From IMG/VR virus record IMGVR_UViG_3300044630_003601, positions 1,101 to 65,100 of that record: a DNA stretch of 64,000 bases, one strand, 5' to 3'. This document shows positions 1-64,000 of the stretch, one piece after another. This DNA is from a virus (Duplodnaviria; Caudoviricetes). The notes below the pieces were generated by a model. The model was given only the letters and a program-made list of their open reading frames with translations. It made no database searches and was not told the origin of the DNA. A program made the position numbers and the translations under genes. Numbering within the stretch: position 1 is the first letter of the stretch; every line of letters starts with the position of its first letter.

Positions 1-303
1 ATTTGATCTACCCATAAAATGACCGCATTGTATTTCTGCTATAGTATGTTTTTTACCACAGGTATAACATTCTACCATACCTGTTTTATCTGCATATTTA
101 TTTCTTAAATACTGGCTAAATACATGATCAAGATCTGAAACTAAATTCTGAAAACTTTCTGAATCATCTTCAAACTCTTCCATTCTTTTTTGTGTAGAAA
201 CTACCGTAGCACATTGCTTGCACATCTTTTTAGAAAAATGATAATCAATATTGCCGCAGCTAACGCACCTTTTCTTTTTCACTATTATTGTTGAATTTCT
301 CAT
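1..303 (-). CDS. ninG: NinG/Rap-family recombination endonuclease (3' end runs off the window)
   Basis: Not in the ORF track; translated by hand: MRNSTIIVKKKRCVSCG...CKQC...LDHVFSQYLRNKYAD...ECYTCG...IQCGHFMGRS, matching the NinG pattern LDxxFSxYxR..CxxCG..CGHF. Confidence 0.8.
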   Translation of the reverse strand, partial: MRNSTIIVKKKRCVSCGNIDYHFSKKMCKQCATVVSTQKRMEEFEDDSESFQNLVSDLDHVFSQYLRNKYADKTGMVECYTCGKKHTIAEIQCGHFMGRSN

Positions 304-430
304 CTTCTTTTAGTTTATGTAGTTTATCGTTTATGAACCTAAATTTACCTATGTATTCACCTTTTTTTGTTACTTCAATTACCATGTCTAATCTCTTAGC
401 CATTTCATAAATCAAATCCCTATTCTCCAT
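260..430 (-). CDS. small hypothetical protein (56 aa)
   Basis: Hand-translated MENRDLIYEMAKRLDMVIEVTKKGEYIGKFRFI...; overlaps both neighbours in operon fashion. Confidence 0.45.
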   Translation of the reverse strand: MENRDLIYEMAKRLDMVIEVTKKGEYIGKFRFINDKLHKLKEDEKFNNNSEKEKVR

Positions 431-695
431 ACTTCTCTTTTAAACTTTGTATCATATGCCAATCTCTTATTTCTTCTTCAGACATTTTATAAAATCCATC
501 ATCTTCATCTGCTTTTATATCTTCTTTTTGTTCTGATTTGGTAAAATCCCCAAACCAAATTGCTCTTTCTAATCTATCTTTGTGTTGCTCTCTTTTAATT
601 ATAACTAATGATTCAAAAGTATTAGGGCTATTACATACCATACTTAATTCCATCCTTAGTCTTTCGTTTTCTTTAATTAATTCTGACTTTAACAT
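420..695 (-). CDS. hypothetical phage protein
   Basis: ORF track; tightly packed leftward operon. Confidence 0.6.
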   Translation of the reverse strand: MLKSELIKENERLRMELSMVCNSPNTFESLVIIKREQHKDRLERAIWFGDFTKSEQKEDIKADEDDGFYKMSEEEIRDWHMIQSLKEKYGE

Positions 696-698
696 AGG

Positions 699-935
699 TT
701 ATTTGTTTTGGTTTAGTAATGCTATAACTCTTTCTTGAAGTTCTATAAATTCAATTTCTGTATGTGGAGCATTAAAACATTCAAATTTTATTTCACCACC
801 TGTAAACTGGTCTTTAACAATTATAATACGGTAATCATCATAAAATCCCATTTTATTTAATGACTCTGCTGCTTCGCTCAAATGTTTTTGTTCTGCTGTA
901 TCAGGAAATCTTACTATAAAAATTGGTTTACTCAT
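699..935 (-). CDS. hypothetical phage protein
   Basis: ORF track; 3-nt spacing to neighbours. Confidence 0.65.
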   Translation of the reverse strand: MSKPIFIVRFPDTAEQKHLSEAAESLNKMGFYDDYRIIIVKDQFTGGEIKFECFNAPHTEIEFIELQERVIALLNQNK

Positions 936-938
936 AAG

Positions 939-1193
939 TTATTTATTTTGGTTATAGGTTTGGTTGTAGTATTCTAATGCTTCTTCTTTTAATTCATTAT
1001 AATCCCATTCTATTACATTCCCTTCTTGCTCTAAACCATTTTTCATTAACATTACATGAAAATCTATTATCTGCTCTTTTTCTTTAGCAAGTAACTCTTG
1101 AGCCTTTTGCATAATCTCGTAACCTTCTGATGTCTTATCGTATTGTGGCCTTTCGTTAAACCACTGCATCAATTCTTGCATTGCTGTTTTCAT
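939..1193 (-). CDS. hypothetical phage protein (MKTAMQEL...EKEQII...YYNQTY type)
   Basis: Motif pattern I associate with small Bacteroidota-phage proteins; first gene after the leftward promoter. Confidence 0.7.
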   Translation of the reverse strand: MKTAMQELMQWFNERPQYDKTSEGYEIMQKAQELLAKEKEQIIDFHVMLMKNGLEQEGNVIEWDYNELKEEALEYYNQTYNQNK

Positions 1194-1206
1194 AGTAACA
1201 TTTTAA

Positions 1207-1214
1207 CAAAGATA
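1207..1214 (-). promoter_or_regulatory. Bacteroidota -7 promoter box TATCTTTG (leftward)
   Basis: Matches TAnnTTTG, 13 nt upstream of the ATG at 1193, and abuts the 16-bp motif at 1213-1228. Confidence 0.65.
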
Positions 1215-1318
1215 ATTAATTTAATTAAACCACAAAATAAATTTTAAAAAATAATTGGGGAAAAATATTTTTTTATTCAAATAAAACTTCTTTACTTTGT
1301 TCTTCAACCAAAATTTTT

Positions 1319-1516
1319 ATGAAAAAACAAAATGTAAAAGACCTTATCTTGCTACACCTAGAGCAAGAAGAAAGGCCACTAGCTTGGCTTGCACGAAAAT
1401 CAGGAGTACCATATGGGACATTGTACGGAATCTTAATTCATAGGATTATGAATATTTCAGATGAAAATCTAGAAAAGATAAACAAGGCAATGGGAACTGA
1501 TTTTACTAACGATTAA
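1319..1516 (+). CDS. Cro/XRE-like HTH transcriptional regulator
   Basis: 65 aa with LAWLARKSGVPYGTLYGIL helix-turn-helix; divergent position ahead of the replication genes. Confidence 0.75.
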   Translation: MKKQNVKDLILLHLEQEERPLAWLARKSGVPYGTLYGILIHRIMNISDENLEKINKAMGTDFTND

Positions 1517-1526
1517 TTATAAAAAA

Positions 1527-2309
1527 ATGGCTCGCCCTAAAAAGAATTATTGCGATTACTTCCCTCACGATAGGGATATGAGAAACCATAGAAAGGTTAA
1601 AGCCATTCGTACAAAGTTTGGACCGATAGGTTATGCTATTTGGTCAATGACTTTAGAATACTTAACTGGCATAGATGGTAATGAATTTGAGTATTCTGAT
1701 GTAGAATTTGAACTTATGGCAGGTGATTTCGGAGTTTCTGCTCCAGAAATTCAACAAATGGTTGATTATTGTATCAAATTGGGTATGTTATTTCTAAATG
1801 AAGGGTTTATTCACTCGGAATCACTTGATGAAAGGTTAAAACCTGTATATGAAAAAAGAGGTGATTTAAAACGTAAAAGTGAACAACAACCACGAGTGAA
1901 CGGTAAATTTGTAAATAATAATACCGCAATTGACGGAGTTTCTGCTCCAGAAAGTACGCAAACTAAAAGAAAAGAAACTAAACTAAATAAAACTATTAAT
2001 ATACCGTTTGATTCTTTTTGGGATTTGTATGACAAGAAAACTGGTGAAAAGGGGAAATTGTTAGATAAGTGGGAAAGGCTATCTGATTCTGATAGAAATT
2101 TAATTATGGAATACATTCCAAAATACAAAATTGCTCAACCAGATAAAAAGTTTAGAAAAGATCCACAAACATTTTTAAATAACAAATCTTGGAATGATGA
2201 ATTGATAGGTTTAGTAAATTCGCCACAAACACCAAAAAATAACTCACATTTATACCAAGATGCAGATTTTATAAAATACAAAACAAGAGTTGAACAACTA
2301 AACAAATAA
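1527..2309 (+). CDS. phage replication initiator/replisome organiser (DUF4373/Lin1244-like N-terminus)
   Basis: N-term MARPKK..DYFPHD..R...KV..IR.KFG..GY; C-term FDSFWDLY.KK...DPQTFLNNKSWNDE; directly upstream of the primase-helicase. Confidence 0.75.
   Translation: MARPKKNYCDYFPHDRDMRNHRKVKAIRTKFGPIGYAIWSMTLEYLTGIDGNEFEYSDVEFELMAGDFGVSAPEIQQMVDYCIKLGMLFLNEGFIHSESLDERLKPVYEKRGDLKRKSEQQPRVNGKFVNNNTAIDGVSAPESTQTKRKETKLNKTINIPFDSFWDLYDKKTGEKGKLLDKWERLSDSDRNLIMEYIPKYKIAQPDKKFRKDPQTFLNNKSWNDELIGLVNSPQTPKNNSHLYQDADFIKYKTRVEQLNK
1730..1953. repeat. 20-bp direct repeat CGGAGTTTCTGCTCCAGAAA (1730-1749, 1934-1953)
   Basis: Two exact copies, each containing the dyad TTTCTG-CTC-CAGAAA. Confidence 0.85.
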
Positions 2310-2312
2310 ACG

Positions 2313-4178
2313 ATGCAAGTTACTATTTTTAAAAACATTTTTAGCAAGGAACCACATTTTATAACCGTTGATAAGGCACTTGAAAGAATTAAGTTAGGCG
2401 CAAGTAAAGCTTTGGTTTTAGACATTAGGTTAGCTTTGGATAAGGAAAAAGCTAATAAGCTAAAGCTAAATTTACCCTCAATTTGCTTTAGCGGTAAGTT
2501 TGGAGCAGATAGGAAGGATGAGCAATTGGTTGCTCACAGTGGGTTTATAGTTTTAGATTTTGATGATATTTCTGATTTAAGGGATAAGCAAACAGAAATC
2601 ATTCAAAAGGATTTTGTGTATGCTTGTTGGGTTAGCCCTTCGGGTAATGGGTTAAAAGCTTTGGTTAAAATAGCAGAAGGTAAAAAGCATAGAGAGCATT
2701 TTCAGTCACTACAAGAGGTTTTTCCAGAAATTGACCGAAGTGGAATTAATGTAAGCAGGGTTTGTTATGAAAGTTTTGATCCCGATATTTACATCAACGA
2801 TAATGCTGCGGTTTTTACCAAAGCTAAAAAAATAGAAAAAGTTGTAGTCAATGAAATTGAAACAATTGACGATTCTGAAAACTTTCGTAGAATACTCAAG
2901 TGGCTTACGAATAAAAACGATGCTTTTGTTACCGGAGAACGAAATACTTACATTTTTAAGTTGGCATCTGCGTGTTGTAGGTTTGGAATCAACGAGGAGG
3001 CCGCATTAAGCCTCATTTCAGCCGAGTATTTAGTTAGTAATGACTTTACCATGTCTGAGATGAGAAGCGCCGTAAAGAGCGGATATAGGGCAAATAGGGC
3101 TATTGCTGGTTCGGCTATCTTACAAAAGGAGAAGTTGGTTAATAAAACCACTAATTACGAGATTGATGTTAAGAAGGAATTTGTAGATGAAAAAGGGGAT
3201 AATTACAGGGTTGAAGATGTGGTATATGGCATAGATGTAAAGGATAAAGCTTTGCTTATTAACCAAAATGGTTTTGATAAGGTTATGGGTGTAGGAGTGC
3301 CAGAGCTTGATCATATTTTTAAGCCTAAAAGGGGTGAGATTACATTGCTTACCGGTATTGGTAACTACGGTAAAACAGCTTGGCAAAAGTCACAATTGCT
3401 AAGTAGAATTATCATGTATGGCGAAAAGATTGCTACATTTTCTCCAGAAGATACGCCTGCGGAAGAGTATTTCCATGACTTTGTTGAAATGCTTTTAGGT
3501 TGTGAGTGTACTCCGTTCAACCCAAATAGACCTGCTAATGATATTTACGAGGCGGCATACGATTATATTTCTAAGCATATTTTCTATATTAGCGCAGAGA
3601 TGCTTTCGCCTACCCCGCAGTATATCAAAGAGAAGTTTTTGGAATTGATTGTGCAAGAGAAGGTTGACTTTTGTTGTATTGATCCATTTAACCAAATGAC
3701 CAATGATTACAAAGGTTTTGGTGGTAGAACTGATAAGTATTTGGAAACATTATTAGCTGACTTTTCAAGATTTGCGAAGAAGAATGATGTATATTTTTGG
3801 GTTATTGCCCATCCAAAATTAATGGAAAGGGATAGGAGTGGTAACTACAAATGTCCTGATGTATTTGATATAAATGATGGTGCTATGTGGAACAATAAAA
3901 TGGACAATATTACCGTTTACCATAGACCATTTGCACAGACAGATCCAAAAAGTCCTGTAGCAGAATTTCATTCTAAGAAAATTAAAAAGAAAAGTGTTGG
4001 TAGAAAAGGATTTGTAATGATTGAGTATATTTGGGATAGAAGAAGATTTTTTATAGAGGGAAGGGATTTTATACAAGAGATGTTGAATAAAAAAGGACTT
4101 GATTTTTGGAAAAGAAAAGAAGCTAATCAATCATGGCTTCCATACAAAGATGAAGAAGGTGGAGAAGTAATATTTTAA
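2313..4178 (+). CDS. primase-helicase fusion: BT4734/VirE-N AEP-like domain + PriCT-like + SF4 (T7 gp4/Twinkle-like) helicase
   Basis: K.NLPSICFSGKF...HSGFIVLDFD...WVSPSGNGLKALV...D.SG.NVSRVCYES.DP; GERN..IF.LA; Walker A TGIGNYGKT; IDPFN; VIAHPK; DINDGAMW.NKMDN. Confidence 0.8.
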   Translation: MQVTIFKNIFSKEPHFITVDKALERIKLGASKALVLDIRLALDKEKANKLKLNLPSICFSGKFGADRKDEQLVAHSGFIVLDFDDISDLRDKQTEIIQKDFVYACWVSPSGNGLKALVKIAEGKKHREHFQSLQEVFPEIDRSGINVSRVCYESFDPDIYINDNAAVFTKAKKIEKVVVNEIETIDDSENFRRILKWLTNKNDAFVTGERNTYIFKLASACCRFGINEEAALSLISAEYLVSNDFTMSEMRSAVKSGYRANRAIAGSAILQKEKLVNKTTNYEIDVKKEFVDEKGDNYRVEDVVYGIDVKDKALLINQNGFDKVMGVGVPELDHIFKPKRGEITLLTGIGNYGKTAWQKSQLLSRIIMYGEKIATFSPEDTPAEEYFHDFVEMLLGCECTPFNPNRPANDIYEAAYDYISKHIFYISAEMLSPTPQYIKEKFLELIVQEKVDFCCIDPFNQMTNDYKGFGGRTDKYLETLLADFSRFAKKNDVYFWVIAHPKLMERDRSGNYKCPDVFDINDGAMWNNKMDNITVYHRPFAQTDPKSPVAEFHSKKIKKKSVGRKGFVMIEYIWDRRRFFIEGRDFIQEMLNKKGLDFWKRKEANQSWLPYKDEEGGEVIF

Positions 4179-4196
4179 TAATAAAAAACAAACACA

Positions 4197-4535
4197 ATGA
4201 TCAGAATTAGCGTAATCGGAAGATTAGGACAAGATGCAGTAGTTAACACAGTGAATGGTAAAACAGTGATTAATTTTTCAATGGCTTACAGCGAAAAGTT
4301 TAAAAACCAACAAGGTGAAGATGTAGATAAGACTACATGGGTTTCATGTGCTTATTGGACAGACAAATTAAATGTATCTAACTACTTAAAAAAAGGTACA
4401 ATGATTTACATGGAAGGTAAGCCAGAAGCAAAGACTTACAATAACGATAAAACAAAAGAAGTGATTGCGCAGTTGCATGCTAGAGTTACATCTTTACAGC
4501 TTTTATCAGCAAAACAAGACGAAAATAATGCATAA
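4197..4535 (+). CDS. ssb: single-stranded DNA-binding protein
   Basis: VIGRLGQDA...FSMAYSEK...TTWVSCAYW...YLKKG..IYMEGK OB-fold signature. Confidence 0.92.
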   Translation: MIRISVIGRLGQDAVVNTVNGKTVINFSMAYSEKFKNQQGEDVDKTTWVSCAYWTDKLNVSNYLKKGTMIYMEGKPEAKTYNNDKTKEVIAQLHARVTSLQLLSAKQDENNA

Positions 4536-4756
4536 TGTATATTCACGAATTAATAAACCCTATAGAAGTTGAAACACCACTTGGACGCGGAAAAGCAATC
4601 GCATGGATTGACTACGGAACAGAAGTCAACACTGTTTGGAAAGTCGTATTTTACCACAATGGTATGGTGCGGAACTTTTACGATAAAGACATACTCATCT
4701 ACCCCAATAAAATGGACGGTGGGGACATAGATTTAAAGTATTTTAAAACCCAATAA
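4535..4756 (+). CDS. hypothetical phage protein
   Basis: TAATG stop-start coupling with ssb; PIEVETPLGRGKAIAWIDYG. Confidence 0.7.
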   Translation: MYIHELINPIEVETPLGRGKAIAWIDYGTEVNTVWKVVFYHNGMVRNFYDKDILIYPNKMDGGDIDLKYFKTQ

Positions 4757-4757
4757 T

Positions 4758-5030
4758 ATGCAACAAGAATTAGTATTTGACGGAACTGATTATGTTCATG
4801 AAAGAGATGGCAAAAGATTAGCTAAGAATCATTTTAAATTAAAAGAACTTATGCAAGATCAAAGGTTTAGAACCCTTAGTGAAATTTCTGCTATTACTCA
4901 TATTCCAGAAGCATCAGTATCGGCAGGCTTGCGTGATTTTAGGAAAGAAAAGTTTGGTAGGCATACCCTAAATAAAAATTATTTAGAAAATGGCTTATAT
5001 TCGTACCAATTAATCCTAAATAACACATAA
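4758..5030 (+). CDS. putative winged-HTH protein
   Basis: RTLSEISAITHIPEASVSAGLRDFRK HTH-like segment. Confidence 0.6.
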   Translation: MQQELVFDGTDYVHERDGKRLAKNHFKLKELMQDQRFRTLSEISAITHIPEASVSAGLRDFRKEKFGRHTLNKNYLENGLYSYQLILNNT

Positions 5031-5031
5031 A

Positions 5032-5154
5032 ATGGCAAAAGTTAAAACAGATTCAAGAAAGGTAACATTTGGAAGTAGAAAAACAGGCAGCGCAAAGAAA
5101 TCGTATAACAAACATTCTCCAAAACCCAAGCAATACAGGGGTCAGGGGAGATAA
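5032..5154 (+). CDS. small basic protein ending YRGQGR (40 aa)
   Basis: Hand-translated MAKVKTDSRKVTFGSRKTGSAKKSYNKHSPKPKQYRGQGR; starts 1 nt after the previous stop. Confidence 0.6.
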   Translation: MAKVKTDSRKVTFGSRKTGSAKKSYNKHSPKPKQYRGQGR

Positions 5155-5163
5155 ATTCAATTT

Positions 5164-5304
5164 ATGAATAACAAAGCAGCTAAAAAATTAAGAAGATTAT
5201 CGGTATTCATGGCATCAGGTGCTGGCAAAACATTAGAAGATGCTAAAAGAATATATAAAAACCTAAAGGCAGTACATAAAGAAAATAAAAAAGCCCCTCG
5301 TTAA
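5164..5304 (+). CDS. small basic hypothetical protein (46 aa)
   Basis: Hand-translated MNNKAAKKLRRLSVFMASGAGKTLEDAKRIYKNLKAVHKENKKAPR; ends in the terminator. Confidence 0.5.
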   Translation: MNNKAAKKLRRLSVFMASGAGKTLEDAKRIYKNLKAVHKENKKAPR

Positions 5305-5318
5305 AAAGGGGCTAATTT
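5287..5318. terminator. intrinsic terminator between convergent operons
   Basis: AGCCCCT(5292-98)...AGGGGCT(5307-13) stem; A6 on the left gives the U-tract for the minus strand. Confidence 0.75.
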
Positions 5319-5333
5319 ACGTTTTTTTTAAGA

Positions 5334-5597
5334 CTAAGCGTTTGCTGCTGCATTAATTGTTGCTACAGAAGCATCCGTATAAAATAATACGGGTACTTGG
5401 TTTAAACCAGTAGGTGCTACTTCAACGATTGAGTTCATAGTTACTCCATTAGCCACTGTATTAGCAGGACATGGGTAAGCCGCAAATGTGTTTACTGGGA
5501 ATCCGTATGCAATACCAGAAGTTGCAGGAGTTCCGTTAGGGTTTAATAAAGCATATTGGTTTCTTTGATATGCTGTAATTGATACTATACTTGCCAT
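5334..5597 (-). CDS. putative small virion/decoration protein, paralogue A
   Basis: Paralogous to 5634..5963 (RNQY.L.NPNGTPAT.G...VANGV.MNS...P.GLNQ); Ala/Thr/Val/Asn-rich. Confidence 0.65.
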   Translation of the reverse strand: MASIVSITAYQRNQYALLNPNGTPATSGIAYGFPVNTFAAYPCPANTVANGVTMNSIVEVAPTGLNQVPVLFYTDASVATINAAANA

Positions 5598-5633
5598 TTT
5601 TTAATGTTTTTAATTGTTTTTAAATTTTTTGAA

Positions 5634-5963
5634 TTAAGCTGCTGTTGTAGTAGTAGTTGAAGGAGCCGCAGTTGTGGTTGTTGTACTAGTTGTAGTATAA
5701 GATCCACCGCCATTAATTGCTGAAATTAAAGTAGCAACTGATGCAGCGCTATATAATTTTTCAGCAGGTTGATTAAGACCACTAGGATACATAAGAATCA
5801 ATGAATTCATTTGTACGCCATTTGCTACTACTGTAGTAGGTTGAACTTGTAAATTAACGGTTGGTAATGAAAATAATACACCGTTAGTTGCAGGGGTTCC
5901 GTTAGGGTTTGTTAAATCGTATTGGTTTCTACGATAAACATAAACTGATAAATGATTTGCCAT
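5634..5963 (-). CDS. putative small virion/decoration protein, paralogue B, with poly-Thr tail
   Basis: Paralogue of the previous gene plus C-terminal TTTSTTTTTAAPSTTTTTAA. Confidence 0.65.
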   Translation of the reverse strand: MANHLSVYVYRRNQYDLTNPNGTPATNGVLFSLPTVNLQVQPTTVVANGVQMNSLILMYPSGLNQPAEKLYSAASVATLISAINGGGSYTTTSTTTTTAAPSTTTTTAA

Positions 5964-6006
5964 TTTTTAATTGTTTTTTTTGTTATAAATTTTTTTTTGG
6001 GCAATA

Positions 6007-6014
6007 CAAATATA
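6007..6014 (-). promoter_or_regulatory. -7 box TATATTTG driving the 5963/5597 pair
   Basis: Same octamer as found upstream of the late modules. Confidence 0.65.
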
Positions 6015-6067
6015 ATAAATTTTGGTAGATATAAAAAATCGTGTAATTTTAATTAAATTAATTAATT

Positions 6068-6733
6068 ATGAAATTGAAAGCTCCAAGTAATAGAGTAATC
6101 ATCAAGGTTGATTTAGAAAGCAAAAACAGCCATACATTTAAAGATGGCACAAAGATTAAATTAGAAAGAGTATATGATAATTTTAATATGCGTTATGTTA
6201 AGCCGGTTAATGCCGAAGTAGTTGATGCTGATGGAATACCTGTTGGATCTGAAATATTGATTCATCATAATGCTACCCATGATACTTATAAAATATTTAA
6301 TTACCAAAGACCAACAGCCGAAGCATCTTCTGATATGCAATATTTCTCAATACCAATTGAAGAGTGTTTTATGTGGAGAAGCGAAAAAGGTTCCACATGG
6401 AACGCTTTGAATAATTTTATTACTGGATTGAGGATTTTTGAGCCATACACAGGTTTTTTGCAAGGAGTTGAGCCTACTCTAATTAAAAATAAGATTTATG
6501 TTACAAGTGGTGATTTGGCTGGGAATGTTGTAGGTACTGTAATATCAAGCGATTATGAAATTATTTACCAAAATGATGACGGAACAGAAGGTAAGATTAT
6601 AAGATTGAGATATTATCCAGAAGGTAATGATAGAAACGAAGTGATTTCGGTTGAGCATGAAATGACCGATAAGGTAGTAAAGGGTGATTTATTGGTTGGT
6701 TATAATATTTCAGATGCTAAAAAACTAAATTAA
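6068..6733 (+). CDS. divergent (possibly tandem) GroES-like domain protein
   Basis: MKLKAPSNRVIIKV resembles the GroES start MKLKPLxDRVxxK; ...AEVV...G..ILIHHN; a second similar unit starts at WNALNNFI. Confidence 0.55.
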   Translation: MKLKAPSNRVIIKVDLESKNSHTFKDGTKIKLERVYDNFNMRYVKPVNAEVVDADGIPVGSEILIHHNATHDTYKIFNYQRPTAEASSDMQYFSIPIEECFMWRSEKGSTWNALNNFITGLRIFEPYTGFLQGVEPTLIKNKIYVTSGDLAGNVVGTVISSDYEIIYQNDDGTEGKIIRLRYYPEGNDRNEVISVEHEMTDKVVKGDLLVGYNISDAKKLN

Positions 6734-7122
6734 TGTCAGCAGAATTAGAATCTAAAATAAAAGATTTAGAAAAGCAAATTGCGTATTTGCAAGGTAAAAA
6801 TGCTTATTATGAGCAAGACGGTATAGGGAAATTATATCATGCTCTCAATAGAAAGGCAAACGAAATGGCTGAATTGTTAAATAAAACAAGTCTTACGGCT
6901 ATTGATATTGATGATCCTAAAATTAAAACATTTGAAAGGCTTCAGAAAATATGGGTGGATGCCGGCACAATTTCATCATCAATAAAGGCTTTGGAAGTGC
7001 TTGCAGGAATTAACCAAGAAGTGAAAGAAGATAAAAAGGAGCAAATTCAAGTTACTAGAAAACCATTTTCTCCAGAAAATATGGCTGATGCTGTAGGTGA
7101 ATTAGCTGGCAAAAGATATTAA
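6733..7122 (+). CDS. putative terminase small subunit
   Basis: Helical 129-aa protein immediately upstream of TerL (positional inference). Confidence 0.5.
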   Translation: MSAELESKIKDLEKQIAYLQGKNAYYEQDGIGKLYHALNRKANEMAELLNKTSLTAIDIDDPKIKTFERLQKIWVDAGTISSSIKALEVLAGINQEVKEDKKEQIQVTRKPFSPENMADAVGELAGKRY

Positions 7123-7124
7123 TT

Positions 7125-9173
7125 ATGTACGAAAAAATTGAAGGCGGAAGTGTCGTAGATATACAAGGGCTAAAGTGCAATTTGCCTCCAGAAGGTTATG
7201 TGTTTAATATAATTACAAAACAAGTAGAATTTAGGGGCGTATATAAAAGATCTGAAATTGAGTCAGACCAATATTGGAAAAGAATTTCATTGCCAGATTG
7301 GTATCAAGATACAATGAAGAAATGGGATGAATTTGATAAAAAGAAAAAAGATGACGAAGCCGAATTTTATGATGAAAGACTAGAAGAATACAAAAAACAA
7401 GAGTGGGATAGAAGATTGAATGGGTTTTGGTATATGAACAATGGCACTCCCACTTATTTAACAGGGTTGCATTATTTATATTTACAATGGTGGCCTATTG
7501 ATATTGGTTATCCTAAGTTTCGTATTCCAGATTTGGAAAAATTCTATTTTATGGACTATTGTATTCAAGATCCGTTATGTATGGGGATGCTTGAAGTAAC
7601 AAAAAGACGTTTTGGTAAATCATTTGTGGCTGGCTTATTTGTTTCTGAATACATTACTAGAACTAAAATGACAAATGGTGGTATTCAGTCTAAAACAGGT
7701 TCGGATGCTAAAAAATTCTTTGCTAAGACGGTTGTAAATCCTTTCAGAAGGCTCCCTAAGTTTTTTAGACCAGAATATGATATGTCTTTGGGTGTTAATC
7801 CTAAAACGGAGATGAGATTCCAAAAGACAAACGTAAGAGGTAAGAAAGCAGAAGATAGCGTTGACAAGGATGAATTAGGATCAATTATTGACCATCAATC
7901 GGCAGATACCGTTGCTTATGATGGACAGAAATTACATAGATATGTAGCGGACGAGTGCGGTAAAACAACAGAGGTTAATGTTTATGACAGACACGAGGTT
8001 GTGCGTTATTGTTTGCTAGATGATGAGGGTAAAATTATTGGAAAAGCTTTATATACTACAACAGTAGAAAAATTAACTACAGAAAAAGATGGGGTACAAG
8101 ACGCATTTAAGTTATTATGGGAGGAAAGTAATCAAGATAAAAGGCAAGATAATGGGACGACTTCAAGCGGTCTTTATAGATTCTTTATGTCTGCTAAACG
8201 AACTAGAAACTTTGACGACTTTGGTTTCCCTGATGAAAATAAGACTTTAGACCAAATTTTAGCAGACAGAGAAACTGTTAAAAATAATCCTAGAGCATTA
8301 TCTGCAAGGGTTAGAAAAGAGCCATTGACTATTGACGAGGCGTTTAGCACAGACTCCGATAAGTGTATTTTTAATGTAATGAACATAGGTGCTAGAGAGC
8401 AATACTTAAAAGAAAACCCCGTATTAAAAAGGCATGTTATTTTTTACCGAGATATTGATCAAACGGTAAGATGGAGAAATATTAATGATAAAGAAGAAGA
8501 TTTTCATTGGGTTATAACTCAATTCCCAAAACCGGGTGAAGAAAACAAACATACATTTGATGTTAAAACAAGAAAGCCGGGAAGGGTATCTGATGGAGCA
8601 ATAGCAATTGACGGATATAGTAATAGTCAAGGTGGTAAATATGGTTCAAAAGCTTCCGCTTGGATTGGCAGAAGATATGATTTATTAGATCCGGGTAATA
8701 CAGGAAAGGCAATAGGTCACTTGTACGGCAGACCACAAATTAAAGAAACCTTACATGAACAAGTTCTTTTAGCGGCTGAATTTTATGGCTATCAGGCATG
8801 GTATGAGCATAATAGTGATGACTATTTATCATATTTTAGAGATAGAGGAAGGGTTGGCTATCTAGGTTCTTATCCACTTTCAACAATTGATCCTTCTAAA
8901 AGAGAAACGGCAGAAAGGTTCAAGGGGTTCCCTACAACTCCGTTTAGCTTAACAAAACAGACAGATGTTGGAATTATGTATTTTGAATCTCATATTGATT
9001 CTATAGATTTTGAAAATTTGTTAGAAGATGCCAAAAAATTTGATCCAAATAACAGAACTGATTTTGACCAAACGGTATCATTTTTGATGTTAATAGTATG
9101 TCTTATGGAGCCAGTTCAAAAACAAATTAAACGAGAACCATTAGTTAGAAGCTATAAGCCAGAGTTCAATTAA
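7125..9173 (+). CDS. terL: terminase large subunit
   Basis: TKRRFGKSF Walker A, YVADECGK Walker B, C-terminal RNase H-like acidic residues (AIDGY...EHN...TDFDQTVS); followed by portal. Confidence 0.9.
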   Translation: MYEKIEGGSVVDIQGLKCNLPPEGYVFNIITKQVEFRGVYKRSEIESDQYWKRISLPDWYQDTMKKWDEFDKKKKDDEAEFYDERLEEYKKQEWDRRLNGFWYMNNGTPTYLTGLHYLYLQWWPIDIGYPKFRIPDLEKFYFMDYCIQDPLCMGMLEVTKRRFGKSFVAGLFVSEYITRTKMTNGGIQSKTGSDAKKFFAKTVVNPFRRLPKFFRPEYDMSLGVNPKTEMRFQKTNVRGKKAEDSVDKDELGSIIDHQSADTVAYDGQKLHRYVADECGKTTEVNVYDRHEVVRYCLLDDEGKIIGKALYTTTVEKLTTEKDGVQDAFKLLWEESNQDKRQDNGTTSSGLYRFFMSAKRTRNFDDFGFPDENKTLDQILADRETVKNNPRALSARVRKEPLTIDEAFSTDSDKCIFNVMNIGAREQYLKENPVLKRHVIFYRDIDQTVRWRNINDKEEDFHWVITQFPKPGEENKHTFDVKTRKPGRVSDGAIAIDGYSNSQGGKYGSKASAWIGRRYDLLDPGNTGKAIGHLYGRPQIKETLHEQVLLAAEFYGYQAWYEHNSDDYLSYFRDRGRVGYLGSYPLSTIDPSKRETAERFKGFPTTPFSLTKQTDVGIMYFESHIDSIDFENLLEDAKKFDPNNRTDFDQTVSFLMLIVCLMEPVQKQIKREPLVRSYKPEFN

Positions 9174-9204
9174 TTAAAAATTTTACTAAATTCTTAATAT
9201 TTAG

Positions 9205-9212
9205 TATATTTG
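9205..9212 (+). promoter_or_regulatory. -7 box TATATTTG upstream of portal
   Basis: TATATTTGACGTAAAAT, nearly identical to TATATTTGATGTAAAAT at 34695. Confidence 0.7.
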
Positions 9213-9230
9213 ACGTAAAATACAATCACA

Positions 9231-11624
9231 TTGGCAGATAGTCCGTTATTCATATCAGCAGCAAATAGCAATGGAGAAGCCTTAAAAAAGTTTCAAATTA
9301 CTACAGATGTAGCATCTAAAAAAGATTATGCATATGGTAAAAATGTTGCACAAAGTATCTATTCTACAATTTACGGTAACCAAACTTATTTTTGGTTAAG
9401 AAATAATAGATTTAGAAAAAACAGACAAATCGCAAACGGTAAAATAGACATGAGTGTGTTTATGGATCGTTTGGAGATGAATAGTAAAGCTAACTTTGTA
9501 AATATTAATTGGAAATCAATTATTATTGGTAATACAATTGTTGCAAGGTTAGTTGGCTCATGGATGAGTAGAAATGAAAAGGTTACAGTTACTGCTACGG
9601 ATAGCGCATCTGCAATGCTTAAAAAGAACGCAGCAGATGAAGCTGAATTTATTTATCAAAATAAAGAAATACTTGCTCAATTACAACAAGAGTCAGGTAT
9701 TCCAATTATTCCACAAGATCAATTTATTGCGGAAGATAAAGATGAATTAGATAGATGGATTAGTGAGTTTAATCATTTACCGGAGGAAATACAATATAGC
9801 ATTGGATGTAATAATGTATTAGAAGCTAATGGATGGAATGACGTTTTAAAACAAAGATTATTACATGATTCTGCGGAAGTAGGATTAGTATGTACTTATA
9901 CATTTATGGATGAAGAAGGTGAAGTTCATGTTCAATGGATTAGACCTGAAAATGCAATTTATTCTTATTCTGATTTCCCTGATTTTAGAGATACTACTTA
10001 TAGAGGACATATTTTGTCTATGAAAGTTAGTGAAATAAGAGCAAGGTATAGTATTGCCGCTGGCGGTATATTAACTGAAGAAGATATTTTTAGATTAGCT
10101 CAATCATCAAAAGAATACCAATTAACAGATAAGATTAAGTGGATGCAAGATTGGAATGTTTCTTGGTTAAGACCTTATGATGAATGGAATATTGATTTAG
10201 TTCAATTTGAAATTAGAACATTAGACTCTGATGGTTATACTGTTACTAAAACAAAGAAAAATGGTAGCACTATAATTAAAAAAGGCAAACCTGAAAAATT
10301 AGACGAAAATCAACAATATTTAGAAGAGAAAAAATGGAATATATACGAAGGTGTATATTGTCCTGTTACTCAGACAATGATTAAGTGGGGTATCAAGAAA
10401 AATATGATTCGCCCGCAAGATCCAAAAGAATTAGGAAACGCAGAATTTTCATATAGCTTTTATATGTACGACCCTTACGATATGCGTAATGTGGCTGTGC
10501 CTGAAAAAATAGAAGAGCCTATTGAGCAAATGATTTTAGCTAGATTGAAGATACAACAAATGGTAGCTAAAATGGTGCCAGCAGGCGCTTCAATTGATGT
10601 AGATGCTTTACAAGAACTAGATTTAGGTTTAGGGGATTCTGTAAAGCCATTAGAGGTACAAAAGATTTGGGAACAAACAGGTAAACTATATTATCGCGGT
10701 AGAGATGCTGAAGGAAATAGAATTCCTGTTCCAATTACCGAATTAGCAAATACTGGTTTTGCCCCTCAATTGCAAGCGTTAATTCAATTATATCAATTCC
10801 ATTATCAAGTTTTAAAAGATGAATTGGGAGAAGATCCTAATTTAATGAATCAAGCTGCGCAACCAAGAGTTGCCGCTTCAAACATTGAGGCTTCAAGAGC
10901 TTTAGCAAATAACGCTACAGAATACATGTATGATGCATATATCTATGTTATGGAAGAAACTTGCAAAAAAATCGCATGTTTATTAAATAAAAGTGTTACT
11001 TACGGGTCTAAAAAATATAGAGATATATTAAAGGAAGAAGATGTAAAAGACAGAAATTTTGTTGCAACAGTTAAAATGATGCCACAAGCTCAAGAAATTG
11101 CTAATTTGCAAATAATGATGAATAATGCTATGGCATCAAATCCTCAATTGGTTATGTATTTAGATCCATTTAAGGTAATGAGAATAGCTAAAGAAAATGT
11201 TGACTTAGGTGAATTATACTTTAGACAAGCTCAAAAAAGATATATAAAAACAGAACAAGAAAATGCTCAAAACAATTCACAACAAAACGCAGAAGCTCAA
11301 CAAGCTAGTATTCAAGCAAAAATGCAGGCTGATACAATAATTGATGGGAAAAGAGCTTTAGCTAGAGAAAAGGAAATTATATTACAAGGTGTTTTTGATC
11401 TTGCAAAAGCAAATATTCCTGTTCCAGCCGAGCTTCAGCAATTAGTAGCTGATACTTTGCAGAATGTAAATGTACCAATTGAGGTCCAAAATGAAGAGCA
11501 ACAACAAGCTTTAGAGCAGCAAGCTCAACAACAACAGCAACAACAAATGCAGCAAATGGGCGAACAAGAGCTTTTAGAAGAAGAACAAATGATGATGGAA
11601 CAACAACAAATGCAACAACAATAA
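9231..11624 (+). CDS. portal protein (TTG start)
   Basis: 797 aa after TerL; NINWKSI.I, YSY..DF.D..Y.G, WEQTG..YYR motifs as in podovirus/crAss-type portals; Gln-rich C-terminal coiled coil. Confidence 0.85.
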   Translation: MADSPLFISAANSNGEALKKFQITTDVASKKDYAYGKNVAQSIYSTIYGNQTYFWLRNNRFRKNRQIANGKIDMSVFMDRLEMNSKANFVNINWKSIIIGNTIVARLVGSWMSRNEKVTVTATDSASAMLKKNAADEAEFIYQNKEILAQLQQESGIPIIPQDQFIAEDKDELDRWISEFNHLPEEIQYSIGCNNVLEANGWNDVLKQRLLHDSAEVGLVCTYTFMDEEGEVHVQWIRPENAIYSYSDFPDFRDTTYRGHILSMKVSEIRARYSIAAGGILTEEDIFRLAQSSKEYQLTDKIKWMQDWNVSWLRPYDEWNIDLVQFEIRTLDSDGYTVTKTKKNGSTIIKKGKPEKLDENQQYLEEKKWNIYEGVYCPVTQTMIKWGIKKNMIRPQDPKELGNAEFSYSFYMYDPYDMRNVAVPEKIEEPIEQMILARLKIQQMVAKMVPAGASIDVDALQELDLGLGDSVKPLEVQKIWEQTGKLYYRGRDAEGNRIPVPITELANTGFAPQLQALIQLYQFHYQVLKDELGEDPNLMNQAAQPRVAASNIEASRALANNATEYMYDAYIYVMEETCKKIACLLNKSVTYGSKKYRDILKEEDVKDRNFVATVKMMPQAQEIANLQIMMNNAMASNPQLVMYLDPFKVMRIAKENVDLGELYFRQAQKRYIKTEQENAQNNSQQNAEAQQASIQAKMQADTIIDGKRALAREKEIILQGVFDLAKANIPVPAELQQLVADTLQNVNVPIEVQNEEQQQALEQQAQQQQQQQMQQMGEQELLEEEQMMMEQQQMQQQ

Positions 11625-11649
11625 TATAAAAAAATAAAAATAAATTAAA

Positions 11650-12033
11650 ATGGCAACCGTAAGTAAGCTTTTAATAAGACTACAAAAATTCAGTTCAAAA
11701 ATTAGTACAACTGTAGATGCAACTGAATCTTTTAACACAAATAATTCTTTTTATCAAGATTTATCTGGATGGGATTCAGCGGTAGTTCAATTTGTAGGAA
11801 CATCTGGAACAATTAATTTTAGCACTACAAATGATAATGGTTCTATTACAGGACAATTATTGCCAGCTCCAGAAGTGCCTATTAACTGGGTATCTGTCGC
11901 TGGTGTTAATTTAACATCAAAAGCTGATGTTACATCAATTGCCGCAAGTGGTATTGTTGCATTTGGTATTATTGGTAATTATTTGTTATTAGAAGGAGCA
12001 GTGGCTACAACAACAACAACAACAACAGCTTAA
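11650..12033 (+). CDS. putative head decoration/spike beta-sandwich protein with poly-Thr tail
   Basis: Beta-rich, lies in the head module, ends ATTTTTTTA. Confidence 0.55.
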   Translation: MATVSKLLIRLQKFSSKISTTVDATESFNTNNSFYQDLSGWDSAVVQFVGTSGTINFSTTNDNGSITGQLLPAPEVPINWVSVAGVNLTSKADVTSIAASGIVAFGIIGNYLLLEGAVATTTTTTTA

Positions 12034-12053
12034 TAAATAAAAATAGAAATAAA

Positions 12054-12671
12054 ATGGCAAATTCAATAGCATATGTATTATCTAGAAATACATACCCTGA
12101 TGCCTATCAGGCAAATCTTATAGGCGTTAGTCAAGGTACTCAAATTGTATATGCAACAACAAGTACATTATCATCAGCAAATGTATTATTTGCCGATAGT
12201 AGATTAACACAACCTATTTATGGGGATGGAACAAGTTGGTATGGTGTGCAATTATTAACAAATACTTCTGTTGTATATCCTATTACTATAAGTGAGAGTG
12301 GAGTGATAGCCATTGGTTCTGGAACTACAACAACAACAACAGCAGGTCCGACTACTACAACAACAACTGCTCCTACTACTACTACTACTACTACTACTGC
12401 ACCGACTACTACTACAACAACAGCTCAAGCTAGTATATTTGCAGTGCTTAGTCTTTCAAGTTGTGGTTCAGGAACAGCAACTCAAGTTCAGTTTACAACT
12501 GGAGAATCTTTATGTGATGCTCCTCTTGCAGTATCTGGGGATTTCTCAGGTATTCCTAATGATACTACTTTTTATATAGTATATAGTGGAATATCTAAAT
12601 CCTTTATCAAAACAAGTCCTACAACAGCAGATTATCTAGGAGGTCCTGCAAATGAATGTGTTACTTGTTAA
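12054..12671 (+). CDS. putative surface protein: domain + Thr-rich stalk + Cys mini-domain
   Basis: Four T6-T9 runs separated by AGP/AP; ends ECVTC. Confidence 0.6.
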   Translation: MANSIAYVLSRNTYPDAYQANLIGVSQGTQIVYATTSTLSSANVLFADSRLTQPIYGDGTSWYGVQLLTNTSVVYPITISESGVIAIGSGTTTTTTAGPTTTTTTAPTTTTTTTTAPTTTTTTAQASIFAVLSLSSCGSGTATQVQFTTGESLCDAPLAVSGDFSGIPNDTTFYIVYSGISKSFIKTSPTTADYLGGPANECVTC

Positions 12672-12674
12672 AAT

Positions 12675-12707
12675 AAAAAAAAAGAGCATATCACATAGAT
12701 ATGCTCT
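12675..12707 (-). terminator. perfect 10-bp hairpin with the U-tract on the antisense strand
   Basis: AGAGCATATC-ACATA-GATATGCTCT (12683-12707) preceded by an A-run. Confidence 0.55.
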
Positions 12708-12737
12708 ACATAAAAAATAGAAACCAAATCAGCATTT

Positions 12738-13907
12738 ATGCCAGAGAATACAGACATGTCAGCACCAATTACGCTGGCAGAAGGTTACAATCCGTTTTCG
12801 GATGAAAATGCACCACAAGTGCAACAGCAAGTAGAAGTAGCCCCTACTGCAACAAATGATGAACCAAATGAGCAACAGCCTCAAACAGTTCAAAATGATG
12901 AGCCAAATCAAGAACAACAAGTTTCATCACCATCTTTTGATCCAAACGAATTCGTTAGAGAAAGATTTGGTTTTGAAAGTGTTGAACAAGCAGAACAAGA
13001 ATTTAAAAAACTTAAAGAAACACCAAGTTTTGAATTCAAAGATGATGTAAGTAAAACATTGTTTGATGCCATTAAAGAAGGTAAAGCAGATGATGTTTAT
13101 GAAGTTTTGAACCAACAAAAAAGGTTGGAAAAATTAATAAATTCAGAGTTAAATACTGAAATTGCTGCCGAGATTGTAAAAACAAATATTAAAAACAAAC
13201 ATAAAAGTTTATCAAACGAAGATGTTGAGCTTTTGTTTTATGATCAATTTTTCGTACCTTTAAAACCTGAACAAGGTTATGATGAATCAGATGATGATTA
13301 TGCTGCAAAAGTAAGTCAATGGCAATCACAAGTTGATTACACTGAAAGACGATTGATGATAGAGGCAAAAGTTTTAAAGCCGGAAATTGAAAAATTAAGA
13401 AGCGAAATTACTTTGCCAGATATTTATAATGAAAGTGCTAAGCAGGCTGCATCTCAAGAGGAATTTGAGATAATGCAAGAAGCTAGGTCAATTTATGAAA
13501 GAACTTTAGATTCTGACTTCCAGTCCTTCAATGGATTTAATGTTTCGGTAAAAGACGAGGATGTTGAAATACCGATTTCATTTAATGTAGCTGAAGAAGA
13601 AAGATTGGCAATGAAGAATGATTTGGAGGATTTTGATACAGATTTATATTTTGAGAATAGATGGTTTAACAAGGAAGGGAAACCAAATGTTCAACAAATA
13701 ATGGCAGATAAATATCTGCTTGAGAATCGTGAAAAAATCTTTTCAAAAATAGCAAATGAAGCTGCATCTCAAAGATTGTTAGCTCATTTAAAAAAGAACG
13801 GGAATATTAATATCAACCAAACACCAACTCCACAAGGAGCGAAACCGGATCTTAATGGCATAGAAGCTGAAAGGCAGAGAATGGCAGAATGGGCCTTTAG
13901 TTCGTAA
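12738..13907 (+). CDS. putative capsid scaffolding protein
   Basis: Acidic, low-complexity N-terminus and coiled coils; directly upstream of the capsid gene. Confidence 0.7.
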   Translation: MPENTDMSAPITLAEGYNPFSDENAPQVQQQVEVAPTATNDEPNEQQPQTVQNDEPNQEQQVSSPSFDPNEFVRERFGFESVEQAEQEFKKLKETPSFEFKDDVSKTLFDAIKEGKADDVYEVLNQQKRLEKLINSELNTEIAAEIVKTNIKNKHKSLSNEDVELLFYDQFFVPLKPEQGYDESDDDYAAKVSQWQSQVDYTERRLMIEAKVLKPEIEKLRSEITLPDIYNESAKQAASQEEFEIMQEARSIYERTLDSDFQSFNGFNVSVKDEDVEIPISFNVAEEERLAMKNDLEDFDTDLYFENRWFNKEGKPNVQQIMADKYLLENREKIFSKIANEAASQRLLAHLKKNGNININQTPTPQGAKPDLNGIEAERQRMAEWAFSS

Positions 13908-13954
13908 CTTGTTATTGCCTTTGGAGGAGGCGTTAAAAAACAAAATTCAATATT

Positions 13955-15367
13955 ATGGCAGGAATACCTACCTCAAATATTTTGCAGCCGGGTAATATAT
14001 CGTTGCAAACCCAGAATAGACAACTTATGGTTGATCTACAATTATTAACTCCACAGTATTACAAGCAATACACTCAAAAGTATGGCAATGAAGATTTTAC
14101 TTGGTGGTTAGCTGCTCATAGCGGCATGGAAGAAGTTAAAAACTTAAATTACTTCTGGTTTGAAAACAGAGGTAAATTAATGCCGGGTGTTACTAACGAA
14201 TCTACAGTTGCTGCAGGCGTTGGTTCTACTTTAACTTTAACTTTAGGACAAGAAGCGTACTACAACAATGGTACTCAATCTCCATTAAGAGTTAACGAAA
14301 CTTTGCGTGTGGCTTCTTCTAACATTGAGGGTGTTATCATCTCAATTGACGATAGCGTAGCTTATGCATGGACTTTCCAAGTTGCACCTAAGCAAACATC
14401 TCAAAGATTTGCTTCTGCTGGTGTAAACTCATTGTTAGCAGGTGAGGTTTTATTATTCGGTGGTGATGCAGATGCTGGTGAAGCTTCTCAACAAATCAAT
14501 CCTTTAATCCAATTGGATCAAAGATATGATAACTATGTAACTGAAATTCGTGATGGTTGGTCTAACACTGACTTAGCGCAAATGGCTGAAACATATTATG
14601 AGTTCCCAGTATCTCCAGATATGGCTGCTAATGGCGTTACAGCTTTCACTTACAAGGGTATGTATAAGACTCTTGTTCGTTTCAAGAACAACGTAGAAGC
14701 AAAATTAATGCGTGGTGATTTACAAAATAACTCTGCAATTGATTCTAATTCTCAAGGTTCTGTAGGTATCATCCCTAAAGTAGTTGCTGACGGTGAAACT
14801 GTTGGTTACACTCCGGGTACTTTAGATATCCAAAAATTACACGAGATTACTCGTATCATGGACGTTAATGGTTGTGCTAAGCAATCTGCTTGGTTAACTG
14901 ACATCTTCCAAAGACAAGATTTCTCTGATGGTATCTTCGCTGCTTACCCAGCTGGTGCTTTCGTTTATGGACAAGGCGAGAAGTCTAAAGAAGCTTCTGT
15001 TGCTTATGGTTTCCAAGAAATCTTTATTGATGGATATTTATTATCTGTTAAGAAGTACTCTCAATTCAACACTGAGGTTACAACTGGTTTAACTCCAAAC
15101 GTTGATTACTTCCGTAATTTCGGTTTAATCTATCCAATGGGTGAAACTAAGGATGCAAAAACTGCTCAAGCTTACAAGAACATCACTATTATGTATCAAC
15201 AACCTCCTCAAGGTGGAACAGTTGGTAATGGTATTCGTGTATGGCAATTTGGTGGTGGATCTCCTAATCCAACAGATGGTACAATGACTAATCAAATTGC
15301 GATGATCACTTATCGTGGTACTCGTGTTTGTGCAGCAAACCAGTTCATTATCGTTCAAGGTAACTAA
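13955..15367 (+). CDS. major capsid protein
   Basis: 470 aa; strongly biased codon use (TTC/AAC/ATC/CGT); Y.QKYGN, YFWFENRGKL, E.KLM.G, G.IP.V...G; followed by a terminator. Confidence 0.85.
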   Translation: MAGIPTSNILQPGNISLQTQNRQLMVDLQLLTPQYYKQYTQKYGNEDFTWWLAAHSGMEEVKNLNYFWFENRGKLMPGVTNESTVAAGVGSTLTLTLGQEAYYNNGTQSPLRVNETLRVASSNIEGVIISIDDSVAYAWTFQVAPKQTSQRFASAGVNSLLAGEVLLFGGDADAGEASQQINPLIQLDQRYDNYVTEIRDGWSNTDLAQMAETYYEFPVSPDMAANGVTAFTYKGMYKTLVRFKNNVEAKLMRGDLQNNSAIDSNSQGSVGIIPKVVADGETVGYTPGTLDIQKLHEITRIMDVNGCAKQSAWLTDIFQRQDFSDGIFAAYPAGAFVYGQGEKSKEASVAYGFQEIFIDGYLLSVKKYSQFNTEVTTGLTPNVDYFRNFGLIYPMGETKDAKTAQAYKNITIMYQQPPQGGTVGNGIRVWQFGGGSPNPTDGTMTNQIAMITYRGTRVCAANQFIIVQGN

Positions 15368-15389
15368 TTAGTTATTTGAATATTTATCG

Positions 15390-15426
15390 GGTAGGGGCAA
15401 CTTTATTGATTGCCTCTACCTTTTTT
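15390..15426 (+). terminator. intrinsic terminator after the capsid gene
   Basis: GGTAGGGGCAA...TTGCCTCTACC followed by T6. Confidence 0.85.
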
Positions 15427-15445
15427 AACACTTAAAAACCATTTT

Positions 15446-16345
15446 ATGGCTAAGTTAAAGGCAAGATCAGTAGGAATATCAGATTCCAACTATTCAGTAC
15501 AAGGTGAAATAAAGGTACAAAGACAGTATGAAGAAGCAGCTCAAGCTATTGAATTAGCTCCTGCATCAAATAACGGTACTACTTTCAAAATTTTCAAGTT
15601 ATCAGATACTAAAAAAAATGGTAAATACCATATGGAAGGTATTGATGATGTATGGAATGAAAAGAAAGGCAGAATGGAAAGAATTAGACTTTTGAGAGGT
15701 TATCCAAGCATTTGGGTAGAGGATCAAAAAGGACTTGAAAAATCATTTGTAGAACAGAACAGAAGAAGCTTAATCTTTGACCGCAGGGTATTAAGAGTAG
15801 CTGATTATGATGTAGAAGCACTTGAGTTTTTAAATCTTTGTAATGCTAATTTAGACAATGCAAATAGAAAAGGAACTAGAAAAATCACATTCTTCCAATG
15901 GAATCCACAAAGAACTGCGGAGCTTGAAAGAGCAAAACGAGTTGCTAAGGTTGAAGCTATTAAATATGCTTCATTAGCTAGTGACGAGGAAATGCGCAAA
16001 CATTGCAATTTCTTAGGAATTTCGTTTGTAGATGATTTAGGTATGCCTAAGTCTATGGAGGCTTTAAGAAATGACTATGAACTTTATGCAGAAGCACAGC
16101 CTAATAAATTTATGCAAAGTGCTGGTACTAAAGAAGTTGAAATAGCATTTATAGTTAAAAAAGCTTTAATTGACAATAAAATTGACACTACTACAAAAGC
16201 GGGTTCAGCTTATTGGTCAAATAATGGTGGTTTTATCTGCAAAATTCCAGCAGACAAAAAGCCACAGAATTATTTGGTTGATTTCGCAATGTTCCCTCAA
16301 GATGAGAGTAAAGCATTTTTAGAGCAATTAAAGAAATTAATGTAG
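15446..16345 (+). CDS. conserved-position hypothetical protein after the capsid gene
   Basis: The track start (15410) lies inside the terminator, so ATG 15446 (MAKLKARS) is more likely; RIRLLRG.PSIWVEDQ motif. Confidence 0.75.
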   Translation: MAKLKARSVGISDSNYSVQGEIKVQRQYEEAAQAIELAPASNNGTTFKIFKLSDTKKNGKYHMEGIDDVWNEKKGRMERIRLLRGYPSIWVEDQKGLEKSFVEQNRRSLIFDRRVLRVADYDVEALEFLNLCNANLDNANRKGTRKITFFQWNPQRTAELERAKRVAKVEAIKYASLASDEEMRKHCNFLGISFVDDLGMPKSMEALRNDYELYAEAQPNKFMQSAGTKEVEIAFIVKKALIDNKIDTTTKAGSAYWSNNGGFICKIPADKKPQNYLVDFAMFPQDESKAFLEQLKKLM

Positions 16346-16367
16346 TTCTTTCCCCTCTAAATAAAAT

Positions 16368-16401
16368 AAGCCCTGTAGCCTAAAAATTACGGGGCTTTTT
16401 T
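16368..16401 (+). terminator. intrinsic terminator
   Basis: AAGCCCTGTAG...TTACGGGGCTT followed by a T-run. Confidence 0.8.
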
Positions 16402-16403
16402 CG

Positions 16404-16411
16404 TATATTTG
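16404..16411 (+). promoter_or_regulatory. -7 box TATATTTG upstream of the tail module
   Basis: TTTCGTATATTTG, the same 13-mer as at 24023-24035. Confidence 0.7.
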
Positions 16412-16428
16412 TTGTATAACTTATTCCA

Positions 16429-17124
16429 ATGAATGTTAATGATATGTATCGTATTTGTCAGTTTGCAGTTAATAAAGCGCAAAATGGCTATTTGACTCCA
16501 TCTGAATTTAATCTTGTTATAAATCAAGCACAAGTTTCATATCAAGACTACTTGTTGGGCGAGTTTCAGCAATATCAATATGGCAGACCTCAAGCTAGGG
16601 TTAGTTATAGCCAAAATCAAAATATTAGACAAAGGTTAACCCCATTGATTGCAGAGGCTACATTAACAATAAATAGCACAACCGGTCAATCACCTTATCC
16701 AGTTGATTATTTGCAAACAGATGCAATTATAACACCAGCTTTTAAGAGAGTTAGATATTCTCAACAAGATACTTTGTATTCTTATTACAATAGCGAAATT
16801 GATCCAATTGCAACTAATCCTATTTATTTATTAGAGCCTGCTGGATTTCAGTTTTATCCTGTAACACTTGGGAGTGCCATTTTAACTTATGTAAAAAACG
16901 CACCTGAAATAGTTTGGGCTTATACAACTGTAAGCGGTAGGCCTTTTTATGCTCCTACTCAAACGGGGTCAGGAGTTACTCCGACAACAGGGACAGTACA
17001 GCCAGTATGGGATGACGTAGATTTATTAGAAATAATATCTAGGGCATTAAAATTAATTGGCTTAAATTTACAAGACGGACAAGTGCAACAATATGCTAAT
17101 CAAGTAACACAAATTGGGCAATAA
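16429..17124 (+). CDS. putative tail ring/head-tail adaptor protein
   Basis: MNVNDMY......NK.QNGYLTP.EFN....QAQ N-terminus; first gene of the tail operon. Confidence 0.65.
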   Translation: MNVNDMYRICQFAVNKAQNGYLTPSEFNLVINQAQVSYQDYLLGEFQQYQYGRPQARVSYSQNQNIRQRLTPLIAEATLTINSTTGQSPYPVDYLQTDAIITPAFKRVRYSQQDTLYSYYNSEIDPIATNPIYLLEPAGFQFYPVTLGSAILTYVKNAPEIVWAYTTVSGRPFYAPTQTGSGVTPTTGTVQPVWDDVDLLEIISRALKLIGLNLQDGQVQQYANQVTQIGQ

Positions 17125-17756
17125 TGACTAGAAACGCATTTATAGAAAGAATATTAAGACAGATTTATAATGGGCAACCATCTGATGATAGCAGCATTAC
17201 TTATAATCTAGTTAATCAATGGCTTAATGATGCTGTTGGTGCAGTTGTTAAAAAGAATTATACAGATAGCATCCAATTAGATGGAGTAGCTTATGTAAAC
17301 AATTCATTTTATACTACATTCACTAATTTAGATATTGCAGCTGAACTTGTAGATAATGTAACCTATAGTGTTGATTTACCAATCATTCCAATAGCGTTAG
17401 GCAAAAATGAAGGTATTGCCACTTTGCAGTTCGTTGGTGATAAGAAAACATCACAAACAGCTATTCCTTTAAGTATGAATCAAGTAGCTTATCAAGAGCT
17501 TTTAAGACCTATTCAAAATAAAATAGTTTATTGGATTGAAGGTAAAAATATTTACATTAAAAGTTCAATTCCATTAACTAGCTATAAAGCTACAATTAGA
17601 ATGATTAGTGGTGGAGATTCAACTGATTTAAATTCAACATTAATTGTGCCTGATGATTACATGCCATTTATTGTTGAATACATAAGAGGGCAACTAGCTT
17701 TTGAAAGATCAAGACCAATAGACACAAGTAATGACGGAGTAGATAACAACAACTAA
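17124..17756 (+). CDS. putative tail ring protein
   Basis: TAATG coupling; helix / beta / C-terminal VPDDY helix layout like other ring proteins. Confidence 0.55.
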   Translation: MTRNAFIERILRQIYNGQPSDDSSITYNLVNQWLNDAVGAVVKKNYTDSIQLDGVAYVNNSFYTTFTNLDIAAELVDNVTYSVDLPIIPIALGKNEGIATLQFVGDKKTSQTAIPLSMNQVAYQELLRPIQNKIVYWIEGKNIYIKSSIPLTSYKATIRMISGGDSTDLNSTLIVPDDYMPFIVEYIRGQLAFERSRPIDTSNDGVDNNN

Positions 17757-17763
17757 ATAATAT

Positions 17764-18036
17764 ATGAAACCAATTAGAGATTTTGTTTTAGTAAAACCAT
17801 TTGCACCAGAAGAAGTTACCGAAGGCGGACTATTATTGCCAGAAGGGTATAGAGAAAGAAATTGTAAGGCAAAGGTAATTTCTGTAGGTAACGGAACGGC
17901 TAAAGTTAAAATGGAAGCTAAAAAAGATGATATTATTTTCCATATTAAAGGAGCAGGGGAACCAATTATATTAGATAATGAACTTGTTTTCTTAATTCGT
18001 CAAAACGATATATTAGCTTACGCATCAAATAATTAA
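17764..18036 (+). CDS. groES: co-chaperonin GroES (Cpn10)
   Basis: MKPIRDFVLVKP...EVTEGGLLLP...AKVISVGNG...D.I.F....G........IRQNDILA. Confidence 0.88.
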   Translation: MKPIRDFVLVKPFAPEEVTEGGLLLPEGYRERNCKAKVISVGNGTAKVKMEAKKDDIIFHIKGAGEPIILDNELVFLIRQNDILAYASNN

Positions 18037-18038
18037 AT

Positions 18039-18809
18039 ATGTCACAAGTTAGAAATTATATAACACTAGATTCTGTAATCAATGATTATATTGATGAAAG
18101 TGAACAATCCGTACACAAATACGCTAAATTATACAATATAGCTGTAAGAGGTATGGAGAAGTTAGGACTTGACTTTTTTTATAAAATAAGAACAGTTAAA
18201 GTTGCTATTGATACAACAAATTATACGGCTCAGTTGCCTAATGATTATATTAGTTATACTAAGATAGGTGTATTAAATTCAGTAGGAGAAATTATCCCAT
18301 TGAAGTTTAATAACAAAATGACATATTATGCAGATCAACAGCCAGATAGATTGGCATTGACTCAAGATAATACTTTGGCTACATGGTATCAATCAGATTT
18401 GCCATTGTGGTTTAATTATTGGGATGGATATGGTTTCCAAAATATTTATGGATTACCAAGTGGCTCTCCATTTGTAGGTCAATTTAATATTGATGATTCA
18501 AATGGTGTGGTTCTTTTAAATCAATATTTTTATTATTCTTATTTGATGATAGAATATTTATCCAGTGGTAATCCGGAAGAAACTTTTTCTATACCTATTC
18601 AATTTAGAGAGGCATTGCTTTCATGGTTAGCTTGGAGGGATATAGCTAGCATGCCAAGTACAAGAAAAGGCAACTTAGGGGATAAAAGAGATAGAAAGCA
18701 AGAATTCTATAATCAAAGAAGAATTGCTAATGCTCAATTTAAACCATTGTATTTAATGCAAGCTTACGAACAAAATTTAGACACTCAAAGAATGACTGTT
18801 AAGGCATAA
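18039..18809 (+). CDS. putative tail ring/tubular protein
   Basis: Y.TLD.VINDY, LP.DY..YTKI, EYLS.G, IP..F.EAL..W.AW; lies directly before the muzzle-like gene. Confidence 0.6.
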   Translation: MSQVRNYITLDSVINDYIDESEQSVHKYAKLYNIAVRGMEKLGLDFFYKIRTVKVAIDTTNYTAQLPNDYISYTKIGVLNSVGEIIPLKFNNKMTYYADQQPDRLALTQDNTLATWYQSDLPLWFNYWDGYGFQNIYGLPSGSPFVGQFNIDDSNGVVLLNQYFYYSYLMIEYLSSGNPEETFSIPIQFREALLSWLAWRDIASMPSTRKGNLGDKRDRKQEFYNQRRIANAQFKPLYLMQAYEQNLDTQRMTVKA

Positions 18810-18812
18810 AAA

Positions 18813-21800
18813 ATGATAATAAATACTCCTTTTAGTGGAAAGCTAAACTTAGATGATGCTGATTATAGAATTAGTAATAATGACTATACTGATGCATTAA
18901 ATGTCACAAAAGATGCCCAAGGTCTTGGTGCCGATAAAGTAGTATCTAATATACAAGGAAATACTTTAATACCATATGCGGCTCCTTCCGGTACAAATAA
19001 AGTAATAGGATTTTACTCTGATAAGGTTAGAAATAGAGCCTATTATTTTTTATGGAATAGTAACGGATTCAATACTATTCTTTATTATGATTTAAATTCA
19101 AACAAAATAAATGTTGTTTTGCAAAGTAAAACGCAAAGTAACGGAATTGATATTTTAAATTTTAACCCATCTTACAAAGTATTATCAATAAATATATTTT
19201 ATAGAGATCTAGAAGGTGACATTTTATTTTTTAATGATGCGTATAATCCACCAAAAAGTTTAAATGTAATTAACTTATACGGGAATAGTTGGAAGTTAGA
19301 ATATTTGTTAGTCGCAAAAGCTCCTCCAGTAATGCCTCCAAAAGTAGTTTATGAAAATGATACTACTATTACTATCAATAATTTAAGAAACAAATTGTTT
19401 CAATTCTCGTACAGATATGTTTATGATAACAATGAAAAGTCTGTATGGAGTTCAAAAAGTATAGTTCCATTACCTCAACAGCCATCTTTAACACTTACTG
19501 ATAATACAGCATCAAATAACGCGAGGATAGCTGTATTGTTTTCAACTGGCGGATCGGACGTAAAAGCGGTAGAGCTTTGTTTTAGAGAAACTACAAATGG
19601 TTTAACTAGCGATTGGTTTTTAATAGAATCATTTGATGTTTCAAATATTGATAATGACATATATATTACAAAGTTTTTTAACGACTCTATTTATACTCAA
19701 TTAGATGTTATAGAAACGGGGCAATTACAAGATTGGGTTCCTCAAAGAGCTAATGCGGGCGAGTTAGCTAATGGAAATGTTTTATTATATGCTGGTATTG
19801 TTGAAGGTTATGATAAAACAACAATGGATTTGAGTGTTGATTTGACTACAGACGCATATACTTATTTTTATGATCAAGCTGGGTTATTGCTACTTGCTAC
19901 AGTAAATGGAAACGATAGCGGCTCTGGTACGCAAATGAGTATATACCTTTATGGTACTGGTACAAACACAAACGGAGAAGTTACAACACTAAATAATTCT
20001 GCGGGTACATATTATATTAATTCGTTTTCAGCAAGTGGTACAAATTTAAGTACTTTTTATACAGCTAATTCATCTAATTCAAATAGTGTTAATAGTATTT
20101 TAAGTGGTATTTCCGCTGCTATGGTATTAAAAGGTTATAATCAAGTATCATTAGATGGAAATAAGTTGGTAATGAACTATTCAAGTGGTTTTGTTTTGAC
20201 GTCTGTTGGGTTTAAAATATTTACTTTATTGAGTAGTGAAGCTACTCGTTTTGCGAATGTATGGGATTCTGGTTATCAATATGCAATTCAATATTTTGAT
20301 GCACAAGGAAGAACAATAGGTGCGCAAACGTCAACTGACGGAACTATTAACACCCCAAGTTTTACAAATTTGCCATCGGATGAACCTCTTGTAAATTATC
20401 CTCAAATAAGTTTAAGTATACTTAACAGACCCCCGCTATATGCTACATATTATCAAGTTTTAAGATCAAATAATACTACTTATAATAAAAGATTATGTTG
20501 GGTAAGTGAATCGGCTTATTCTGGGATAACTAATAATATAGATAACTCAAGATATTTTTATATTGGTATCGGGAATATATCAGCATACAATGAGGCTATA
20601 AGTTCAACACAAAATGTTGTTTCTTATAACTACACTGAAGGAGATAGAATTAGATTTATTGCTAGATATAATGTTAGCAATGAAATAGTTTATTTGCCTC
20701 AATATGACTATGAAATAGTTGGTACAGTTGCTTCATTTGAGTATAACATTGAATGGCCTATACCTGTAGCTACAGATAATAATACATATACAGCTAATGG
20801 TAATTTTTTAAAAATAAGATATCCAGATGATGATATAAGTGCTGATTTTCAATTTCCGGGTACTGCTGATTTTCAGCATTATGAAATACTTGTGTACAAT
20901 TATTCAACTAATACAGATTCAACACAAAGGTTTTTTTATGAATTTGGTAAAGAATACGGTATTGGAAGTCCGGGAACAGCTAATAGGTATCATTTTGGTA
21001 TGTCGCAGTTGCCAAATGGTGGCGCTGTAATACCAGTCACAAATGGTGATTTATTTTATAGACTTAGAACAGTTCCATTTTCAGATCGTTTTAATTTCAA
21101 TTCTAGTTCATTTGATTTAGGTACTAATAATCCTAATGAAACAAGATCAGAATCATTCCCTATTACTATATCAAGAACAATAGATAATGTTGCTTATACA
21201 ATACAATCTCAGACAAGTATCCCTGTTGATATATCTGGCTCTGGGACACCTATTTGGTCAACTAGTGGTTATTTCTTTTATAATAAATCAACTACAATTG
21301 AAAGAATATTGTCAATAAAAGGCACATTAAGATTTTTGACAACTGGTAATTCTACTTTTTCACTTTACGCATTAATTTTAACAAATTTAGTTCCTTTTGA
21401 TCCAAAATATACAATTTCATTATTGCCTATAGAAATTAATTCTCTTAATTCAACTACAAATAATTTTAGTGTAACTTTTGATATTGATAAAAGATTTTCA
21501 GTTCCTCCAACAGGTAAGGTTTGGTTAGTCGCTAGTTCTACAAATGATAATGTTGGAAGTAATAATGTTATTATTCAACCAATGAATTTTGATTTTGATG
21601 TAATTAAAGATAAAACAATTGGTATAATTGAATCAAGTTTTAATGATACATACAATTTAATTACAAACAGTAATGGCAGGCCTTCTGTTATTGATGCAAA
21701 TGCAAGACAAACATATTTCCCTACTGTAATAAGATTTGGTCAAGCGTATCAGCAAAATACCAACTTAAATGCTACTAATAGATTTTTTTATGATGATTTT

Positions 21801-22952
21801 GATGAATATGATAGAACATTTGGTGATGTATTAAGATTGCATGTTAGAGATAGATATTTAAAGGTTTATCAACAATTTAAAGTAGGTACTGTGCCTATTT
21901 TAACTCAAATTGTAAAAGATGTTACTGGCAACCCTTTACAAGCTAATAGCAACCAATTAATTAACAAAATACAATATTACGCAGGTGATTATGGTATTGG
22001 GGATGCCGCAACTAGTCTTGCATGGAATAACTTTGCAGATTATTTTGTAGATAATTATAGGGGTGTGGTTTGTAGATTAAGTCAAAATGGGATTGAGCCA
22101 CTTAGTATTCTTTATAAAACTAATGCTTTCTTTGTTGCTAAAACGGCAGCTTATAGAAAAGATTTAAATAATGGAGTTAACGAAGCTGGAGTTTATACTG
22201 GCGATCCTTGTATTTATGGTGTATTTGACGCAAATACAAATAAGTATATTATTGCTATGGAAGAGATTAATAGATATTCTGCTTGTAACTTTAATGGAGG
22301 TACTGCAAGAGCTATTGCTAATGCTACTTTTGTGGCATCATATAGCATGACAAGTGCTAACACTGTTTGTAATAATTGTAACGGGGTACACCCGCTAGAG
22401 GTATTTACTATTACAGCCCCAGCCTATGCTACTACATTATGTACCGCACAAGTATTAACAAGTCCTTTAATTTCAGATGGAACTATAACGGGTGAGGTTT
22501 GGATAAGTACTTGCGATGGAATTAGTAGGCAATTTGGGGCGGGTCTTGGTCCGGATGGTACAAATATAGCAGTATATCAAGCTAATTGTCAAGCTTGTCC
22601 GACCACTACAACTACTACTACAACTGCTGCACCTACTACGACAACTACAACTGCTGCACCTACAACAACAACAACCACAGCAGCTCCTACATATTATACA
22701 TTGTTGGGACCTGTAGGATTATTTAGCACATCTAATAATGCTTGTTTAGGTTATAATAGTGGTAGAAGTTATCAAAGTAATGTAAACTTTATGCAGTCAG
22801 GTGTAACTTATATTTATGATTCAACATCACCTACAGTAGTACCTTTAGATACAGGAGGACAATGGAAATCATTAGTTTTTGTAGCCACATCTACAACATA
22901 CGCTGTAATTACTGATTCTAATGGTTTAGTAAGTAATTATACTTCATGCTAA
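18813..22952 (+). CDS. tail muzzle/stabilisation (P22 gp10-like) protein with appended Cys mini-domains and Thr stalk
   Basis: F.GKLNLDD....I...DY.DALNV start; FQFSYRYVY..NE.S.WS; YAGDYGI; YFVD..RG.V.RLS.NG..P.S; C-terminal TTTTTAAP x3. Confidence 0.7.
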   Translation: MIINTPFSGKLNLDDADYRISNNDYTDALNVTKDAQGLGADKVVSNIQGNTLIPYAAPSGTNKVIGFYSDKVRNRAYYFLWNSNGFNTILYYDLNSNKINVVLQSKTQSNGIDILNFNPSYKVLSINIFYRDLEGDILFFNDAYNPPKSLNVINLYGNSWKLEYLLVAKAPPVMPPKVVYENDTTITINNLRNKLFQFSYRYVYDNNEKSVWSSKSIVPLPQQPSLTLTDNTASNNARIAVLFSTGGSDVKAVELCFRETTNGLTSDWFLIESFDVSNIDNDIYITKFFNDSIYTQLDVIETGQLQDWVPQRANAGELANGNVLLYAGIVEGYDKTTMDLSVDLTTDAYTYFYDQAGLLLLATVNGNDSGSGTQMSIYLYGTGTNTNGEVTTLNNSAGTYYINSFSASGTNLSTFYTANSSNSNSVNSILSGISAAMVLKGYNQVSLDGNKLVMNYSSGFVLTSVGFKIFTLLSSEATRFANVWDSGYQYAIQYFDAQGRTIGAQTSTDGTINTPSFTNLPSDEPLVNYPQISLSILNRPPLYATYYQVLRSNNTTYNKRLCWVSESAYSGITNNIDNSRYFYIGIGNISAYNEAISSTQNVVSYNYTEGDRIRFIARYNVSNEIVYLPQYDYEIVGTVASFEYNIEWPIPVATDNNTYTANGNFLKIRYPDDDISADFQFPGTADFQHYEILVYNYSTNTDSTQRFFYEFGKEYGIGSPGTANRYHFGMSQLPNGGAVIPVTNGDLFYRLRTVPFSDRFNFNSSSFDLGTNNPNETRSESFPITISRTIDNVAYTIQSQTSIPVDISGSGTPIWSTSGYFFYNKSTTIERILSIKGTLRFLTTGNSTFSLYALILTNLVPFDPKYTISLLPIEINSLNSTTNNFSVTFDIDKRFSVPPTGKVWLVASSTNDNVGSNNVIIQPMNFDFDVIKDKTIGIIESSFNDTYNLITNSNGRPSVIDANARQTYFPTVIRFGQAYQQNTNLNATNRFFYDDFDEYDRTFGDVLRLHVRDRYLKVYQQFKVGTVPILTQIVKDVTGNPLQANSNQLINKIQYYAGDYGIGDAATSLAWNNFADYFVDNYRGVVCRLSQNGIEPLSILYKTNAFFVAKTAAYRKDLNNGVNEAGVYTGDPCIYGVFDANTNKYIIAMEEINRYSACNFNGGTARAIANATFVASYSMTSANTVCNNCNGVHPLEVFTITAPAYATTLCTAQVLTSPLISDGTITGEVWISTCDGISRQFGAGLGPDGTNIAVYQANCQACPTTTTTTTTAAPTTTTTTAAPTTTTTTAAPTYYTLLGPVGLFSTSNNACLGYNSGRSYQSNVNFMQSGVTYIYDSTSPTVVPLDTGGQWKSLVFVATSTTYAVITDSNGLVSNYTSC

Positions 22953-22976
22953 TTAATTTAAAATTATAAAAAAATT

Positions 22977-23522
22977 ATGTATATACTAGTTACATTAAAC
23001 CCGAATCAAGGTGTAGATTTAGGCCCAAATTTTGCATTAACTGCCAATGTTGGAAGCTTATCTCCTGCAACAGCTACATTAACTCAATTATTATCGGGTG
23101 TAACAGTTCGTGCTGATGACGGGGTTAGTTCAATTGTTATAACTTCGCAAGGAATATGTACTAATTCAATAACGCTTTTTGTATTGCCGCCTGCCACTAC
23201 AACTACAACTACCGCAGCACCTACAACTACAACCACTACATCTAATATAACAACTACAACTACAACTGCAGCGCCTATTTTATGTTTTAACTATTTTGTT
23301 TATGCTGATGATGGCACATCAAATAAAAATTCTTATTCTTACTCATATATTAATTGTGCGGGGGTTACTTTGTTTGGCGCACGCACAAATGGCGGTGCGG
23401 GAACTACAATATGTGCGCAAGAAGGTACAGTTACTTCTGAATCTGGTTATATTTTTGCAGATGAGGGGGCTTCTTGTAATCCGACTACAACAACCACAAC
23501 TACAACTACAACCGCACCATAA
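22977..23522 (+). CDS. putative surface protein with two Thr stalks and a Cys mini-domain
   Basis: Beta domain / T-runs / CFNY...Y.NC.G...IC....C / T10. Confidence 0.6.
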   Translation: MYILVTLNPNQGVDLGPNFALTANVGSLSPATATLTQLLSGVTVRADDGVSSIVITSQGICTNSITLFVLPPATTTTTTAAPTTTTTTSNITTTTTTAAPILCFNYFVYADDGTSNKNSYSYSYINCAGVTLFGARTNGGAGTTICAQEGTVTSESGYIFADEGASCNPTTTTTTTTTTAP

Positions 23523-23534
23523 AATAAATAAAAA

Positions 23535-24083
23535 ATGGCATTAATATTTCACCAAGATCCTTATACAATATCATTTGACGAAAATGCTAATGCATTTGAG
23601 GCTTTTTATTCGTATTTCCCTGAATTTATGGGTGTAGTAAATGTTACCATGTTTACCTTTAAAAATGGTCAAATTTGGAAGCATGGGACAGTCCCTTTCT
23701 GTAATTTCTATGGCGTTCAATATAATGCCTCAATAACTAGCGTATTTAACTCAAATTCATTGGATAAAAAGACATGGATTTCGGTTATGGAAACAGGCAA
23801 TACCACATGGGCTTGTCCGGTCATATATACTCAAATGGATACAGGCGGAAGTACAGTCGTAAAGCAAACAAGTCAGCTTTTAGAGTCTGATTTTGTGTCT
23901 TTGGAGTCTGAATACCAAGCATCGTTTTTAAGGGATTCTAACAGTCCGGGAGGGCTGATAGAGGGGGATAGCTTGAAGGGTAATTATATGGTTATAAAAT
24001 TTGAGAAAGCAAGTGCAAATTCTTTCGTATATTTGAACAGCGCAACGACTAAGTATATTAATTCACCATTGAATAATAGATAA
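23535..24083 (+). CDS. separate C-terminal part of the muzzle/stabilisation protein
   Basis: YTISFDE..N.F..FYSY.PE...MFTFKNGQIWKH...NFYGVQY...GD.LKGNY resembles the usual C-terminus of this family. Confidence 0.6.
   Translation: MALIFHQDPYTISFDENANAFEAFYSYFPEFMGVVNVTMFTFKNGQIWKHGTVPFCNFYGVQYNASITSVFNSNSLDKKTWISVMETGNTTWACPVIYTQMDTGGSTVVKQTSQLLESDFVSLESEYQASFLRDSNSPGGLIEGDSLKGNYMVIKFEKASANSFVYLNSATTKYINSPLNNR
24028..24035 (+). promoter_or_regulatory. -7 box TATATTTG embedded in a CDS, upstream of the ejection module
   Basis: TTTCGTATATTTG about 48 nt before ATG 24083. Confidence 0.55.
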
Positions 24084-24580
24084 TGATTATTAGGGAAAAT
24101 GATGAGATTGTAGATAATATTGAAGCTGCAATAATGCAATTCCCTGATGAATTAATAGAAGGCCCGTTAGTTCATAAATTTACAGAAGGAATGTATATAA
24201 GAGAAATCTTCATGCCTGCTGGATCTTTATGGACAAGTAAGATACATAAAACAGAACATCCATATGTTGTTTCTTATGGAAAAGCTGCTGTATCTATTGA
24301 TGCGCAAGAATGGTACGAAATAATAGCTCCTTATACTGGTATCACAAAGCCGGGAACAAGAAGAGTTTTATATATATTGGAAGATTGTATTTGGACTACA
24401 TTTCACAGAATAGATGGAATGAAATCTGAATATAACGATTTAAGTGAAGAAGAAATAGAGAAGATAGTTGAATCAATAGAAGATAAAATATTAGAACCAC
24501 ATATTAATCAGATTACTGGTACAGATGTTGGTAAAGAATATAAAGAAATTTTGAATAACATTAAAAATTTGGAATTATGA
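24083..24580 (+). CDS. cupin-like protein preceding the ejection proteins
   Basis: H.F.EG.Y.REI..PAG...TSKIHKTEH...PGTRR......W.T.H. Confidence 0.7.
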   Translation: MIIRENDEIVDNIEAAIMQFPDELIEGPLVHKFTEGMYIREIFMPAGSLWTSKIHKTEHPYVVSYGKAAVSIDAQEWYEIIAPYTGITKPGTRRVLYILEDCIWTTFHRIDGMKSEYNDLSEEEIEKIVESIEDKILEPHINQITGTDVGKEYKEILNNIKNLEL

Positions 24581-25278
24581 GTTTTGCAGTATTAGGCGTT
24601 GGAGGTGGCATAGCCGCAATAACAGCAGTTACTGGCGCTACAATAGGTGGCATATCAGCTGGAAAATCTAATAGGAGAAGAAAAGCTCGCGAAAGAGAAT
24701 TAGATCAATTAGCTCAAGAAAGTCCTTTGTATGCTGGTAGTAAGCCAATTAGTGAATACTATCAACAAGCATTAAATAGATATAACGAAAATCCATATCA
24801 ATCGCAGCAGTATCAATTGGGAGCCATGAACGCCAGAAGAGCAACAGCTCAAAGCCTAGGTGCATTGCAAGACAGAAGGTCAGCAATAGGTGGGGTTACT
24901 AGATTAGAAGGTATTCAAAATGCAGCTATGCAAAATTTAGGCGCACAAGCGGAAGCTCAAAGAAATGCAAGATTCGGACAATTAGGATCAGCAACCCAAA
25001 TGAAAAATGCAGATTTAATGCAACAATTTGATATTAATAAAATGACTCCTTATAATCGTAAATTTGGATTAGGCCAATTAAAATCACAAGCAGCTAATCA
25101 ACAGTATGCTCAAGATATGCAAAATACATTTAGTTCTTTAAATAATTTGGCTTCTTTGGGTATGGTGTATGGGGGAGGTTTCGGAGGCGGTCAAGCAGCT
25201 GGCATTCCTTTAACAAATCAAGCTGGATTTGATTCATTCATGGCGAGTAGGGGGGCGGCACCTAGACCAAAATTATAA
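24577..25278 (+). CDS. putative DNA ejection/pilot protein
   Basis: Gly/Ala hydrophobic N-terminus followed by a basic patch and Gln/Ala coiled coil (P22 gp7/T7 gp14-like layout). Confidence 0.65.
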   Translation: MSFAVLGVGGGIAAITAVTGATIGGISAGKSNRRRKARERELDQLAQESPLYAGSKPISEYYQQALNRYNENPYQSQQYQLGAMNARRATAQSLGALQDRRSAIGGVTRLEGIQNAAMQNLGAQAEAQRNARFGQLGSATQMKNADLMQQFDINKMTPYNRKFGLGQLKSQAANQQYAQDMQNTFSSLNNLASLGMVYGGGFGGGQAAGIPLTNQAGFDSFMASRGAAPRPKL

Positions 25279-25294
25279 TATCAAAATCTAAAAA

Positions 25295-26662
25295 ATGGCA
25301 GCTACAGGATTATTAGGAATAAACCCATATTTTAAAGGTGTAAGCTTAGATACATCTAAGCCGGTTAATTTAGCTATTCAGCTTGAGCAAAAAAATCAAG
25401 CTAAAAAAGAAGCGTTAGATAAATATTTTATGGATTATGAGAAATCAATTAATCCAGCAGGTATGCGTTCTCAAGATCAAGATATTGTATTAAAGAAGCT
25501 GAATGAAAATAAACAGTTCTATATGCAAAATAGAGATCGCATATTGAATCCTTCTAAATATGGAGCAGAAGCTCAATCTAGATATATGGCTGGATTTAAA
25601 GATATTTTATCTGATATATCTAAATCAAAACAAGCATCCGCTGAAGATAAAGTATTACAAAATACTTACAGTAGAATAAAAACACAAGGATTAGAAATAC
25701 CAGATGGCTTTATGGAGGCAATACAAGAAAGCCAAAAGCCGATTTACGCAGGTTACAAGCCTGTAGATTTATTTAAATTTGATTTTAATAAACCATACAA
25801 CGAAACGGAATTCACTAAAAATGTTTGGAGTGGATTAACATTACCTACAAAAGAAGTTCCGACAACATTGCCAAATGGCAAAGTTCAGTATGCAAAAATA
25901 TCTTATTTAACTCCAGATATTGCACAAGCTGTTGCTTTAAATGCAATAAACGAATACAAAACAAAACCGGGAAGTACAAAGAATTTTAATAATTTAATGA
26001 AGGATGCTAATATATTTAGTGCTGCTGAAAAGGAATTTGGTGAAGCATTTAAATATACAGATCCTAAAACGAAGAAGATAGTAAAACCAAGAATAGAAAG
26101 CCCAGAACAATTTGTTGCTGGTTATGCTCTATTGAAGAAACCTACAGGAGAAATTTCAAGAGGAAAAGAAGATTTTGATTGGTTGACTAGGTTTAGAATG
26201 ACACAAAATGCAATTAATGCAAGGGCTGGCGCACAGGCGGTTAGGATGGAAAATATATTTGATAAGACAGGTAGTGGTGGAGTGCCTTTAAAAATAGGCA
26301 GTGATTACGAGATAGTAGCTGGTAAGGTTTTAGATAAAGATGGCAACCTTGCTACGGTAAACTTTAAAGATATTTCAGGAGAAAAATTGCCACCTGATTT
26401 ATTTAGTGTTTTAGAAAAATACGGTATTGATTTAAGAAAGAAGGATAAATATAAAATGGTTGCTAAAGACGGTAAAATACAAAGCATAACAGATTCAAAA
26501 GGAAATGTTATAACTAGACAAACTATAATGAGCGCTCAAAAGAAATTTGATACTGAAAGAAAAGGAGAAGAGCCATTATTTTATGAGGAAGTTGATGAAG
26601 TATCAGTGCCTAAAGTAGAAACATTAGCTGAAAGAATGAGAAGAAATAAAAATAAAAAATAA
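25295..26662 (+). CDS. putative internal virion/ejection protein
   Basis: Position and helical Lys-rich composition. Confidence 0.55.
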   Translation: MAATGLLGINPYFKGVSLDTSKPVNLAIQLEQKNQAKKEALDKYFMDYEKSINPAGMRSQDQDIVLKKLNENKQFYMQNRDRILNPSKYGAEAQSRYMAGFKDILSDISKSKQASAEDKVLQNTYSRIKTQGLEIPDGFMEAIQESQKPIYAGYKPVDLFKFDFNKPYNETEFTKNVWSGLTLPTKEVPTTLPNGKVQYAKISYLTPDIAQAVALNAINEYKTKPGSTKNFNNLMKDANIFSAAEKEFGEAFKYTDPKTKKIVKPRIESPEQFVAGYALLKKPTGEISRGKEDFDWLTRFRMTQNAINARAGAQAVRMENIFDKTGSGGVPLKIGSDYEIVAGKVLDKDGNLATVNFKDISGEKLPPDLFSVLEKYGIDLRKKDKYKMVAKDGKIQSITDSKGNVITRQTIMSAQKKFDTERKGEEPLFYEEVDEVSVPKVETLAERMRRNKNKK

Positions 26663-26665
26663 CAA

Positions 26666-29608
26666 ATGGACGAAAAGCAATTACAATTTTTATATAACGA
26701 ATACGCAAAGGGTAAGGGTTTTAAAGATTACTCTGATTTTAAAGGATTGATGTCCTCTGAAGGCAGCAGAAAATTGTTTTTTGATGATGCTAATAAAGAA
26801 CTTGGCTTTAAAGACTACAACGAGTTTAATGATTTACTTGGCTTAAAAAAAAAAGTTGGTGGCGAAGTATCTTCCCCTACAAAATCACAATTGGTATTAC
26901 CAGACTTTGAGAAAGGTAAAGCTTTTGCTGAAAAAGGTTTTTTAATGCAAGCGGAGGGTACAAAGACTCCGAAAAAACAAAAGATATTAATTGAACCTTC
27001 TTTATCATTATTAGGTGCGCCAAAAGTAAAAGTAATAGAAGAAGGTGATGAAACTTCTATTTTGGCTGATTTTACATCTTCTGCTATAAAAGGACAAATA
27101 CAAGGTAAAGTTGCAAATATATTATCAGCTGGTAAAAGACCAACTCCAGAAGAATTAGGTGAAATAGCTCAATTGCAATCTGATTTACAATTGTTACCTC
27201 AATCAAAATCAGAGAAAGCATATCAAGAAAAAGGATTAAAGGGATTATTTACAGATAGTCCGGGATTAGGCGTTCAGTTTATTGCTGAAACGATGGCTAG
27301 TTCATTATCATCATTATTTGAAGCAAGTAAAAGAACAGTTCCTACTGCTGTAGCAATGGGTGCTGCTGCTGGTGCGCCATTCGCGGGTATTGGTGCTTTA
27401 GTAGGCGCGGGTACTGGTTTATTAGCTGGACAATCAGCTGCTGGGTATAACATATCTACTTCTCAAGACATTTTAAGTTCATTATCTGAAAATGGAGTTG
27501 ATATATCAAATAAAGAAAGTTTAATTAATGCATTTTCGGATGAAGCAAAAATGGCTAAAATAAGAAATACTGCCGTTAAGTATGGCGTACCTATTTTAGT
27601 TTTTGATGCATTGACCGCAGGGCTAGCAGGTAAGTTAGCAGCTGGTGCGGTTGGTAAAAGTTTAGGTAAAAAATTATTAGCGGGTCTTGGTGAAACGGGG
27701 CTGCAAATAACTGGAGGTAGTGGGGGTGAATTAACAGCTCAAATTGCTTCAGGTAAAAAAGTAAATTGGGATGAAATAATTATAGAAGGTCTTGCAGAAG
27801 TACCGGGTGGCGTTACGGAAGTTGCTACTGGAGTTGCAATGGAAAGATCAAAAACATCTTCTAATAATAAAACATTAGCTACTCAAATTGCAACACAAGG
27901 TGTTCAGAATGGAACGGAAGATGCTATCATCAATTTAAACAGAGATTTGGCCAATAATGTTATTACTCCAGAACAGCACCAAGAAGGTATTATTTTTGCA
28001 GAAAAAGCAGCACAAGTATCAGATAAAATACCTGAAACAGTAACTGGAGAAAGTAGAGTTAAATCAATTGAATTATTAGTTGAAAGAAATGATATAAAGC
28101 AAGCCAATCAAGATTTGCTTCAGCAAAAACAAACAACAGACGAGGCTTATCATGCAGGTATTGATGAAGAAATAAAAGCCAACGAAGAAAAAATTAAAAA
28201 ATTAGATGCAGAGGTATATAATATTGCAAAAACCCCATTAAAAGAGGTTGGAACTAAAAAGTATATAGTAGATGGGAAAGAGATAACCCAAGAAGAATTT
28301 GAAGGATTGCAAGGTAAACCTACAGGTACAAAGCGAGTTGTAAGAGCAATTGACGAATATGATGCCCTTGATGCTATGACACCTGAAGAAAGTCAGAAGT
28401 TAGCAGATCTAACAGCGCAAGGTAAATCGGAAGAAGCCTCTAAAATGTTAGCAGAAAAATTAGACCAATTAAAAGCAGAAGTTAAGACTACTGAAGTTGA
28501 AGTGGCTGAAGGAGTTGAACCAACTGAAGTAAAAGAAACGCCTAAAGAAGAAAAAAAATTAGGCAAATCACTTATTAGTGAAGAACCTGCTCAAGGCAAA
28601 GGAGTTGTAATTGCAACAGAAACTGGTTTAACAGAGCAAGAAAGATTAGATAAGATAGCAGAAAGAGAAAAACAAACAAAAATTAGTGATAAGGTAAATA
28701 CAGAAAATGCTTTAGTTCAAGAAACAAAATTATTTTATGAAAAAAATAAAAGACAAAGAAGCAGTTCTGAAGGTTTAAGAAAATTAAATGAATTAAGAAC
28801 AAGGGCTAGAGAACTTGGTCTTGAAATTGATGATGCCTCTGAGTCTGTTGTTAGGAAAAAAGGGTCAAGAAAAACTAAAATTAAATATAATTCAAAAGCA
28901 GATGCTGATTCTGTTATAGACAAAAGTGGTAAAACTATTTACGAAAGGCGAAAGGATGTTCAAGATGTATTTAAAACGCTAAACGATAATAAAAATTTTT
29001 TAGATTTTAAAACAGATTTAGGCGTTAGAATGAGCGATACACAACTTGATGCAACTATACAAGATATTTTAGACGGAGTACCTAGTAAAAGAGCTAATCG
29101 TTATCTTGATGAAATTCAAAAGGCTATAGATAATGATGCTTTTGGGTTAAAAGATATGGGTAACAATGCTTTAACTTTAGAACAAATAATGGAATCTGAC
29201 AGGGATATTAATAAAATAGAAAAAGAATTGGTTGGGGAGCCTATGGATGAAAAGGCGTTAGAGGCTTGGCTTAATGATCAGTCTAATTTAACCCCAGAAG
29301 AAGAGGCTATAATGATTGATGATTTTGAAAATTTATTAAATGAATATGAATATGAAAACGAAACAAGACCTGAAGCAGAGGTACCAAGAGTTAAGCCAGC
29401 CCCAGAAGAAAGAGTTGTTGCAAAGGCTGAACCGACTGAAATCAATAAGAAAACAACCTCTATTGAATCAAAAAAAGAAGTAACTTTACAAGACATTTAC
29501 GAGGCATTGCCAAAGTCAGAAAAACTGAAAAATAAGCAAGTTGAAGAAATGGTAGATAAAAATTTTGATAGTATTATCAAGCAACTAGAAAAATATAAAA
29601 TATGTTAG
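26666..29608 (+). CDS. large internal virion/ejection protein with membrane-inserting segments
   Basis: AVAMGAAAGAPFAGIGALVGAGTGLLAG and LVFDALTAGLAGKL hydrophobic stretches; Glu/Lys-rich C-terminal half. Confidence 0.65.
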   Translation: MDEKQLQFLYNEYAKGKGFKDYSDFKGLMSSEGSRKLFFDDANKELGFKDYNEFNDLLGLKKKVGGEVSSPTKSQLVLPDFEKGKAFAEKGFLMQAEGTKTPKKQKILIEPSLSLLGAPKVKVIEEGDETSILADFTSSAIKGQIQGKVANILSAGKRPTPEELGEIAQLQSDLQLLPQSKSEKAYQEKGLKGLFTDSPGLGVQFIAETMASSLSSLFEASKRTVPTAVAMGAAAGAPFAGIGALVGAGTGLLAGQSAAGYNISTSQDILSSLSENGVDISNKESLINAFSDEAKMAKIRNTAVKYGVPILVFDALTAGLAGKLAAGAVGKSLGKKLLAGLGETGLQITGGSGGELTAQIASGKKVNWDEIIIEGLAEVPGGVTEVATGVAMERSKTSSNNKTLATQIATQGVQNGTEDAIINLNRDLANNVITPEQHQEGIIFAEKAAQVSDKIPETVTGESRVKSIELLVERNDIKQANQDLLQQKQTTDEAYHAGIDEEIKANEEKIKKLDAEVYNIAKTPLKEVGTKKYIVDGKEITQEEFEGLQGKPTGTKRVVRAIDEYDALDAMTPEESQKLADLTAQGKSEEASKMLAEKLDQLKAEVKTTEVEVAEGVEPTEVKETPKEEKKLGKSLISEEPAQGKGVVIATETGLTEQERLDKIAEREKQTKISDKVNTENALVQETKLFYEKNKRQRSSSEGLRKLNELRTRARELGLEIDDASESVVRKKGSRKTKIKYNSKADADSVIDKSGKTIYERRKDVQDVFKTLNDNKNFLDFKTDLGVRMSDTQLDATIQDILDGVPSKRANRYLDEIQKAIDNDAFGLKDMGNNALTLEQIMESDRDINKIEKELVGEPMDEKALEAWLNDQSNLTPEEEAIMIDDFENLLNEYEYENETRPEAEVPRVKPAPEERVVAKAEPTEINKKTTSIESKKEVTLQDIYEALPKSEKLKNKQVEEMVDKNFDSIIKQLEKYKIC

Positions 29609-30096
29609 GGAAATCATTACTTAGCGCCAGTATGAAGAAAGGGCTTCAAAGCGCAATTCAGGCTGAATTATACCAGTCTAACCTTTGGAAGCACTTAGCT
29701 AACCAATTGCAAAGATTAGGCTTTTTTGGAAGCCAAAAGTACTTTTTAGCTGAAAGCGCTGAAGAGTTAACCCATTACCAAATTATTGTTGAATTTATCA
29801 ATGATATGGGCGATGTTGCAAGTGTACCTTCTATTGAAGCCATTACCGATAAAGTAGAATCAATTGGGGATGCATTAGAGATAGGTTACGAAACCGAGCT
29901 TGATGTATTAAATCAGTACAAAAAGATCTATAAGCAAGCCGAAGAAGAAGATTGCGCAGTTGCTATATTCTTACAACAGTTTATTACTATTCAGGTAAAG
30001 GCTGTGGGTCAATATGGTGATTTATTGGCTAAATATAAAATAGCTGAAGAAACAAAAGAAATTTTGGAATTTGACCAACATATTGCAGACGTTTAA
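29602..30096 (+). CDS. ferritin-like protein
   Basis: 164 aa; IQAELY, G...YF..ES.EE..H....EF..D.G, E.E..V, D.A...FLQ.F..Q. Confidence 0.85.
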   Translation: MLGKSLLSASMKKGLQSAIQAELYQSNLWKHLANQLQRLGFFGSQKYFLAESAEELTHYQIIVEFINDMGDVASVPSIEAITDKVESIGDALEIGYETELDVLNQYKKIYKQAEEEDCAVAIFLQQFITIQVKAVGQYGDLLAKYKIAEETKEILEFDQHIADV

Positions 30097-30107
30097 TAAA
30101 TATACAC

Positions 30108-33100
30108 ATGGCTTGTAAGTACATCATTGACGGGGTAGAATATACGGAAAGTGAGTTAAAAGACTATCTTATTAAAGGTGGACTTGATAAGTTTGTAAAA
30201 GACGATATAATTGATTTATCAAAAATAAAACCAATAGGATATGCCGTACAAGAGCCAAGCGCAAGCAGCGTACTTCAACCTGAACAAAAAGAAGCTAGAG
30301 AAGCAAGGGGTGAACGTGGAGGAGTGGAACAAAGAAAGCAAAGGCAAAAAATTGCCGAAGAAGGTAAACAATCTAAAGGCGATGAAGAAGCCGTAAGGAT
30401 GCGTTCTCTCTATAAGCAGATTATAACAAGATCAACAGGGCTTACAGAAGAACAAAAGTCAATATTAAAAAATGATCCAAATGCACTTTATACGGTGCTG
30501 CCTATTGCTGAAAGTAAAAGAATAGCATTAGAATTAATTAAAGAAATGGGCGTAGCTGAAGCTGTAGCTGAAGCATCTAGCTCAACAACAACGCTTCAGC
30601 CAGTAGAAAGAACAATGATATTGGGTGCTGCTATGGATTATTATGCTAAATTAGGTAAAGAAAGCTTGCAGGATGGTGATATGGCAGCAGCGCAATCAGC
30701 AGCAAGAAAAGAAATAGATGCAAATGAAGAATTAAGATTAGTAGCTTCAACATTAGGCGAACTAGGAACGGCATATGGAAGAGCTATCAATGCATTTAAG
30801 GAAATATATAAATTATCAAGTTTAGCTCTAGAAAGAAAGCTTATAAAAGATGTTGAGGAATTAAATGAAGCAAGGTTGCAAGTAGCAACGGCAGACGCAA
30901 AAGAAATTAAAAAGATCATTAAAGAAGATGCATCTGATATAAAGGATGTAGCAAGCGAATTAACTAATGAAGAGGCTGAAATAAAATTAAATGCTTCTAA
31001 AAAGATTTCTGAATTAGAAAAACAAGTTGAAGATTTAAGAAATCAAATATTAGAAAGAGATAAAGCACAAAAGGGAACTAAAAAGAACCCTTTAAAAATA
31101 AGCAGAATAACTAATGATACAGAGTACGATAAAAGATTAAAAGATTTTAAACAAAGAGTTAGAAGTATTGCTTCTAAAGACGACTTAATTGATTTGACTT
31201 ATTTTGGTTTATATCATATAGAAAATGGAATAACAAAATTTGCAGATTGGTATAAAGAAATGTCAAAAGATTTTAAAGGTTTTAAAAACCAATTCAAAGA
31301 CATATATAATAATGTAACAGAAAAGTCTATAGAGAATGGTGCAGATATAAATTTATTTGATGACGAGGAAACAATACAATCAGTATTGGATGATTTTCAA
31401 CAAGAAACAGATGCTAAAAAAATAGCACAAGCAACAAAAAAATTAACTCAAGCAAAGCTACAAAAAGAAGAAGAAAATAATCCAGAAAAAGCAATTAAAA
31501 ATGCTCCATCATTAGCGGCCGAAAGGATTAGAAAAGATGCAGAAAAGAATTTAGGTATGCCATCTACTGAAGTAGAACAGACTTATTTAAAGAGATTAGT
31601 AAAAGTAGTAAATAGTAAGGCAAAAGAATATTACGCAAGCAAAAAGCAAGACGTTAAAAATATAAACGATATATTAGCATTTGCTATTGCTAATGGTAAA
31701 AGAGATTACGCTATATGGGAAAATACTCAAAAAGAATTAGAAGAACAAATAGACGCTGATGAAAAATTAACTGAAGATCAAAAAGAAGAAGTAAAAGACT
31801 TTTTGGAAGCTTATAGAGAAAGTATTTTTGATACATTACTTACAAAGAATCAAATATCAGAAGCAGTAAGAGAAAAGCTTATAGAAAATGGGTACTTTGT
31901 TGAAAAAATAATAAAAGGCAATCCTGTAAAATCAGTTGATTGGAATAAGATTATAGGTAATGCAAGTACATTAAAGGAAGCAAAAGAAAAAATAATCAAA
32001 TCAATAACAGATTTAGGATTTACAGAATCAGAAGCTAAAAGTGAAATTAATTCTATATTAGATTATTTTGATGCAAAGGTATCTGAGAAAAAAACACAGC
32101 AAATAAACAAGTATCTTCAAAAAGGTATTTTAAATAAAGTAAAAGGATTGGCGAAGAAAAAAGTTAAAAGAGGCAGTGTTGATAAACTAATTGATTTAAA
32201 CAAAAAAGGTTTGCTTGATGATGATAAAATAAAAGAAATACTTTCTGCGGAATTAGGTTTAGTAAAAATAACTGATGAGGATTTAAAAAATTTAAGAGAT
32301 TGGTCTAGCAAAGTGGATGACGAGAATACTCCTATTTTTATTAAAAAAGAGCTTGAAGAGAAAATACAATACTTATTTGATACAAAGTCTGGTAATATAG
32401 ATTATTTAGAAAATAGAGCAGCTAGCATGTCTAATAGATTATCTAGTGTAGTCAATCAAGTAATTAACTTGACAGGTTTCTTTCGTGCTTTATCTACATT
32501 ATCTACTGTGGCAGTTAAAACAGGTAAGCCAGTAAATGCGGCAAAAGTATTTTTAAAAGAGATTGGCAATGCAGCACAAGAAGCAAAAACCATACTTAAA
32601 GGAAGAGTTAGCAGAGGTAGTTCTTTTGATGATTTAGTAGGGTCTGCGTCAGGTCAGCCAAGAGTAAGATATTTAGAACAAGGTAAGGGTAAGTTTTTAG
32701 GAGGAAAATTTTTAGGCAAACCATTATATCTTGAAATTGGGGGTAAAAAAGTAGATTTAAACCCTATTAATTTAGGATACTCAAAGTTAAAATATATTTC
32801 AAGGTTATTAGAAAGTGCAGATACTATGGCATCTGGAGCTATATCTGGTCTTACTCAATTTAGAATAGCTACAAAAGAGATAAATAAATATTATCCAGAA
32901 TTAAGTGCAGCTCAAAGAAGCCAAAAAGTGTATGATATTTTATACAGTGTAGATAGAGCAACTGAATTGCCAAAGGCTATAAAAGATTTAAAAAATGCAG
33001 GGGTTCCAAATCCTACTCCAGCTGAAATAAATAGAACTATAAATGAAAGAGTTGAAAGAGCTAGAAGCGAAAGATTGGCAAATGATTTTTATAATCAAGC

Positions 33101-34682
33101 AAAATCATTGAATCTACTCTCGGAAGCAAAATTAAAATCAGATGGTATAGCTAATCCTACGGAAGATGAAATTTTAGCTCAATCTTATAAAACACTAGGT
33201 TCTACAGAGGCAGCTGATTTAGTCGCAAGAGGGGAAAGACAAGCGGCTAGAGAAACAGGTAAAATGACTACAAGAGGTATTACCTCAATTATTCTACTTC
33301 CGGTAGATATGATACAAAAAACCCTAAATTCTGGGTTACAAAGTAAGTCAAAAACTGTGTCTAAATTAGCAGCTGCGGGAGATGTTAGTTTTTCAATATT
33401 AATGCCATTTGCAAATTCAATCGCTAGATGGGCTGAAATGACTGCTGAATTATTTGCCCCGTATGGTATAGCAAAAGGAGCAGCTTATAAAATTGGAGCA
33501 AAATTAACTAGCAAAGAATCTAAAATATCAGCGGAAGAATATAGCGATCTAGGTGATGATTATTTAATAAGAGGCACTCAAGGTTTAGCTATGACATTAG
33601 CTATAATGTATGCGGTAGGAATGTTAAATGCAGCTGAAGATGAAGAACAAGAAGAATTAGGTAAATCATTTACTGGAACAGCAAAAGAAAAGCAATATGC
33701 TCAAGAAAGGGTACAAAGCGTGGGTAAGCCAAAGCAGTCGGTTAATATTTTAGGCAGAAATGTATCATTAGCCTTTTTGGGCAACCAAGGTCTAGCTATA
33801 GGTATGTATGCTGATTTCTTAAAATTACGAAGCAAAAAGAAGCTAGATGAAAACATGACGGAAAGAGGGGAACTTTTTATATCTGGATTAGCAGCAATGG
33901 AGGCATTTGGAAGTTATATTTTTGATGCTACCTATTTAAACACTGCAAAAAAATACGGAAGTGCTGCTTCATCTTTAGTTGAAATGAAGGAAGAGGGGTA
34001 TGCGCCAACACTAGGTAGATTAGCTGGGGGTATAATATCATCACAAATACCATTTAATAGATTGCAAGTGGAGGCGGCTACATTATTTAATCCAAAATCA
34101 CAATCATCAAAGGATTTTGGATCTAATTTATTAGCTCAAATGAGTATTACAAGAGCTTTTCAATCAAATCAGCCAAATTTTGACTATAGGGGGAGGGAGT
34201 ATGATTATGGGGATATATACGCAAATAGTGCAGACGGTATAGTAAAAATGTTTGGGAAAGCCAAATATGGGGATGAAATAGACGCATTTTTAAGTGAAAT
34301 AAACTTTGCAGCCACAGATGCATACAGAGAAACAAGAGATGAGGATAATTATAAGTTCTCAATATTGAATCCGGACGGAACGAAAAGGTTTATGACAAAT
34401 GATGAATATTACGAATTTAAGAAGAAAACAGCCAATTATTTTAATGAATACTTAAAGGCGGATTATAAAGACATTAAAAACGAGGTTGTAGATGAGGGTT
34501 CACTAACTGAAGCTCAAAAACAGATTGTTTCTCAGCTATTATCAGATGCAAAATCAAACGCATTTGTAGAAATACAAGAGTCAACCGGGTTTGAGGATGC
34601 TCAATATTTAAAACAATTAGAAAAGGAAAAGGCTAAAGCTCGGAAAGCTGTGTCCAAATTAAAAAAATACTACAAAAAATAG
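30108..34682 (+). CDS. very large internal virion/ejection protein
   Basis: 1524 aa helical protein ending the internal-protein module; no RNA polymerase catalytic motif seen. Confidence 0.6.
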   Translation: MACKYIIDGVEYTESELKDYLIKGGLDKFVKDDIIDLSKIKPIGYAVQEPSASSVLQPEQKEAREARGERGGVEQRKQRQKIAEEGKQSKGDEEAVRMRSLYKQIITRSTGLTEEQKSILKNDPNALYTVLPIAESKRIALELIKEMGVAEAVAEASSSTTTLQPVERTMILGAAMDYYAKLGKESLQDGDMAAAQSAARKEIDANEELRLVASTLGELGTAYGRAINAFKEIYKLSSLALERKLIKDVEELNEARLQVATADAKEIKKIIKEDASDIKDVASELTNEEAEIKLNASKKISELEKQVEDLRNQILERDKAQKGTKKNPLKISRITNDTEYDKRLKDFKQRVRSIASKDDLIDLTYFGLYHIENGITKFADWYKEMSKDFKGFKNQFKDIYNNVTEKSIENGADINLFDDEETIQSVLDDFQQETDAKKIAQATKKLTQAKLQKEEENNPEKAIKNAPSLAAERIRKDAEKNLGMPSTEVEQTYLKRLVKVVNSKAKEYYASKKQDVKNINDILAFAIANGKRDYAIWENTQKELEEQIDADEKLTEDQKEEVKDFLEAYRESIFDTLLTKNQISEAVREKLIENGYFVEKIIKGNPVKSVDWNKIIGNASTLKEAKEKIIKSITDLGFTESEAKSEINSILDYFDAKVSEKKTQQINKYLQKGILNKVKGLAKKKVKRGSVDKLIDLNKKGLLDDDKIKEILSAELGLVKITDEDLKNLRDWSSKVDDENTPIFIKKELEEKIQYLFDTKSGNIDYLENRAASMSNRLSSVVNQVINLTGFFRALSTLSTVAVKTGKPVNAAKVFLKEIGNAAQEAKTILKGRVSRGSSFDDLVGSASGQPRVRYLEQGKGKFLGGKFLGKPLYLEIGGKKVDLNPINLGYSKLKYISRLLESADTMASGAISGLTQFRIATKEINKYYPELSAAQRSQKVYDILYSVDRATELPKAIKDLKNAGVPNPTPAEINRTINERVERARSERLANDFYNQAKSLNLLSEAKLKSDGIANPTEDEILAQSYKTLGSTEAADLVARGERQAARETGKMTTRGITSIILLPVDMIQKTLNSGLQSKSKTVSKLAAAGDVSFSILMPFANSIARWAEMTAELFAPYGIAKGAAYKIGAKLTSKESKISAEEYSDLGDDYLIRGTQGLAMTLAIMYAVGMLNAAEDEEQEELGKSFTGTAKEKQYAQERVQSVGKPKQSVNILGRNVSLAFLGNQGLAIGMYADFLKLRSKKKLDENMTERGELFISGLAAMEAFGSYIFDATYLNTAKKYGSAASSLVEMKEEGYAPTLGRLAGGIISSQIPFNRLQVEAATLFNPKSQSSKDFGSNLLAQMSITRAFQSNQPNFDYRGREYDYGDIYANSADGIVKMFGKAKYGDEIDAFLSEINFAATDAYRETRDEDNYKFSILNPDGTKRFMTNDEYYEFKKKTANYFNEYLKADYKDIKNEVVDEGSLTEAQKQIVSQLLSDAKSNAFVEIQESTGFEDAQYLKQLEKEKAKARKAVSKLKKYYKK

Positions 34683-34694
34683 CCATAAATTTCT

Positions 34695-34702
34695 TATATT
34701 TG
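34695..34702 (+). promoter_or_regulatory. -7 box TATATTTG upstream of the fibre module
   Basis: Intergenic, 17 nt before ATG 34720. Confidence 0.7.
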
Positions 34703-34719
34703 ATGTAAAATTTAATACA

Positions 34720-35238
34720 ATGCCTTTAGTACCGAATTTTACAGCTAGCCAGTTTAGTGGCACACCATCGGTTATCACTTTAACAGATACAAGTACAGGC
34801 TCTGATGTTACTATTGCTAAGCGTAGAATTTATCTATTGCAAGCTAATGGTACTATGTTAGTGCCAGCTGGTACACTTACTACTTATATTGATTGGCCTT
34901 TAGCAAATACAAGTATTAGTTTAGATGTATTATCACAAGATAGTGCATTAAGTATTACTGTTCAATGGTTGACTTCTGCAAATGCGGTGGTTACATCAAA
35001 AACAACTTCATTCGCATTTACTGCATACAATGAAACTTTCTATTATGGATTAACAGAAAGTCAAGTAGCAAATTCAAATTTAAGCGCAAGTACGAATTGG
35101 TATCAAACTAAATTAATACTTAGAGTTGAAATTGATAGCGCAGATCAAGCAATTACATTTGCATCTGATATTTATTCAGCACAAGCTGCATTAAATAGAG
35201 CAACATATATTTCTACTAACCAATCATATTTCTTCTAA
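34720..35238 (+). CDS. putative tail hub/fibre-attachment protein with PKD/Ig-like N-terminus
   Basis: PNFTAS..SG.P..ITLTDTSTG PKD-like start. Confidence 0.5.
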   Translation: MPLVPNFTASQFSGTPSVITLTDTSTGSDVTIAKRRIYLLQANGTMLVPAGTLTTYIDWPLANTSISLDVLSQDSALSITVQWLTSANAVVTSKTTSFAFTAYNETFYYGLTESQVANSNLSASTNWYQTKLILRVEIDSADQAITFASDIYSAQAALNRATYISTNQSYFF

Positions 35239-35239
35239 T

Positions 35240-35773
35240 ATGTTAGATCCACAAACTGTAGTATCAATAGCGGAAATTTCGCAATACTTATGGAATGATT
35301 CTATTCCTAAGCAAAATGTATTTTTTAATGGAAGCGTTGATCCACGCAAAGCACAACAGCTTTACATGGAAAGAAAAGCTTTACAATATGGTATTGAAGA
35401 ATCATTATCAGGACTGCCGGGAACATCTAATTATGTTTATGCTCTTTGTGGTTCTAAATTACAATTAGCAATTGAAATATTAGGTAATGGCGGTGGCGGT
35501 GGTGGTGTAATACCGGGCGGTGGCGGAAACTTCAGCGTATTTGAATATTCATCTAACGCAGTTGAAAATTCTGTTACAATATACTTCCCAGAAGCAGTTG
35601 GAAAAAGATGCGTAAATGCATTTAGACAAGGTAATGATGTTGGTACTATACTAACAGCAGGTACCCCAACCGGAAATCAAGTTGTTTGGGATAAAGATTC
35701 GGCATCATTAACAGTTGCGTCAACAGTTCCTTTTTACAATCAAGAATTTATAAGGGTAGTTGTTCAACAATAA
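35240..35773 (+). CDS. putative fibre-attachment protein
   Basis: Helical domain, Gly linker and beta domain; directly upstream of fibre 1. Confidence 0.5.
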   Translation: MLDPQTVVSIAEISQYLWNDSIPKQNVFFNGSVDPRKAQQLYMERKALQYGIEESLSGLPGTSNYVYALCGSKLQLAIEILGNGGGGGGVIPGGGGNFSVFEYSSNAVENSVTIYFPEAVGKRCVNAFRQGNDVGTILTAGTPTGNQVVWDKDSASLTVASTVPFYNQEFIRVVVQQ

Positions 35774-35785
35774 AAAGTTTTTACA

Positions 35786-38700
35786 TTGGCAATACAGAAT
35801 TTAATAACAGGTGAATTTCAGATCAGGAAATTAAATGGAGTTCTTGTAGCTACCAATGGTATCGTTGATGCGGTTGGTAATATTACATCTGGAACATCTG
35901 GATCAAGTGGTACTAGCGGCACATCAGGCACAAGTGGAACTTCTGGTTTTGCTGGTACAAGTGCCATGTTAGTTTATACATTCATAGCAAATGAAGGTCA
36001 AACTACTTTTTTTATTCCTAGTGGATATGTTAATGGTATGCTTGGTGTATTTGTTAATGGTGTTAAATTATCACCATTAGATTTTACATCATTAGATGGT
36101 TTTAATGTAATTTTAAATACACCTGTTACCGTAGGGGATATTGTAGAAATAGATAATTTTGTTGCTAATTATGTTTCTACTTCAGGAACTTCTGGAACTT
36201 CTGGTATTTCTGGTTCTTCAGGTACTACTGGAACATCGGGTTCTTCTGGTACTTCAGGTACATCAGGTTCTTCTGGAACATCTGGAACATCGGGTTCTTC
36301 TGGAACAACTGGAACTTCAGGAACTTCAGGAACAGCAGGTTCTTCTGGTTTAAGTGGGGATAGATATTTTACTACATCCAACACTACATTTACTTTAGGT
36401 AATTCTGGAACTTTGATTGTAGGGACAAATTTATCATTTAGTCCTGCGCAATCAATAGTCATTGTTTACGATAATACAAACTTCCAAGAGTGTGAAGTTA
36501 TTTCATATAATTCAACAACTGGGCAATTGCAATTTGCAGAACCCAATAGAACAGTTGGTTCGGGTACTTATTCTAACTGGTCAGTTAACTTAGATGGTGC
36601 ATCAGGTACATCAGGAACTTCAGGTACATCAGGAACATCAGCGACTTCAGGTACATCTGGAACTTCAGGTAGTTCTGGTTCAAGTGCTACAAGCGGTACG
36701 GCTGGAACTTCTGGTAGCTCTGGCACAACCGGTACGTCTGGCACAACTGGGACCTCTGGAACTTCTGGTACATCAGGCACAACTGGGACATCTGGAACTT
36801 CTGCAACCGATGGCACAAGTGGCAGTTCTGGTACGACAGGAACTTCAGGTACGACAGGAACTTCAGGTACAACCGGCACTTCAGGTACGTCAGGTACATC
36901 AGGTACTTCTGCAATAGATGGCACTAGCGGTACTTCTGGCACAACCGGTACATCAGGAACTAGTGGCACTTCGGGGACGACTGGCACATCTGGTACAAGC
37001 GGAACGGCAGGTACATCAGGTATAAATGGTATGAATGGGGTTGCAGGGGGTCTTGTGTACTATCTAAATCAATCTTTAAATACAGATACTGCGTTTGGCA
37101 CTCCAACATATAAGCAATGGTCGTCAATTCCAACGGGAGGCGCAGAGCAATCGGTAGCATTAAATAATGTACCCAACAACACAAGAACTCTTATTGCTAC
37201 TTATGCGACTGATTCAGGAGTACCTAATGTCACCACAATACCTTCAGGTTTATGGGCGTGGACAACACATTTTGACATAAACCATAATTGTGATTTAGCG
37301 GTAGATGTTGAACTTTACAAATATACAACAGGCGGAGTATCAACACTTTTAGGTACTACTAACATAGATACTGAACCAGTATCGTCAAATACTATTAAAG
37401 AATTTTTTACTGATTTATTTTTAATATCACAATCTTTAAACGCTACCGATAGACTTTATTGCAAAATATATGTTCTGCATAATCATGGTGGGAATGCTAA
37501 TATAAATTTTTATACTGAAGGAATAAGTAATTACTCTTTTGCACAAACAACATTCAATCCACCAAGTGGTACGTCTGGTACTTCAGGTACTTCAGGAATA
37601 GATGGAACTTCTGGATCTAATGGTACAAGCGGTACTTCTGGCACATCTGGTACTTCAGGTACAAGCGGTACTTCAGGAACTTCAGGTGAAAATGGTACAA
37701 GCGGTAGTTCTGGAACTTCAGGTTCTAGCGGAACTACGGGTACTTCAGGAACAACAGGTACTTCAGGAACAACAGGGACTTCAGGTACATCAGGTGAAAA
37801 TGGTACAAATGGCACATCCGGGACAACAGGTACTTCTGGATCAAGTGGTACTTCTGGTTCTACAGGGACAAGCGGAACATCTGGTACTTCTGGTGCTACT
37901 GGTTCTACAGGGACAAGCGGAACTTCCGGGACGAGTGGAGCTACTGGTTCTACTGGTACAAGCGGAACTTCTGGAACAAGCGGAGTTACCGGGTCTAGTG
38001 GTACTTCTGGAACAAGTGGTGCTAATGGTGGTAATGGGACAAATGGTACATCAGGTACAAGTGGTGCTAATGGTACAAACGGAACTTCAGGAAGTAGTGG
38101 AGTATCTCCATCTGTATCAGGGTATTTACCTTTGACTGGTGGTACACTTACTGGACCGCTTGTTATCGGAACAACAGGTTTAGCAAATAGCCCTTCATTA
38201 AGAATAAACACTTCATCTTCTTTACCTTTTGTACATACTCAAGAAAATTTTGCAGCAAATCTTACAGCAGGCCAAAGAGCTATGATATTCTTTGGTAAAG
38301 AAGGTAGCACTAAGAATGCTGGTGCCATTGGGTATTATTGGGCAGCGGCAGCCTCTAATAATAATTTTATAACATTAGGACATTGGGGAAATGATGATCT
38401 TTTAAGAATATACGGGGACGCTGCAGTTCAAACAACTGGCTATTTAAGAACAGCGGGTGTCACTTCAAATACAGTATTATTTACAAGTGGAACAAGTAGT
38501 GTTGATTTTGGTAATGCTCTTGGACAAGGTACTGCAAGTAGAAGTACATTTTTTAGAGGCAATACAAATAATGTTTCTGTATGGTGGGGTGGTATTGATG
38601 CTAATGGGGCTAATATCCCATTTGGAGCAATAGACGCAGTAGCTGGTGAGTTTAATTTTTGGAGAAATAGTGGTGGACTTGGTGGTGGAACATGGACAAA

Positions 38701-40390
38701 TACTATGACCATGAATTCATCTGGTCTTACTATGAATTCAGGAAACTTTATTGGTAATTTAACAGGAACAGCAAGTTCTGCAACTTCTGCAACTTCTGCA
38801 ACATACTTAGGAAGCGGAGGGTATATTTTTAGAGGAGGATTTAGTGGTAATTGTAATACAGATTTTCAAAACACCCCAGCAGGAAGTTATAGATATAATG
38901 GAGACAATCCCTCTGATGTAAATAATCCGGGAGGTACTTGGTGGTTTATTGAAAACTTTAGACATAGTAACGCAAGTAATTTCTGGGGTACACAAGTAGC
39001 ATGGGGATGGGAAGATAATGCTAATAGATTAGCTACAAGAAATATTACTGGTAATAGTTTTGGAGGTTGGGTTTATTATATGAATACGGCAGCTTATCCA
39101 TTTGCTGCTAATATGAATCAGAATGTTAGAACTTCTGATTCACCAACATTTAGTTCAGTTTATACCAATGACTGGATTAGAATGAATACAATTTTAGGAT
39201 TGATTTGTCCGGGAACTAATAATGCTCAACTTTATGCAAATAATGGTTCATATGGGGCATGGAAAATAGAAGGTTCTAGAAATAGTTACGGTGGTATAGA
39301 AGTGGGAGGTTTAAGTAATGGAAATATTTCTTGGATGGTAAATCTAAGTTCAAACACAACTGGTTTCAATAATCATTCTTATGGGTGGCAGTTTTATTGG
39401 CAAAGTGGTATTTTATATGTTGGAAAAGCTACATATGGTGGAGGTACTATAGCTACTGTTTTTGATACTTCAAATTATACATCTTTTCTAGATGCCCCTA
39501 ATAAAGCAGGAACATCTTATTATCAGACAAATACATGGTTGCAGCTTAATGGAGAATATGGTCTATACTGTCCATCAATAAATAATGCTCACTTTTATCC
39601 AAATACTAGAAGCTATGGCGCATGGAAAGTATTAGGAGAAAGAAACGGATGGAGAGGATTACATTTTGGCGAAGGATCAGGAATAACGCTAATGATGAAT
39701 GAAGGCGAGTTTGGGTTTCATAGAGAAAGTGTAGGCTGGGTGGGTAGATTTACTAGCGGAAGATATTATGGGACATCTGATAATACTGTTAGTATATCAA
39801 GTGCGGTAGGTGGTGGTTATACATGGACAGGAATTCAATATTTTGAAACAAATAACGGAGGTAGATGCGGCAGCACAAATAGTGCAAAATTACAAGCTTA
39901 CTCATCAGGTAATAACTCAGCGTTTATGTCTTTTCATAAAGGCGGTTACTATGCTGTTAATATGGGTTTAGATGATGATAACGTACTTAGAATTGGAGGT
40001 TGGAGTGCAGGGGCTAATTTATTTCAAATGGACATGGCAGGCAACCTTACAATGGCTGGAAATATTTGCGCTTATTCTGATTCTAGAGTAAAAGAAAATG
40101 TAAAAACAATAGAAAATGCTTTATCAAAAGTATTAAACCTAAGAGGTGTAAGCTATAATAGAACTGACTCTGATGATAAAAATACACAAATTGGCGTAAT
40201 TGCTCAAGAAACTTTACCTATTGTTCCAGAGGTAGTTAATATGGATAACAACGGAATGTATAATGTTGCTTATGGAAATTTTGGTGGATTATTTATTGAA
40301 GCTTTCAAAGAACAACAAGCTGAAATTAAAGAACAAAAAGCTCAAATTCAAGAACTTAAAAAATTAGTTAACCAATTATTAAGTAAATAA
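35786..40390 (+). CDS. tail fibre 1: (Gly-Thr-Ser)n collagen-like blocks, globular domains, C-terminal peptidase S74 chaperone
   Basis: Four SGT blocks; YSDSRVKENV..IENAL.KV..LRGVSY...IGVIAQE....PEVV followed by a coiled coil. Confidence 0.88.
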   Translation: MAIQNLITGEFQIRKLNGVLVATNGIVDAVGNITSGTSGSSGTSGTSGTSGTSGFAGTSAMLVYTFIANEGQTTFFIPSGYVNGMLGVFVNGVKLSPLDFTSLDGFNVILNTPVTVGDIVEIDNFVANYVSTSGTSGTSGISGSSGTTGTSGSSGTSGTSGSSGTSGTSGSSGTTGTSGTSGTAGSSGLSGDRYFTTSNTTFTLGNSGTLIVGTNLSFSPAQSIVIVYDNTNFQECEVISYNSTTGQLQFAEPNRTVGSGTYSNWSVNLDGASGTSGTSGTSGTSATSGTSGTSGSSGSSATSGTAGTSGSSGTTGTSGTTGTSGTSGTSGTTGTSGTSATDGTSGSSGTTGTSGTTGTSGTTGTSGTSGTSGTSAIDGTSGTSGTTGTSGTSGTSGTTGTSGTSGTAGTSGINGMNGVAGGLVYYLNQSLNTDTAFGTPTYKQWSSIPTGGAEQSVALNNVPNNTRTLIATYATDSGVPNVTTIPSGLWAWTTHFDINHNCDLAVDVELYKYTTGGVSTLLGTTNIDTEPVSSNTIKEFFTDLFLISQSLNATDRLYCKIYVLHNHGGNANINFYTEGISNYSFAQTTFNPPSGTSGTSGTSGIDGTSGSNGTSGTSGTSGTSGTSGTSGTSGENGTSGSSGTSGSSGTTGTSGTTGTSGTTGTSGTSGENGTNGTSGTTGTSGSSGTSGSTGTSGTSGTSGATGSTGTSGTSGTSGATGSTGTSGTSGTSGVTGSSGTSGTSGANGGNGTNGTSGTSGANGTNGTSGSSGVSPSVSGYLPLTGGTLTGPLVIGTTGLANSPSLRINTSSSLPFVHTQENFAANLTAGQRAMIFFGKEGSTKNAGAIGYYWAAAASNNNFITLGHWGNDDLLRIYGDAAVQTTGYLRTAGVTSNTVLFTSGTSSVDFGNALGQGTASRSTFFRGNTNNVSVWWGGIDANGANIPFGAIDAVAGEFNFWRNSGGLGGGTWTNTMTMNSSGLTMNSGNFIGNLTGTASSATSATSATYLGSGGYIFRGGFSGNCNTDFQNTPAGSYRYNGDNPSDVNNPGGTWWFIENFRHSNASNFWGTQVAWGWEDNANRLATRNITGNSFGGWVYYMNTAAYPFAANMNQNVRTSDSPTFSSVYTNDWIRMNTILGLICPGTNNAQLYANNGSYGAWKIEGSRNSYGGIEVGGLSNGNISWMVNLSSNTTGFNNHSYGWQFYWQSGILYVGKATYGGGTIATVFDTSNYTSFLDAPNKAGTSYYQTNTWLQLNGEYGLYCPSINNAHFYPNTRSYGAWKVLGERNGWRGLHFGEGSGITLMMNEGEFGFHRESVGWVGRFTSGRYYGTSDNTVSISSAVGGGYTWTGIQYFETNNGGRCGSTNSAKLQAYSSGNNSAFMSFHKGGYYAVNMGLDDDNVLRIGGWSAGANLFQMDMAGNLTMAGNICAYSDSRVKENVKTIENALSKVLNLRGVSYNRTDSDDKNTQIGVIAQETLPIVPEVVNMDNNGMYNVAYGNFGGLFIEAFKEQQAEIKEQKAQIQELKKLVNQLLSK
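35888..38102 (+). repeat. 9-nt-period coding repeats (SGT/SGS/TGT triplets) in fibre 1
   Basis: Blocks at about 35888-35962, 36176-36357, 36596-37050 and 37565-38102; synonymous codons are diversified. Confidence 0.9.
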
Positions 40391-40394
40391 TACA

Positions 40395-40694
40395 ATGGGA
40401 ACACCAAGTAGCGGTACTATATGTTGGAGTGACATACAAGCTGTGGCAGGCGGCGGCTATTGTATGTCTGATTTTAATGCTGCAAGCGGAAGGGGGTATT
40501 GTGCAAATGGTTATTATAATTATAATCCACCACCTACAACTTGTTATTTATATGATGTTTATGATTATGGGTATGCTGATTTTGTGGATTGCATTGGAAC
40601 TCCTACATATACGTATACTGTCCCTGGCGATTTCTTTTGTGTATCGGTTTGGTATTCTGGTCCTGCTTATAATACTTCGTTGACATGTATTTAA
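40395..40694 (+). CDS. putative fibre-tip protein (Cys/Tyr-rich)
   Basis: M..PSSG.I.WSDI...MSDF N-terminus typical of genes that follow S74 fibres; C-terminal Cys mini-domain. Confidence 0.55.
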   Translation: MGTPSSGTICWSDIQAVAGGGYCMSDFNAASGRGYCANGYYNYNPPPTTCYLYDVYDYGYADFVDCIGTPTYTYTVPGDFFCVSVWYSGPAYNTSLTCI

Positions 40695-40714
40695 TAAATT
40701 ATATATAATAAATT

Positions 40715-40951
40715 ATGATAAATTATTACAAATTCAGAGTTAGTTACTATAAAATAGATACTGATTCTAAATATTTTACTCAAGTTACTGATGCCGAAGA
40801 TGCATCATCTGTTGGTGTATATAAAAACGAAAAAGCTTTTACAAGCATATCCAAGATTGCATCTGATAATACAAATGGGGAATGGCTTGTAATTTCAGAA
40901 GAAGAGTTTACCTTTACAAAACAAAATATTTTTAACAAATTAATTCAATAA
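40715..40951 (+). CDS. hypothetical protein
   Basis: ORF track; in operon. Confidence 0.6.
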   Translation: MINYYKFRVSYYKIDTDSKYFTQVTDAEDASSVGVYKNEKAFTSISKIASDNTNGEWLVISEEEFTFTKQNIFNKLIQ

Positions 40952-40954
40952 AAA

Positions 40955-41341
40955 ATGAAAACAATTGAACCAGTACAAGTTTGGTATAATGGCCAAGAAG
41001 TAAATGCAACAGTATTAAATGCATACGCAACAAATGTAGAATTAAATGTTTCTGCTAGTTTTTATTACACTTTATATAGTGTAAATCAATACAACACTAT
41101 ATATCAAGTAAATGGTGGAGTATTAAAAATGGAAGGTCAAGCTTACCAAGATTGGGATCAAGATACTTTTGCTTGGGATTGGGTAGCTGCTCAGCTTAAT
41201 TTAACAATTACAGGCGAGTATATACCACCTATTCCACCAACACCATTCCCAACAACACCAACAACAACAGCATCTCCTACAACTACTACAACAGAAGCGC
41301 CAACAACTACAACAACAACAGAATCAACGCCAATAGCATAA
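40955..41341 (+). CDS. fibre-associated protein with Pro/Thr-rich tail
   Basis: MK.IEPV..W.NG...Y..WD....AW.WVA.QLNLTI then PPIPPTPFPTTPTTTASPTTTTTEAPTTTTTTES. Confidence 0.65.
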   Translation: MKTIEPVQVWYNGQEVNATVLNAYATNVELNVSASFYYTLYSVNQYNTIYQVNGGVLKMEGQAYQDWDQDTFAWDWVAAQLNLTITGEYIPPIPPTPFPTTPTTTASPTTTTTEAPTTTTTTESTPIA

Positions 41342-41351
41342 TTCTTTAAAG

Positions 41352-43190
41352 ATGACTAAAAATACAATTTTAAGCGAATTACCTAATATTGATGGTATAA
41401 TTAAAGGAAACTTAGATGCTAACTTTAGCACAGCAGTTCCTGACGTTGACTACCAATTGCCATTAAGTCTTACGACAAATGGCGTTAGTGGACCATCTAC
41501 ATTTAGTGGTAATGTATTGAATGTGCCTATTTATAGCTCATCTTCTGGTACAGCTGGTAGTTCTGGTACGTCAGGTAGTTCTGGTACATCGGGTAGTTCT
41601 GGTAGTTCTGGTACAACAGGGACTTCAGGGACTAGTGGCACATCGGGTTCAAGTGGTAATACTGGTTCAAGTGGTACAAGTGGTACATCGGGATATGCGG
41701 GGGATAAGTATTATACTACTTCAACAACTTCTTTTACTTTAGGCAATAGTGGTACGATAACAGTACAGACAGCATTGGCATATACAATTGGTCAAACTAT
41801 CCTTATTGTATATAATATTACAAATTATCAAGAATCAGTAGTTACAGCGTATGATCCTATTACGGGATCTCTTTCATTTGGCGCTCCGGTAATCACAGTT
41901 GGTTCAGGTACTTATGCAGCATGGATTGTAAACTTAGCTGGTGCTAGTGGTGGTGATGGTAGTTCTGGTTCTTCAGGTACTTCAGGTAGTTCTGGTAGTT
42001 CTGGTGCTACGGGTACTTCAGGAAGTAATGGTACATCAGGATCATCTGGTACCACAGGAACTTCAGGGAGTTCAGGGTCTAGTGGAATTAACGGGACTAG
42101 TGGTACTACAGGTACATCAGGATCATCTGGTATTTCAGGTAGTTCAGGAACTACAGGAACTTCTGGAACTTCTGGTACGAGAGGTACTTCAGGTACGACA
42201 GGTACTTCGGGTACTTCCGGTACATCCGGAGCAGTTGGTGGCAATGGTACTTCAGGCACATCAGGTACCACAGGAACGTCTGGAACTTCAGGAACATCAG
42301 GTACCACAGGAACGTCTGGAACTTCTGGAACATCAGGCACTTCTGGTACATCAGGAGTAAATGGTGGAAATGGTAGTTCAGGTACTTCAGGCACATCAGG
42401 TACGACTGGAACATCAGGTACTTCTGTAACTGTTTCAGGTACTACAAATTGTTTAGCTAAATTTACATCAGCTACCACTATAGGTAATAGTATTATTTTT
42501 GCTGATACTACAAAAGTGGAAGTTGCAGGAGCGGAAGATGATTGTTTTAGAATATTTTCAGTACAACCTTTCCCATCAATTCGTGCCACAGGGGCATCAA
42601 ACACAGCAGGACTTCAAATACATCCAACAACAGGATTTGATGCAGCTATAGGCAACTATAATGGTGGAAGCTTAAACTTAGTTGCAGCTGGTAATACAAT
42701 TGTACAAGTAACTAATACTGTGGGGGTTATTTTTTATGTAGGAAGTCATGGACCAATAGCAGCATATGGTAATAATACTAGCGCATACAATATATACGTT
42801 AATTCATCTTCAGGTAATAAAACATGGGATATATCCATGTTTGGAAATGATTGGTATTTAAATGAAAGTAATATTAACGTAAGATTAAAAGTATTAGCAG
42901 GGGGAGGAGTTTATGCAGATGCATTTTATGAATTTTCAGATAAAAGATTTAAAACATTAGTTAAAGAAAATCCTATATTTTCTGGCATAGAATCAATCAC
43001 TGCAAAAAGTTATATAAAAGAAGGCAAAGAAGAATTAGGTTATTTTGCTCAAGATTTTGAAGGAGTTTTAGATAGTGCGATTCTTAAAGATAAAGATGAT
43101 GTTTTAAGTTTATCTTATCGTCAAGTTCATACAGCTAAAATAGCTGCTTTAGAAAAACGTATTGCTGAATTAGAAGCTAAATTAAAATAA
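41352..43190 (+). CDS. tail fibre 2: SGT collagen-like blocks + S74-like chaperone
   Basis: Two SGT blocks (about 41537-41700, 41939-42440); FSDKRFK...LGYFAQD...LSY......KIAALEKRIAELE. Confidence 0.82.
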   Translation: MTKNTILSELPNIDGIIKGNLDANFSTAVPDVDYQLPLSLTTNGVSGPSTFSGNVLNVPIYSSSSGTAGSSGTSGSSGTSGSSGSSGTTGTSGTSGTSGSSGNTGSSGTSGTSGYAGDKYYTTSTTSFTLGNSGTITVQTALAYTIGQTILIVYNITNYQESVVTAYDPITGSLSFGAPVITVGSGTYAAWIVNLAGASGGDGSSGSSGTSGSSGSSGATGTSGSNGTSGSSGTTGTSGSSGSSGINGTSGTTGTSGSSGISGSSGTTGTSGTSGTRGTSGTTGTSGTSGTSGAVGGNGTSGTSGTTGTSGTSGTSGTTGTSGTSGTSGTSGTSGVNGGNGSSGTSGTSGTTGTSGTSVTVSGTTNCLAKFTSATTIGNSIIFADTTKVEVAGAEDDCFRIFSVQPFPSIRATGASNTAGLQIHPTTGFDAAIGNYNGGSLNLVAAGNTIVQVTNTVGVIFYVGSHGPIAAYGNNTSAYNIYVNSSSGNKTWDISMFGNDWYLNESNINVRLKVLAGGGVYADAFYEFSDKRFKTLVKENPIFSGIESITAKSYIKEGKEELGYFAQDFEGVLDSAILKDKDDVLSLSYRQVHTAKIAALEKRIAELEAKLK

Positions 43191-45379
43191 TGAGTTGGAA
43201 ATCTATATCTGGAAATCAAACTGTATCTAGAGCAAATTTGCAAAATGCTATAGATACCGGTGTTTTTGTAGTAAAAAACGGGGTGCCTGCAACAGAGCCT
43301 AATAGAGGAGTAACAAAAGCCAATGTAGAAGATTATATTAATGTATGGAGCTTATATCCTCCTTTTAGGAATAAAGCACCAAATCAACTTCCTGTTAAAT
43401 CTAATCTTGCTGTACAGTCTAATCAAATATATGGTGGTACAGACACTAGGATATATGTTGGAAATACTAATAGAAATTGGGTATATAGCATAGATTTTGC
43501 TGGTGGAGATAGTATTGGTTCAGTCGCTTCTTCTACAGATAATAGATGTATATTATATGGTAAGTCTTATGATCCCGGAGCTGGTGGTGGTGGCGCTCAC
43601 GTGTCTAATGATTACGGAGAAACTTTTAGAAGGTTAGATGACGTGATGTCAACTAATGATGCATGTTTAGCAACTGCTATGAGCAGTGATGGTGAATTAA
43701 TGATTTTAACAAGGCAGGTTGGTTCATTTGATGCTGATAGAGCAAAAATATATATTTCATACAATTCAGGGGCAACATGGACTATAGCTTATAATGCAGG
43801 AGGGGTAAGATATAACTTTAACGGAGCTGCAATGTCTGGAAATGGAGGGTATATTACAGTATTAGGTTGTGATGGTGTATACTATTATGTATTTACGTCT
43901 AATAATTTTGGAGCAAGTTTTACTAGAACGTATTTTATCGTTGGAAGCAAAACTTTAGTTACAGGGTGTGTTGGTATGTCTAAATCAGGACAATATCAAT
44001 TAGTAGCTCCACCAGAACCATCTGGCTCTTTTTTGGGTTATTTTTATGTTTCAAATGATTATGGAAATAGTTGGACAGGTGTTACACTCCCAGATATACC
44101 ATTAGCTCCAAATGATATTTTTAAAGGATGTTCTGTTTCAGCAGGTGGTGATTACATGACAGTAGTTGCTTACTCTCTTACATTAGGTCAACTTAGAACT
44201 TATATCTCAAGTGATTGGGGAGTTAATTGGACTATTGTATCTGGTGGAAATATTGCTCAGGCTGTAGATAGTTCTGGTCAATTTCAATATCAAAGCGGAC
44301 GTGCATCTCAAAATTATGGAAATACGTGGTTTAATACAGGATTTTTTGGAAAGTCTATTTCTGTAAATCCAACAACATTTACAACCCCATACACTTACGG
44401 AACATCTACTGGTGGAAATTTATACAAATCTGTTGATCAAGGAAGTAGTTTTAGCTTAATATCTATATCTGGGTATTTTACTAAAGTTGCTACTTCTGGT
44501 GGCTCAAATAATGGTAAGTATGTAGCTGCTATTAAAGATAATGATCCCGGCGGATTCCCTAACTATAATCTTTACCAATCTTATGATTATGGGGCAACAT
44601 GGAACACAATTCTGTCTTTTGGTGGACAAGTATTAAGTTGTTGCGCTGTATCTGATGATGGAGTTTATTGGTTTGCTGCTGCATATGATGGACCATCAAA
44701 CGGTACATTCATATATAGATCTACTGATTCAGGAGTGACTTGGAGCTATGTGTATGCTGTTACTGGTCGGGCAGGAAACTGTGCTATGTCAAATACTGGG
44801 CAATATATAAGCATGGTGGTAAATAATGCTGATCGCCCTGGTCTTTACAATTCATTTTTAGCTAGCTCTAATGATTATGGGTTGAACTGGGCAGGGCAAG
44901 CTTTTAACAATACAGGAAGAACATTCGTTGATATTGCTATGTCTGGACAAGGTAGATTTAGAACACTTGTAAGTTCAGATTCTGGGGATGGTGGTGCTAG
45001 AATTTCTTATTCAACACAGTATGGTGTAGGTTTTAGTGACGTATTTCTTTTAGAATATTTTTATGCTACTTCATGTTCTATGGATGATTCTGGTCGTGTG
45101 GCAGTGGTATCATTTACGGGAGGGCAAATACCATTAGCCACAACTAGTAGAATATATTCTACAACAAATGGATGGGGTAGTATAAACACTTACAATACCG
45201 ATATATATCCCGGACCATTATTACCACCAACCATAAGCGGGGTAAATGTTTCTTCAGATGGAACATATTGGTCTGCAGTATCAAGTAATGCCGGGGGGTA
45301 TTCATTTACTTGCACTACTGGAGATGGGAATTTTGTTCCTAATATTACAGGAATAACCTTTAATAATTTATCAAAATAA
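43190..45379 (+). CDS. BNR/Asp-box beta-propeller adhesin (putative receptor-binding protein)
   Basis: About 11 SxDxGxT/SW/F boxes (SNDYGETF, SYNSGATW, SNDYGNSW, SYDYGATW, STDSGVTW...); TAATG-coupled to fibre 2. Confidence 0.8.
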   Translation: MSWKSISGNQTVSRANLQNAIDTGVFVVKNGVPATEPNRGVTKANVEDYINVWSLYPPFRNKAPNQLPVKSNLAVQSNQIYGGTDTRIYVGNTNRNWVYSIDFAGGDSIGSVASSTDNRCILYGKSYDPGAGGGGAHVSNDYGETFRRLDDVMSTNDACLATAMSSDGELMILTRQVGSFDADRAKIYISYNSGATWTIAYNAGGVRYNFNGAAMSGNGGYITVLGCDGVYYYVFTSNNFGASFTRTYFIVGSKTLVTGCVGMSKSGQYQLVAPPEPSGSFLGYFYVSNDYGNSWTGVTLPDIPLAPNDIFKGCSVSAGGDYMTVVAYSLTLGQLRTYISSDWGVNWTIVSGGNIAQAVDSSGQFQYQSGRASQNYGNTWFNTGFFGKSISVNPTTFTTPYTYGTSTGGNLYKSVDQGSSFSLISISGYFTKVATSGGSNNGKYVAAIKDNDPGGFPNYNLYQSYDYGATWNTILSFGGQVLSCCAVSDDGVYWFAAAYDGPSNGTFIYRSTDSGVTWSYVYAVTGRAGNCAMSNTGQYISMVVNNADRPGLYNSFLASSNDYGLNWAGQAFNNTGRTFVDIAMSGQGRFRTLVSSDSGDGGARISYSTQYGVGFSDVFLLEYFYATSCSMDDSGRVAVVSFTGGQIPLATTSRIYSTTNGWGSINTYNTDIYPGPLLPPTISGVNVSSDGTYWSAVSSNAGGYSFTCTTGDGNFVPNITGITFNNLSK

Positions 45380-45403
45380 TTTTTTTAATTAAATTAATTA
45401 ACC

Positions 45404-45411
45404 TAATTTTG
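45404..45411 (+). promoter_or_regulatory. -7 box TAATTTTG
   Basis: Matches TAnnTTTG, preceded by the 16-bp motif at 45385-45400. Confidence 0.55.
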
Positions 45412-45426
45412 TTTAAAATATAAAAC

Positions 45427-45762
45427 ATGAAATCAATAGAATTAAAGATTGCAAAAGAAACCCAAGAAGGGCAAGATCAGTATGTAAGCACATACGCTAT
45501 TTTAAGAGCAGTTATCAATAATGCATCAGAAAGTGGCATTAATGTAGAGGAAATGCTTGTAAGATTAAAACTTCTTGATAAGTTAGACAAATTTAAAGAC
45601 ATTTTTGAATTAACTGCGCCTCCAGAAGATTTATTGCAAAGGACGGCAACATTAGAATTAGAAGATAATGAATTTAACAAATTAAGGGATTTGTATAAGA
45701 ATATGAAATTCATAATTGTTTCTAAGTTTCTAGTTGAAATTAGCGAACAATTAAATAAATAA
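45427..45762 (+). CDS. hypothetical helical protein (possible fibre chaperone)
   Basis: ORF track; has its own promoter. Confidence 0.6.
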   Translation: MKSIELKIAKETQEGQDQYVSTYAILRAVINNASESGINVEEMLVRLKLLDKLDKFKDIFELTAPPEDLLQRTATLELEDNEFNKLRDLYKNMKFIIVSKFLVEISEQLNK

Positions 45763-45763
45763 T

Positions 45764-45800
45764 TAAAAAAAGAGCAGCTAAAAAGCTGCTTTTATTTTTT
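45764..45800. terminator. bidirectional terminator between convergent genes
   Basis: A-run, AGCAGCT-AAAA-AGCTGCT, T-run. Confidence 0.65.
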
Positions 45801-48800
45801 CTATAACCATTTGAGCTGTTATTGATTTATGACATTCAAAGTGTTTGTCAGTGCCTTTATGTTTGCACCAATTCCAATCTCCCTTATCAAATATAATCCC
45901 ATTTTCATTCCAACAGCTATTACAAACATTGGTATTTGTTATTCTAATGCAGTCTAATTGGAATTCGTGATCAGCAGAAGTGAAATTGCTTATCATAATT
46001 ACTTTCTTTTTTAAAGCCCAAGCAAGCCAGCTCAACCCACTAGAAAGCCCAATGAAGAATTCACTATTTAGTATTACATCAATTGTGTTTTCTATTGAGG
46101 TATCAGATATTTTAGTGCAATTATCAAATGGGTTATCCTCTTTAGATACGTTTATTACAGCATATCCTTCATCGTGTAAATAATTAATTACCTCTTGCCA
46201 TCCTTCCCTAGTCCAAAACTTGCATCCAGATGTTGAATTAGTGGCTATAGTAACATATTTGCCATTAATCTTGCTTTTATTCCTAATCTTCAACATTGGT
46301 CTTATTTCTTTAAATTCAAGACCTAGTATGTTTGTAGCTGCTTTTTGTAGTGGGATAGTATTTGGGACTTCTGGTTCTTTATCGCTGTTGTAAAACCATC
46401 CTAATCTATACGAAGCATGAATATTATCTACTACATTACCCGGCTCTACTAATTCCAATTCGGGATAGTCCAGTATTTTATTCCAAAAAGTGGACAATAT
46501 AACCTTGCATTGATGTAGCTTTTGAAATTCTAAAGCATAGGGAACCCAAGCTAATGTATCTCCCAATGATTTACTTTCTATAACAATAAATACTCTTTTG
46601 TTATTTAAGTGCAAGAAATTTGCATATATCATTTCATTACCTTCCCAAACTTTGGTTGTCCAATTTGTAAAGTATGTTCTATTTAATTTTACCCAAGTGT
46701 TTGAATTTATTATATTTTCGTAAATAATACTACCATTCCCATCAAAAAATTGAACTTTAAATTTACTATCTACATTGCCTTTGATTTCTAGAAATGGATT
46801 GTCAACAAAGTGCTGAGAAATAGATACTTTTTGCTTTTGAATAGGTAATTCAATTATTTTTTTATAAGCATCTTCTTGTCTAAAAGCAAATATAGGAGTG
46901 GTATTGTCTGTAGGTACTTCGTAATTGCATTCTAAGGTATTTAAATCGCTATCAATTGGCTGTAGGTAGTCTGTAAACATATCTCCATATTGAGGCAAAT
47001 TTCTAGCTATAATAGGCAATCCGTAGCTAATGGCTTCCCTCAAAACTAAGGGATTACATTCCCAAGTGCTATTGAACATAAATATATCAGCCATCTCCAT
47101 AAAAGTATCTATGTCTTTCCTTTCCCCCCAAACTTTAACATTACTAGGCAAATCTTTCATCAATGGTTCCCAATAATCCTTAAAGTTCCCAGCTTGATTG
47201 CCAACAAAATGAAATGTCATATTAGGGTATTTACGCGCAATTTCAATGCCTTCACCTTGATTTTTACCACTAGTCCATAACCCTACATTTAAAACATGTT
47301 TTCCATCTTTTACTGCATTAACTTCTTTTTTATCTATCGGATATTCTATTGTAACAAATGTAGATTCCATATTAGCAAAAGTTTCCTCATGATATGGAGA
47401 ACAGAATATATATGAATCTGGATGAAATATCTTTTCTTTATCAGGATCAAAAGATACGTCATGGCAAGTTTCTGCAATTCTATATTTTCTATTTGTGTTA
47501 TAAAGTTGTTTTATCATCTCCCTATCTAATCTTTCTGATGGCTCATCTATGTGTATTAAATCGGGCTTCCATTTATCAATTACTTTGAATAACTCCATTT
47601 TATCTTCGTATAAAGTAGTAAAGTTCTCTCCTAGTAAACTTTTTATCTTATCTCTTTGAACCACAAAATCTAAGCTATAGCATTGATATTCAACAACATA
47701 TATTTCACAATCAGTATAATCTTTAAGAGCTTCAATTCTTTTTAGTAAAAACTGGGGCATCCCGCCTGTGCTTAAATGTGGGGCTAGGTAAAGTATTCTC
47801 ATTTTCTTTTCTCCAATAAACAAGTTTATCTTGTCTATATTTTTTTCTCCATGATAAAATAATAAATCTTCTTTCTTTGCGGGTATTCTAAGCCAGTTGC
47901 CATCTATTCTGGCTTCTCCTGTAAATTCTAAATTATTATGTAATCCATTAACATATATACAAGGCAAGCCGTTAAAAACGAGTCTTTTGTATAGCAATAC
48001 GTTCATTATTGTTTCTTCGTGATATGGCGCATACCATTCATGATTTGCTAGTATTTTGGGGTGGTTGCACATCCAATACCATTCGTCCAAGAAGTCTATT
48101 GTTTTTTGCCCAGCAACATAATACCCCGTTTGCCTATATCTTTCCCTCACATATTGGTTTATACCAAATAAATCACAAGCTGGATGCTCTAACGTAGTGC
48201 TTAAATCATCTCTGCTATCGGCTCCACCACGACCATTTATATGCAAATAGTCATATACCCCTTCTACAAAATAAGGACAAGTTGAATTATAGTCATAAAA
48301 ATCAAAAATCCTATCTACGTAAGGACTTGCAACAGAATCAGTATCAATGTAAGCTACTGTGTCTGCGTAATTGATTAAAGCATCTTTTGTAATCTTGGGT
48401 CTTTCTATAAGGAGCTTGTAAATATCTTTGTCTGCTCTGTCTATATAATCTTTCCTTTTAACCGAATTTTTTACATCACAATCCCATCTTATTGTTATGG
48501 TGTTTTCTACTTCTACTTTATTGTCCGAATTAAGCATGTAAACGTAAATAGGATAAGTGCTAAAATTTCTAATGGAACGACAACAAGCATCCACAAGATC
48601 AAAATAGGAATCGTCAGCATAAAGGACGTAAGCTTTTTCATGTTCGTGTTTTTTTTTATTCAAAAATATATCATTTTCACGTCTATCAATATTGTAGATA
48701 TTTTGTATTTTTAATAGAATATTGTCTATTGCCTCTTTATTTGATATTTCATTGCACTCAAATTCTATAGTATCTGCAAGCAATTTAGGGTTAATGTTGC

Positions 48801-49248
48801 ATTGGTTTAAATATGACTCAAGTATAATGTGGTCATGCCCTTCGGTATCTATTTTAAGGTGTGTAATGCCTTCTATATTAAACATATCAACAAGAGAATA
48901 CCAATCCATCTTAATTACTCTTGTTTTTGTCACTATTTTATCATATAAATCTTTCCCTATCTTATTTATAACATATTCATGTGGTTTATCTACACTATTG
49001 CATCCTCTAACCCAATATGGTAGATTATTTTCTATTATTTTATCTTCTTCTATGTGGTATATATCTATAAATCCGCTATATTCAGATATAGCAGCATTGA
49101 CTTTAGTGACATTTTTTTTATCTGGGAGCCTGTCTAGATAGAATTTTATTGGTTCTATACTTAATCCAATGGTATTATCATCTGCATTTTCAATAAGAGT
49201 ATCAAAATCAGATGTACCTATTTCTATGAAATCGTAGTGTTTACCCAT
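45778..49248 (-). CDS. four-domain enzyme: FkbM-like methyltransferase + GT-A glycosyltransferase + GT4-like GT-B + TibC/Aah-like protein O-glycosyltransferase
   Basis: FIEIG...SIEP...NAAIS...LKIDTEGHD; AYIDTDSV; MRILYLAPHLSTGG...S.WECNPLVLREA...GLP; SLGDTLAWVPYA.EF...H.C...FIGLSSGLSWLAWA...CNSCW...W.WC.H...FEC.K.IT. Confidence 0.8.
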   Translation of the reverse strand: MGKHYDFIEIGTSDFDTLIENADDNTIGLSIEPIKFYLDRLPDKKNVTKVNAAISEYSGFIDIYHIEEDKIIENNLPYWVRGCNSVDKPHEYVINKIGKDLYDKIVTKTRVIKMDWYSLVDMFNIEGITHLKIDTEGHDHIILESYLNQCNINPKLLADTIEFECNEISNKEAIDNILLKIQNIYNIDRRENDIFLNKKKHEHEKAYVLYADDSYFDLVDACCRSIRNFSTYPIYVYMLNSDNKVEVENTITIRWDCDVKNSVKRKDYIDRADKDIYKLLIERPKITKDALINYADTVAYIDTDSVASPYVDRIFDFYDYNSTCPYFVEGVYDYLHINGRGGADSRDDLSTTLEHPACDLFGINQYVRERYRQTGYYVAGQKTIDFLDEWYWMCNHPKILANHEWYAPYHEETIMNVLLYKRLVFNGLPCIYVNGLHNNLEFTGEARIDGNWLRIPAKKEDLLFYHGEKNIDKINLFIGEKKMRILYLAPHLSTGGMPQFLLKRIEALKDYTDCEIYVVEYQCYSLDFVVQRDKIKSLLGENFTTLYEDKMELFKVIDKWKPDLIHIDEPSERLDREMIKQLYNTNRKYRIAETCHDVSFDPDKEKIFHPDSYIFCSPYHEETFANMESTFVTIEYPIDKKEVNAVKDGKHVLNVGLWTSGKNQGEGIEIARKYPNMTFHFVGNQAGNFKDYWEPLMKDLPSNVKVWGERKDIDTFMEMADIFMFNSTWECNPLVLREAISYGLPIIARNLPQYGDMFTDYLQPIDSDLNTLECNYEVPTDNTTPIFAFRQEDAYKKIIELPIQKQKVSISQHFVDNPFLEIKGNVDSKFKVQFFDGNGSIIYENIINSNTWVKLNRTYFTNWTTKVWEGNEMIYANFLHLNNKRVFIVIESKSLGDTLAWVPYALEFQKLHQCKVILSTFWNKILDYPELELVEPGNVVDNIHASYRLGWFYNSDKEPEVPNTIPLQKAATNILGLEFKEIRPMLKIRNKSKINGKYVTIATNSTSGCKFWTREGWQEVINYLHDEGYAVINVSKEDNPFDNCTKISDTSIENTIDVILNSEFFIGLSSGLSWLAWALKKKVIMISNFTSADHEFQLDCIRITNTNVCNSCWNENGIIFDKGDWNWCKHKGTDKHFECHKSITAQMVIEKIKAAF

Positions 49249-49249
49249 A

Positions 49250-49762
49250 TTATTTTTTTCTTATGTAATAGCCATAAACCTCATTACCATAAATAAGCTC
49301 TAAATCAGGGTATCTTTCTTTAACTAAGTCTGGTGTTAAGTCTGGTTGCAGATGAGTTTCATAGGTATTGCCTTCATATTCACCTTGCTCATATTGGTAT
49401 GGTACTGCAACAAGATATTCTTTGCCCGTTGATTTTAAAAAATTCATAAACCATTGTGCATCTTCCACTGAAAAATGTTCTAAAACATCCCCTAAAATAT
49501 AAAAATCATATCCTTTTAGTGCATTTAGCGGCATGTTAAAAACATTTTCTTTATAAACCACATTATACTTGTTTTTTAAATCATATTGTATAATATATGG
49601 CTCCCATATTTCAACTGCATCCATTTTATAATCATACCCTTTTAATAAATCAGAGTATGTACCGCATCCTGCTCCAATATCTAAAATTTTAGCATCAAAA
49701 GGTATGTTTTCTACGAACCAATTTCTTACTGAATCTTTGTAATAAGGATAACTACTTGGCAT
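49250..49762 (-). CDS. class I SAM-dependent methyltransferase
   Basis: ILDIGAGCG, DAVEIW, GDVLEH; start moved to ATG 49762 (MPSSYP) because the track's TTG lies within the -7 box. Confidence 0.85.
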   Translation of the reverse strand: MPSSYPYYKDSVRNWFVENIPFDAKILDIGAGCGTYSDLLKGYDYKMDAVEIWEPYIIQYDLKNKYNVVYKENVFNMPLNALKGYDFYILGDVLEHFSVEDAQWFMNFLKSTGKEYLVAVPYQYEQGEYEGNTYETHLQPDLTPDLVKERYPDLELIYGNEVYGYYIRKK

Positions 49763-49777
49763 ATTATGTATTTTTGA

Positions 49778-49835
49778 CAAAACTATGTATTTTTTTTAAT
49801 TAAATTAAATAATTAATAAATAAATATTACCTTTA
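49778..49835. promoter_or_regulatory. divergent promoter region of the glycosylation island
   Basis: TAGTTTTG on minus (49778-85), TACCTTTA variant on plus (49828-35), 16-bp motif variant between them (49796-49811). Confidence 0.55.
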
Positions 49836-49839
49836 CCCC

Positions 49840-50217
49840 ATGAAAATAGAAGTAAGTATCGGTGAAGTAGTAGATAAATATACTATTCTAACTATAAAAA
49901 AGCTATTCATCCATGATAATGAAAAGCTAGTAAACATAGAAAAAGAGTGGAAAATAATCAAGTCTGCTCTATTAAAAAAATACCCAGAAACACTAACAGA
50001 ACCCTTTACCCAAGAGCTTTATGACATAAACAAAAAGCTATGGAAAGTGGAAGATGATTTAAGGGATTGCGAGCATAAGAACTATTTTGGCGAAAAGTTT
50101 GTTGAATTAGCAAGGGAAGTTTACCAATTAAATGATGTTAGGGCTATAATAAAAAAACAAATTAATCAAAAGTATGGCTCTGAATTAATAGAAGAAAAAT
50201 CATATAAACAACACTAA
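49840..50217 (+). CDS. DUF6165-like protein
   Basis: EVS.GE..DK.TIL.IK...IN..LW.VED..R......F.ELAR.VY..ND.R..IK..IN....S...EEKSY. Confidence 0.7.
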   Translation: MKIEVSIGEVVDKYTILTIKKLFIHDNEKLVNIEKEWKIIKSALLKKYPETLTEPFTQELYDINKKLWKVEDDLRDCEHKNYFGEKFVELAREVYQLNDVRAIIKKQINQKYGSELIEEKSYKQH

Positions 50218-50220
50218 TTT

Positions 50221-51153
50221 ATGAAGAACATCAGATTTGTCTGCGCGCAACCCACCTCTATATTTTATGCTTGGCAAATAGAAGTTATGATTAATAACTT
50301 TATAGAAATGGGTATAAACCCAAATAGCATTGATATTGTATCTTGGAAAGTGAACAATGTAATTCCTGAAGAATGGTTAAAACTAGCTAATGCATATCCT
50401 GTTAGGTTCTTCTTTTATGATGATACTAGAGTTACAACACATTACATATCTTCTATCCGTCCTAATATATTGAAGCAGCATTTTGCAGCTCACCCTGAAT
50501 TAGAAGAAGAAGCAATTCTTTACCATGATTGCGATATTGTATTGACAAAACCAATAAATTGGGAACAATTTTTGGAAGATGAAAAATGGTATGGATCTGA
50601 TACTAGATGGTATATAGCGCATAGTTACATATTAAGCAAAGGTCAAGATGTTTTAGATAAAATGTGTGAAATAGTTGGTATTGAAGAATCAATTATTAAA
50701 GACAACGAGCTTAATTCAATTGGCGCACAATACTTAATGAAAGGTATAAATGCTGAATTTTGGGCTAATGTAGAAAAAGATTGTGAGAGATTATATAATG
50801 AAATAACAATGTTGAATAACATTAAAAAGGCTGAAAATAACCAATATCATGAATTACAAATATGGTGCGCAGACATGTGGGCAGTTCTTTGGAATGGCTG
50901 GAAATTGGGCAAAGAAACTGTTTGCCATCCAGATTTAGAATTTGCTTGGGGAACTAGCACCGAAAGCGATTTTGACAGATTAAATATATTGCATAATGCC
51001 GGTGTCGTTAGCTCTGCTGATGGTTTATTTTATAAAGCAGAATTTATGAATAGATTACCTTACAATCTAAATTTAAATATCAAAGAAGGAACGGCATCAA
51101 AAAAGTATTATGAAATTATACAAAAAGTAGAAAAAAAATCAGTTTTAATATGA
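50221..51153 (+). CDS. GT-A glycosyltransferase resembling plant HPAT/SERGT1 (GT95/GT96) protein O-glycosyltransferases
   Basis: YAWQ......F, Y.S.IRP....HF, ILYHDCD....P, GAQYL, WCADMWA parallel the Y..WQ / NKP..HW / D.D / W..EMY motifs of that family. Confidence 0.6.
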   Translation: MKNIRFVCAQPTSIFYAWQIEVMINNFIEMGINPNSIDIVSWKVNNVIPEEWLKLANAYPVRFFFYDDTRVTTHYISSIRPNILKQHFAAHPELEEEAILYHDCDIVLTKPINWEQFLEDEKWYGSDTRWYIAHSYILSKGQDVLDKMCEIVGIEESIIKDNELNSIGAQYLMKGINAEFWANVEKDCERLYNEITMLNNIKKAENNQYHELQIWCADMWAVLWNGWKLGKETVCHPDLEFAWGTSTESDFDRLNILHNAGVVSSADGLFYKAEFMNRLPYNLNLNIKEGTASKKYYEIIQKVEKKSVLI

Positions 51154-51806
51154 AAATCCCAGCTTTTATAATCAATTATAATAGATTAACATTACCTAAA
51201 AATATGGCTGAGTTTTTGTCCAAAAACGAAAATGTAGATGTATATATAATAGATAACAATAGCACTTATCAACCTTTATTAGATTGGTATGCTACATGCC
51301 CTTATAAGATTATTCACATGGATAAAAATTATGGACATACGGTTTTTTGGAATAAAAAATTATATGATATTTATGTTAAAGAAGGATATTATATTTTATC
51401 TGATCCAGATTTAGATTTATCTGAAATACCGGAAGATTGGTTAGATGTGCTACTAAATGGATTAGCTAAATATCAATATAATAAAATAGGCTTTTCATTG
51501 AAAACAAGCGATTTACCAGAATCGGTTTTTAGAAATCAAATAATTGATTGGGAAAGTCAATTTTGTACCCCAAAAGCTAAATATCTTGATGATTTATATA
51601 CAGAAGCACATATTGATACTACCTTTGCCTTACATAGAACAGATGAGCATGCATTATATTCTTCAGTCAGAGTAAATCATCCTTATACTGCAAAACACGT
51701 GCCTTGGTATTATACAGATTTTCAACTTTTACCAGAAGATGAAAAATTTTATTTTAAAAATATAAAAACAGATACTTTTTGGAGTAATCAATTCAATGTA
51801 AGATAA
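51150..51806 (+). CDS. GT2-like glycosyltransferase
   Basis: FIINYNR, IIDNNS, NYGH, LSDPDLD, A.IDTTFA, H.PWY. Confidence 0.75.
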   Translation: MKIPAFIINYNRLTLPKNMAEFLSKNENVDVYIIDNNSTYQPLLDWYATCPYKIIHMDKNYGHTVFWNKKLYDIYVKEGYYILSDPDLDLSEIPEDWLDVLLNGLAKYQYNKIGFSLKTSDLPESVFRNQIIDWESQFCTPKAKYLDDLYTEAHIDTTFALHRTDEHALYSSVRVNHPYTAKHVPWYYTDFQLLPEDEKFYFKNIKTDTFWSNQFNVR

Positions 51807-51807
51807 T

Positions 51808-52674
51808 ATGTTAAAAATTATAAAAGCTACCTATGGTGGCGCAGATTGTTCCGATGAATTACGAGGTTTAATGGTATCTGGTAAATTAGTAGTTAGAGCA
51901 AACAATAAGATAATAGGAGATCCCTCTTTAGGCATTGTTAAGTACCTAGAAGTTGAATTTAGCGATGGACACAAAGAGAAAGTAATGGAAGGAAATACTT
52001 TAGTCTATCCCAAGTCTAAAACCCGAAAATTGGGCATATTCTATTCAAATAATAACAATCATGAGATATGGCCTGCAATATATAAATCAATAGATACGAT
52101 TAAAGAAGCAAGTGAAGGGGTAGCAGAAATTGTGGTATGTACTTGGGAGCATATGCCTGACGTACCATTTCAACAAATAAAAAGCTGGTACACTAAACAA
52201 TCCCATCTTAATCAATTACTACAAATTATGCAGTGTCTTTATACTGCTAAGAATATGGGACAATACGACTATGTTTCTTTCCTTGAACATGATGTAATGT
52301 ATCCAAAGGGATATTTTGATTTCCCTGATTTCCCGAATGGGCAGGTGCTTACAAATATGAACTACGGGGGCGTATGTAAAAATGGGTGGCAAAAAAGAAA
52401 CCAACACGATCAACCATTTCACCAAATGACCATGCGCTTTGATGATGCAATTGAACATTGCTTAACTATATTGCCTAATGCATTAGTTACAAATAGCGGA
52501 ATGATTGAAACACAAAAGCTAACAAGGACTCAATGGAACTGCGAAAACGAGGCAGTACATATAAATCATGGAGTTCATTTTACTAGCCATAATTCTATTT
52601 ATGATAAAGACAATTTAACACAATTACACCCATATTGGGGCGAACATAATAAATATAAAAATTTATTTATATGA
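51808..52674 (+). CDS. SUEL/Gal-lectin-like domain fused to a GT-A-like domain
   Basis: LKIIKATYG...N..IGDP..G..KYLEV; C-terminal YVSFLEHDVMYP..YF. Confidence 0.6.
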   Translation: MLKIIKATYGGADCSDELRGLMVSGKLVVRANNKIIGDPSLGIVKYLEVEFSDGHKEKVMEGNTLVYPKSKTRKLGIFYSNNNNHEIWPAIYKSIDTIKEASEGVAEIVVCTWEHMPDVPFQQIKSWYTKQSHLNQLLQIMQCLYTAKNMGQYDYVSFLEHDVMYPKGYFDFPDFPNGQVLTNMNYGGVCKNGWQKRNQHDQPFHQMTMRFDDAIEHCLTILPNALVTNSGMIETQKLTRTQWNCENEAVHINHGVHFTSHNSIYDKDNLTQLHPYWGEHNKYKNLFI

Positions 52675-52895
52675 ACAAAATAAAAGAAATCATTATATCT
52701 TATGCGACAGCCCTTAATCCGACTGAAGAGCAGAAAGAAGTAGCTGAAAAAAGGCTTGAAATTTGTATGGGGTGTGAGTTTTGGGTTCAATCGCCTATCA
52801 GAGATTATTGCGGTAAATGTGGGTGTACAACGAGTGCCAAAGTATTTAGCCCTGTTGGGGCGGGGGCTTGTCCGGAAAAAAAGTGGACAATTTAA
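52671..52895 (+). CDS. small Cys-rich metal-binding protein
   Basis: R..IC..C...C..CGC....K.......CP..KW. Confidence 0.7.
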   Translation: MNKIKEIIISYATALNPTEEQKEVAEKRLEICMGCEFWVQSPIRDYCGKCGCTTSAKVFSPVGAGACPEKKWTI

Positions 52896-52916
52896 AAAAT
52901 ATAATAGATTATTGGT

Positions 52917-52924
52917 TATATTTG
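52917..52924 (+). promoter_or_regulatory. -7 box TATATTTG upstream of the lysis cassette
   Basis: Intergenic, 13 nt before ATG 52938. Confidence 0.7.
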
Positions 52925-52937
52925 TTAAAAAATTGAA

Positions 52938-53120
52938 ATGGGGAATAATACCTTAGCTGACGTTTCTGCATCTGTAAGTTTACTAAGTGCAGCTGTATCT
53001 ATAACTGCAATTCAACCATACGTTAGCTTAGTGGCTAGTTTAGTTGGTATTTGTGCTGGTTCGTTTACGATAAGATATTATTATTATAAACATAAAAATA
53101 GCAAAAATGACAACAGCTAA
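52938..53120 (+). CDS. putative holin-like membrane protein
   Basis: 60 aa, long hydrophobic core, basic C-terminus. Confidence 0.55.
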   Translation: MGNNTLADVSASVSLLSAAVSITAIQPYVSLVASLVGICAGSFTIRYYYYKHKNSKNDNS

Positions 53121-53664
53121 AAACGTACTAATTTTAGCACTAATTTTTGTAGTGCTTTTTTTTGTTTTAGCCCCTCATAAGGGATCGGACACTATAGTTA
53201 TCACTAAGATAGACACGCTAATAAAGCACGACACAATAAGGAAATATAAAAAAGGGGATGCTATCCCTTTTGTTGTTTTAGATACAGTTTACCAAGTTAA
53301 CGAGGTACACGATACAACCTATATAGTTAATGATTATAATAAGGTAAAAGTTTATTTAGATACTTTGCGTATAAATACGGATAACTACGTATCTATTCAA
53401 GATACAATCTCTCAAAATAAGATTTTTGGTAGAGGCTATGACGCACATTTTACTGAAAAAACTATTGTGAAAGTAAGAGAATTACGCACGCCACCACCAC
53501 CACCAAAAGCAGCACTATATTGGGGAGTAATGGCAACTAAGCAAGAAAATAATTTTGGATATGGAGGAGGTTTGATTTACAAATCACCTAATAAAGGCAT
53601 TATCCAATTAAATATTACTAACAACAAGCAGTTCCAATTCGGGTACTACTCTAAAATATTTTAA
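53107..53664 (+). CDS. putative spanin-like envelope protein (N-terminal TM, DT repeats, C-terminal beta strands ending in Phe)
   Basis: VLILALIFVVLFFVLA; seven DT[ILVT] motifs; PPPPP; ...FQFGYYSKIF. Confidence 0.55.
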   Translation: MTTAKNVLILALIFVVLFFVLAPHKGSDTIVITKIDTLIKHDTIRKYKKGDAIPFVVLDTVYQVNEVHDTTYIVNDYNKVKVYLDTLRINTDNYVSIQDTISQNKIFGRGYDAHFTEKTIVKVRELRTPPPPPKAALYWGVMATKQENNFGYGGGLIYKSPNKGIIQLNITNNKQFQFGYYSKIF

Positions 53665-53666
53665 CA

Positions 53667-53987
53667 ATGGCAGCAGCAAAAAAGACAGATGAAAAAAAAG
53701 ATGTAAATGTATCTGCAAATCCATTGCCAGTAAGCTTTAAAGATTTTGTCAAGCATCCAAAAGAAGCAATTGCATTTCTAGCTATTATAGCAATGGGATA
53801 TTTGTATGTAGATATAAGAAGCACATTCCAGACTAATGCAGATAAGCAAGACAGAAGGGTAGATAAGGTAGAAACAAGACTAGATGCAGTACAAGACGCA
53901 TTGAGAAGAAGCGATTCATCTGGTGCAGTAACCGCATCTCAATTAAAAATGTTAAATGATTTAGGAGCTATAAAATCACTTAGATAA
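53667..53987 (+). CDS. membrane protein (1 TM + coiled coil), lysis cassette
   Basis: AIAFLAIIAMGYLYV followed by a heptad-like region. Confidence 0.6.
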   Translation: MAAAKKTDEKKDVNVSANPLPVSFKDFVKHPKEAIAFLAIIAMGYLYVDIRSTFQTNADKQDRRVDKVETRLDAVQDALRRSDSSGAVTASQLKMLNDLGAIKSLR

Positions 53988-54301
53988 TGAAATACTTAGT
54001 ATTCATATTTTTATTTGGTTGTGGTGTTACGGCTCAAGGTGTAAGTGAGGAGTCAAAAGAGGATCAAGAGTTAGATATGCTTTTAAAAAAGGCGCAGTCT
54101 AATATTCAAGTCCAAGCTACATTGCAAGATGCGGCTACTAAAGAACAAAAGAAGATAGTTAAGCAGACAATCAGCCAAATAGTAGGATTAAAAGAAGAAA
54201 ACAAAGAATTAAAAATAGAATTAAATGAAACTAAAGCAAAGTTTGATAGTATTAGCTTTGATACTCTTGTTCCATTCCAGTTACTCCCAATACCCCGTTA
54301 A
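53987..54301 (+). CDS. putative lipoprotein/exported coiled-coil protein (o-spanin-like)
   Basis: MKYLVFIFLFG-C lipobox-like signal (short); coiled coil. Confidence 0.5.
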   Translation: MKYLVFIFLFGCGVTAQGVSEESKEDQELDMLLKKAQSNIQVQATLQDAATKEQKKIVKQTISQIVGLKEENKELKIELNETKAKFDSISFDTLVPFQLLPIPR

Positions 54302-54623
54302 ACGAGTATTCAGGGGTGATTCGGTGGTAATAATGAAAGTATCACAAGCAGATACAATTAATATGCTTTACAAGTTTTATTCTCAAAAAATAGATTCATT
54401 AACCGATTCAGTCGCAATTAAAAACAAAACAAATGAAGAACTTTATAAAAAATTATTTGTTAAAAATGATACAATCTTTTATTGGAAAGGAAAATACGAA
54501 GCAAGTAGAGAGCTTTATACCGGATACAGAAATATCAACTACGAAAAAGAAGAAGCGTTCCACCTCCTCCAAAAAATCATCCTCATCGGAGTTATAATTT
54601 TACAATTTAGTCAAATAAAATAA
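54225..54623 (+). CDS. exported protein with signal peptide and C-terminal hydrophobic anchor
   Basis: MKLKQSLIVLALILLFHSSYS-Q; C-terminal IILIGVIILQF; overlaps the previous gene by 77 nt. Confidence 0.55.
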   Translation: MKLKQSLIVLALILLFHSSYSQYPVKRVFRGDSVVIMKVSQADTINMLYKFYSQKIDSLTDSVAIKNKTNEELYKKLFVKNDTIFYWKGKYEASRELYTGYRNINYEKEEAFHLLQKIILIGVIILQFSQIK

Positions 54624-54624
54624 T

Positions 54625-54855
54625 ATGAAACAATTTTTCCAAGAAGATAATGGTAGATATAGTATGAAGCGTTTATGTGGTTTACTATGTACACTAGCTT
54701 TATGTGCTACTATGTACCATAACCAATTTAGTGAGGAGCATTTTGCTCCAAGTCCAGTTTTAGTAGAAGCAGTAGCTTTATTAGCCTTTGGAACTTTAGG
54801 TTTAACGGCAGTAGAAAAAATATTTAAAAAGAAGGAAAATGAAAATGCCGAATAA
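54625..54855 (+). CDS. putative holin (2 TM)
   Basis: F.EDNG..SMKR, two hydrophobic helices, G....EKIFKKK. Confidence 0.65.
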   Translation: MKQFFQEDNGRYSMKRLCGLLCTLALCATMYHNQFSEEHFAPSPVLVEAVALLAFGTLGLTAVEKIFKKKENENAE

Positions 54856-54931
54856 TGAAAAAAGAGCATTAATCATTGGAGGAATCCTTTGGGTAGTGTT
54901 ATTGACATATTTTACAATTAAAATGTTATAA
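54845..54931 (+). CDS. 28-aa single-TM peptide
   Basis: Hand-translated MPNNEKRALIIGGILWVVLLTYFTIKML; exactly fills the holin-endolysin gap. Confidence 0.5.
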   Translation: MPNNEKRALIIGGILWVVLLTYFTIKML

Positions 54932-54933
54932 AA

Positions 54934-55401
54934 ATGAAATTATCAGAACATTTATCTCTTTCAGAGGTTACTAGAAGCGAGTCAGCAAAAAGAAATGGCA
55001 TTAGTAATATGCCAACAGAACAACACATAGCTAATTTTAAATTATTAGCAGAAAAGGTATTTGAGCCAATTAGAAATAACTTTCGTTGCCCTATACATAT
55101 CTCTAGTGCATACAGATCCATTGAACTTAATCGTGTGGTGAAGGGAAGTTTGACAAGCCAGCATTGTACGGGCGAAGCGATTGACGTGGATATGGATGGC
55201 ACTCCTAATGGAGTAACTAATAAAATGGTTTTTGATTACATCAAAGATAATTTAGAATTTGATCAATTGATTTGGGAATTTGGAACAAAAGACAATCCTG
55301 ATTGGGTTCATGTTTCATACGAAAGCACAGGTAAACAAAGAAAGCAAATTTTGAGAGCAACTAGGGTTAATGGTAGCACACAATACTCGCCATACAAATA
55401 A
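54934..55401 (+). CDS. endolysin, peptidase M15A family
   Basis: ISSAYRS..LN..VKGS.TSQH..GEA.D...WVHVS zinc peptidase motifs. Confidence 0.9.
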   Translation: MKLSEHLSLSEVTRSESAKRNGISNMPTEQHIANFKLLAEKVFEPIRNNFRCPIHISSAYRSIELNRVVKGSLTSQHCTGEAIDVDMDGTPNGVTNKMVFDYIKDNLEFDQLIWEFGTKDNPDWVHVSYESTGKQRKQILRATRVNGSTQYSPYK

Positions 55402-55406
55402 AAATT

Positions 55407-56408
55407 ATGCCAGCTAAAAATGGTAACGCAGATATTGCTAGACAATATCGCACAAAATATCCCGATATGCCAACATTAAAATTGGCTAGGATAATGTATA
55501 AAGAAAACAATCTTGCTTTTCAAGATGTAGAAGCTGCAAGAGGTACATTAAGATATATTGAAGGCAAATGCGGTGATAGAAGGAAAGCCCAAGTAAAAAA
55601 CGAAGATTTTATAAAAACGGAAGCAAGACCTTACAATCCATATAATTTACCCGCATCAGATGAAACTGCTTTTGAACCTTTTGTGTTTAAAGGGCATAAA
55701 AAGGTTTTAATACTATCCGATATTCATGTTCCATATCATAGTATAGATGCGATAACGGCAGCTTTACAATATGCCAAGAAAAGTAAACCTGACGCTTTAC
55801 TTTTAAACGGAGATACAATAGACTGCCATAGATTAAGCAGATTCATTAAAGATCCAAAGAAAAGAAACTTTAAGCTAGAATTAGATACATTCAAGGCATT
55901 GTTTGATATATTTGAGAAGGAACTAAAGTGTAAGATATATTTTAAAATAGGAAATCACGAGGAAAGATATGAGCATTTCTTGTATGAGAAAGCGGGTGAA
56001 TTAGTAGGAATAGAGGAGTTTGAATTTGAGAATATCATTAAAGCCAGAGCCAGAGGAATAGAAATAATAGGGGACAAACGCCCAATGAAACTAAATAACC
56101 TTTGGGGAATTCATGGTCACGAATATGTGGGCGGTATCTCAGCTCCGGTAAACCCTGCAAGGGGCTTATTCTTAAAAGCAAAAGTTAGCACCTTTCAAGG
56201 GCATAACCACCAAACATCAGAACATACAGAACCCACTCTTACGGGCAAGATGGTAACTACTTGGTCACTTGGTTGCCTAAGTGAATTACATCCAGCCTAT
56301 ATGCCTCTAAATAAGTGGAATCATGGTTTTGCAGAGGTTGATTTAGATCCTAACGGGGAGGACTTTGAATTTAACAATAAACGTATCTTTAAAGGTAAAA
56401 TTGTGTAA
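55407..56408 (+). CDS. calcineurin-like metallophosphoesterase with N-terminal HTH-like segment
   Basis: SDIH, NGDTID, GNHE, HGH, GHNH. Confidence 0.88.
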   Translation: MPAKNGNADIARQYRTKYPDMPTLKLARIMYKENNLAFQDVEAARGTLRYIEGKCGDRRKAQVKNEDFIKTEARPYNPYNLPASDETAFEPFVFKGHKKVLILSDIHVPYHSIDAITAALQYAKKSKPDALLLNGDTIDCHRLSRFIKDPKKRNFKLELDTFKALFDIFEKELKCKIYFKIGNHEERYEHFLYEKAGELVGIEEFEFENIIKARARGIEIIGDKRPMKLNNLWGIHGHEYVGGISAPVNPARGLFLKAKVSTFQGHNHQTSEHTEPTLTGKMVTTWSLGCLSELHPAYMPLNKWNHGFAEVDLDPNGEDFEFNNKRIFKGKIV

Positions 56409-56812
56409 TGCCAAAGCAAAAGCCATATAAGACTTATACTTATAAGATACCCACGTTTTACGTTACTATTAAAATAATGGTGGCGCCTAAGATGTCGGAT
56501 ATGCTTTCCGATAAGATATTTGAATTAGATGAGAACAGAGATAGCTATGCAAAGACGGCTGCTGCATTATGCCTAACATATAAAGATGATATATACTTGT
56601 GCTTGCCTAACGAAGGCAAATTTGCCACTGAATTTATGTTCCACGAGATAATCCATGCCAAGAACTTTATATACTCAAAAAGGGGTGTTAAATTAGACGT
56701 AGATAATGATGAGAATGAAGCATACCTAGTTCAGTATCTTTATAGCAAGTGCGAGGATGCTAAAAAGAAATTTGCCAAATCTCAAATACCTACGCCAAGT
56801 GAAAGCATATAG
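56408..56812 (+). CDS. HExxH metallopeptidase-like protein
   Basis: FHEIIHA...NENEAYL. Confidence 0.6.
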   Translation: MPKQKPYKTYTYKIPTFYVTIKIMVAPKMSDMLSDKIFELDENRDSYAKTAAALCLTYKDDIYLCLPNEGKFATEFMFHEIIHAKNFIYSKRGVKLDVDNDENEAYLVQYLYSKCEDAKKKFAKSQIPTPSESI

Positions 56813-56965
56813 GGTATATTTCAAAAAAAACGGCATAAACCTAACTAAATTGGTCTATGCCGAGTCTATGTCTGAAATTTACATTCAGTTTAAAGGATTA
56901 GATATAATAATGATAAAGCAAATAGATATGTTGCCGGAGGGGGATATAGATATTATTTCTTTGAA

Positions 56966-57154
56966 TTAATCTAATTTAATAATTAACTGATAAATATCTA
57001 TCCCATTAGGTTTTACTTCCGAGTTCCATATTTTTAAAACTGATCTTCTGCGGTAGGCATCATGAAACTTAAATTCTCTAATTAGTTTATCATTCTTGAA
57101 TAATTGCATTGTCCCCTTTATTTTGTACCATTCTTTCTCTCGTTGTTTAATCAT
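56966..57154 (-). CDS. hypothetical protein
   Basis: ORF track; end of the leftward early block. Confidence 0.5.
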   Translation of the reverse strand: MIKQREKEWYKIKGTMQLFKNDKLIREFKFHDAYRRRSVLKIWNSEVKPNGIDIYQLIIKLD

Positions 57155-57375
57155 CCTTTAATTTATTTAAAAAATAAAAATAAAGAACGAGCATCCCAAC
57201 AAAGTATATTATAGTCATTGGTTAAAAAATTTTATCATTATCAATTTGATTTTCTTTCTTTTTTATTTCCTCAATCAACTTTTTTAATTCATTAAAATCG
57301 GAAACTAATTTCTTTATCCTTTCCCTCAATTCATCATTTTCTAATTGAAGCAAGTAGTTAGGACTTATGGTATAA

Positions 57376-57606
57376 TTATTCTTCATTATGTTCTTCCTCC
57401 TTTAAGAATTTCTTTTCTTTAATAGGGTTTTGTTCCCAATAAGTAAATAGATCATATAGTTGTTCAAATCTTTCTTGATTATACCAAGCATTGTGGTACA
57501 ATTCAGCCATTATTATATGCCTTTCATAAGCAGTAAAGTCTGCAAAAGTGCTAAATGCAGTTTTTTCAGTTGGAGTTCCTAAAATTTCAAGTTGTTCTTT
57601 GTTCAT
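57376..57606 (-). CDS. hypothetical protein
   Basis: ORF track. Confidence 0.6.
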   Translation of the reverse strand: MNKEQLEILGTPTEKTAFSTFADFTAYERHIIMAELYHNAWYNQERFEQLYDLFTYWEQNPIKEKKFLKEEEHNEE

Positions 57607-57620
57607 TGTTTATTTTTTAA

Positions 57621-57824
57621 TTAAAAATCGTGTTTTACGCTTAATACATGAACCTTACCTACCCTATTGTATTTTATTACTTCGGGTAATGGCATATTAT
57701 TTCTTATGCGGTACATAATTGCGTGTCTTGTCAAAGGAGTGTCGGGGTATTTTCTATTTTTTCTAAAATAATTAGGATTTATTTTTTCTGCATACTCTAA
57801 CACACTAATTTGTTTAATCTTCAT
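57621..57824 (-). CDS. small basic putative DNA-binding protein
   Basis: ISVLEYA...LTRHAIMYRIRN...RVGKVHVL, excisionase/wHTH-like. Confidence 0.5.
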   Translation of the reverse strand: MKIKQISVLEYAEKINPNYFRKNRKYPDTPLTRHAIMYRIRNNMPLPEVIKYNRVGKVHVLSVKHDF

Positions 57825-58014
57825 TTACCTCTATTGTTTTAATTGTTTCTTTTATTGTGTCTAATGTGCCATTTTTTGTAGCAATATGTAAATACTTTTC
57901 AGCTTCTTCTAAATTATGAGTTAAACTTCTGTTTACATAAAGCCCATCTTTTTCAATAGAATATCGCACTATTCCATCAATCGTTGTTTCTTTTACTAAT
58001 TCATACTTTGCCAT
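57814..58014 (-). CDS. hypothetical protein
   Basis: ORF track. Confidence 0.6.
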   Translation of the reverse strand: MAKYELVKETTIDGIVRYSIEKDGLYVNRSLTHNLEEAEKYLHIATKNGTLDTIKETIKTIEVNED

Positions 58015-58035
58015 AATTGTTTGTTTTTTGTTGTT

Positions 58036-58695
58036 TTAAAAATGATATACTTTTGTTGGTTTTCGGCATTTAATCTGCCAATCGTGGTTATTAAGCATTT
58101 GAAAGCCATAAGATAGCTTTGATTCAATCTTTTTTAATACCAAGCCTTCATATAGGTCGGTTTTAGATATGTCCTCAAATAGCTTAGAAAAGCCATTCAT
58201 ATAGGTTGGCGCTTTATATATCCCATTAAGGTTGGTGTGGCATAAGTGTTCGTACATCTCCAAGCCATCTTTACCTATTTTACCTCTTTGGCAAGGATAT
58301 GTTTCTTCAAGCAAGTTTATTCTGGTCAATAGGTCATCTCCAATTAGATATTGGTCTGCCCAAACAAGAACATCCCATATAATAAACTTATCCTTTTCTT
58401 TTATGCCATTTTCCCCTAATTTACCCTTGTTAAGATATTCTCCCGTATAAACATACCATTGGTCGGAGTGCGCAAGACCTTTAAAATCTATATCGGGGCA
58501 ATACCAAGACATTGGACTTTTATGCCGGTTATATACATGGACATCAGTACCATTGGTAAAAACAATACAACAAGTTCCATTATACTTTGGTTGCGCCACA
58601 TAATCTCCAATATCAAAATTATATAAGTCTTTGGGTTGTATCTTAAATTCGGGACGTGGCGGGTATATGTAATTGAAATTTAAATAAGGTATCAT
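58036..58695 (-). CDS. minimal ATP-dependent ligase-type nucleotidyltransferase (adenylation domain only)
   Basis: Motif I QPKYNG, NRH, III YTGEY, IIIa IWDVL, IV EGLVLK, V QIKCR. Confidence 0.8.
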   Translation of the reverse strand: MIPYLNFNYIYPPRPEFKIQPKDLYNFDIGDYVAQPKYNGTCCIVFTNGTDVHVYNRHKSPMSWYCPDIDFKGLAHSDQWYVYTGEYLNKGKLGENGIKEKDKFIIWDVLVWADQYLIGDDLLTRINLLEETYPCQRGKIGKDGLEMYEHLCHTNLNGIYKAPTYMNGFSKLFEDISKTDLYEGLVLKKIESKLSYGFQMLNNHDWQIKCRKPTKVYHF

Positions 58696-58868
58696 AGTTT
58701 TTCTAATTCTTTTAATATTTCATAATATTCTTTATAACTTATATCATTTGCCAATGCCAAAATATGAAGCACTTTTAACCCATAATTTTTTGCTTCCCAA
58801 TGTTGATTAGTTCCGAAGGATAATGTATATGAATTATATATTTCTATTGCAGTTTCTTTTGGTGTCAT
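58692..58868 (-). CDS. small MTPKE-type phage protein (58 aa)
   Basis: Hand-translated MTPKETAIEIYNSY...YYEILKELEKL; ATGA overlaps on both sides. Confidence 0.6.
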   Translation of the reverse strand: MTPKETAIEIYNSYTLSFGTNQHWEAKNYGLKVLHILALANDISYKEYYEILKELEKL

Positions 58869-59104
58869 ATAAAATATTTATCAAAAATTTCGTTAAAAAT
58901 ACTTTGCCTATTAGAAGCTACCGAGTTTACTTCTTCAATAAATTCTTCCCATTGGTCATCCTCTATTCGTATGTTCCATTGGTCGGCTAAAGATTGCCAC
59001 ATAATCAAAAAATCTTCCATATCTAAATAGGGCAAATGGTCATCTTTAAACATTACATACATTGTTTCCCTTAACATTTTGTGTTTAGTTATTTTTTTAT
59101 CCAT
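58865..59104 (-). CDS. hypothetical protein
   Basis: ORF track. Confidence 0.6.
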   Translation of the reverse strand: MDKKITKHKMLRETMYVMFKDDHLPYLDMEDFLIMWQSLADQWNIRIEDDQWEEFIEEVNSVASNRQSIFNEIFDKYFI

Positions 59105-59233
59105 TTTATTATTCTTTTAAGTTCAAAAAATAGGTGGGCAGTTAATAGTAGCGTAAGAGCTAATGGTACACAAACAACTATAAAGTAGGTTAATTGTGCT
59201 AAAAAAATTATAATAGCTTTAAGCATATTTATT

Positions 59234-59428
59234 TTATTTAATATGTGGTAATTGGCATATTCTAACTTCAGTAAATTTTTTACCTTCATTATCTTCACAA
59301 TTTTGTATTGCATCTATGTAAAAACTGAATAGGTCGGTTTCATCTCCATTTTCATCACAAGCAGATAGGACTACCCAATCTTCATCATTAAATTCATACA
59401 AGGCGTTTATTAATTCTTTAACTTTCAT
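59234..59428 (-). CDS. hypothetical protein (MKVKELI..L type)
   Basis: ORF track; common small phage protein N-terminus. Confidence 0.6.
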   Translation of the reverse strand: MKVKELINALYEFNDEDWVVLSACDENGDETDLFSFYIDAIQNCEDNEGKKFTEVRICQLPHIK

Positions 59429-59552
59429 TTTTAGTAATTTTAGAGTTTATTAATTCTTCTTCTTCTTCCCAATCGCAATGTTCCATACAATCAGGGCATA
59501 TCCCTATTTCAGGGAAAGTGGTATGTGCGTTACAACAAGTTGAATATGGCAT
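59418..59552 (-). CDS. small zinc-ribbon protein (44 aa)
   Basis: Hand-translated MPYSTCCNAHTTFPEIGICPDCMEHCDWEEEEE... Confidence 0.6.
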   Translation of the reverse strand: MPYSTCCNAHTTFPEIGICPDCMEHCDWEEEEELINSKITKNES

Positions 59553-59556
59553 AAAA

Positions 59557-60141
59557 TTATTTTTTAAGTGCTACAATAGGGTTGATTAATTCAAATACTG
59601 CTTCTGGACTATCATACTGCATCAGGCGGTCAATACTGCCTTTAGCTACTGAAAAGGTCTTTTCTCCGCTAATTAAGTTTCCTTTGTCCAAATCATCAAT
59701 ATCAGGGCAATTAAGAATAAGTTCACTCAATACTGCACCATACTTCTCAACAAGGTCGGCATTGAATTTATAAACTACATTTTCAGCTAATAAGCCATCA
59801 AATTGGGATAAGATACCCGCCTTGTTTTCATCTACAATAGTGTACTTATCCATACAAATAAACATACAAGAATTACCCGTTTCATCTTGTATCTTAAAAT
59901 TATCGGGTGTACTGCGTTGGGTACGATATTCTTTCATAAATAGGTCTTTGCCTACTGCTTTAATATCCCCCTCAATCATTTTAAGTTCTCCGGTAGCGCT
60001 ATCAATCGTTTGCTTGAGTTCTGCATACCTTTGAACTTTGTTGCCCAATAAAGGGCTAGAAATAACCTTTTTATCGGTTTTCTTTGTTGTTTCTTTAACC
60101 TTTGTTGCGGTTGCAAATAGGTTTGTGGTGGTTGTTTTCAT
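59557..60141 (-). CDS. hypothetical protein with coiled coil
   Basis: ORF track; preceded by a TACCTTTA box (60165-72) and the 16-bp motif (60176-91). Confidence 0.7.
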   Translation of the reverse strand: MKTTTTNLFATATKVKETTKKTDKKVISSPLLGNKVQRYAELKQTIDSATGELKMIEGDIKAVGKDLFMKEYRTQRSTPDNFKIQDETGNSCMFICMDKYTIVDENKAGILSQFDGLLAENVVYKFNADLVEKYGAVLSELILNCPDIDDLDKGNLISGEKTFSVAKGSIDRLMQYDSPEAVFELINPIVALKK

Positions 60142-60202
60142 TTTCGTTTTATGTTTTTGAAAAATAAAGGTAAAATAATTAATTTAATTAAAAAAAATAA
60201 TT

Positions 60203-60778
60203 TTATACAAAAGGGTTTATTTCGTGGGTATCTTCGGTGTATTCATCAGTGCCTAAAATACGATACATATCTTTTTCTTCTTCGTATCTTACCTCGTTCC
60301 CATCATCATCTACTTGCATAGGTTCTCCGTATTGCTCCTCCACTTCCTCTCCTTTGACAAATACTCGTCCTGCGAACCATTCTCCCGTTTCCATAAAATA
60401 AAGGTCAAAAATAAGGTCGGGAAACATCTTTGCAACTTGCTTGATATAAGGGATAGCGGGACTCCAAGCGGTGTCAAAATTAATTGTCAATCCGTTTTCA
60501 TCTTCTTCAATATAAGACTCGTGTGCATCCCATTTGCTCCCCCAATTCTCAAATCTCCAATCATACCAATTATCATAGCCATATTTTGCTATTCTATCTG
60601 CCTTTTGTTCGGGTGTTAAGTCCTCACATATTGCAAGTTCTTGGGGCATAGGAATACATCCATCCATAAGAAATATATCTACATCCATTGCGCTTTTAGA
60701 AATAGATTTTTGCTTGAAAATTTCAAGTTGTTCTTTGTCCCCACTAATTTGTAAGGTGTTACTGCACCAATTTGGCAT
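60203..60778 (-). CDS. DUF1281/YubB-like ferredoxin-fold protein
   Basis: MPNWCSN.L...NWYDWR.ENWGSKWD...FDTAWSP. Confidence 0.8.
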   Translation of the reverse strand: MPNWCSNTLQISGDKEQLEIFKQKSISKSAMDVDIFLMDGCIPMPQELAICEDLTPEQKADRIAKYGYDNWYDWRFENWGSKWDAHESYIEEDENGLTINFDTAWSPAIPYIKQVAKMFPDLIFDLYFMETGEWFAGRVFVKGEEVEEQYGEPMQVDDDGNEVRYEEEKDMYRILGTDEYTEDTHEINPFV

Positions 60779-60789
60779 AAAATTTAGTT

Positions 60790-61128
60790 TTAAATTTGAT
60801 TTTTATTTAAGTTATCAATAAGAAATTCTCTATTCTTATTTTCATAAGTTCCGTCAAAATACAATTCAGCAGTAGCATTACCGCTATTATCTTCAATATC
60901 CATATATGTTTCGCAATCAAATAAATGTTCTTGTCCAAGATAAGTTTCAGTATCTCCTAGTTCATCTTTTTTAAATTCCAAGATCATTTGCTTAATTGCT
61001 TCCTCTTTTGATTCTGCGGTAATTGAGTGAAGCTCCCTTACCCAAGTAGTTATCTTTCTTTCTACATTAAAATAATACTGCGTTTTAGCTAATTCTCTTT
61101 CAGCTTTTTCATTGTCAAAAATTCCCAT
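60790..61128 (-). CDS. hypothetical early protein
   Basis: ORF track; ITAESKEEAI motif. Confidence 0.65.
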   Translation of the reverse strand: MGIFDNEKAERELAKTQYYFNVERKITTWVRELHSITAESKEEAIKQMILEFKKDELGDTETYLGQEHLFDCETYMDIEDNSGNATAELYFDGTYENKNREFLIDNLNKNQI

Positions 61129-61133
61129 AAAAT

Positions 61134-61307
61134 TTAATTTAATTGTTCTAAAATATTAGTTTCTTTTTGTGTTTCATATACTAGTTTGTTATAATAAACA
61201 TCAACTAGCAATGCGTTATAATCAATCCCAAGCTGGTCGCATATTGCGTACCAATCATTTATGTTCCTGAAATCATCAGGATAAATAGTAACAAATTTTT
61301 GTGGCAT
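61134..61307 (-). CDS. small hypothetical protein (57 aa)
   Basis: Hand-translated MPQKFVTIYPDDFRNINDWYAICDQLGIDY...; same AAATTTTATG start context as its neighbours. Confidence 0.55.
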   Translation of the reverse strand: MPQKFVTIYPDDFRNINDWYAICDQLGIDYNALLVDVYYNKLVYETQKETNILEQLN

Positions 61308-61312
61308 AAAAT

Positions 61313-61846
61313 TTAATTTAAAAGTTGTTGTGGTATGTTAGTGTTTAATAATCTATATCCTTTATCTGCGTACTTTTCAAGTTTAGATTTTAATGTCATT
61401 TTGAAGCGGTTAGGGTAATGCTCTAATATATCTTGCAAGGGTAAATTGAAGCTAATTGTGAGGTATTCATCATCATTGCCTATAACAATACCTTTACCCA
61501 TTTCTTTGGCTATTTTCTTGTCAAATTTAGCTTTGTCTTTAGCTTTTAAATAGGCATAGAACAAATCATCTAAAAAATGCTCTAAATTCATTTTAATAAC
61601 GCATTTACCATCCTTATATAAGCTACTTTCATACACTAGCGGGGGTAATGATTCGCAATAAGTTTCCATTTGGTGTATTACCTCGTAACTAACCCCACTT
61701 ATCCGATTGTAGCTAGTGCTTCCACCTTTGCCATCATTATTGCAATAACCTACTAATTTGCCATTTAGGTAGATATTAGCTTGAAAGCAAGAAGTTTCCT
61801 CACTTGCCCAATCCGAGTACTTAATGTTTTTTAATTCAATTTTCAT
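61313..61846 (-). CDS. hypothetical early protein
   Basis: MKIELKNIK.....SEET.CF.A.IY.NGK......NDGKGG; ATG start preferred over the track's alternative upstream start. Confidence 0.7.
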   Translation of the reverse strand: MKIELKNIKYSDWASEETSCFQANIYLNGKLVGYCNNDGKGGSTSYNRISGVSYEVIHQMETYCESLPPLVYESSLYKDGKCVIKMNLEHFLDDLFYAYLKAKDKAKFDKKIAKEMGKGIVIGNDDEYLTISFNLPLQDILEHYPNRFKMTLKSKLEKYADKGYRLLNTNIPQQLLN

Positions 61847-62013
61847 TTTAAAATTTTTAGTTTGCACCGATAACCCTTTTAGCTTCGGTAAGTGTTAAAA
61901 AATATTGGTCATTATATTTCCCGCTTTTAGATTGCAAGACATAATAAGTCCCTTTTGCAATAATCCTGCACCATTTGTTTTGATATAAAATTTCAGCCAT
62001 ATCCTAGTATTTT

Positions 62014-62202
62014 TTAAATTGATAAATAATTCTCCCAATAATAATTGTCTATTTCCGTTTTTAAAGCCACTTTCAGGGCTTCAATCTTGTTAAGGACGGG
62101 ATATGGGTTTTTCACTTTGCCCTCTCTTAATTGCTTGTTGAGTGCCTTTATTTGGCTTTGTAGTTTGTTGATAGATTGAATTGGGGTTAGTACTTTTTTC
62201 AT
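62014..62202 (-). CDS. hypothetical early protein
   Basis: ORF track. Confidence 0.55.
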   Translation of the reverse strand: MKKVLTPIQSINKLQSQIKALNKQLREGKVKNPYPVLNKIEALKVALKTEIDNYYWENYLSI

Positions 62203-62350
62203 TTGTTTTATATTTTTGAAAATTAGAAAATATTATTTGAATAAAAAATAAATAAATTCAAGTCCAATGGCTAGGCAAAGGAGAATAAAAAATAAATAAA
62301 TTGGGAGAACATAAAATAAATAAATAAAAAATCTTTTCATTGTTACGAGT

Positions 62351-62599
62351 TTAAATATAAATATTAACTTTATTAACGGGGTTTGTTTTTGTTAGGCTCT
62401 CGGTTGGTTTTAATATATCATAAAACGCTTGGGGAGTGCCTAAACTATTGATAAATTCAACGCGATACAAAATGTGCCTATTTAAGGTATTTATAAAAGT
62501 TTCGCCAATTTCCAGACTTTTGTAATTGTCTTTTTCAATCTTTGCGATTGTTTCGCCTAATGTGTTGATAAAATTAGGTAATTGCCATTTTTGAAGCAT
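62351..62599 (-). CDS. hypothetical early protein
   Basis: ORF track. Confidence 0.5.
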   Translation of the reverse strand: MLQKWQLPNFINTLGETIAKIEKDNYKSLEIGETFINTLNRHILYRVEFINSLGTPQAFYDILKPTESLTKTNPVNKVNIYI

Positions 62600-62660
62600 A
62601 AAAATAAATTTAGGGTTTAAAATAGCGGTTTATACGATACCGCAAAACGGCTTCGGGGGT

Positions 62661-63104
62661 TTAATCTATTTCAGGGGATAAAAGGTAAAATCCACCCCAA
62701 TCTTGGGACATAGGGCAATATTCCGCCTTTATTTTTAGGGCGTAACCTCTCGCATCATAATTGATAAAAAAGCCTTTTAAATTGTTTTTAAATAGCTTTT
62801 GAACTTCTGCCCTCACTTTATCAAGTTTCACTTCACTTTCGGGAAATTCTCCATCCTCCGTACATTGTAGGCGCATTTTCTCAAAGTTCCCGTTTTTGTA
62901 GTCTTGCGGGGTTGGTTCTTGATAGTACCCGTTGCATTGTGCGGTTGTTTCAATAATTGCCAACGCTTCCAATTTTCTTAACTTATTAGACAATTTTTTG
63001 CCCTCCTCAAGTGTCAAGGCTTCGCCCGTTGATTGAGTGTATAAGGCGCAAAGGTTAGAATAATGGCGGTTTAAATTTTCCGCTCTTTGTTGTTTCTTGT
63101 TCAT
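62661..63104 (-). CDS. hypothetical early protein
   Basis: LRKLE.......A.CNG...FINYDARGYALKI......DWGG...L.P. Confidence 0.7.
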   Translation of the reverse strand: MNKKQQRAENLNRHYSNLCALYTQSTGEALTLEEGKKLSNKLRKLEALAIIETTAQCNGYYQEPTPQDYKNGNFEKMRLQCTEDGEFPESEVKLDKVRAEVQKLFKNNLKGFFINYDARGYALKIKAEYCPMSQDWGGFYLLSPEID

Positions 63105-63123
63105 AAAATAAAAATTTGATTTA

Positions 63124-63417
63124 TTAGTAGTTTTCTTGCTTTAATTCTCTTTTTAATGCTTTTATCTTGTTTGCTCTCACGATTGTTTGCGTGTCCTTTA
63201 ATTGCCATAAATGGTTTATATTATCGGAGATTTCGCACTTGTCCTGTAATAGTTCAAATGCTTGGTATTTGTAGTGGTCGCCGTATCCATACTGAAAAGG
63301 TAAAAAATATTTTCTTTCCGATGGTGTGCCGTAATTGATAACAATTTCAGCGGAAAAATAGCTATTGCCATTTATTTTGTCAAACCATTCGCGAGCATTA
63401 ATATCTAAAGTTTTCAT
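63124..63417 (-). CDS. hypothetical early protein
   Basis: EWFDKINGNSYFS.......PFQYGYGDHY. Confidence 0.7.
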   Translation of the reverse strand: MKTLDINAREWFDKINGNSYFSAEIVINYGTPSERKYFLPFQYGYGDHYKYQAFELLQDKCEISDNINHLWQLKDTQTIVRANKIKALKRELKQENY

Positions 63418-63440
63418 TTTTGTTTTATTTATTAGTTTTA

Positions 63441-63470
63441 AAAAGTGGGGCTATATTTCAAGCCCCTTTT
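63441..63470. terminator. hairpin/terminator in the early region
   Basis: AAAA..GGGGCT-ATATTTCA-AGCCCC-TTTT. Confidence 0.55.
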
Positions 63471-63478
63471 ATTGTGTT

Positions 63479-63751
63479 TTATTTTGTTATTACTGAAACA
63501 TTGTAAAGGTCATTACCTTGTAAGCGTTCAAAGCTATCTAGTAAATAATCCCCGCTATTTTTTAATATTTTACATTTTGCGCCGTATACGTCGCCGTTGT
63601 ACTCTTTTAACTCTTTGCCCATATTAGCTTGAATTAGTTGGTTTTTGTCCCATATTAAATAAGGGTTTCCAATTACTTCAAAAATGTGTCCGTAAAAAAT
63701 AAACTTTTCGCCGTTGTTTAGTTCTTTAATTTGTTTTTGTGTAGTTTCCAT
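63479..63751 (-). CDS. hypothetical early protein
   Basis: ORF track; first gene of the leftward block. Confidence 0.6.
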   Translation of the reverse strand: METTQKQIKELNNGEKFIFYGHIFEVIGNPYLIWDKNQLIQANMGKELKEYNGDVYGAKCKILKNSGDYLLDSFERLQGNDLYNVSVITK

Positions 63752-64000
63752 AAATACTAATTTTTGTTAGTTTTTTAATGTTGTTGTTTTGCTATCGCCC
63801 CACAATATTAATATAACTTTGTGTAAATTAGAACAACAAAAAACACTTTAACAAAACTTTAACATATCCAAATAAATACTAATACATCCCCCCCCAAATA
63901 CCCCCCACCAAGCAAAGAGCAAGAGAGAGAAACCAACCGCAACCAACCAACCGCAAAGGGATTGCAAGAGCCAAGCCAAAGACCACCAACCCCACCACCA

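Follow-up and report, generated by a model that had tools for sequence, protein, structure and literature searches.

What do the glycosyltransferases of a phage modify when their genes lie between those for its fibres and those for lysis? The question is raised by an island at positions 45778–52674 of the DNA analysed here (64,000 nucleotides, referred to as the window), which is placed away from the nucleotide-metabolism genes and encodes only soluble enzymes. The source record is that of a complete virus, a 65.1-kb uncultured phage that is distant kin of crAss-like phages and of Flavobacteriia podophages, and its host is likely a member of the Bacteroidota.

Family membership, predicted folds, and gene neighbourhood suggest that the phage enzymes probably sugar-coat the phage's own particle, as had been proposed in a sequence-only reading of the locus. 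Such a role is considered probable because comparison across phages ties the island enzymes to collagen-like fibres and to linkers consisting of Thr only. Likewise supported is a phage-encoded system that would O-glycosylate proteins in the cytoplasm, its targets being Ser/Thr repeats in the particle proteins of the phage itself; all of the comparative tests that were run agree with it. Two pairings are central: that of a TibC/Aah-family (BAHT) domain with Gly-Thr-Ser (G-T-S) fibres, and that of the phrog_4417 glycosyltransferase with poly-Thr tracts. Neither was found in print in a literature search. The features concerned are listed in Table 1.

Table 1. Repeat-bearing proteins and island enzymes of the window, in order of position.
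Feature	Position	Strand	Family match or remark
109-aa protein, two poly-Thr tracts at its end	5634–5963	-	Outside structural block, between replication and packaging genes
Small protein just 3′ of portal gene, one poly-Thr tract	11650–12033	+
Small protein close 3′ of portal gene, four poly-Thr tracts	12054–12671	+
Virion protein, 1379 aa, three poly-Thr linkers	18813–22952	+	phrog_14478
181-aa protein, four poly-Thr tracts	22977–23522	+
Tail fibre, 1534 aa	35786–40390	+	Pfam Collagen PF01391, 163 bits; many PHROG tail-fibre families
128-aa protein, Pro/Thr-rich tail, two poly-Thr tracts	40955–41341	+
Second tail fibre, 612 aa	41352–43190	+	PF01391, 100.7 bits; many PHROG tail-fibre families; 72 Gly-Thr/Ser-Ser triplets
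BAHT protein O-glycosyltransferase domain, residues 827–1153 of 1156-aa protein	45790–46770	-	TIGR04414
GT4-type GT-B domain, about residues 483–800 of 1156-aa protein	46849–47802	-	PF00534, 47.6 bits; PF13692, 39.8 bits; phrog_2170 glycosyltransferase
GT6-like GT-A domain, residues 195–482 of 1156-aa protein	47803–48666	-	Predicted fold
FkbM-type methyltransferase domain, residues 26–167 of 1156-aa protein	48748–49173	-	PF05050, 25.3 bits (cut-off 22.7)
Class I SAM methyltransferase, 176 aa	49250–49780	-	Pfam matches below cut-offs
DUF6165 protein, 125 aa	49840–50217	+	PF19662, 48.9 bits (cut-off 27)
phrog_4417 glycosyltransferase, GT8-like GT-A fold	50221–51153	+	phrog_4417, E 4.9e-64
Probable GT2-like GT-A, 218 aa (weak)	51150–51806	+	PF00535, 18.3 bits (below 23.3 cut-off)
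288-aa protein with N-terminal rhamnose-binding-lectin-like domain	51808–52674	+	Profile vs PDB

Enzymes of the island

Four domains are fused in a 1156-aa protein (45778–49248, minus strand): an FkbM methyltransferase, a GT6-like GT-A domain, a GT4 domain, and a BAHT domain. The GT6-like domain is predicted with confidence by AlphaFold2 (pLDDT 90.9), and Foldseek matched it to ABO GTA/GTB and alpha-1,3-galactosyltransferase (E 2e-7, probability 1.00, TM about 0.5); its DxD motif, D302/D304, is invariant across 24 aligned sequences. The predicted structure of the phrog_4417 enzyme (pLDDT 93.8) had Foldseek matches with probability 1.00, TM 0.41–0.53, and E from 5e-8 to 2e-5, among them WbbM, glycogenin, UGGT, and LgtC (E up to 1e-5), with a DxD motif at D103/D105 that is invariant in 17 sequences. 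Thus, the two predicted folds are like those of the retaining GT-A families GT6 (ABO) and GT8 (glycogenin, LgtC, and the UGGT catalytic domain), and they share the DxD motifs; of these known enzymes, glycogenin and UGGT act on proteins. Sequence identity to the GT8 and GT6 structures is just 8–12%, however, with no family-level sequence match.

For the phrog_4417 enzyme, Pfam gave no match at E≤10 with the protein or at E≤1 with 17 relatives, GT8 and HPAT (PF23452) included, and its profile found no match in the PDB. Among the matches listed, none of 120 homologues carries a Pfam domain. A resemblance to the plant HPAT/SERGT1 enzymes (GT95/GT96) had been suggested within the island. The link is that, in one nearby Atlas cluster, 10% of the members carry PF23452; set against the lack of a Pfam match and the GT8-like fold of phrog_4417, it is a lead only.

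Other members of the island are smaller. In most relatives, the counterpart of the 176-aa methyltransferase is joined to the GT6-like domain and makes up the N-terminal part of the fusion. The DUF6165 gene is divergent from the glycosyltransferase gene; it is a neighbour of BAHT at 37 of the 49 loci, with 26 distinct sequences among them. In the probable GT2-like protein, D35 and D85xD87 are invariant in three sequences that are 32–37% identical. The last protein begins with a lectin-like domain (residues about 27–76; nt 51886–52035), since a profile of it and its relatives matches the L-rhamnose-binding lectins 5h4s (E 8.2e-11) and 2zx0 (E 4.3e-5); no family or fold match was found for the 210-residue domain that follows.

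The inventory given by the sequence-only reading therefore largely stands. Of about six glycosyltransferase-like domains, four are well supported (GT4, BAHT, GT6-like, and phrog_4417) and one is weak (the GT2-like protein), while the C-terminal part of the lectin-headed protein is without a match. Of the two proposed methyltransferases, the FkbM domain is over its cut-off, and the other scores below the Pfam cut-offs but is joined to the GT-A domain in most relatives. The lectin-like domain is real, DUF6165 scores well over its cut-off, and the island proteins are, as described, without membrane segments, because no 19-residue Kyte-Doolittle mean exceeds 1.6.

The BAHT domain and Gly-Thr-Ser fibres

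A resemblance of one island domain to TibC and Aah had also been noted, and this likeness proves to be one of family: by sequence, the domain is a true member. It scores 255.6 bits against TIGR04414 (256.8 bits in a six-frame search), over the curated equivalog cut-off of 200, along with 33.4 bits against PF01075, and it matches the TibC structure (PDB 4rap) with an E of 1.4e-43 over residues 828–1148. In TibC, Asp-110 is described as the catalytic base and Arg-286 as a contact to adenine N1 of ADP-heptose (PMC4358343). D897 of the phage protein aligns with Asp-110; C1109, C1112, C1128, and C1139 align with the iron-finger Cys 339, 342, 358, and 370; and the ADP-heptose-binding positions Thr-226, Lys-230, and Trp-305 are kept as T1006, K1010, and W1074. 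All of these residues are invariant in 18 phage sequences. In contrast to TibC, Arg-286 is replaced by a Thr (T1055) that is invariant across the phage sequences, so that three of four sugar-binding residues are kept. The position of TibC Pro-300 is a Ser, the same as in Aah. Among the best 150 representatives of this branch of the family, 137 exceed 420 aa.

The family is described as known only for protein serine O-glycosylation, with TibC acting on TibA/AIDA-I (PMC4358343). The phage enzyme resembles the E. coli TibC–TibA and Aah–AIDA-I systems (PDB 4RAP/4RB4) in being a soluble cytoplasmic enzyme with multiple serine-rich repeats as its likely acceptor. It differs in being phage-encoded and part of a fusion with GT4, GT-A, and methyltransferase domains, and also in that acceptor: known BAHT substrates are beta-helical autotransporter repeats, whereas here a collagen-like Gly-Thr-Ser fibre is likely. 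A different acceptor is favoured because no autotransporter is found among the window ORFs and the associated repeats are those of collagen-like fibres. The TibC/Aah family is characterised by heptose transfer from ADP-heptose and by a dodecameric assembly. The window holds no heptose pathway genes, nor does the source phage have a pathway for sugar nucleotides; heptose-pathway genes over cut-offs occur in two of 29 phage records with BAHT (gmhA in LR756504 and rfaE domain II in a record termed G010).

The proposed acceptor of the BAHT domain is the 1534-aa tail fibre, which has four blocks of collagen-like triplets (131 in all, counting, as for the second fibre, Gly-X-Y in runs of at least 5) and ends in a Peptidase_S74 intramolecular chaperone domain (Pfam, 52.8 bits). 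In the larger and smaller fibre, respectively, Thr occupies 73% and 60% of X positions and Ser occupies 70% and 71% of Y positions. Whole-protein counts are 216 Ser and 233 Thr in the larger fibre and 106 Ser and 94 Thr in the smaller, in accord with the earlier description of two fibres with hundreds of Ser/Thr in such repeats. Pro is not among the commoner X or Y residues of either fibre, and triplets in the fibres of the closest relatives contain 0% Pro and ~2–3% charged residues. Thus, the long unbroken Gly-X-Y runs of PF01391 collagen occur in the window fibres, but its helix-stabilising Pro or charged residues at X and Y do not characterise them.

Repeats and enzymes had been expected to co-vary across related phages, and for these fibres and the BAHT gene they do so. 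Among 49 related viral BAHT loci, 32 have at least 5 kb downstream, and in 30 of these a fibre gene with at least 30 Gly-X-Y triplets follows the BAHT gene at 8–4033 bp (median 1.5 kb), although this count overstates independent events because the loci are related to each other. All of the fibres have Thr/Ser at X, Ser in 58–76% of Y positions, and 0–5.6% proline, while neighbouring genes and genome sizes vary (28–115 kb contigs). In the reverse direction, viral records were found solely by a DNA pattern, (GGN-WCN-TCN)x5, and 16 of 47 carry BAHT, including four of five that are at least 80% complete. By comparison, BAHT occurs in 0 of 48 records with G-P-X repeats (0 of 15 at least 80% complete; Fisher p 2.7e-6), a contrast that is partly confounded because the G-P-X set is probably richer in G+C, with other hosts. 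Poly-Thr records served as another control, and just two of 42 carry BAHT (p 5e-4), so that the expected co-variation of poly-Thr with this particular gene is absent.

The poly-Thr control and a cyanophage case lessen the confounding of the G-P-X contrast, without removing it. In the latter, Microcystis phage Mel-JY01, an ORF with 149 G-T-S triplets lies 1.7 kb upstream of the FkbM...BAHT gene. The pairing is present too in the 735-kb phage LR756501, and a contig of one bacterial MAG encodes a BAHT fragment at a distance of 1.4 kb from G-T-S repeats. In the lineage of the source phage, all 12 records with a completeness of 90% or more keep the BAHT gene, and this lineage therefore offers no natural case of loss. 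In a second record set, the short distance between BAHT gene and repeat is suggestive at most (combined p 0.06). Giant G-T-S fibres occur in one record (84% complete) that lacks a BAHT or GT9 gene but has two GT4 and four GT2 matches; conversely, LR756504 has a BAHT gene while the strict repeat pattern is unmatched.

The phrog_4417 enzyme and poly-Thr linkers

Poly-Thr tracts, defined as runs of at least five Thr, number 16 in the window proteome, as compared to a mean of 0.375 (maximum 3) over 200 within-protein shuffles. Besides the fibres, exactly six ORFs of the window contain them. Six was also the number of poly-Thr genes that the sequence-only reading had considered virion-associated. 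A family match backs this association for the phrog_14478 protein alone, and four more genes are situated in the structural block; for the 109-aa protein it is unproven, because the gene is located between replication and packaging genes. In many relatives the gene of the 128-aa protein keeps its place next to the fibre and glycosyltransferase genes, and its homologues with poly-Thr adjoin a BAHT gene in 16 distinct sequences.

It is with phrog_4417, rather than BAHT, that poly-Thr tracts co-vary. Fifty phrog_4417 loci outside the source lineage were compared, 48 of which have an upstream ORF. In 47 of these 48, the upstream ORF has poly-Thr tracts, located 87–868 bp from the start of the enzyme, as opposed to 24 of 685 (3.5%) other ORFs (p 6e-55); these counts, too, overstate independent events because the loci are related, and the 50 enzymes form 23 clusters at 90% identity and four at 70%. 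Major tail proteins (phrog_1407) and virion proteins of phrog_14478 are among those encoded upstream, and the adjacency is retained in more distant phrog_4417 clades (33–38% identity). The source lineage lacks this adjacency: there, the poly-Thr gene closest to phrog_4417 is 2.7–9.4 kb off, or the locus has none.

From these neighbourhoods, phrog_4417 is proposed to be the enzyme for poly-Thr tracts, and the phrog_14478 protein of the window is a candidate acceptor. Its linkers precede a small Cys-containing C-terminal domain, and its homologues with poly-Thr ends are directly upstream of phrog_4417 in other phages (loci L669 and L743).

Proposed mechanism, alternatives, and precedents

On the grounds of family membership, folds, and gene neighbourhood, it appears fairly probable that the island is a virion-protein O-glycosylation kit working in the host cytoplasm during particle building. 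The BAHT domain would place the first sugar onto Ser, and perhaps Thr too, of the fibre Gly-Thr-Ser triplets while the chains are not yet wound in a triple helix. By family precedent this sugar might be a heptose, but by precedent only, because Arg-286 is replaced by an invariant Thr and the phage is without a sugar-nucleotide pathway. The fused GT4 and GT6-like domains would then extend the glycan, and both methyltransferases would cap it. Glycans on the poly-Thr linkers that join small Cys-containing end domains to particle proteins would be begun by phrog_4417, and the lectin-headed protein and DUF6165 may serve as accessories.

Protein glycosyltransferases could instead have other targets, whether host or other phage proteins, with the pairings due to aquatic phages having inherited the gene blocks from shared ancestors. 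Many of the loci are related, structural-gene blocks hold their order for non-functional reasons, the proximity test is weak in the second record set (p 0.06), and there are a fibre-bearing record without BAHT and a BAHT record without the strict repeat. The pairings nonetheless recur amid wholly different neighbours (podophage-like, 100-kb, cyanophage, and 735-kb genomes), the phrog_4417 partners are unrelated carriers (major tail proteins and phrog_14478 proteins), and the repeat make-up is constant across fibres that are otherwise unrelated in their domains, all of which makes shared ancestry an unlikely explanation.

It is decidedly improbable that the enzymes remodel the host surface or make free polysaccharide (LPS, capsule, or slime), for instance to block superinfection, with the repeats as unmodified spacers. 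Enzymes of polysaccharide synthesis commonly have GT4, GT2, GT6-like, and GT8-like folds; the GT4 domain weakly matches RfaG, and the structures matched by phrog_4417 include WbbM and LgtC. The FkbM methyltransferase would fit too, such enzymes being frequent in glycan clusters. Against this, the best-defined domain, BAHT, belongs to a family known only for protein serine O-glycosylation, the enzymes lack membrane segments, and the window yielded no flippase, polymerase, or lipid-carrier transferase; moreover, the tracking of BAHT with G-T-S repeats and the adjacency of phrog_4417 to poly-Thr would be left unexplained. Modification of phage DNA, as by T-even glucosyltransferases, has precedent, since some soluble GT-B and GT-A enzymes of phages are DNA glycosyltransferases. 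It carries very little probability here: a search of the window gave neither a hydroxymethylase nor any other base-modification gene, the BAHT family works on protein, and the island lies between fibre and lysis genes, not amid nucleotide-metabolism genes.

Glycosylation of the phage's own virion would have parallels elsewhere. Mycobacteriophages are described as having extensive virion glycosylation (PMC12582341, citing Freeman et al. 2023, Cell Host Microbe). The likeness lies in phage glycosyltransferases that adjoin structural genes and in particle proteins as targets, which here are proposed ones. The sugars there are reportedly attached to capsid and tail-tube subunits, at extensions of their C-termini, which would resemble the poly-Thr extensions at the C-termini of major tail proteins upstream of phrog_4417. 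In contrast, the host group there is actinobacteria, and the proposed acceptors of the present phage are collagen-like triplets together with linkers of Thr only. Mycobacteriophage virion glycosylation is not known to involve a BAHT domain, and the enzyme families appear to be different.

The fibres, as proposed glycoproteins, can likewise be placed beside glycosylated Gly-X-Y proteins of microbes and viruses, namely BclA, BclA1 of C. difficile, and Mimivirus collagen. BclA of the Bacillus anthracis/cereus exosporium is described as glycosylated, as is the collagen that Mimivirus itself modifies, and the sugar is thought to aid the hydration network of a helix without hydroxyproline (PMC8968730). 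Bacterial collagen-like proteins are tabulated with proline at 19–31% of X and Thr at 32–48% of Y (PMC8968730, Table 1), whereas the phage fibres have mainly Thr at X and Ser at Y, with Pro not among the commoner residues; the enzymes differ as well. Speculatively, and after the proposal for glycosylated BclA, the gain could be a stable, stiff, and protease-resistant proline-poor triple helix, along with similarly protected linkers. A further speculation is that the glycans act as bait for host receptors.

Whether many uncultured aquatic phages make glycoprotein particles through these two dedicated enzyme–substrate pairs, which appear to be absent from print, is a broader proposition that we hold tentatively, at slightly short of even chances. 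If true, it would span 60-kb podophage-like genomes, 735-kb giants, and one cultured cyanophage. A phage branch of BAHT would glycosylate Ser of a proline-free Gly-Thr-Ser collagen, the sugar filling the helix-stabilising role that hydroxyproline has in animal collagen, and a GT-A family, phrog_4417, would build mucin-like brushes on the poly-Thr linkers of tail-tube, muzzle, and fibre proteins. Both enzyme–substrate pairs would be united in the single island of the window.

Repeat proteins and island enzymes

Both collagen-like fibres of the window (hereafter G-T-S fibres, for their Gly-Thr-Ser triplets) have hits to Pfam Collagen as well as to PHROG tail-fibre families; the longer one has a C-terminal S74 chaperone domain. 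Position X of their triplets is occupied by Thr (73% and 60%) or Ser and position Y by Ser (70% and 71%), with proline not among the commoner residues at either. This composition is unusual in comparison with the bacterial collagen-like proteins of PMC8968730 (Table 1), where proline accounts for 19–31% of X and threonine for 32–48% of Y. Poly-Thr tracts, here meaning at least five consecutive threonines, are found 16 times in the window proteome versus a mean of 0.375 in shuffles, which is far above chance, and act as tails or as linkers ahead of small Cys-containing end domains. The sequence-only reading had placed two fibres, six poly-Thr ORFs and an island of modification genes in the window; all of its positions are correct and the observation is confirmed.

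The protein encoded directly after the fibres weakly matches the F510_1955 glycosylhydrolase family, and its first ~80 residues reappear on otherwise different tail proteins of relatives. This tail protein probably binds a receptor or cleaves glycans and has an attachment domain in common with those proteins. Long Pro-Glu-Val-rich ORFs also run across the collagen repeats; they arise from the triplet periodicity and are not genes.

Table. Features of the window, with nucleotide positions or residues of the 1156-aa protein
Feature	Position	Strand	Evidence or remark
ORF with weak co-chaperonin match	6068–6733	+	PHROG; ahead of terminase
crAss-phage tail ring protein 2	17124–17756	+	Pfam, 30.4 bits, over cut-off
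GroES-type co-chaperonin	17764–18036	+	PF00166, 60.2 bits; within structural block
crAss muzzle C-terminal domain	23535–24083	+	Pfam, 20.5 bits, below cut-off
Ferritin-like/rubrerythrin protein	29602–30096	+	PF00210, 66.4 bits; between 980- and 1524-aa virion-block ORFs
G-T-S fibres	35786–40390; 41352–43190
Pro-Glu-Val-rich ORFs	36169–38211; 41912–42604	−, and other frames	across collagen repeats
729-aa protein	43190–45379	+	Sortilin-Vps10/BNR-type beta-propeller repeats, PF15902, 41.5 bits
1156-aa four-domain protein	45778–49248	−
FkbM methyltransferase domain	residues 26–167		over its cut-off
Predicted GT-A domain	residues 195–482
GT4 domain	residues about 483–800
BAHT domain	residues 827–1153		TIGR04414 and TibC match
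Class I methyltransferase	island		below cut-offs; fused to GT-A domain in most relatives
DUF6165 protein	island
Weak GT2-like protein	island
phrog_4417 candidate glycosyltransferase	50221–51153
288-aa lectin-headed protein	51808–52674		N-terminus matches rhamnose-binding lectins, profile search, E 8.2e-11
Lysis block	52938–55401	+	immediately downstream of island
Three small proteins with hydrophobic segments	52938; 53107; 54225	+	lysis block
M15-peptidase endolysin	54934–55401	+	lysis block

A resemblance to the autotransporter heptosyltransferases TibC and Aah (the BAHT family, TIGR04414) had been claimed for the island. It extends to true family membership of residues 827–1153, as judged by a score of 255.6 bits on TIGR04414 (curated cut-off 200), a match to TibC in the PDB at E 1.4e-43, and retention of most key residues. 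When these are mapped from the TibC structure paper (PMC4358343), catalytic Asp-110, Thr-226, Lys-230, Trp-305 and the four iron-finger cysteines are kept in the window and invariant in 18 phage relatives. Unlike TibC, in which Arg-286 contacts the adenine of ADP-heptose (PMC4358343), the phage BAHT sequences have an invariant Thr at that position; Pro-300 of TibC is Ser in the window domain, as it also is in Aah.

Residues 195–482 of the same protein yielded no sequence family. Their predicted fold, confident at a pLDDT of 90.9 (alignment of 24 relatives), is of the GT-A type, nearest to the GT6 blood-group transferases (E 2e-7), with an invariant DxD. For phrog_4417, a GT8-like GT-A fold with DxD is predicted (pLDDT 93.8); no named family emerged from a PDB profile search, from Pfam on 17 members or from Pfam at E up to 10, and the homologues checked are without Pfam domains. 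The profile of the GT2-like protein found no match in the PDB. The C-terminal part of the lectin-headed protein has only weak GT-A leads at 0.83–0.85 (Atlas); hhalign against the phrog_4417 and GT2-like profiles gave probabilities of just 0.1–0.2, and neither approach assigned it. A complex prediction pairing DUF6165 with the half of the enzyme that contains the GT4 and BAHT domains scored 0.00 and is uninformative on binding. Membrane segments were found in none of the island proteins, in line with the sequence-only reading, and no sugar-nucleotide synthesis genes were found within the window.

BAHT genes and G-T-S fibres in viral loci

With the BAHT domain as query, viral contigs gave 49 loci at 53–91% identity. 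Their conserved core consists of a divergent DUF6165 followed by methyltransferase, GT-A, GT4 and BAHT domains, the last four forming either a single protein of ~1130–1160 aa or two of ~450 and ~670 aa. After the core, the opposite strand encodes a small protein with a poly-Thr tail, along with a collagen-like fibre. Seventeen loci were too short (<5 kb downstream) to enter the fibre count. A gene with at least 30 Gly-X-Y triplets starts 8–4033 bp away in 30 of the 32 loci with ≥5 kb downstream, the two without a nearby fibre being L039 and L046. The triplet make-up is common to all fibres at BAHT loci, other fibre domains are often unmatched, and the genomes themselves vary in size and gene order, comprising window-like genomes of 57–70 kb, a group with the module next to the terminase, and records of 100–115 kb.

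Close relatives of the window phage (its lineage) that were at least 90% complete were screened for island loss, and none was found, the BAHT gene being kept in 12 of 12 records. Among near-complete relatives, a BAHT match is missing only from an 89%-complete IMG/VR record of 59.9 kb (L345/L346). This record carries two opposed copies of the TerL/terminase region, and its ends are classed as inverted terminal repeats. The opposed TerL copies and inverted ends look like an assembly artefact, probably a fold-back.

In the reverse test, viral contigs were scanned for five consecutive Gly-Thr/Ser-Ser codon triplets, giving at least 153 stretches, with 80 loci listed. Among the loci listed, 47 contigs were searched, ten contigs of 10.5 kb or less being left out. 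The BAHT family is present in 16 of these 47 G-T-S records (14 over cut-off), including 4 of the 5 that are ≥80% complete. By comparison, a Gly-Pro-X control of 48 contigs, taken largest first among those listed, contained none (0/48, and 0/15 at ≥80% complete; Fisher p 2.7e-6). Together with the fibre count at BAHT loci, these figures bear out, for the BAHT gene and G-T-S repeats, the co-variation of repeats and island that the sequence-only reading had proposed as a check. Poly-Thr was also tried as the partner of the BAHT gene and rejected, as only 2 of 42 records in the poly-Thr pattern set have the family (p 5e-4 versus the G-T-S set).

In the 16 positive G-T-S records, the distance between the BAHT gene and the listed repeat ranges from 35 bp to 64 kb, and the evidence that this is closer than chance is only suggestive (p 0.06). 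The exception in the reverse test is an 84%-complete record with fibres of 3994 and 3927 aa; it is without BAHT or GT9, but GT4 is matched twice and GT2 four times. Bacterial genomes carrying the repeat pattern (n = 20) have mostly single, unspecific matches. BAHT exceeds the cut-off in one of them, away from the repeat, and one MAG contig has an adjacent BAHT fragment. This contig (contig 90 of a Nitrospiraceae MAG, 18 kb; L557–L559 and L665) begins with a BAHT C-terminal fragment, has G-T-S repeats within 1.4 kb, and may come from a phage and have been binned with the bacterial MAG.

When the whole 1156-aa protein was compared with isolated and curated phages, its BAHT part was matched in four records. 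In Microcystis phage Mel-JY01 (L051, PP395634), a 149-triplet G-T-S ORF lies 1.7 kb upstream of an FkbM...BAHT gene. This ORF (635–3052) is an 805-residue open frame absent from the annotation, in which a hypothetical CDS on the opposite strand (739–2298) and a short CDS (2519–3052) appear instead, probably a mis-call given the repeats. In LR756501, an uncultured phage of 735 kb, a G-T-S ORF adjoins the BAHT enzyme. Away from that ORF, one strand has 1060 matches to the pattern G-[T/S]-[S/T]x5, the first 100 listed being at about 103.5–105.7 kb, >470 kb from the BAHT gene; the matches at ~103.5–106 kb and beyond appear as in a gigantic G-T-S gene. LR756503 equals LR756501 in length and has the same 1156-aa-protein match, and LR756504 has the BAHT enzyme alone, with zero strict repeat-pattern matches.

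phrog_4417 and poly-Thr tracts

In the 100-kb relatives, phrog_4417 (33–36% identical) is flanked by small poly-Thr ORFs. It occurs in 4 of 42 poly-Thr records, always within 5 kb of the tract, and in 1 of 47 G-T-S records, where it is again flanked by poly-Thr ORFs. A viral contig search with the phrog_4417 alignment was analyzed for the best 80 of at least 557 relatives. Thirty of these 80 belong to the window's lineage and have the enzyme in the island, with the nearest poly-Thr tract 2.7–9.4 kb away or none in the locus. The other 50 are 60–68% identical and have no more than five other genes in common with the window. A same-strand upstream ORF is present at 48 of these 50 loci, and 47 of the 48 contain poly-Thr tracts, 87–868 bp before the phrog_4417 start, versus 24 of 685 (3.5%) other ORFs of those loci (p 6e-55). 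The enzymes concerned are related to each other, since the number of clusters falls from 23 at 90% identity to 19 at 80% and just 4 at 70%.

The upstream proteins are 189–1963 aa long, with up to 29 tracts spacing out small Cys-containing domains in a beads-on-a-string arrangement. Among 15 that were scanned, two start with a major-tail-protein domain (phrog_1407) and two are virion proteins of phrog_14478, the family of the window's 18813–22952 protein. In several of the beads-on-a-string proteins (L702, L704, L739 and others), long Gly-rich stretches that end in a conserved '...GGYTYHTFTSSG...' motif also lie between the poly-Thr linkers.

The 47 upstream ORFs therefore give poly-Thr a dedicated candidate enzyme of its own, phrog_4417 and not the BAHT domain. 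Co-variation with poly-Thr, part of the same proposed check, holds for phrog_4417 and fails for the BAHT gene.

Proposed pathway, precedents and the phage itself

The sequence-only reading of a protein O-glycosylation system is supported as far as sequence comparison reaches, with BAHT membership, the folds as predicted, solubility, domain fusion and two gene-neighbourhood links established here. In the proposed pathway, the BAHT domain would start glycans on G-T-S triplets in the cytoplasm, before chain trimerisation, the fused GT4 and GT6-like domains would lengthen them, and the methyltransferases would cap them. On the poly-Thr linkers, glycans would be started by phrog_4417, and DUF6165 would be an accessory. 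In animal mucin GalNAc-transferases, a lectin domain binds the growing glycan; by analogy, the lectin-headed protein may do so here. Heptose would be the transferred sugar only by precedent. Heptose-pathway genes exceed cut-offs in 2 of 29 BAHT-positive phage records, the window phage not being one of them, and were rejected as a general BAHT companion.

Descriptions of the BAHT family are limited to autotransporters (PMC4358343), while Bacillus spores and Mimivirus provide known cases of glycosylated collagen-like proteins (PMC8968730). Virion glycosylation in phages, according to work cited in PMC12582341, has been shown only for mycobacteriophages, where it is extensive. The window's system would be a variation on these three known kinds. 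In the literature searched, with subscription journals mostly outside it, we found no published link of phage collagen-like fibres to BAHT enzymes or of poly-Thr tracts to a phage glycosyltransferase, and no relevant paper on Mel-JY01.

At E≤1e-30 the BAHT branch comprises 682 cluster representatives; homologues of phrog_4417 number 4169 at E≤0.001. If the pathway is true, virion glycosylation would be widespread among environmental phages, and BAHT enzymes, known only from virulence autotransporters, would gain a second, perhaps larger substrate class. It would also explain a collagen triple helix without proline and almost without charge, and show what a large, still unnamed family of phage proteins does, with a bearing on host recognition, particle stability, immune recognition of phages and the design of glyco-engineered fibres.

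The IMG/VR virus record behind the window is 65,100 bases long and rated 100% complete; the window covers 64,000 of these bases and encodes a replication initiator, primase-helicase, large terminase, portal, virion proteins, tail fibres, lysis block and early genes. Its terminase matches 87 of 50,697 phage records, none at more than 29.4% identity; the matches are 68 Flavobacterium, 15 Cellulophaga, 2 Tenacibaculum, 1 Maribacter and 1 uncultured Caudoviricetes. The tail-ring-2 and muzzle matches point to a crAss-like tail architecture. A Bacteroidota host is likely because of the terminase matches, these crAss families and a BT4734-like domain in the primase. The ferritin-like protein is kept at 70–74% identity in relatives L026, L033 and L038; its position is odd for an iron-binding protein, yet the BAHT domain is an iron-finger enzyme.
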